Of a stretch of 38,848 nt of DNA, positions 1-38,848 are shown piece by piece. This stretch comes from Reclinomonas americana ATCC 50394 (Eukaryota). The position numbers were made by a program, and so were the translations under genes. The DNA lies in contig PS015291.1 of assembly GCA_048213135.1 (NCBI GenBank), positions 46,161 to 85,008 of the forward strand. Reading direction: 5' to 3'. The notes under the pieces were generated by a model. It saw nothing but the letters and a program-made list of their open reading frames with translations. It did no database searches and was not told the origin of the DNA. The stretch's first letter is position 1, and each line of letters starts with the position of its first letter.

Positions 1-978
1 TGTCAGTGTCTTGCTCACACTGCCGCCGTGTCCGTCGTCCGACGTGATCGTCACTTGCAAACCGTTGCCAGACAGGCCGCCACCACCCACATTCGCCATC
101 AGTTGAGAGCCACTCAAACTGAACTTTCCGCTGTCGGCACCGCCGCTGATCGTGTACGTCGGCGTCTGGCAGCAGTTGGCATCCACCGTCGACAGCGTGC
201 AAATCACACTTCCCAGTGTGGCCGGCGGCACATACGTAGTCGAGCTGCAGTTGATGTTGGTCGGCGCAACGTTGGCTGCGCGCACGCCAAAGCAAGTCAG
301 TTGGTCGTGTGTGACACAGGGAGAAGAATGATTCTCTTTCCATTTCTCTCTTCCTCTCTCCTCCTCACCTTCATCAATCACAAATGTCCGATCAAACGTC
401 TGACTCGTGCTATCCGTCACTCGCACCGTCACCGTCAGGCCATTGCCTGTCTGGCCGGCGTTGCGTAGCACCAGATTGTTGCCGCCTGCAATGTTGAACA
501 GCGCAGCATTGGCGCCACCTTGCACACTGAACGTGAATGTGTCGCCCACATTGGGATCCACGCCACTCAGCACGCCCACGACCGTATTGGCTGCCGCCGT
601 CGGCGGCACGTACGTCACCGACGTGATCAAGATGTTGGTGGGCGGTTGGGGTGCTGTGTGTGCGCATGCATGAAGAGTGTCAGGAGAATGCAAAAGGCAA
701 CCTCAGACGAAAGGGAGGATGCAACTGTCGGTGATGGTGAATGTTTTCTCGAAGAACAGCGCCCCGGTGCCGTCATCGGTCGTGCGAATCACCACTTGCC
801 ATCCTGTGCCGACTTGTCCGTTGGCGGTGATGCGCAACTGGTTGCCAGAGATGTTGAAGAGAGCGGCGTTGACGCCGCCGGTGATGGTGTAGGTGAACGA
901 CTGGCAGCAATTGACATCGGTGGTGGACAGCGTGCCGATCACAGTGTTGGCCATCGTCGTTGGCGGGCTGTACGATGT
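1..978. repeat. Near-identical duplicate of about 8642-9628 (3 exons plus introns)
   Basis: Direct comparison shows exons and introns aligned with scattered substitutions and small indels. Confidence 0.9.
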
Positions 979-3900
979 TGACGATAGTGAAATGTCCGTC
1001 GGTGCAACGTTTACTGCGAAATGTGCAGTGAGCACAGATGGCGACCGCAAGTTATCACGAGGCAGGGAACGTACCTTCGCTGAACAGGAACGTCTTGTTG
1101 AAAGTTCCACCATGCAAGTCGTCGGTCTTCACAGTGACTTGCAAATTGTTGCCGGTGAGATTGGCAACGGCGCTGCGCACCTGGTTGCCGTTCACCTCGA
1201 ACTTGGCCTGATCCGCGCCACCGATAATCGTGTACACTGGCGACTGGCAACAGTTGACATCCGCAGTTGTAAGCGTGGCCAACACGCCATGCAACCCGGT
1301 GTGCGGTGTATACAACAGCGCAGACGGAGTGATGTCCGTCGGTGCCACATTGGCTGTCAAACGACAATCGAAACTTTAGCGCACGTGTCCAAGCAATCAA
1401 TCTCAAGGAAGTGCTCAACAAACCTTCGTCAACGGTGAACAATTTGGTGAAGACGAGACCGCCACTGTCAGTGACGCGAATCTGCACTTGCAATCCGTTG
1501 CCCGTCTGACCAGCAGATGTGAGCTGCAGTTGTGCACCCGAAATGTTGAATAGGGCCGCACTGGCGCCGCCCACGATCGTAAATGTCGCAGTGTCGCCAG
1601 TATTATTGTCAACCATCGCCAGTGTACCCACAACGCTGTTGGCAGCCGCTGTGGGTGGCGTGTATGTGCTCGAGGATAGAGTGATGTCGGTCGGTGCAAC
1701 GTTTGCNNNNNNNNNNNNNNNNNNNNNNNNNNNNNNNNNNNNNNNNNNNNNNNNNNNNNNNNNNNNNNNNNNNNNNNNNNNNNNNNNNNNNNNNNNNNNN
1801 NNNNNNNNNNNNNNNNNNNNNNNNNNNNNNNNNNGAGAGAGAGAGAAAGAAAGAGAGAGAGAGAGCGAGCAGCTGTGTGTTTGGCTGCTTGTGTGCGGGC
1901 TGGTGTAATAAGTGCGGTGCTGATGGTGGTGTCACTCGCTGTTCACACGCGCAGCCAACATGCCGCCCACGGATATTCTGCTGGACTCGACGACGTACAC
2001 ACCACCGGCCTTTGCTAATACGGCAGTCGGCAACTTTTCAGCCGTGGACGCAAACTGCTGTCAAACATTTGTTTTCAGCTTGGTCGGCGGCGCGGACATG
2101 GCCAAGTTCTTGATCGCCGGTGCTCAACTGCGGACTAACGTAATGGGTGGTCTCACTGGCATGAATCTTGAGGTGACTGTGCGGCTCACCGATGGTTTCG
2201 GTGGCTCGTTTGACAAGACATTCTACATCAACGAAAGTTGCGTTGTGGATGCTGTCGGGTCTGCTCTGGTTGCTCACATTGTGCGCGCAGTCAATCTCGT
2301 TCCATCCAACATTACCTTGTCGACACTGACGTACACGCCACCACTGGCGCTGAACGGAGTCATCGGCTCGCTGACGACTACCGACGGCAACTGCTGTCAG
2401 TCGTTCACGTACTCGATCACTGGCGGTGCTGATGCCGCCAAGTTCGCTATCGTCGGCTCGCAGCTGATGTCGAACGTGAATGGCCTCACCGGCAACAGCT
2501 TGCATGTGACCATTCGCACCAACGATGGAGCTGGTGGAACATTCAGCAAGGCGTTTGTTCTTGACGAAGGTTGGTGCTGCTCGTCAACTTGCACTGCACG
2601 TTGTGTTCCATTCTCATTCTCACTTCCACTCTCGCATTGCCGCAGCCAATGTTGTCCCCACAGCCATCGCTCTGGCGTCACTTCTTTACACACCTGTACC
2701 CGCACCCTCGGGGACTGTCGTTGGAACCTTGACGACCACGGATGCCAATTGCTGCCAGATCTTCACCTACAGCATCACCGGCGGAGCAAATGCAAGTAGC
2801 TTCTCTATCACGGGCAACCAGCTCGTGGCCGTGCAAGGAGGCGCGGGCTTGACGGGCAACAATTTGCTGGTGCGAGTACAGACGGACGACAGCCATGGCG
2901 GGGTGTATAGCCAGACATTCTCAATTAGCGAAGGTTCGTGTGGCAGCTGCGCTGCTTTTAGTTACTATTGTCTCTTTCTCACTCGCTACTTGCANNNNNN
3001 NNNNNNNNNNNNNNNNNNNNNNNNNNNNNNNNNNNNNNNNNNNNNNNNNNNNNNNNNNNNNNNNNNNNNNNNNNNNNNNNNNNNNNNNNNNNNNNNNNNN
3101 NNNNNNNNNNNNNNNNNNNNNNNNNNNNNNNNNNNNNNNNNNNNNNNNNNNNNNNNNNNNNNNNNNNNNNNNNNNNNNNNNNNNNNNNNNNNNNNNNNNN
3201 NNNNNNNNNNNNNNNNNNNNNNNNNNNNNNNNNNNNNNNNNNNNNNNNNNNNNNNNNNNNNNNNNNNNNNNNNNNNNNNNNNNNNNNNNNNNNNNNNNNN
3301 NNNNNNNNNNNNNNNNNNNNNNNNNNNNNNNNNNNNNNNNNNNNNNNNNNNNNNNNNNNNNNNNNNNNNNNNNNNNNNNNNNNNNNNNNNNNNNNNNNNN
3401 NNNNNNNNNNNNNNNNNNNNNNNNNNNNNNNNNNNNNNNNNNNNNNNNNNNNNNNNNNNNNNNNNNNNNNNNNNNNNNNNNNNNNNNNNNNNNNNNNNNN
3501 NNNNNNNNNNNNNNNNNNNNNNNNNNNNNNNNNNNNNNNNNNNNNNNNNNNNNNNNNNNNNNNNNNNNNNNNNNNNNNNNNNNNNNNNNNNNNNNNNNNN
3601 NNNNNNNNNNNNNNNNNNNNNNNNNNNNNNNNNNNNNNNNNNNNNNNNNNNNNNNNNNNNNNNNNNNNNNNNNNNNNNNNNNNNNNNNNNNNNNNNNNNN
3701 NNNNAAAGGACGTAAGGACGATTCTCGACAGCAACGCAAAAGTTGCGCAGCTATCGACCTTGTGTGATGGTAAACATTTTGAAAAATGCCAGGCCACCAG
3801 CATCGACGGCGCGAAGGACTACTTGGAAGCCAGTGCCGATCTGACCGGCGGCAGTGATGCGAAGCGAGGCGCCAAGAATGTTGAACACGGCAGCATCGGT

Positions 3901-5585
3901 GCCGCCGCTCACCATAAACGTGTGGGTGTCACCAACATTTGGATCGACCGCAGAAAGTGTGCCGACCACAACATTGGCGACTGCCGTTGGCGGCGCATAC
4001 GTGGAAGCCGACAGCACAATGTCAGTGGCCGAGACATTCACTGCGCAGAACAAGTGGTGTGTCAGCACCAACACCACATCGCCATCAACCATGAACGCCG
4101 ACTCACCATCCACAATGGTAAACGTCTTGTCGAACCACAATGCGCCAGAGTCGGTGACTCGAATGGTCACAGACAGATTCGTACCGACCTGCCCTGCATT
4201 GACCAGGCGCAAACTTGTTCCAGCGATCGAGAAGAGCGCAGCATGTGCTCCACCCTGAATCGTGTACACAGCCGTCTCCACAGTGTTCGGATCGGTTCGA
4301 CTCAACGATCCGACAGCTGTTTGCGGGACCGTGGTTGGCGGAACGTAAGACGAGTTCGACAGTGCGATGTCCGTGGGCGGCATGTTGGCTGCGCGTGTGA
4401 ACAGAGAGTGATACCACCATCAGCACCACACTTATTACACCAGCCCGCACACAAGCAGCCAAACACACAGCTGCTCGCTCTCTCTCTCTCTTTCTTTCTC
4501 TCTCTCNNNNNNNNNNNNNNNNNNNNTGTCTCTGTCTCTCACACAGAAACACACGAACACGCACCTTCAGAGAGCGTCAGCGTCTTGTTAAACGTCCCAC
4601 CCGCACCATCATTCGTCCGCACAATAACCACCAGATTGTTGCCCGTCAGTCCCGCAACATTCACCCGCACCTGATTGCCACTGATGTTGAACGACGCCGC
4701 ATTCGCACCACCCACAATGCTGTACGTGAACGTCTGACAGCAGTTCGCGTCCACCGTCGACAGCGTGCCCACAACCGTGTTCAGTGGCGCAGGTACCGGC
4801 GTGTACAGTGTCGAGCTGATGCTCACATCCGTCGGTGCAACATTGGCTGCACTCACCACAACACATCAATCGTGTCAGCAGACATCACCCTCCCTTCTTT
4901 TTCCATATTTCCCCTTCCACGCACCTTCGTCCACTGTAAACGTCTTCGAGAACGTGAGCGCCGCTGAGTCTGTCACACGAATCGTCACCGCGAGCCCAGT
5001 GCCAGTCTGTCCCACGTTCGACAGTCGCAGTTGATTGCCCGCAATGTTGAACGCAGCCGCATTCGCCCCACCAGTAATGGCAAACGTGAACACATCACCA
5101 AGATTGCCATCGACGGCAACCAGCGTCCCCACAACCACATTCGTTGACAGCGTCGGCGGCACATACGTTGACGACGACAACACAATGTTCGTCGGTGCCA
5201 CAGGACCTGCATCACTCGACACAGTCAGCACAAAGAATCAACGTACCACAGCACAACACATGCACACGCAACTGTCGGTGATCACAAACGTCTTCTCCAC
5301 AAATGCTCCACTATTGTCAGTCGCTCGCACAATCACCGTGAATCCACTTCCCGTCTGTCCGCTGGCACTCAGTCGCAGCTGACTCCCCGAAATGTTGAAC
5401 AGACCGCTGTCCGCTCCACCACTGATCGTGAGCACGTGCGTGTCGCTGCCATTCGCATCCACCACTGTCATCGTTCCCACGACAACATTCGTACTCGCCG
5501 TCGGCGGCGCATACGTGTTGTTCGACAACACAATGTCCGTCGGTGCCAGGTTCGCTGCATCTCAATCATTCAGTGCACACGCCTC

Positions 5586-5627
<42 letters not shown>

Positions 5628-8600
5628 AGAATTGAAAACCACACCTTCGTTGACGGTGAACAGCTTGCTCAGGGTGCCACCATTTTGATCGTCCGTCTGA
5701 ATCTGCACCTTCAGGTTGTTGCCCGTCAGTCCTGCCACATTCGACCGCAACTGGCTGCCCACAATCGCAAACTTGGCCTGATCCGCCCCGCCGACAATCG
5801 TGTACACAAATGTCTGGCAGCAGTTGCTGTCTGACGTGCTCAGCGTCGCCACCACACTGCTCATTCCAAGCGGCGGCGGATACAGCAGCGTCGACAGAGT
5901 CACATCGCTCGGCGGCACATTCGCTGTGTGTATGCACGTCCACAATGTGTGAGCTCACCACTTCCCACTGCGCACTGCACGTTCTTCTGAAAAGAATACT
6001 CACTCTCGTTCACAACAAACGCCTTCGCAAACGCAAATCCGCTGCTGTCCGTCACTCGCACCGTCACTTGCAGTCCAGTGCCGCCTTGTCCGCTGTTGCG
6101 TAGCACCAGGTTCGACCCAACAACATCGAACAGAGCTCCATTCGTGCCACCTTGAATCGTGTACGTGAACGTGTCCAACACATTGCCATCTGTCGCAGAC
6201 AGCGCGCCCACCGCTGAATTCGTTGATACGGTCGGCGGCGTGTACACACTGCTCGACAGCGAAATGTCCGTCGGTCCAACAGGCACTGCACACGGTGTGA
6301 GTATCATCTCTCTCACGATCACCACATGCCATTATCACACAATATCCGCCGCACTCACCATCGTTGATCGTAAACTGCTTCGCAAACGTCGCACCGCCAC
6401 TGTCTGTCGTCTGCACAACCACCACAAGGCCAGTGCCACGCTGTCCAGCAGCAACAATCCGCAGCTGCGATCCGGCAATCTCAAACACACTGCTGTCCGC
6501 TCCACCCACAATCTGGTATGTGAACGTCTCTCCTGTGTTCGCGTCCGTTGTCGACAGACTTCCCACAACACTGTGTGCCGCCGCAGTCGGCGGCGTGTAC
6601 GTGTTCGACGACAGTGCAATGTTGGTCGGCGCCACATTGTCTGCATACACACGCACACACACACATGAATATCGACAGGATCTCCATCTCACTTCCCTCG
6701 CGCATCACGCAACTCTCAGAGATCGTAAACGTCTTGTCAAATGTGCCGCCTGCCTGATCGTCTGTCCGCACTGTCACCTGCAGTCCGGTTCCGCTCTGGC
6801 CCGCCGCCCGAAGCACGAGATTCGTTCCCGCAATGTCGAACAGCGCACTGTCGCTGCCGCCGACAATCGTGTACACATGAATCTGGTTGGTGTTGGCGTC
6901 CATCGACGTCATACCGCCAATGACTACATTCGTCGTCGCCGTCGGCGGCGTGTACCGCGTCCCAGACAGCAGAATATCAGTCGGGATCACATTGGCTGTA
7001 GACGGCAGCGAGGGGTGAGTTCACCAGGCAGCACTTTAGTATGGACGTATTCGACCACTCACACTCCGACACCAGGAACGTCTGCAGATACGTTCCACCG
7101 TTGCCATCGTTCGTCTCCACTTCCACCTCCAGGTTGTTCCCCGTCTGGCCCGCCGCACTCAGTCGCAGGTTCGACCCACTGATGTTGAACAGCGCCTGAT
7201 TGCTGCCACCAGTGATGCTGTACGTGAACGTCTGACAGCAGTTCGCATCCACTGTGCTCAGTGCTCCAACAACAACATTCGTCGTTGCAGTCGGTGGCAA
7301 GTACACTGTGCTGCTGATGTTGATGTGCGACGGCACCACGTTCGCTGCACGAGTGCGAGCACACCCGTTCAGCACAACCAACTGTTTGTGCACACACAAC
7401 AGGCACCACAATACTCACCCTCGTTGATCGTGAACGTCTTGTTGAACGTCAGTCCACCCGAGTCCGTCGTCCTCACTTGCACCTGCAATCCGGTTCCACC
7501 GAATCCATTCGATCGAATCACCAGATTGCTGCCCACAATATCGAACGACCCAGCATCCGTTCCACCCACAATGCTGTACGTGAACGTGTCTGTCACATTC
7601 GCATCCGTAGTCGTCATCGCACCCACAACACTGTTCGTGCTCGTCGTCGGCGGCGTGTACACCGTCGACGACAGTGCAATGTTGGTCGGTGCCACAGGAA
7701 CTGCGCAGCCGCCATGAATTGAGCAACAACTGGCGGCACATACACACATGCAGACACCAACAACTCACCGTCATTCACAGTGAACGACTTGTCGAACGTC
7801 GCACCACCGCTGTCCGTCGTGCGAATCACCACCACGAGTGCAGTTCCCGTCTGTCCATTCGCACTCAAGCGTAACTGTGTCCCGCTCACATTGAACAGCG
7901 CCTGCGCAGCGCCGCCGACCACCGAGTACACAAACGTCTCGCCCGTGTTGGCGTCCGTCGAGCTCAGTGTGCCAATCACTGTGTTGACCATGCTCGTCGG
8001 CGGTGTGTACGTGTTCGCCGACAGCCCGATATTCGTCGGCGCCACATTGCCTACAACACACGGCAGAGTCAGCTGACTGCATCGTGATTCACAAACACAA
8101 GCTGCGGCACGCACTCTCGTTGAANNNNNNNNNNNNNNNNNNNNNNNNNNNNNNNNNNNNNNNNNNNNNNNNNNNNNNNNNNNNNNNNNNNNNNNNNNNN
8201 NNNNNNNNNNNNNNNNNNNNNNNNNNNNNNNNNNNNNNNNNNNNNNNNNNNNNNNNNNNNNNNNNNNNNNNNNNNNNNNNNNNNNNNNNNNNNNNNNNNN
8301 NNNNNNNNNNNNNNNNNNNNNNNNNNNNNNNNNNNNNNNNNNNNNNNNNNNNNNNNNNNNNNNNNNNNNNNNNNNNNNNNNNNNNNNNNNNNNNNNNNNN
8401 NNNNNNNNNNNNNNNNNNNNNNNNNNNNNNNNNNNNNNNNNNNNNNNNNNNNNNNNNNNNNNNNNNNNNNNNNNNNNNNNNNNNNNNNNNNNNNNNNNNN
8501 NNNNNNNNNNNNNNNNNNNNNNNNNNNNNNNNNNNNNNNNNNNNNNNNNNNNNNNNNNNNNNNNNNNNNNNNNNNNNNNNNNNNNNNNNNNNNNNNNNNN

Positions 8601-11600
8601 NNNNNNNNNNNNNNNNNNNNNNNNNNNNNNNNNNNNNNNNNCGTCAGTGTCTTGCTCACACTGCCGCCGTGTCCGTCGTCCGACGTAATCGTCACTTGCA
8701 GACCGTTGCCAGACAGGCCGCCGCCACCCACATTCGCCACCAGTTGAGAGCCACTCACACTGAACTTACCGCTGTCGGCACCGCCACTGATCGTGTACGT
8801 CGGCGTCTGGCAGCAGTTGGCATCCACCGTCGACAGCGTGCAAATCACACTTCCCAGTGTGGCCGGTGGCACATACGTAGTCGAGCTGCAGTTGATGTTG
8901 GTCGGCGCAACGTTGGCTGTGTGCATGCCACAGTAAGTCAGTTGATTGTGTGTGTGAAACAGGGAAGGGAGAAGAATGATTCTCTTTCCATTTCTCTCTT
9001 CCTCTCTCCTCCTCACCTTCATCAATCACAAATGTCCGATCAAACGTCTGACTCGTGCTATCCGTCACTCGCACCGTCACCGTCAGGCCATTGCCTGTCT
9101 GGCCGGCGTTGCGTAGCACCAGATTGTTGCCGCCTGCAATGTTGAACAGCGCGGCATTGGCGCCGCCTTGCACACTGAACGTGAACGTGTCGCCCACATT
9201 GGGATCCACGCCACTCAGCACGCCCACGACCGTGTTGGCTGCTGCCGTTGGCGGCACGTACGTCACCGACGTGATCAAGATATTGGTGGGCGGCTGAGGC
9301 GCTGTGTGCGTGTGCGCATGCATGAAGAGTGTCAGGAGAACGCACTAGGCAACCTCAGACGAAAGGGAGAACGCAACTGTCGGTGATGGTGAATGTTTTC
9401 TCGAAGAACAGCGCCCCGGTGCCGTTATCTGTGGTTCGTACTCGCACCTGCAAGCCACCGCCGACCTGTCCGTTGGCTGTGATGCGCAACTGGCTGCCAG
9501 AGATGTTGAAGAGAGCGGCGTTGACGCCGCCGGTGATGGTGTAGGTGAACGACTGGCAGCAATTGACATCGGTGGTGGACAGCGTGCCGATCACAGTGTT
9601 GGCCATCGTCGTTGGCGGGCTGTACGATGTCGCAGACAGTGACAAGTTGCTCGGAGCCACATTCGCTGCATCACGTCGGATAATGAGTCTACCCTCCACA
9701 GCATGTTGACCCCAGTCGACTGCATGACACTCACCTTCGCTAATGGTGAATGATTTGGAGAACTGTCCGCCATTCTGGTCGTCGGCTTGAATCGTCACCG
9801 AGTACGAGTTGCCGGTAAGGCCGCTGACATTGCTCAGCAACTGATTGCCGGAGATGGCAAACTTGGCTTGATCCGCGCCACCGACAATCGTGTACACTGG
9901 CGACTGGCAGCAATTGGCATCCGCTGTCGAGAGCGTGCCAATCACTCCGTTGAGTGCGAGTGGTGGGGTGTACAGAGTGCTCGACAGTGAAATGTCCGTG
10001 GGGACGACGTTAGCTGCATGCGTTGCGAAGCCATGTGAGCGAAAGCGACTGGTTCGATGAGAGGAAGTGCAGCACACTCACCTTCGTTAATGGTCACGGT
10101 TTTGTTCACGAACAGCGACCCGGTGCCGTTGTCAGTCGAACGAATGATGACAACGAGTCCAGTCCCCGTCTGCCCGGCGGCGGTGATGCGCAGCTGATTG
10201 CCAGAGATGTTGAACAAGGCTGCCGATGCTCCACCTTGAATACTGTACGTGAACGACTGGCAGCAGTTCGCGTCCACTGTGCTCAGCGTTGCCACGACAA
10301 TGTTGGCCCCCGCAGTCGGTGGCACGTATGTCGAGCTCGACAGCACAACGTCCGTCGGCGCCACATTTGCTGTGTCGCACACACACAAAGTCAGCGAGAT
10401 CATACAAGCCCCGCTGCACACACCATCAAGACGTACCCTCGTCGATCGTGAACGACTTGTCCACAAAGAGTCCACCGGCACCGCTGTCAGTCGACCGCAC
10501 CGTGACGACCAGCCCGTTGCCGGACTGACCTGCGTTGGTGATGCGCAGACTGCTCCCTGAGATGTTGAACAGAGCAGCGTTGGCGCCCCCCACGATGGAG
10601 TACGTGAACGTCTGACAGCAGTTGCCGTCGGTGGTAGACAGAGTTCCCACGACGCTGTTGGCGGCGGCCGGCTTTGAGTACAATGTGCTAGACAGTGCGA
10701 TGTTGGTCGGCGCAAGATTGACTGCGGAGTTGGGACAGGGATGAACATAGCTGCAGAGCACAACAACACATGCTGGCGAGGATACCTTCGCTGATCGTCA
10801 GCGTTTTGCTGAAAGTGCCACCGTTCTGATCGTTGGTGGTGATCTGCACTTGCAAGCCGTCTTCTGTCAGCCCCGCAATGTTCGAACGCAGCTGCGCGCC
10901 AGACAAGTTGAACTTGGCAGCGTCAGCGCCGCCACTTATCGTGTACACAAATGTCTGGCAGCAGTTGCCGTCGGTGGTGGTCAGCGTGCCAATCATTCCA
11001 TTGAGAGCAAGTGGTGGCGTGTACACGGCCGACGACAGCACAATGTCGGTCGGCGTGAGATTCGCTGTTTTTTCAGTGAAGAATGAGCGTAAGGCGGAGA
11101 GTGTACAAGGTGACAGCAATGCGTGTCTCACCTTCGTTAATTGTAAACGTCACGCTGACGAACAGAGAACCGCTGCCGCTGTCCGTCGAACGGATCGTCA
11201 CCTGCAGTCCAGTTCCGGTCTGGCCGCTGCTTGTAAACCGCAGCTGCGAGCCCGAAATGTTGAACAGGGCTGCATTTGCTCCGCCGACAATCGTGTAGGT
11301 GTACGTCTGACAGCAATTGGCATCGGTAGTCGACAGTGTGCCAATCACTGCATTCGCGCCAACCGACGGCGGTGGGTACGAAGTGCTTGACAGCGAGATG
11401 TTAGTCGGCGCCACGTTGGCTGCAGTCGGATGTAGGCGTGAGAAAAGGAATACTGGATATGAGGGATCGCATGCTCTATAAGCTGCCGCGCAACTCTCGC
11501 TGACTGTGAACGTCACGTCGAAAAACAAGGAGCCGGTGCCACTGTCGGTCGACCGCACAATCACCACGTATCCGTTGCCAGTGAGACCCGCGCTGGTGAT

Positions 11601-14600
11601 GCGCAGTTGCGCGCCTGAGATGTTGAACAGGGCTGCATTGGCACCACCCACAATCGTGTACGTGAATGTCTGCGCAGAATTCGCATCGGTGGTCGACAGC
11701 GTGCCGACCACCACGTTCGCCGTCGATGGCGGGGTGTACGTGGTGGCCGACAGCGCAATGTTGGTCGGTGCCACATTGACTGCAACCGAAGCCGCAGCTG
11801 GTCAGACACAGACGAGTATGTGTGACACAGGAGCACACGACAGACGCAACTCTCGTTGATGGTGAACGACTTGTCAAAGAACAGCGAGCCTGTGCCGCTG
11901 TCGGTCGACCGCACGGTCACCACCAAGCCATTGCCATTCTGTCCTGCTGTGGTGATGCGCAGTTGCGCGCCCGAGATGTTGAACATGGCTGCATTGGCGC
12001 CACCCACAATCGTGTATGTGAAGGTCTGCGCCGAATTCGCNNNNNNNNNNNNNNNNNNNNNNNNNNNNNNNNNNNNNNNNNNNNNNNNNNNNNNNNNNNN
12101 NNNNNNNNNNNNNNNNNNNNNNNNNNNNNNNNNNNNNNNNNNNNNNNNNNNNNNNNNNNNNNNNNNNNNNNNNNNNNNNNNNNNNNNNNNNNNNNNNNNN
12201 NNNNNNNNNNNNNNNNNNNNNNNNNNNNNNNNNNNNNNNNNNNNNNNNNNNNNNNNNNNNNNNNNNNNNNNNNNNNNNNNNNNNNNNNNNNNNNNNNNNN
12301 NNNNNNNNNNNNNNNNNNNNNNNNNNNNNNNNNNNNNNNNNNNNNNNNNNNNNNNNNNNNNNNNNNNNNNNNNNNNNNNNNNNNNNNNNNNNNNNNNNNN
12401 NNNNNNNNNNNNNNNNNNNNNNNNNNNNNNNATCGGTGGTCGACAACGCGCCAATGACCATGTTCGCGGTGGTCGGTGGAGCGTACGTGATAGCCGACAG
12501 CGCGATATCAGTCGGAGCCACGTTGTCTACGACATTGCGCAATCAGCCAAGCACGACACAGAAGCACCATCGCTCACAGCCACGCGGTCCGCAACTCTCA
12601 TTGATGGTGAACGACTTGTCGAAGAAAAGCGAGCCCGTGCCACTGTCGGTTGACCGCACGGTCACCACGAGGCCAGTGCCGTTTTGTCCTGCTGTTGCGA
12701 TGCGCAGTTGCGCGCCCGAGATGTTGAACATGGCCGCATTGGCACCACCCACAATCGTGTACGTAAACGTCTGCGCAGAGTTCGCATCGGTGGTCGACAG
12801 CGTGCCGATCACCAGATTTGCTGTCGACGGTGGGGTGTAGGTGGTGGCCGACAGCGCAATGTCGGTCGGCGCCACATTACCTGTGCGTTACGAGCAGTCA
12901 GAATGGATGAGAAAAGCTTGGCACAATCCCACAATACGCAACTCTCGTTGATGGTGAACGACTTGCTGAAGTTAAGTGCACCCGTGCCGCTGTCTGTGGA
13001 CCGAATTGTCACCACCAAGCCGTTGCCATTCTGGCCGGCGCTGGTGATGCGCAGCTGGCTGCCAGAGATGTTGAACATGGCTGCATTGGCACCGCCGGTG
13101 ATGGTGTACGTGTACGTCTGGCAGCAATTGGCGNNNNNNNNNNNNNNNNNNNNNNNNNNNNNNNNNNNNNNNNNNNNNNNNNNNNNNNNNNNNNNNNNNN
13201 NNNNNNNNNNNNNNNNNNNNNNNNNNNNNNNNNNNNNNNNNNNNNNNNNNNNNNNNNNNNNNNNNNNNNNNNNNNNNNNNNNNNNNNNNNNNNNNNNNNN
13301 NNNNNNNNNNNNNNNNNNNNNNNNNNNNNNNNNNNNNNNNNNNNNNNNNNNNNNNNNNNNNNNNNNNNNNNNNNNNNNNNNNNNNNNNNNNNNNNNNNNN
13401 NNNNNNNNNNNNNNNNNNNNNNNNNNNNNNNNNNNNNNNNNNNNNNNNNNNNNNNNNNNNNNNNNNNNNNNNNNNNNNNNNNNNNNNNNNNNNNNNNNNN
13501 NNNNNNNNNNNNNNNNNNNNNNNNNNNNNNNNNNNNNNNNNNNNNNNNNNNNNNNNNNNNNNNNNNNNNNNNNNNNNNNNNNNNNNNNNNNNNNNNNNNN
13601 NNNNNNNNNNNNNNNNNNNNNNNNNNNNNNNNNNNNNNNNNNNNNNNNNNNNNNNNNNNNNNNNNNNNNNNNNNNNNNNNNNNNNNNNNNNNNNNNNNNN
13701 NNNNNNNNNNNNNNNNNNNNNNNNNGTTGCGCAATCAGCCAAGCACGGTACAGAAGCACCATCGCTCACAGCCACGACAGACGCAACTCTCGTTGATGGT
13801 GAACGACTTGTCAAAGAAAAGCGAGCCAGCGCCGCTGTCTGTCGATCGAATTGTGACTTGAAGTCCAGTGCCGTTCTGACCGGCGTTGGTGATGCGCAGT
13901 TGACTGCCAGAGACGTTGAACATGGCAGAATCGGCGCCGCCGACGATCGAGTACGTAAACGTCTGGCCAGTATTCGCGTCGGTGGTCGACAGCGTACCGA
14001 TGATCAAGTTTGCAGTTGAGGGCGGTGTGTACGTGGATGCGGTAATGGAAATGTTTGTCGGAGCCACGTTGACTGTGCCGAGGGCAGTTGTGCAAAGTCA
14101 GCTCACACACACAATATGAAAACAACGCTCTTCACGTAACTCTCATCAATGGTGAACGTCTGTTGGAACCACAGCGAACCGACACCATTATCGGTTGTGC
14201 GGATGATGACTTGCAGGCCACTACCGGTCTGGCCCATATTCGTCAGGCGAAGTTGAGACCCGGATATGTTGAACAGCGCAGAGTTTGTGCCTCCCGTGAT
14301 GGTGTAGGTGAACGACTGGCCTGTGTTGCCATCTGTGGTTGACAGCGTGCCCACTACTGTGTTCGAGGCCGCTGTGGGAGCAGAATAGGTGGTGGACGAC
14401 AGCGTGATCGCAGTTGGAGCCACGTTGACTGCATAAGGGGTTGTGGGGAGAGTGAGCGAAGAAACGACAACGAATCGTCACTCCGATCCTCTGCACCTTC
14501 GTTGATCGTAAATGCTTGATCGAACGTTCCACCCCACCCGTCTGAGGCACGAACTGTAACCGCCAGGCCGCTGCCGTTGAGACCGCTGACGTTGGACGTC

Positions 14601-15501
14601 AACTGGTTGCCCTTGATGCTGAACTTGCCGGCGTCAGCACCACCGACGATGCGATAGGTGATGATGGCCGGTGTCAACGAAGCCGACGGAATGAGGGTGA
14701 CCGATCCCATGGTGGTGGCCCAACCGACGCTAACGTGGTCCGTGCTGGCACTCTGCTTGTGTCGTACTTGCATGTAGATGACCTGGCCAGCCGTGAGACT
14801 GTAGCTGCCGGCTTGCTGCGAGGCGGCCTTATTCCACTGCTGGTACGTTGTGGGACTCGGTGTCGTGCTGGATACGCTCGCCACGGCTGTAGCAGTTGAA
14901 GCGTCTCCGCTCGTACTCAACCACAAATCGCACTCGTCGTCGCACGAAATGTAGAACCAGTAGTTCGCCGTGCTGGGGATGGTGACAAAGGCGGTGAGGC
15001 GTTGGCCGTAGTTGGTGGAGTTGAGATCGCTCTCGAAGCCGCCGCTGCTCACAATGCTGCACTGGTTGGGAATCGAGGTCCACGTGACGGAGGCCACCGT
15101 GGTGCCGGCAATACCCTGTGATGTGTTGGCGTTAAGCGGCGGATAGTGGAGACGGAGCGATGCGTTGGCCGACCGAACCGTAAAGTACTCCAAGTAGAAG
15201 CCAGTGGCTCCCGTCAGACTGTGACACGTGTTGGCATCCGTGGTGCTCAGCGTGCCAATCGCACTGCCAAGCGCCAGCGGATTGGAGTACGTAGTAGACG
15301 ACAAGGCGACGGCAGTGGGTGCCACATTGCCTGGCGAGCAACGCATCATGAGACACAGTCAATCACAGCAACACGCGCCACACGCCACACGCACTCTCAC
15401 GCAAGTAGAACGTCGTCGAGAGATAGCCACCCCACCCGTCATTGGCTTTCACGGTAACCTGCGCCACGAAACTGTGAGTCGGCGCGGGAGAGGGAGGGAG
15501 G

Positions 15502-15576
<75 letters not shown>

Positions 15577-15770
15577 GACGACGACGTACGTACGTACGTA
15601 CGTACGTACGTACGTACGTACGTACGACGTACGTACGACGACGACGACGACGACGTACGTACGTACGTACGTACGTACGTACGTACGACGTACGACGACG
15701 TACGTACGTACGTNNNNNNNNNNNNNNNNNNNNCCTAACCTTCCTTCCGTCCGTGGTCGCCGTCTGGACC

Positions 15771-15808
<38 letters not shown>

Positions 15809-17118
15809 GACCGAACCTGCAGATTCATGCCGTACAGACCACCGGCCGAGTTAGCGCGCAGCTGATTCCCGAGATACACACTAAAGAGCGCGGCATTGGT
15901 GCCACCAGTGATGGTGAAGGCGGTGGACGCCGGGTAGATGTTGGCCAGCGGAATAACGGAGATGGCTCCGGCCCCCAGCTTCCACCCAACGCTGGTGCTG
16001 TCCAACCCGTTGCCATCCTGCCGGCAGCGAGGCGTGCGTGAGCATACACATAATCAGTGGATCGAACGCTCTACGTCCACAGTCACGCCACAGACCTTGT
16101 TCTGCGCTCGCAACCACACCACCTGACCGGCGGTAAGTGCATAGCTCGACGATGCTTGTGTCGCATACGCAGTCCACCCTTGGTACGCGGTCCACACGGT
16201 ACTGTAGGCGATCTTCGTGGCCGAGTCCGGGTCACCTGCCATGTGTGTGTCAACAGCAGACTCGACACGATGGAGGGAACATGATGCACGCACCATTGCT
16301 CGTCATCCACAAATCGGTCTCATCGTCACCCGCCATGTAGAACTTGTCTGCGCAGACGTCTCAGATCTCCACACACGCTCACACACACTCCGGCAACATC
16401 GGTACGCAACAGCTGCCTGTGGTCGGGATGACAACCCAAGCAGTGATGCGCGATCCAAATGCATCATCATAGTTTGACGGCCTCTCGAAGCCTGGACTCA
16501 CCGAGTACACAGAGCACGCACTGGGCACCGTCGTCCACGGCACCGACGAGAGGTTGTTGGAGGAGTTGAGGCCCGTCCACGTCTCAAACAGAATGCCATT
16601 GGAGGTGGTGATCTGATTGCACGTGTCGGCATCGGTGGCAGTCAGTGTGGCCAGTGTGGTGCCAACAGCGGCGCCAGGAGTGAAGAACACAGTGGATATG
16701 CTGTTGGCAGTGGGCACATTGTTGGCCACTGCACACGAGCACAGTCAGCACGCGCAGACAACAGAACACACACACACACACACAGAGACAACACGACGCA
16801 CCGCGCACATGCACTGCATGCGACTGTGACGCGCCCTGTCAACAGCAGCAGCAGCAGAGGAGAGTGAGTGTGAGTCGCACTCGCCACGCATGAGAGAGAG
16901 CAAGAGTGAGTGCATCACACCGAGTCATTGTTTCCCGCGCCCTCTCTTGTCGTCGACAAGTCATGCTCTTGAGTGGAGGCGACGACGACAAGGACACCGA
17001 GAGTGGCGGAAGAAGGCGCACTGACATGCAGCAGTGGGAGGAGAAGCACAAGTGCGATGACAAACAATGCACATTGTGTGCGTCGACGCGATGATGATGA
17101 TGATCTCAATTCGGACAT
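1..17118 (-). CDS. Giant adhesin-like protein: N-terminal signal/anchor, 2 PA14 domains, about 36-38 visible cadherin-like repeats; multi-exon, gapped, 3' end beyond the window
   Basis: Starts MSELRSSSSSRRRTQCALFVIALVLLLPLL (hydrophobic stretch). Repeated ~94-aa exons have consensus NVAPTDIxLSxxxYxPPxxxNxVVGTLSTTDANxxQTFTYxIxGGAxAAxFNISGxQLRxxxxGQxGxGLxVxxRxTDxGGxxFxKxFTIxE, resembling bacterial cadherin-like Ig domains. The period is about 350 nt. Phase-1 GT-AG introns join the exons in frame (e.g. 276-368, 654-725, 1014-1074, 1354-1423). Confidence 0.85.
1955..2933 (+). CDS. Three cadherin-like repeat exons (1955-2236, 2291-2569, 2646-2933) on a gap-bounded contig in opposite orientation
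   Basis: Same repeat consensus and phase-1 GT-AG introns, read on the + strand. The contig 1834-2994 has N gaps on both sides, so it is probably a mis-oriented part of the same gene or a paralog. Confidence 0.75.
14665..15220 (-). other. PA14 domain 2 (inside the adhesin gene)
   Basis: GFYLEYFT...NYGQRLTAFVTIPSTANYWFYISCDDECDLWLS...YSLTAGQVIYMQVRHKQ...VSVGW matches the PA14 pattern, including the DD motif. Confidence 0.85.
15505..15803. repeat. Compound intronic microsatellite (GA)n-(ACG)n-(ACGT)n-gap-(GA)n
   Basis: Directly visible. It lies inside an expanded intron (~15459-15816) that splits the first cadherin-like repeat (NLQ|VTVKANDG). Confidence 0.9.
15930..16610 (-). other. PA14 domain 1 (split over 4 exons)
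   Basis: GILFETWTG...DAFGSRITAWVVIPTTGS/YKFYMAGDDETDLWM...YALTAGQVVWLRAQNK/DGNGLDSTSVGW after splicing. Confidence 0.85.
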
Positions 17119-17345
17119 GCCGCCTGTGTGCGCGTGTTGCTCTCTTCTCCCTTACAAGAACACTGCTCACAGAAGCAGCACGCTCACGAGATGCGCGTGT
17201 GTGCGTGTGTGCGAGAGGAAGAGCGCGCAGCCGACAGGCGAACAAGAAGAGCGCGAAAAAAGAGCAAACTCCCGTTGGCGCCAAATTTGTGATAAAATTA
17301 AAAAGCCGTTACTTTACAATGCGTTACTCTGCGATGCAGAGTGAA

Positions 17346-19405
17346 TCAGAGTAACCGGTTGAGCTGCCTGTCGTCGTGCGACTCGCTATTTCCGGTGCCA
17401 CGTGCGGCCAGCTGCTCGCCGGCAGGCGCCACTTGGATGGTGGCTGAGTGCTCGACGTCGAGCAGCTTGCTCTTGACCGACGCCGTGTCGAAGTCTTGGT
17501 ACTGGCTGCTGGCCACGCTCTCCGTCGTGTTGGCCGAGTCAATGGTGCCGATCGACAGGCGACGCTTCACACGCCTCCGCAACGGAATCACGCCAGAGAC
17601 GGGGAAGGCCGCAAAGGTGGCGTACTGCTGACGGATGCGCTGCTTCGGTGTGTAGATCCACAGCACGGCCCAGGCGGGTATGATCTGCAGGAAAATGTAC
17701 TGTGTGCGCGTAGCGGTGAGTGATGCACCTCCGTCTCCAAATCTTCTCCTCTCCGCGCACTTCAACTCACCGCGTACTGCGTGGACGGCTGATTGACGTA
17801 GCCAGTCTGGTGCACGGTGCGAGATCGTGAATGAGCGCGGTGCATTTGTCGTACGAGGGTGCCGATTGCCAGACGCAACAATATAGTAGAACTGGAAGCC
17901 GCCGGTTGAGAGGAGATACGCGCCCTGCCACGTGAGGAGAGCGCACAGAGCTGCAAAAGCCAGGCCGGTGATGATGTTGACCAGCAAAATCTGTGTCATA
18001 CAAGCATACGTATGTGGCTGAGCGAGATGGAACGAGAGAGAGGGAGAGGAGAGGGGGGATATCGTGCCTTGCGCCACACTCGTTTCCTCTTCACGTCGAA
18101 GAACGACTTGACGGCACTGAGGACCATCCAGATGCGATACGCCGCCACAGTCGTGACGATGATCAGCAGCCACGCGATCGTCGAGATGAGACTACAACAG
18201 AGGAGCACGCAGCGCGTCAGACACACGCAACATTAAAAACGCCGCAGAGTGCGTGAACTTGCGTACATGTTGGTGGCGCCGACGAGTCGATTGCGGGCCA
18301 GATCCCCGCCGGGCAGGTAATTGTACAGCAGCAAGTCAGCTGCGGCAAGATGAGCGCTGTGTAAAGCAGAAAAGGGAGAGGGAAAGAGCGTGCGTTGTGT
18401 CACGAAACTGGCCATCAACACATACATCAGCGCGTTCGCGATGATCAGTGGCCACCGAGCCGGCGCGGCCAGTGACAAGCTCTTGGTGGCCCGAGCCACG
18501 CGGAACCACTGGTATGGCACCTGCGACAAACATACTGTGAGTCGCGTGTTGCTGCAGACCAGCGCGAGCGACTCGAGCCACACACCAGCGTGAACACAGA
18601 AAATAGAATGGCCACGGGGAGAATCCAGATGGCGTGCTTGGCCAGGTTCGGGATGTTGACGTACCACGCACCGACCTGTGCAACGTGTGTGAGCGACACA
18701 CGGAGAGAGTGAGAGGCGCATGCACGAAGCAACGCAACATAGAGCGTCTCCTCGGAAACACGACCTGCGCGACACAATGTGAGACACACACACACACTCT
18801 CACTCGACAGACAGAGAGTGAACTCACCAATGGCGAACAGCGACACAAGCACATAGGCCACTGGCGCGCTGCGGAACGTTCACGAGAACACACACACACG
18901 CACACAAACACACACACATTAGTATGTCGAAGGCAGTCGTTCGCGCATGTGCGCGTCACGCACGCACTGTGACAAGGCGCACAGTCAGCATCGACAACTT
19001 GCACACACTCGCAGTGCACGCACACACACACACACACGCGCGCACCCTGGTGGACTTGGCCGCATGTCGCGCGCTTGTCAATCGCGGACCATTGCTCACC
19101 CACGATGATGAACTGTTGTTCTCCACCCACGAAGCTCCTCCATACGGTATCCCTTGCCCAACCACTGTGCTGTTCTCTGTAGGTGCTGCTAGGCGGTCGT
19201 TCACAGCGGCCTGTTGCTGTTGTTGTTGTTGTTGTTGTTGCTTGGTGAAGGAGGATGCGGTGGAGGAGTGTGTGGGTCGCCGCAGTGTCCAGCTGGCCAC
19301 CGCAAAGGCGACGCAGGTGGCCAGTGTGAGCGCATAGAGTGTGAGCCCGACGCAGGAACACACATAGAGCTGGTGGAGAATCACGGGATCTGCGGGGTTC
19401 TCCAT
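17346..19405 (-). CDS. Multipass (about 7 TM) membrane protein, THH1/TOM1 (DUF1084)/GPR137-like
   Basis: About 10 exons splice in frame. Hydrophobic helices carry the motifs ILPVAILFSVFTLVPYQW and YIFLQIIPAWAVLWIY, which resemble TOM1/GPR137 TM3 and TM7 (recognised from memory). There is a polyQ loop after TM1 and a polar C-terminal tail. Confidence 0.65.
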
Positions 19406-19476
19406 GCGTGTGTGTGTTTGGCGAGAAGGAGAAGTGGATCATGAATATTTAGACAAAGACCATTACATTGAGAGCC

Positions 19477-22400
19477 TCATGGCAGCGTATCGCCGTACAT
19501 GTTGAACACTTCGAGCCAGTTGGTTCCGTCGTAGTAGTACACGGCAAACAAGTTGCGTGAGCTTTGCACGCAGTTTCGGGCTACGGTGGTCTCAAACTGC
19601 ACAGTTGAGGCGACATCGGCATCGCTGCAGTGCAGGAAGAAGAGCTGGCCCGTCGTTGGGCCTGTAGAGCCAGACCAGGTGGTGGTAACGGTCTGTGCCG
19701 TGGAGTACAAGCAGTCAGCGTGTCGACGACCGATGCGCGAGGAAGAGTGAATCAACAGTAAATCAAACCTGGACGTACGGACCACCAACACCGCCGTCAA
19801 TAAGTTCCAGCATGCTTACGTCGGTAAGCGTGAGCAGGCTGGAAGTAATAACGCTCCGCTGTACGCCCATGGCAATGCCGGCTGCAGCAAACAAAAGAAA
19901 TGAGTGCATAAGAAGCAGCAAAATATGGATGGCACTGATGCGCACACACACACACACACCGGCACTGACAATGCCGGAGAAGTAGGCATCCCTGAATCGC
20001 TTCGGAGTGCCGCCATTGGTGCCCAAGTCGGACACTCCAAAAGGTGCTGAACCGTCGTTCTGCGGCACAATATTATCGCTGACCTTGGTCAAGCCGCCGA
20101 TGGTGGTGTTGCCACCGATCGTCGTGTTGCCGCCGATAACTGCATTGCCGCCGGCGGTGATATCGGCGCTGAGGGTGGCGGATGTACAGCCAACAATGGC
20201 GCCACCAGTGATGCTGCAAGTGCCATCCGAAATCGTGCCCATGGTGACTTGGCCGGCAAAGTAGGCATCCTTGAAGCGCACGGCATTGGTGCCAATGTCG
20301 GCCGTGTTATCGGTCGTGGCCTTCAGCAGTGTACCCACTTGAACGAAGGTAGATACGGCAGCCGACGTGCATCCAGAAATTGCGCCACCCGTGANNNNNN
20401 NNNNNNNNNNNNNNNNNNNNNNNNNNNNNNNNNNNNNNNNNNNNNNNNNNNNNNNNNNNNNNNNNNNNNNNNNNNNNNNNNNNNNNNNNNNNNNNNNNNN
20501 NNNNNNNNNNNNNNNNNNNNNNNNNNNNNNNNNNNNNNNNNNNNNNNNNNNNNNNNNNNNNNNNNNNNNNNNNNNNNNNNNNNNNNNNNNNNNNNNNNNN
20601 NNNNNNNNNNNNNNNNNNNNNNNNNNNNNNNNNNNNNNNNNNNNNNNNNNNNNNNNNNNNNNNNNNNNNNNNNNNNNNNNNNNNNNNNNNNNNNNNNNNN
20701 NNNNNNNNNNNNNNNNNNNNNNNNNNNNNNNNNNNNNNNNNNNNNNNNNNNNNNNNNNNNNNNNNNNNNNNNNNNNNNNNNNNNNNNNNNNNNNNNNNNN
20801 NNNNNNNNNNNNNNNNNNNNNNNNNNNNNNNNNNNNNNNNNNNNNNNNNNNNNNNNNNNNNNNNNNNNNNNNNNNNNNNNNNNNNNNNNNNNNNNNNNNN
20901 NNNNNNNNNNNNNNNNNNNNNNNNNNNNNNNNNNNNNNNNNNNNNNNNNNNNNNNNNNNNNNNNNNNNNNNNNNNNNNNNNNNNNNNNNNNNNNNNNNNN
21001 NNNNNNNNNNNNNNNNNNNCGTCCTTGAACTTCACGGCGTTTGTCCCAATGTCGGCCGTGTTATCCGCGGCGGCCTTCAGCAGCGTGCCGAGCTGCACAA
21101 ACGTCGAGACGGTGGCCGATGTGCAGCCAGTGATTGCGCCGCCCGTGATCGTACAGGTGCCATCCGACAGCGTTCCCACATTGACCTGGCCGGCAAAGTA
21201 GGCGTCCTTGAACTTCACGGCGTTGGTGCCAATATCGGCTGTGTTATCCGCAGCGGCTTGCAACAGCGTGCCCACTTGAACAAATGTCGAAACAGTGGCC
21301 GATGTGCATCCGGTAATGACGCCGCCCACAATGTTGCATGAGCCGTCGGTGAATCCACCAGTGGTACTCAGCTGATCGTCACCGAATGAAATAACGCCGC
21401 CGACAGCATCAATGTCAATCGTGGGCGGCGTGGCACCGTAGTTGATGGTCAATATGTGGTTCGCATTGGCACCGAACCGCACAGACCCAGTGCTTGACGT
21501 GATTCGCGGAATTACCGGTGCAGCAGTCAGAGTCATCGATGACGCGCCGGAGAGGACGAGTGATGTTGATGAGAGGGAACCGGTGGTCGCGAGGTTGTCG
21601 TCGCCGAATGAAATGGTGCCTGTCAACAACAAGCGTGAGTATGCAGAAATCTCACAGAGTGCAACACACTTGATGTGTGGCTGTACGTTACCGCTTACGC
21701 GATCGAGATCCAGAGTGTATGGATTGCCGGGGATCATGCGCAGTGTCTCATCTCGGTACAGGCCCACGTAGAAGCGCGGGGTCTGCATATTGAAGTGCTG
21801 GTTCGCTGCAAACACGTACAGCACAAAGGAAGAGCGTAAGACCGTCCATCTTCTTCGCATCCGTGTGTGTGTGTGTGCGCAAGCGCGCGCTCACCATTCC
21901 AGTACATAATGTCGGCCGTCATGTTGGAGTACGTCTGTCCGTAGAACACCAGATTGGCGCCGTTGACGTCCACCAGGTCGGTGCTGCCGCTGCCGAGTCG
22001 CAGACCGCCCTCGGAATCTAGAGAGAGCAAAGTTGAGCAGCAGGATGTGGTGGGGAAAGAACTCACCACCACGCACCGACAAACACCGAATTGGCACGCG
22101 CGGTGAGGCCGGTGGTGGTGCCAATTCGGATATCGGGTGCCGCAAGCGTCGCCGCTGTCGAAAAATCGCCAGCGTACGTGCCAGCGCGCTGCGTCAATGT
22201 ACCGGCCGAAGTGCCGATAATGTTGATGTTGACTCCATGCGCATTGATGGTGCTGGTCGGCGTTCCAGAGTCTCCCAATTGCAACAAGGTACTGGCGTCG
22301 ATTGTGGTGCTGGTTCCACGCGCCGAGGCAATGGATGGTCGCCCGAGAGTGATGATCGGCGAGGAGAGATCGGCGCGCACCATATAGTCGGCGCGCAACG

Positions 22401-25400
22401 TGCCGCTATTCTCTGTCACAGATCCAGTGGCCGGGCCCAGCAAGCTAATGTGTACGCCGTTGGCGGCAATGTCGGTGGTGGGTGTGCCCGAGTCTCCCAA
22501 AGTGATGGTCGTGGTTGCATCCAGCGTCGCATCGTGTGCTCTCGCTGTCAAGCCTGTCGCCGTGCCAAAGGACAGCGAGTTCGACGCAATGGTCGCCGAA
22601 GTCTACAACAGGTGTGAGTGATGTATGTGCGTGTACTAATGCGTGTGCGACAGGGACGCAACTGCAAAATCGGCGGCAAGAGTCGCACCCGCCATACTCA
22701 ACGTCGACAGTGTGCCAGAGCGGCCGACGCGGATCAGGCTCACAGCGTCTGCATCAGGGGGGAAACGTTGGTCGACATGGCCACAGAACTCGCTGAACGA
22801 ATGCAAGCAACGAACCGAGAGTAATCTGGGAGCCCGTCAGCGAACCCGACGTTCCAATGTTGACAATTGGCGAACCAACTGTGGTGCTGACAGAGAACTC
22901 CATATCCAGCACGGTGCCGCTGAACGACATGGCACTAGCAGGATTGCCAATGTTCACCGTCGATGCTGCAATTGTGCCAATGCCAATGGTGCCTGCCGGT
23001 GTACCGGTACCCGCGTCAAACATCCTGCGTAGGTCAGAAGTTGTCAGCGAAACTCAGTCAGTCACTTTCTCACTGGTTGATGATGCCAACGCAACATGTC
23101 GCCACCCTGAACCGTAGCATCCTGGCCGCGGAAAAAGGTGGTCGAGGCGTTGATTGTTGCCGATGAGAGGGGGTCACGCTTGATGACATATGGCAGGGAG
23201 GCACCGCCACCGCCATCGTTACCGAGGAGAAGAGTGTGAGTTGTTGAGCCGGCATCAAGGCCTGCCGGAAAAGAGAAAAGCGCAGGCACGAGTCAACACT
23301 GGTTCGGCGACATATCGCGCAGAGCACATGCCGCGCACCTGGATTGAGTCGCAAGTACTGTTGAACATTCATGTCCAAGTAGCCGGCCGCTCCATTTTCG
23401 GAGCGGATGAGAGTGGTGCGGACGCTGCCGCCCAAGTGAGACTCGCCACTGACATCGATGTTGAACTGAAACTGGGAAAAGCCGGCGACAGTCAACTGCA
23501 GCAGCAACACGGTGAGGAGGAACGAACGAACAAACAGAGCGATGATACGAAGAAAACAATGACGCACTGCCGAGCGAATCGTCGCGGTGGCACCGTGCGT
23601 GCCGATGCTGATGTTTGTGGCAGTGGCACCGATGGACATGGGCTACAGTATTATTTCAGCAACAGCTTTTTAAAGAGCTCAAAGGCCACCGAGAGGGAAG
23701 CGCACCGCGTTCAAGGCGTCAATCATCATGGCAGAGACACTGTTCAGGGTCATCGTAGACTGCGACTGGACAGCCACTGCACCACCGGCCGCGACATTGA
23801 ACGTGGAATCAAACGAAAACGTCGTTGGCCCGCCCTCAAGAGTCAACTGGCAGCACAAAAAATTGAGTACAAATGAGCTCATGCATCACGAAAGAGACAC
23901 ACAAAAATCACCTGTCCGCGTGCACCGGCAACGCCTGTGGAAATCACAATGTCACCATAGAGGGGCGACGCCGTGGTGGCACCGTGAATGGCAGACTCAA
24001 TTCGGAGAGCAGGTGCAGCGGTGGCTGTAGACAGCTCTGACGCATGCCGAACGGTGATGGTCCGAGCCGGTGAGCCAATCTTGATAATGTGATTGGCGGC
24101 GGCCACGGATGAGGTGCTGCTGAGCTGCATGATTGAATCGACACTGAACATCGAAGCGGTCAGCGAGACCGTAGCGGCTGCGTGGCCAATGGTAACGGCC
24201 TTGGTCGGTGAGCGTCCGAGTACGACGCTGCCCATGTTGCTGCCGGGTCCATTGCCGCCCACCAGCACCACGTCGCCACCAGTGGCCAATGTTGTTGACT
24301 GGCCGGCGAACACCAGTTCGTAGGTGGTGCCCACCACGTTTTCACGAGACACTGTAAGCGCCAAGGTCGGCTGTCCTGCAAGAACGAGCATGGTGTCGCC
24401 TGTCCGCAGTGTCAAATTCTGACCACTGGCAGAGCGCACCGTGGGCACCACAACCGCCGTCGACACCGTCACATCCTGCAGGGCTGCAAGCTGCGGTCGA
24501 CAATCACAGCGTGTGAGCAGTGATATCGAAGCAAATGCATCACAGCGGAGGATACAGCACGCAACTGTGCCTTGCACAGTGGTTGGCTTGCCGGTCGCAC
24601 CAATCGTGATGCCTGTCAACGACGAGTCGACCGTGCCAATAGCAATAGTGGTGGCATCAAGGGAGAGCGAGTTTCCGTTCACGGTGACAACTCCGCCCTG
24701 AATGGCAATCTGTAGCAGCCCCGCATCAGCAAACATCCCCACAACCACCACCGCCGCCTGGTAACACCTACCGTGTTGGTGCTCCGAGTTGTCGTGCCCA
24801 AGTACAGCGCGCTGCTCATGCCGAGACCGGGCGCGATCAGCAGACTCATGGCAGCACTGTTGTCATCGTGTGAGCATATGTCACGTCGTGCGGACGTGAA
24901 AACAGAAACTTTCTCACCTGCCGAGTCGATCGGGAGTCTGCATGGTCAACAGTGGAGACGCTGCGCCAGTGCATGTCGAGCACGACAGCACAAACACATT
25001 GCTGGAGCTAAACAGCGTGGACGAAAGAGTGACGGTGCTGGAAAATGTCGCCGCTCCGGTGACCTGCAGGCGTTTCGCATCTCATGAGCGCCGCCCCCAC
25101 CAGCGATGCCGATGTGAGACATGCAAACGCACCGCCAGAGTCGACTGCGCGGCCAATGCTCCACTGATCCGCGTGTTCGGCGACGACAGGATTGTCGACG
25201 TGGATGCCGTTCCACGACCCACCACCACCTTGTGACACACAGAGAGTGTGTGAGATCGTTGACAGCGCGTTAGACCACGATCGGATGACACACACACACA
25301 CACACACCGTCGTGCCCGCTAGTGTACCAAGCAGAATATCTCCATCGGCGCCCATTGGCCCGCCAGCAGTGGACCCGGCATCAATGTAGCTGATCGCGCT

Positions 25401-28400
25401 AGTCAGTCGCACAGCACAAGGGCGAAGCACGCGAACGTGAATATTAGAAACGCAACATGGAGCCGCCGACAGTGTTCGACTGTGTGGTGTTTTGTCCCCG
25501 CAGACTCGTCACGTCGCCATCCCCGACAGCTTGGTCAGGGCGACGAATGCGTACTGCAGTGCCACTGGACGCGAGCAACGAAATCTGTGGGGCGCAGTCT
25601 GCGTCAGACTGACAGCTCACGCAGGAAGCACATGCAACGACAACCCCGACGAACAATGCCAGTGGATGACTGCAGCGAGAGATCCGTGGCCGCTTGCGAA
25701 GAGACCTGATTGGCAGTGAGCTGACTCACGGAGAGCGTCCCCGCCAGTGAAAGCGATCCCGAAAAGGTCACATTCTCGGCCACCACCAGCTGCGTCAGTA
25801 GCGTGGTCAGCTTCGCCACAAATGTGGTGCACGATAAAAACACGCTTGTCTCACCGATCCGAGCACACGCGTCACACGACCCGAAGATCCGAGCTGCACC
25901 TCTAGTGCCGCATTGGATCCGCCCGTCACAATCACAATGTTGGAGTTTTGCGAAGACAGGCGCAGTTGGTCGCGCCCATTCACCTGCACACTGATGCCTT
26001 GCAGCACCACCTGCAACCAAGCGGTAAGTGCATGTACAACAGTCTGCGTATGAGGGGACGCGCAACTTGATTGGTGCGGAATGAGGCGGCGCCGAGTGTC
26101 AGATTGCCGTCCGCTGCGCCCGACGAGCTCTGTCCGGCCTCCACCCGCAAGTCGAGCCCCACGCCATTGATTGCTGGTCGTGTGAGCGTGAACCATGAAG
26201 CAGAGGTAGTGCTGCCTAGCTGGAGAGCGTCGATTGATGGCACCAAGAGGCGGCCGTTGAGAAGACTCAGGGAGTTCCCAATCGATGCCGTGCCGCTCAC
26301 GGTGAGCGACGCCGCGGAGAGCGCTCCCGACATGGTGACAGTTGCCGATTGAATCGAGGTGGCACCCGCGGCGTTGCCAATCTGCACGTCGCCTCGCACG
26401 GAACCCACATACACGGCACCGGGGGCAGACGAACCTGGACCAGGGTCCAACGCACTGATATGCGCCAACAAATTGTTATTCTCCAGTGGATGACACCAAG
26501 TGGCACGGAGTAGACGGAAAACTCACACATCGCCGCCAACGCCACCGGTCGCCTGCTGGCCTATGATGCTGATCCGAGTTGCAGTTGCCGCAGCTGCGCG
26601 ACTAATGACACTGCCGAAGCCAGTTGGACCCAGAACAATGCGACCCGTGGTCGGTTGCACCGTCAGGTCGGTGCTGGCAGCAGTGGCAATCGACGGAGTC
26701 TGCACACCGCCACTGGCCACCAGGAGACTGCTCATTGACACTGCGCCGTTGAGGGTGACGGTGGCAGAAAATGTGGCCGCTTGGGAGAACGTGGTGGCGG
26801 CATTGAACGTCGACTGTCACGTGCGATTCAGAAGAGCGCAGTCGACATCACAGGAAGAAATTACTCTCCGGACAACGTACCACGCCAGCCACAGTAATCG
26901 CGTTGCTTGCACTACCCAGCGTTACGGAGCCGGCAAGAGACGTTCCCACGAGCAGAGACGTACCAGCACTGATTGTCACTGTGCTGCCGAGGAGGGTCGT
27001 CTGCGAGAGCACACACGGATGTGAGAATCGCTCGCACGAGAGTGCCGTCAGTATACGAGAAGTTCTCACCGTCGTGGACGATGCACTGCCCAGCGCAACA
27101 CCACCGCTGTTCTGGCCGACGCCATCGACACCGCCCACGACAGTCACGCTACCGCCAGACTGCCCCGAGCCGCCGACAATGGTCACCGAGCCACCCACGG
27201 ATCCTGCGCCACTCACAGTTGCACCCTGCAACCACAACGTGCCAGCAGGGCCGGAGGCGGTGGTTGGGCTGGTGCGCTGCACGACAAATTGAGTGGCATC
27301 GCTTGCGCCCAGCCACACGGTCGGTGGTGCGCTCCCCGATGTGGCTTGCGCGAGAACACGAGTTGCTGCCGAAAGTAGCAGATTTCCGCCATTGATCTGC
27401 AGCACTGGCGAGTTCACCAGTACGCCACCAGAACTCGTGGCCTTGCCAAGCACGACTTGCGACGCAGTTACCGTGCCGAGTTTCACGGCGCCCTCCTGCG
27501 ACGCTGTGGCTCCCGCTCCGCCATCGACATAGCTGTGTTGGAAAGCACCGCGTCAGTCGACTGCTTGCGCAACCCAGAGAGGAATCGCTCTCACGCAACA
27601 TGTCTCCGCCTGACAGCCCCGTAGCACCCTGCTGACCAACGTACATGGTGTCTCGGCCGGCAAGCGACGAGTGAGGTGGACGAGCAATGGTGAGAGGGGC
27701 GTCGTCGCCAAGCCGCAAGATGCCACTCGTCGGCACCAGCGCGAGGTCTCTCGGTGTGCCACTCGCCGAACGCAGCAGATTGCTCACCAACACGTTGCCG
27801 GAGACCGTGAGCGCCGTGCCCACCGACAGCTGCACTCATTGCTGTCAGACACACGCTATAGATTGACAGAGAAAAAGAATGGCTGCTTACCGTTCCGGGA
27901 ACGCTGACCGCCGACGAGGATGCTCCAAGCGTCACCGCGGGCGACGATACCACCGTCGACTGTACTCCGCTCACCGTCACCAACTGTGCACCGATACGAA
28001 CCTGCAAAGAGACACAAAAAAACAAGTCAGACAGTGCTGGCGGCAGCGTGCGATTCCAACACTTTTGATACCTCCGTCGAGACGTCAGTATCGGCGCCAA
28101 GCAGCAGTCGCCCATTTGCGCCACCACCGCTTCCCAGTGCGGGTGTGATTCGCAGATCGCCCCCCACCAGTGCTCCACTGCCAGTTGGTGCTGAACGTGA
28201 CAGCACAAACTCGGCGCTCCCCACACCACCCAGCGACAGCGTGCCACCATCGTTCTGGCCGACAGTCACCCGGCCGCCGACAGCCACATCCAACGAACCA
28301 GCAAGCCGCGTGGCGGCGGCTGACACGAGCAGCGTTGACGCGGCCTTGCCAATGACCGTGGTGTCAGCGGCTGTGGTTCCCAGATACAACGTGCCGGCCG

Positions 28401-31400
28401 ACCCGGCACCCTTGCCAGCATCCACGTACCTGTGGGGGCAGATACGCCAAGTCACACAACAAGACAGAAGACGCACAGGAAGGGAATCGGTGCTCCACCA
28501 CCACGCACATTGAACCGCCCTGCTGGCCCACGCTCTGCACGTCTTGTCCGACCAGGTACGTGTCGAGACCGCTGGCACTCGCAGCCGCTGTTGGTCGCGA
28601 TATGCGGAATGCTCCCGAGGTGGATGCCGTGCCGAGTCGAACACGGGCACTGGCCGCGTCGAGAATAATGTCGCCAGTCGCGGCACTTGTCAGCGTACTC
28701 GTGAGAGTGCCGTCGAACGAAAGCGCGCCACGCAGGGTGGCACTGTTGGCCACCGTAAGCTGCCAGTGCGCATTTACCGTGAGTCAGCAGATGGTGATGC
28801 GCGGAGGAGTGCACACAAGAGGGTACCACTCACCGGCGACACGACAGTGACCGTGGAACCCGAACGACCCACAGTGACTGGGCCAGAAGTCGCTGCGGTC
28901 GCAATGGTAACGCTCGTCGTACCATCCAGCGCAATCGTGGCGCCCTCGGCTTGCACCTGTGGTGTGAGACGCGAATCAATTGAGAGAGTGCATTGACGGT
29001 GACGAGACGCGTGCGCACAGTAACAAACCAACTGAGTGGTGGACGAGCCGAGCCAGAGAGTTGCGCTTGTGACGAACGCACCAGTGCCACTGGACGGCGC
29101 AACGCGCAAGTGTGCGCCAATCACATCCATTGCCACGGGCGTCGGACGAGTGAGTACAAACACCGAGGCAGCCGTGTTGTCACCGAGCAGCAATGAATTG
29201 GCCGTCGTCGACGCCACAGCCGTCGAACCGACAATGAGCCGCGTGTTGACCTACAGCAGTTGCGTGTGAGTCAAGTCTGTGGCGCGCTGCTTGTTTCCAG
29301 CATCACGCACCGTGAGGTCACTTTGCGATGTCAGGCCTGCAGAGGCCACCGTGGGCACAGCGAGTAGCACAGTGCGCGTATGCTCGGTGCCGATTTTCAC
29401 ATCGCCGTGCACCGTACCGCCGGCACCAGCATTTAGCAGTCTGCGCGTAGTTGTGAACGATTAACTCGACAGAGGTGCAGACGACATGTGTTAGCAACGT
29501 ACAGTGGACCGCCACTGCCGGCTCCGGTGGTGCTTTGACCCGAAACTCTGGTAATGGACCCGTTGACGCTGTCGGTGCGCGCGGGTCGGCTGATCTCAAA
29601 GTCGGCCAGAGCGCCCACACGCAGCAACTGCGTCTGTGACGCGCGCAAATCCAGCGCAGGCGAGCCCGACAGTTGGTCAATGGCCGACATGGAGAGCGAC
29701 TGCGCCACTTGCAGCTGCGACACACACACAGCAGAAGCAGGGGCGTTTAGTGAGAATTGTGTGGAGTAAACAACAACAACAGAAGAAGGAGAAGCGTACC
29801 GATCCGACAATGGAGACACTCTGTCCGGAGCTGCCAACAATAACAGTTGGAGCGGTTGCGCCGATGAGCAGTGTGCCTGCCGAATCCAGCACCGTCTGCA
29901 CACGCGACGTGACGGAAACCTGCGCGCGACGCTCCCACTGTGTGAGCGACGCAAATATGATAGAATTGTACCACTGTTGACACGCACTTGCGAGGTCCCG
30001 GAGGTGGAACCGATGGAGATGCTGCCGGGTGAACCCCCACCTGCTCCCGCGCCGCCTGCAAGCACCAGATCGACACCGACGGCAGACGCACTACCACTTC
30101 GCGCGGGACGCGAGAGGACAAATTGTGACTGCGCCTCGGTGCCGAATTCCAGGCGACTGCCGCTATTGACAATACTGCTGTTCGTCAGGGTGCTGATTGT
30201 GGCACCTGCCGTAAATGATGCGGCTGCAGAGAATGTCGCAGGTGATGCCACCGTCACCGATCCGCTGGACACACCGAGTATAATCTAAGGCGACAATCCG
30301 TGTTCGACAGAGTGAGTAAAACAGCACGACACACAGCCACAGCAACGACAAAGGCTGCAACATACCTGCCCGGCATTGACAGTGGCCAGTCGCACGATTC
30401 CAGCGCCGGCAGGACCGGTACCTCCATCCAGAAGCCTGCGAGGAATAACAAGTCAGGCACTCCCCCTCCAAAAGAGGGAGAAGACAGCGAGACGTAACAG
30501 ATCGCCACCGGCGCCGGCATTCGCCGTCTGACCCGCAACGCTGAGAGCAGAGGCGGAGGATTGGCCATTGACAGGTGCGCCAAGTGTGATAGTGGCACCG
30601 CCTCCACTGCCGAGCACCAAGCGTGCCGAGCTGGGGAGCAGAGTCAAGTCGACACCGGCAGCAGAGGAGATTTGCGACACGGTGAGGGCGTCATCGATCT
30701 GTGACGCGGTCAGCGTGAGAATGCAAAGGAATGTGTAGACAAGCACATGTGCGCGCACCGTGGTGGCCTTGGTCAGGCGGATTCGACTGCCACTCGTGGT
30801 GACGGTGAGTTCCCCGGAACTTGCACTCACAGACATGCTGGCGTTGAAGGACACGGCAACCAGATTGAGGCGAGCACTCGCCGATGGATTGGCAGTTTGC
30901 GCTGTCAGCACAGCGTCGCCACTGCTCGACTGCACCGAGACACCGCCGGCAAAATTCACGGCACTCTCGAAACTGAATGTACCCGACGCCGGAATGGAGA
31001 AGATGCGGTTGCGAGTGGGACCGAGGAAGGTGAGTGCGCTGGCGTCGGCCACGATGCTGTAGAATTGCGACATGTCGGCACGAATACCAATCTGCATCTG
31101 GCCAGCAACCGCTCCATCACCGGTTCCAGCAGGACGAATCTGTCGTGCAGATGAGTGGAGCTATGACAAAAGTTGACAAGAGGTGAGAAAGAGCTAGTGC
31201 ACACACCTGGAACAACCGTGTGCGTGCTTGCACAACACCAGAGAGTGTTGGGCTGTCGCTCGCTCCCGCTTCGATGTAAATGTTGCCGCCTGAGGCACCC
31301 GTCACAGAGCCTGCCAGAAGAACACAATGATTAACGTGGTGTTCTACGAATGGCGATAGAGCCTGCACACTTATTCACTCACCAGCCCCGCCCTGAAGAC

Positions 31401-33676
31401 GCGTGTCGCCACCCGGAGAGCCGGCGCCGGCGGTGAGCACAAGTGAACCGCCAGCTGATGCCGCCGCTCCCTGTGCTGGCGCTGTGAGAACCGTGGCGAG
31501 AAGAGCACAATGTATCTCACAGCCACATACCCGCGAATCCTGTCCAGAGAAAGTGGTGGTTCCGCCAACGCCGCGCAGCGTTTGCACTCGTGTAAGTGAC
31601 AAAGGCACGCCCGGAGTGTCATCCAGCAGCTCCACGGTGGACGTCATGAAGCGCATGCTGGTCGTGGTGGTGATGGTCGACGTGCTATTGGTGCTGCCAG
31701 AGTTCGTTTGTAGCAACCTGCGCATGCGCACACACGGCATGTCAGCAATCGCGTCTGATCACGCAAAAAAATAAGATAGCGACACGGAGAGTCGACGCAC
31801 GAGCGGCCAGTTTTTCCATCCACCATCGGCAGCGACTGTGTGGTCATCGTCTGCTGCGGCAAAAATGCCAGCAGCGTCTGTTGTCCGCGGGTCAGAGTGA
31901 AGCTCTGCAGGCCGGTGCTGGCCAACCGGAACGACGTGGAGTCGTCGTCGGCTACACCCGAGGATGTGGACGACACAAAGACCACTGAGGAACTGGTTGG
32001 CGATCGAATGGTGATTGAGGACGGTGACGAAGGCGATTCGACGCTTATTACTGGTGCCGAAATGACCTGCGTGGCCTGCAGAGTGGCGGCAGTGGCCGAG
32101 CCTGTGGGGCGTAAGGAGAGCGAGTGAGGGGACACGGGGAAGAGAAGAGAAGAGAATGGGAGTCACAAACCCGCCACCGACAGGCTGGAGATGCGAACAT
32201 CCGGTCGCGCCAGCAAGAAAAGCACGACTCCCAGCATTGCCCAGAACAGTACCACGTGCACCACAAATACAGTGACCACGACAGCATCCTGCCGTGGTCT
32301 AGCACGCACACCGCACTGATAGAGGGCGCGGCGCCACCAGGCGGCCTTGGGGCTCTTGGGCGCACTCTGCAACTCCAGCGGCGACGACGGCTGTGCATCT
32401 CCAAACGGCGCCGACCTCGGCCACGCCGCCCACGTGTCGAGGTGCGACGGCGGCGACATGGGCACCTGATACATGGCCGACTGCGGCGGCGCCGGCCCAC
32501 CCAACGGCACCATGNNNNNNNNNNNNNNNNNNNNNNNNNNNNNNNNNNNNNNNNNNNNNNNNNNNNNNNNNNNNNNNNNNNNNNNNNNNNNNNNNNNNNN
32601 NNNNNNNNNNNNNNNNNNNNNNNNNNNNNNNNNNNNNNNNNNNNNNNNNNNNNNNNNNNNNNNNNNNNNNNNNNNNNNNNNNNNNNNNNNNNNNNNNNNN
32701 NNNNNNNNNNNNNNNNNNNNNNNNNNNNNNNNNNNNNNNNNNNNNNNNNNNNNNNNNNNNNNNNNNNNNNNNNNNNNNNNNNNNNNNNNNNNNNNNNNNN
32801 NNNNNNNNNNNNNNNNNNNNNNNNNNNNNNNNNNNNNNNNNNNNNNNNNNNNNNNNNNNNNNNNNNNNNNNNNNNNNNNNNNNNNNNNNNNNNNNNNNNN
32901 NNNNNNNNNNNNNNNNNNNNNNNNNNNNNNNNNNNNNNNNNNNNNNNNNNNNNNNNNNNNNNNNNNNNNNNNNNNNNNNNNNNNNNNNNNNNNNNNNNNN
33001 NNNNNNNNNNNNNNNNNNNNNNNNNNNNNNNNNNNNNNNNNNNNNNNNNNNNNNNNNNNNNNNNNNNNNNNNNNNNNNNNNNNNNNNNNNNNNNNNNNNN
33101 NNNNNNNNNNNNNNNNNNNNNNNNNNNNNNNNNNNNNNNNNNNNNNNNNNNNNNNNNNNNNNNNNNNNNNNNNNNNNNNNNNNNNNNNNNNNNNNNNNNN
33201 NNNNNNNNNNNNNNNNNNNNNNNNNNNNNNNNNNNNNNNNNNNNNNNNNNNNNNNNNNNNNNNNNNNNNNNNNNNNNNNNNNNNNNNNNNNNNNNNNNNN
33301 NNNNNNNNNNNNNNNNNCCATCCTCGTAATCACCATCATTATCCATGGTGGCGTGCGTCGTGAATGGCTGAAACGGTGCGTCTTCTCCCTGTTGCGCAGT
33401 GGGCACAGGCAGTGGACGCAGTCGCCACGCACGTGGTCGCGCAGACATGAGCTGAGCTGCGATGGACTGCTGCTGTTGCTGTTGTTGCTGTTGCTGGGCA
33501 AACTTGGACGGCGACGATGACGATGATGATTGTGAGAAGTGATCGGGCGAGGATGCGAACGATGATGCATCCTCTTCCTCCTCCCCCTCCTCCTCCTCCT
33601 CCACTTCTCGCTGGTGTTGTTGTTGCTCAAGTACTGTGTGATTCTCGTCAGAGTCGTGTGAGGAGTCGGCGGGCAT
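19477..33676 (-). CDS. Very large (roughly 3,500 aa) type II membrane protein with a G/S/T/A/V-rich beta-repeat, fibre-like ectodomain
   Basis: Acidic/polyQ disordered N-terminus (MPADSSHDSDE...), then a single TM (VVVTVFVVHVVLFWAMLGVVLFLLA, ~32210-32285). About 40 or more exons join in frame, with recurring GG(D/S)xxxD(A/G)G motifs. The C-terminus is ...VYYYDGTNWLEVFNMYGDTLP*. Two N gaps interrupt the gene and the start codon is inferred. Confidence 0.75.
20170..21350 (-). repeat. 183-nt (61-aa) coding tandem repeat, partly collapsed in a gap
   Basis: Unit AYFAGQVNVGTLSDGTCTITGGAITGCTSATVSTFVQLGTLLKAAADNTADIGTNAVKFKD occurs on both sides of the gap. gtccttgaac recurs at 21021 and 21204. Confidence 0.85.
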
Positions 33677-33935
33677 GGAGAGTGTGGTGAGTGGAACCGC
33701 CACTGGCGCCGACTCTGTAACATGAAAGAGAGAGAGAGCGGTGAGTGAGAGTGCACTCACTGAGGGAGACAGAGAGAGTCAGACACTTGCACACACACAC
33801 ACCGTCTGCCACGCTCATTGCGTTCTCGCGCCTTGTGTGTGTGTGTGTTTGTGAGTGACAAAAAATCAGACAGACACAGATATTGTTCGCCAGCGTTCAC
33901 TTTGCCTCTCTTGTCCACGTCTCTCTCTCGCCCTC

Positions 33936-36260
<2,325 letters not shown>

Positions 36261-37079
36261 TTTGTGCTCCCAGGGCGCTCGGAAGCGATAACACACGCGC
36301 AGTGACTCAGCCTTACGGTGACGTACGCGACGTGGTGAGCGCGGGTTGCTTCCGGATCGACTGCGTGCTGCGGCGGCTGACATTCTTCTCTCTCTGCTTC
36401 GTTGCTCGATTGGTCGGTTAACGAGAAACAGGACGCGCAGCGATTGCTGAAAAGTGTGCCATGATTGGTGGTGTTCTCTCGCGTGCGTGTGGGAAGTTGA
36501 TAGCGCTGTGGTGGCCTTGTGTTTCCGCGACCTGCGAGGTTGTTGACGTCGACGTCCGATATCGATATTAGTGTCGCCTTGCTTGCGGGAGAGTGGTGAG
36601 CAAGTTCTGCCTACTCGCGCAGGCGCTTGAATGACTGCTAGATGCAGTCGACGTCCGGCAGGAGAGAGAGACACGGATGCACAAGAAAACCGAGAATGAC
36701 TCAATCGGAAAAATGTTGACGAAGGGGGCACAATCGCGAACTCTGGAAGGCGACGATAGTAGCAGTACATGCGTTCAATGTACATGGTGTTAGGAAGACC
36801 AGCAGCTGAAGTCGTGCGACCATTCGTCATGATCGGCGAATACCGGAGTCGCGATCGGATCGATCGACGGCGAGTTGAAGTGCGGTGGATTCCACGCACC
36901 ACTTTCGACTTGTGACGAGCAGCGGAGACAAGAACGCCGACAATGTTACTCTCTCTGCGCACCCAACCTCTGCCTTCAACGCACATGTGGTGACTGTGCA
37001 CTCACCAGAGTTGTGCAGGGCAATTGCAAAACCAATATTCACGCGTGTTGACACCGCGGCCGCTGGTGCGTCGGCCGCC

Positions 37080-38618
37080 ATGCAAGTGCCACACCTGGTC
37101 GAGTCCATCCATCAGCACCTTCTTCACGCACTCGCGGAGCGGGATCGCAAGGCGCGCGCGCTGGTGTTGCGTTTTCCAGCAGTTGTCCTCGACATTTGCG
37201 AACCGGTCGTGGATGTCTCGGGTAAGGCCATCGATCTGATGTATGCGATCTGTGAGGCCGCCGGCTACATGCCGTACACCAAGCATTGTGCTTGCCAGTT
37301 GTTCCTGCAGACCACGCTGCGACATGCAGAGGCTGCACTGTCGAATTCGTCTTCTGCTGCAAGTGGCAAGTTGTGCAATTGCAAATGCCGATTACTGTGG
37401 TCTCCCACGTACTCGCGATGCCTGCAGCACTGACGCGCGAGTGATCTGTGCACAGGCATGACATACCAGGTCGCAAGAAGCGCTCGCGAGGGCGTGATGC
37501 CGACGAGGATCGGCAGCCGCAGAATCCGGGGAGTGCCAGCAGATCCTCGCAGCCGCGACTGAACTTGCAGCTCACGGCAATCGCCTGCGTGACCATCGCT
37601 CGCAAGGTGAGCGACCGCGAGAGATCACTCCCTTGGTTCCAGTGCAGGTACTGAAGAAGCACTACGTGCAGATGCACGAACCACTGTTGGATTTGGAGAC
37701 AGAGGAGGACGAGAAGAAGTTGGCATTGTACGAGCACTTCTCTGACTTGGCTTCCAACCTGTGCGACGGCCACTTTAGTGCCAAGGACCTGCTGCGTGCT
37801 GGTGAGACACAGACAGGCGCAGCTGCTGTCCTTGACATTTTCACTCACGATGCTCCAGAGTTGGAGACACTGTCGCTGCTCAACTTTGCCTGCCACCTCG
37901 TCACACCGTGGGATTTCATCGAGGTGTACGTGTCCGTGATCAGGTACCACCACTGCCATCGCTTTCTCCTCTCGTCGCCGCCACCGGTTTGTTCACCCGT
38001 ATCGTTGGCAGTATTGGTCAGAGCGAACTGGTTTTGCGCACGTGCGACTTGGTTCTCTCCAAGTGCATGCACCAGCGCATCATGCGGTGCGCACACACCA
38101 CGACAGTTTTCATGTGACACTCACTCGCACTCACCTTCAAAATCGCAGCAAAACACTGGAGATCAGTCCGAGCTCGCTGCCGATTGGTGAGGCGCCGTGC
38201 CTCTCTTCTCTCTCGATCGCGATCGCCCGCACGCCATTCTCACCGCAAGAGTACACACGGGTGAGCAGAGCTGTTCTTGGACCAGGAGACGTTCATGCCG
38301 CTTCTGGCGTCGGCGTGCATCTCCGCCGCCTGCACCCTCATGTACGGCCCTTTGCATGCGGCGTCGGTAGTGGGATTCGGTATGTCTTCATCACTGTCAC
38401 ATGGCTGCTGCTGCTGCTGTCACTGACAAATGCACGCACGCACAGTGTGCACGGCGTCTGGGTGCGACACTGCCAACGTCAGCACGCTCGCCGAACTGCT
38501 GATGAGCAACGGCATCGGCATTCAGCACCCACTGCTGCTGCCGACGTCGCCCGCATCCCACCGGCGTCGCTGCACTGGCGATGATGACGATGATGATGAT
38601 GATGACGACGACGAGTAG
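37080..38618 (+). CDS. Divergent cyclin-fold protein
   Basis: Cyclin-box motifs LQLTAIACVTIARK and E-LETLSLLNFACHLVTPWDFI, then a C-box-like YGPLHAAS and an acidic poly-D tail. Multi-exon. The start is uncertain (an alternative ATG lies at 36829). Confidence 0.75.
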
Positions 38619-38848
38619 ATCACCACAGTGTCGTTTACCACCCGAATTTGTGCAGTGCCAGCGGGAGTAGGGGGAAAAGGCACGTTAAATACAGACGCAC
38701 ACACACTGACAAGGAGGCGACGACGATGCACGCAGAGACTGCAACAGTGGCAGTGGATGCTTCTGCACGCATCGACATGTAACACACACGCGAGAAGAAA
38801 CTGGCGGTGAGAGGAAAGAGAGAGAGAGAGTGGGGAGACGGGGCAGGG

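Follow-up and report, generated by a model that had tools for sequence, protein, structure and literature searches.

W/GTTRCG intron starts in Reclinomonas americana: probable genuine 5' splice sites with a possible one-base shift of the U1 register

Introduction

In a 38,848-nucleotide stretch of Reclinomonas americana DNA (hereafter the window), which comes from a GC-rich, intron-dense eukaryote, roughly one short intron in four starts with GTTGCG and not with the usual GTGAGT or GTGCGT. Are these sites genuine 5' splice sites, and in which register would U1 read them? Roca and Krainer reportedly described in 2009 (Nat Struct Mol Biol) a handful of shifted-register 5' splice sites in human genes, and Roca et al. 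are said to have reported bulge registers of the 5' splice site/U1 duplex in 2012. The canonical U1 family type is AUACUUACCUG. According to Tan et al. 2016 (PMC4856993), both shifted and bulged registers are proven in human cells; the validated noncanonical registers amount to 1.5% of 201,541 sites, the +2/+3 bulge accounts for 68 predicted sites only, and the validated shifted test oligonucleotide ACAGUCAAGUAUA has a predicted energy of -6.5 kcal/mol.

Results

Composition of the GTT class

A curated set of 87 introns was obtained with a home-made gene model and curation by eye; some 30 introns of the model were discarded or repositioned on the way. A first-pass annotation had listed 26 introns of the unusual class, and inspection of the sequence revealed that its hexamers and strands were correct at all 26 coordinates and that the terminal exon base was A or T at every one, as it had said (a slash marks the exon/intron junction below). 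The listed sites in the curated set comprise 19 GTTGCG, 2 GTTACG, 2 GTTGCA and 1 GTTTCG (at 18408). Thus, 24 of the 87 curated introns (28%) start with GTT-N-C-R; the proportion of roughly a quarter applies to the window only, which two repeat-rich genes dominate and in which we count 6–7 gene models instead of the five previously given. Two listed sites proved ambiguous and were set aside: (i) the candidate intron 18676..18738 (minus strand, donor T/GTTGCGTT, a further GTTGCG) has an in-frame alternative, AGT/GTGTGTG at 18795, 57 nt upstream and with the same acceptor; and (ii) the candidate intron 37370..37455 (plus strand, donor A/GTTGTGCA), a GTTGTG start and not of the GTT-R-C-G type, has the in-frame alternative GTT/GTGCAA. 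Separately, a sense-strand T/GTTGCGTT at 37166 falls inside a modelled exon, which counts against the shifted-donor reading.

Protein motifs and paralogues fix most junctions

Splicing at the GTT-class junctions is inferred from reading frames, paralogues and protein motifs. Protein motifs, to which the first-pass annotation had appealed at several sites, or paralogous introns settle 17 of the 24 junctions in the curated set independently of donor rules; for 7 of the 24 the support consists of open frames and intron features, which counts against the shifted-donor reading. All introns below lie on the minus strand unless stated otherwise.

Eleven junctions are located at cadherin-repeat boundaries, where the FTIxE-x-NVAPT spacing is the one seen at 21 paralogous boundaries whose donors are of other types. 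The introns 654..725 (donor A/GTTGCATC, a GTTGCA variant, phase 1) and 9302..9377 (A/GTTGCGTT) are 94%-identical duplicates, and the acceptor of the latter was set at 9302 by this paralogy. The others are 2237..2290 in the plus-strand gene (plus strand, A/GTTGCGTT), 5207..5272 and 6641..6713 (both A/GTTGCGTG), 11420..11494 (A/GTTGCGCG; divisible by 3 in length and free of in-frame stops), 11780..11850 (A/GTTGCGTC), 12527..12595 (A/GTTGCGGA), 12881..12942 (A/GTTGCGTA), 14073..14140 (A/GTTACGTG), and an intron of which the 5' part, 13726..13787 (A/GTTGCGTC), is visible and the 3' part is hidden by an N block (13134-13725); the 13787 donor was placed by the exon end common to 12942 and 11850. The paralogous boundary of intron 8051..8114 has the same exon end and a normal donor, A/GTGCGTGC, with one T fewer.

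In the beta-helix-like gene, 4 junctions lie at the motif GG[DS]-x/[YML]-x-D-[AG]-G, namely 23025..23095 (T/GTTGCGTT, GGD-M/MFDAG), 25390..25456 (T/GTTGCGTT, GGS-I/YIDAG), 27533..27599 (T/GTTGCGTG, GGD-I/YVDGG) and 30436..30498 (T/GTTACGTC, GGD-L/LLDGG). The acceptor of the second was put at 25390 because the branch motif CTGAC stands just 3 nt ahead of the TAG chosen by the model, and a search for an in-frame alternative donor of the fourth found none. The paralogous intron 28430..28508 (GGS-M/YVDAG) has a normal donor, T/GTGCGTGG, with one T fewer than those at 27599, 25456 and 23095. The same gene contains 22603..22662 (A/GTTGCGTC), 24491..24565 (A/GTTGCGTG) and 26011..26066 (A/GTTGCGCG).

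The intron 16348..16410 (T/GTTGCGTA) lies within a PA14 domain (TTGS-Y-KFYMAGDDETDLW) and is fixed by an ungapped alignment with the intron-less PA14 paralogue STANYWFYISCDDECDLW (ORF 15358-14357). The EF-hand gene carries 34430..34492 (A/GTTGCGTC), 34824..34891 (A/GTTGCAAG, a GTTGCA variant) and 34560..34617 (T/GTTGCGCC), the last being fixed by the EF-hand loop DVNGDGWLTFDE of 12 residues, which it interrupts after D1 and before V2. In the membrane-protein gene, 17807..17879 (T/GTTGCGTC) and the variant 18340..18408 (A/GTTTCGTG, length a multiple of 3) are placed by reading frame and intron features.

The motif is concentrated at intron starts

The gene model is a dynamic programme that uses GT..AG, codon log-odds, a branch-motif/YAG bonus and length only, and is blind to the donor beyond GT. 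It nevertheless selected GTT[GA]CG donors in 17 of the 92 introns of the minus-strand model (sense), as well as the 2237 donor on the plus strand, and in none of the 35 pseudo-introns that it placed in the cadherin gene read antisense. On the minus strand T[GA]CG follows 36 of 2663 GT dinucleotides (1.35%), against 21 GTT[GA]CG among the 87 curated donors (binomial tail 2e-20). Since the GTTGCG hexamer itself is not rare on that strand (33 observed, about 21 expected under a first-order Markov model), the signal is its position at intron starts and not its number. The GTT-class introns are otherwise ordinary, with a median length of 67.5 nt compared with 69 nt in comparison introns, and CAG ends and a branch-like motif are each found in 20/22 of them and 34/40 of the others. 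Among six tandem paralogues, identity is 75% for the exon ends, 87% for intron bases 1-7 and 35% for bases 8-45; the motif is conserved despite decaying intron bodies.

These results bear on the reading that the class is a gene-model artefact, in which splicing really uses other sites (in-frame GTs elsewhere, or the GC at +4/+5 as a GC-AG donor) or leaves the segments in, and GTTGCG is a common hexamer near exon ends. The frequency of the hexamer, an in-frame GC three bases downstream at every site, wrongly extended model exons at 24765 and 22811, and the alternatives at 18738 and 37370 all point that way. Nevertheless, the GC alternative adds one residue, which fits neither the cadherin spacing of the 21 boundaries, nor the EF-hand loop at 34617, nor the PA14 alignment at 16410, which has no gaps; upstream alternatives remove conserved GG[DS] or FTIxE residues; and many of the introns must be removed because their lengths are not multiples of 3. 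With the antisense control and the retention of the motif in decaying introns also against it, we regard an artefact as very improbable. A further reading accepts the donors as real and trivial, a few odd sites that repeat duplication has copied within two repeat-rich genes and that are rare, not mainstream, genome-wide. The first-pass annotation had itself cautioned that duplication inflates the count, and much of the total does stem from it: 15 of the 24 sites belong to two paralogue families, the duplicates are 94% and 75-81% identical, and the window holds just 6–7 genes. Against this, nine singles are spread over four other gene contexts, where their positions are unrelated, and three of them are among the 7 EF-hand gene introns; the class still makes up 9 of 50 singles (18%); and the donors are intact across paralogues with randomised intron bodies. 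The nine singles and two families give at least 11 independent positions, in line with the earlier estimate of more than 10 unrelated positions, and the trivial reading is quite unlikely.

Register of the GTT class

The GTT motif equals the local consensus AG/GT[GA]CGT with the first G changed to T and the cut one base upstream. G is present at exon position -1 in 0/24 GTT-class sites, compared with 42/55 donors with +5G (p=3e-11) and 7/8 other donors without +5G (p=2e-6); among singles alone the counts are 0/9 and 27/35 (p=3e-5). The missing -1G favours a +1 shift over a +3 bulge, because the shift predicts this absence and the bulge does not. T occupies +7 in 17/21 of the donors, a rate which resembles that of +6T in normal donors (38/55), and none of 12 copies of the hexamer within exons has it. 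When foldings were restricted by register, the shift was best at 12/24 sites, the +3 bulge at 2/24 and the canonical register at 0/24. Motif form, the one-T difference between paralogous donors, absent -1G, +7T and register ranking support the shifted register put forward earlier, whereas the predicted pairing with canonical U1 is almost nil: the shifted duplex with its 5' end has a mean predicted energy of -0.73 kcal/mol, compared with -6.7 for normal donors, and none is stable for 10/24 sites. Unconstrained duplex folding gave a mean of -1.35, mostly from other trivial pairings.

Two further observations complicate the shift. Exon position -1 of the GTT class is A in 17, T in 7, and C or G in none (n=24), and position -2 of normal donors is A in 19, C in 17, T in 11 and G in 8 (n=55). 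This composition counts against a plain shift, which predicts that -1 mirrors the normal -2 and under which a G.U pair with U1 U10 should be tolerated. In addition, no GTTGAG donor is present in the curated set, though normal donors are most often of the GTGAG type (21 donors); this absence is only suggestive, as its raw p of 1.8e-5 becomes 0.08 for singles alone, so that significance is lost when repeats are collapsed.

On the most likely reading, the sites are genuine short U2-type GT-AG introns with a distinct 5' splice site, W/GTT-R-C-G-(T), to which U1 is aligned one position out of register, an account with about an even chance of being correct. The change of the first G to T would leave the sole GT one base upstream, where cleavage would occur. 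U1 would align one position off its usual register, and later U6 would too, with one extra nucleotide accommodated; the intron's first G would then sit in the exon -1 slot, the last exon base in the -2 slot, and the G at +6 would act as the usual +5 G.

Two other accounts also take the donors as real. If exon -1, +1 and +2 paired normally with U1 (and U6), one U of +2/+3 could be bulged and +4..+7 could pair as +3..+6. In keeping with this, the GTT donors differ from their paralogous normal donors by one extra T alone (A/GTGCGT at 8114 and A/GTTGCGT; T/GTGCGT at 28508 and T/GTTGCGT), and intron 21691, G/GTAACGT, resembles GTACGT with an extra A and retains -1G. A +2/+3 bulge register is validated in human in the Fig. 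1C legend and Table 3 of PMC4856993, and, given the established 5' splice site/ACAGAGA pairing, U6 would have to fit an extra nucleotide regardless. The bulge, however, keeps the -1G:C9 pair, so that -1G is expected as in normal donors (76%) and not at 0/24, and its best-energy count of 2/24 falls short of the 12/24 for the shift; we consider it unlikely. Alternatively, the donors might not be read by canonical U1, the lineage having a U1 5' end altered at positions 5-6 to complement G-C, or UUGCG(U) being recognised by a motif-specific protein or by a U1 paralogue dedicated to it. The near absence of predicted pairing with canonical U1, both in the canonical register (about 0 kcal/mol) and in the shift (-0.73), would fit such a change, and among 16 dinucleotides at U1 positions 5-6, G-C is best for every class (-8.79 with +5G donors and -7.0 with the GTT class), canonical U-U being second worst for the latter. 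C faces U1 nucleotide 5 in 46/79 main-class donors (24/55 with +5G; 24/24 GTT, by definition), where two of the 24 GTT donors (GTTGCA) lack the next G and 18408 is GTTTCG. The missing GTTGAG also agrees, but not significantly once repeats are collapsed. Low stability is predicted, too, for normal GT[GA]CG donors that lack -1G (-1.61, n=8), which suggests that weak U1 pairing is generally tolerated. Across eukaryotes the 5' end of U1 hardly varies, and altered U1 is not known to have been reported from the genomes with many GTGCGT donors. We consider a noncanonical reader unlikely.

Discussion

We infer a one-base shift in the register of the GTT class, and comparison with known systems places it as follows. 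U12-type (minor) introns, which start with RTATCCTT and have the branch site TCCTTAAC, are likewise a second sequence-distinct 5' splice-site class in one genome; the GTT class has neither that start nor that branch site. The only intron start in the window that resembles the minor class is at 10785 (GTATCCTCG). Introner-like elements are mobile intron families with sequence common to the whole intron length. They resemble the GTT class in that many introns have a common unusual start, but the intron bodies in the window are unrelated (35% ungapped identity past base 7 even in paralogues), and no similarity was seen by eye among the bodies of single GTT-class introns.

The bulge or asymmetric-loop registers, as presented in Tan et al. 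2016 (PMC4856993), resemble the GTT class in that one nucleotide is irregular near +2/+3 and that the G pairing with U1 C4 stands a base later than +5, but human bulge sites retain the exon -1 G. The human shifted sites are alike in their non-G exon end, in an intron GU followed by a consensus displaced by one base, in the G of GU taking the position of the exon -1 G, opposite U1 C9, and in cleavage at GU and not at the U1-register junction, which is here predicted from sequence. They differ in being a handful with good pairing to canonical U1, whereas the window class comprises 24/87 introns with poor predicted pairing, and in having A-A-G where the window class has G-C-G. Judged from sequence, the W/GTTRCG sites are probably genuine donors and a high-frequency form of a mechanism known as rare; if the shifted register is true, what is a rarity in human would be frequent among the introns of this window.

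A probable GTT class of 5′ splice sites

The curated set of 87 introns includes (i) 55 donors with G at +5, mainly GTGAG (21), GTGCG (16), and GTACG (6); (ii) 24 donors of the form GTT-N-C-R, which we designate the GTT class (19 GTTGCG, 2 GTTACG, 2 GTTGCA, and 1 GTTTCG); and (iii) 8 others. The GTT motif corresponds to the local consensus AG|GT[GA]CGT with T replacing the first G. Sites are named below by the first intron base in window coordinates. The first-pass annotation had listed 26 GTT-type sites; the reported bases were found on the reported strand at all 26, and the preceding base was A or T in every case. Twenty-four of them were kept, but 18738 and 37370 proved ambiguous and were left out of the curated set: 18738 has an in-frame rival donor, T|GTGTGTG at 18795, with an acceptor in common, and 37370 has the in-frame alternative GTT|GTGCAA. 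The candidate donors 31236 (minus strand) and 37370 (plus strand) have nine bases in common, GTTGTGCAA, with an in-frame GTGCAA 3 bases downstream of each.

The window comprises 38,848 bases of intron-dense eukaryotic DNA with ten N blocks (20–803 bases) and approximately 57% G+C in the unmasked parts. It includes a cadherin-repeat gene fragment (1–1700, minus strand), a related cadherin-repeat fragment (1865–2990, plus), a giant gene with approximately 30 cadherin-type repeats and two PA14 domains (~3750–16800, minus), a multi-pass membrane protein gene (~17300–19800), a long beta-helix-like repeat gene (~21000–32200, minus), an EF-hand gene (~33950–35150, minus), and a weakly cyclin-like gene (~36900–38600, plus). 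In word-indexed and exhaustive profile searches, the nearest proteins found for the PA14/cadherin open reading frame were bacterial (Planctomycetes and Bacteroidetes), with representatives at no more than 41% identity. The product of the gene at 21000–32200 (minus) is a very long repeat protein, rich in G/S/T/A, in which the motif GG[DS]x-YxDxG recurs and for which a beta-helix is possible; a protein search with a 217-residue exon of this gene (26881–27531), in which low-complexity candidates crowded the results, returned no homologue. Exon 37648–37941 had no match in a protein search, and a protein atlas search gave weak EF-hand-like leads only. An Rfam search of the whole window gave 0 matches, as did a metagenome scan with a 20-nt string of exon end plus donor. 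A long (TC)n microsatellite (35190–35314) and an ACG/TACG-rich repeat (15440–15700) adjoin N blocks.

The gene model scored codon log-odds, GT...AG ends, bonuses for a branch-like motif and for YAG, and intron length; it contained no donor matrix, which avoids circularity. This donor-blind model placed GTT[GA]CG at 17 of 92 sense-strand introns and, in the plus-strand gene, at 2237; when the same model was applied antisense to the cadherin gene as a control, 0 of 35 pseudo-introns had it. GTTGCG is not a rare hexamer on the minus strand (33 observed versus ~21 expected under a first-order Markov model); its non-random feature is its position at donors. T[GA]CG follows GT at 36 of 2663 occurrences on the strand (1.35%), compared with 21 of the 87 curated donors (binomial tail 2e-20).

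Because the model over-extends exons and reads through in-frame introns, junctions were corrected by eye. The model donors 24765, 22811, 10767, 9728, 7409, 5623, 18581, and the pair 18455/18403 were replaced by 24771, 22815, 10785, 9734, 7418, 5644, 18585, and 18408, respectively; 24765 (GTTACC) and 22811 (GTTGCT) were rejected as artefacts, and G|GTAGGT (24771) and G|GTTCGT (22815) were substituted. Additions to the set were two in-frame introns (30758 and 23567), the donor 13787, and introns of the EF-hand gene (seven), the cyclin-like gene (three), and the first gene fragment (four). The following were dropped as uncertain: 32170, 31236, 25307, 21102, 19953, 19768, 19509, 19300, 19089, 18963, 18795/18738, 17382, 17327, 17072, 16918, 16830, 16119, 15816, 13880, 12007, 8045, 4593, 4466, and 1875. 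Runs of (GT)n and (CA)n are abundant in the introns, so the donors 25307, 19953–19959, and 5623–5644 could not be placed exactly.

Placement of the junctions

The GTT-class sites are very probably genuine donors. Seventeen of the 24 junctions are fixed without donor rules, by paralogous spacing or protein motifs. At all 32 cadherin-repeat boundaries, a phase-1 intron separates ...FTIxE from x-NVAPT, and a single residue lies between the two; this spacing is set by 21 boundaries with other donors and is kept at the 11 GTT boundaries. In the beta-helix-like gene, four GTT introns interrupt copies of GG[DS]-x|[YML]-x-D-[AG]-G, a motif whose fifth copy (28508) has a normal donor. Removal of the intron at 16410 yields TTGS-Y-KFYMAGDDETDLW, which aligns without gaps to STANYWFYISCDDECDLW, a stretch of the second, intron-less PA14 domain, and removal of the intron at 34617 yields a canonical 12-residue EF-hand loop, DVNGDGWLTFDE. 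For the remaining seven junctions (34891, 34492, 26066, 24565, 22662, 18408, and 17879), the support consists only of normal intron features and a reading frame that is open on either side.

Every GTTGCG contains a GC three bases downstream, which is a possible in-frame GC-AG donor. This reading (GC at +4/+5) was rejected because it adds one residue, which breaks the cadherin spacing, the EF-hand loop, and the PA14 alignment. A homopolymer sequencing error was also rejected, as a matter of judgement only: an error from one T to two would not account for a preference for R-C-G-T after it and W before it. That the class is an artefact of the gene model is very improbable.

Intron features

All 24 GTT-class introns start with GT, and those with a known acceptor (n = 22) end in CAG (20) or TAG (2); CAG ends 34 of 40 introns of the +5G class. 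The median length is 67.5 nt in the GTT class versus 69 nt in the +5G class, and the G+C content is 0.55 versus 0.53. Within their final 45 nt, 20 of 22 GTT-class introns hold a branch-like YTVAY motif (CTRAC in 9 of 22), as do 34 of 40 +5G introns. By their ends, branch-like motif, length, and restoration of frame and protein, the predicted GTT-class introns correspond to U2-type GT-AG introns. A U12-type identity was rejected, since neither a RTATCCTT 5′ end nor a TCCTTAAC branch site was found in any of the 24. Separately, a cadherin-boundary intron (10722–10785, minus) starts G|GTATCCTCG, near the U12-type start RTATCCTT, and its tail, ...TGTCCCAACTCCGCAG, holds no convincing TCCTTAAC branch site; GTATC also begins a second donor, at 28071 (minus), GAG|GTATCAAAA.

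Across six tandem paralogues within the cadherin gene (14140–11494), identity is 75% over the last 60 exon bases and 87% over intron bases 1–7; the ungapped identity of intron bases 8–45 is 35%, which is near random. Conservation of the motif while the intron bodies decayed argues for its function. An introner-like element or mobile intron was rejected, as the bodies of these six copies are unrelated, and those of the singles (the sites outside two paralogue families) are unrelated by eye.

Register of the GTT class

The exon base at -1 is the strongest discriminator of register in the window. G occupies -1 in 0 of 24 GTT-class sites, compared with 42 of 55 +5G donors (Fisher 3e-11) and 7 of the 8 other donors without +5G (Fisher 2e-6); among singles only, the values are 0 of 9 and 27 of 35 (p = 3e-5). 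The seven are GAG|GTCTCT, AAG|GTCTTT, GAG|GTATCA, AAG|GTATCC, AAG|GTGCAG, CAG|GTACCA, and GCG|GTAACG, and they evidently lean on the exon side. The 8 donors without +5G form a separate group, with A at -2 likewise in 7 of 8; the first two sequences in the list are from the EF-hand gene (35057 and 34725, minus).

The two registers compared here differ in what they predict at this base. If one U at +2/+3 were bulged out, the exon pairs would be kept and -1G would be expected as in normal sites. If U1 read the site one base out of register, the intron's own first G would take the exon -1 slot, the last exon base would take the -2 slot, the +6 G would act as +5 G, and the +7 U would act as +6 U. 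The absence of -1G from all 24 sites therefore favours the shift over the +3 bulge. In addition, 22 of 24 GTT-class sites have G at +6, and T stands at +7 in 17 of 21 GTT[GA]CG donors (normal donors have T at +6 in 38 of 55) and in none of the 12 sense-strand copies of the hexamer that lie in minus-strand exons. Paralogue pairs illustrate the relation: A|GTGCGT (8114) pairs with A|GTTGCGT, and T|GTGCGT (28508) with T|GTTGCGT, with one extra T and a non-G exon end. A sense-strand T|GTTGCGTT also lies at 37166 (plus) within the modelled exon 1 of the cyclin-like gene; either the motif does not suffice for splicing, or an alternative intron, or one missing from the model, is present at this place.

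Pairing energies were calculated by the nearest-neighbour method, without pseudouridine, for the canonical U1 5′ end AUACUUACCUG as given in PMC4856993, from which the organism's own U1 may differ. The +5G donors (55) average -6.69 kcal/mol in the canonical register. For the GTT class (24), the canonical register averages 0.0 kcal/mol (all 24) and is best in none, the shift averages -0.73 kcal/mol and is best in 12, the +3 bulge averages -0.23 kcal/mol and is best in 2, and 10 have no stable register; these energies are marginal. Since the eight GT[GA]CG donors without -1G average -1.61 kcal/mol in the canonical register, weak U1 pairing appears to be tolerated generally in the organism when +4 is C.

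The shifted register proposed by the first-pass annotation is thus favoured by the missing -1G, but the weak pairing with canonical U1 and the composition at -1 do not fit it, and we give it an even chance of being the mechanism. Under a plain shift, exon -1 should mirror the normal -2 (A 19, C 17, T 11, and G 8 of 55); the observed bases are A 17, T 7, C 0, and G 0. Furthermore, no GTTGAG donor occurs among the 87 curated introns, GTGAG being the commonest normal type (raw p = 1.8e-5); this absence is only suggestive because p = 0.08 with singles (0 of 8 versus 10 A and 19 C). The bulge, which the exon -1 data oppose, is an unlikely explanation of the class, although an in-frame intron at 21620–21691 (minus) starts G|GTAACGTA, that is, GTACGT plus one A with -1G kept, and is a possible bulge-type counterpart. 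Altered or dedicated recognition, by a variant U1 or a protein factor, is likewise unlikely. A specific form would be that the lineage re-tuned its 5′ splice sites through a change in the 5′ end of U1 or of a second paralogue, with positions 5–6 complementary to the G-C of GUGCGU; in that case, the pairing of W|GUUGCGU would equal that of a normal site, and such sites would make up a mainstream class of a fifth to a quarter of introns. When all 16 dinucleotides were tried at U1 positions 5–6, G-C was best for all classes (-8.79 and -7.0), and the canonical U-U was second worst for the GTT class. This substitution is a thought experiment, not evidence on the real U1, and we regard the re-tuning as improbable.

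Extent and significance of the class

Fifteen of the 24 GTT sites belong to two paralogue families, and nine are singles; there are thus at least 11 independent positions, in agreement with the earlier claim of more than 10 unrelated ones. The earlier caution that repeat duplication contributes to the count is also borne out, given these two families, a duplicate at 94% identity, and tandem repeats at 75–81%. The proposed quarter of introns agrees with the 24 of 87 found, but this is an estimate for the window only; among singles the share is 9 of 50. The EF-hand gene has three GTT donors among seven introns. The direct duplicate comprises 2–978 and 8643–9630 (990 bases), in which the donor at 9377 is GTTGCG and that at 725, with A instead of G at +6, is GTTGCA; the latter may be a tolerated variant or the decay of one copy.

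According to PMC4856993, validated noncanonical registers account for 1.5% of 201,541 human 5′ splice sites, and the +2/+3 bulge is predicted at 68 sites. The shifted register, proven for a few human sites (PMC4856993; see also the reference list of PMC9311317), is even less common. Against these few, the GTT class comprises 24 of 87 introns of the window, as predicted from sequence. Among the matches listed, the literature on the concept consists of human register work and general reviews only. No description of a GTTGCG/GUUGCG donor class was found among those matches (titles and abstracts, main literature only), which does not establish its absence from print, nor did any listed match for GUUGCGU, GTTGCGT, GUUAAGU, GUUGAGU, GTTAAGT, or GTTGAGT deal with donor classes in its title or abstract. 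The most fitting place for the GTT class is among the rare register types already known, as a high-frequency variant that would work like a shifted-register site.

In gene finding, training on GTRNGT donors would lead to wrong annotation of many genes in this organism; several junctions of our donor-blind model had to be corrected by hand. If approximately a quarter of introns do use one noncanonical register, the organism would offer a natural system for the tolerance of U1, U6, and Prp8 to a displaced or bulged donor. The trade-off between exon -1 and intron +5/+6 would become approachable, as would the question of whether a near-invariant U1 5′ end can co-evolve with splice sites.
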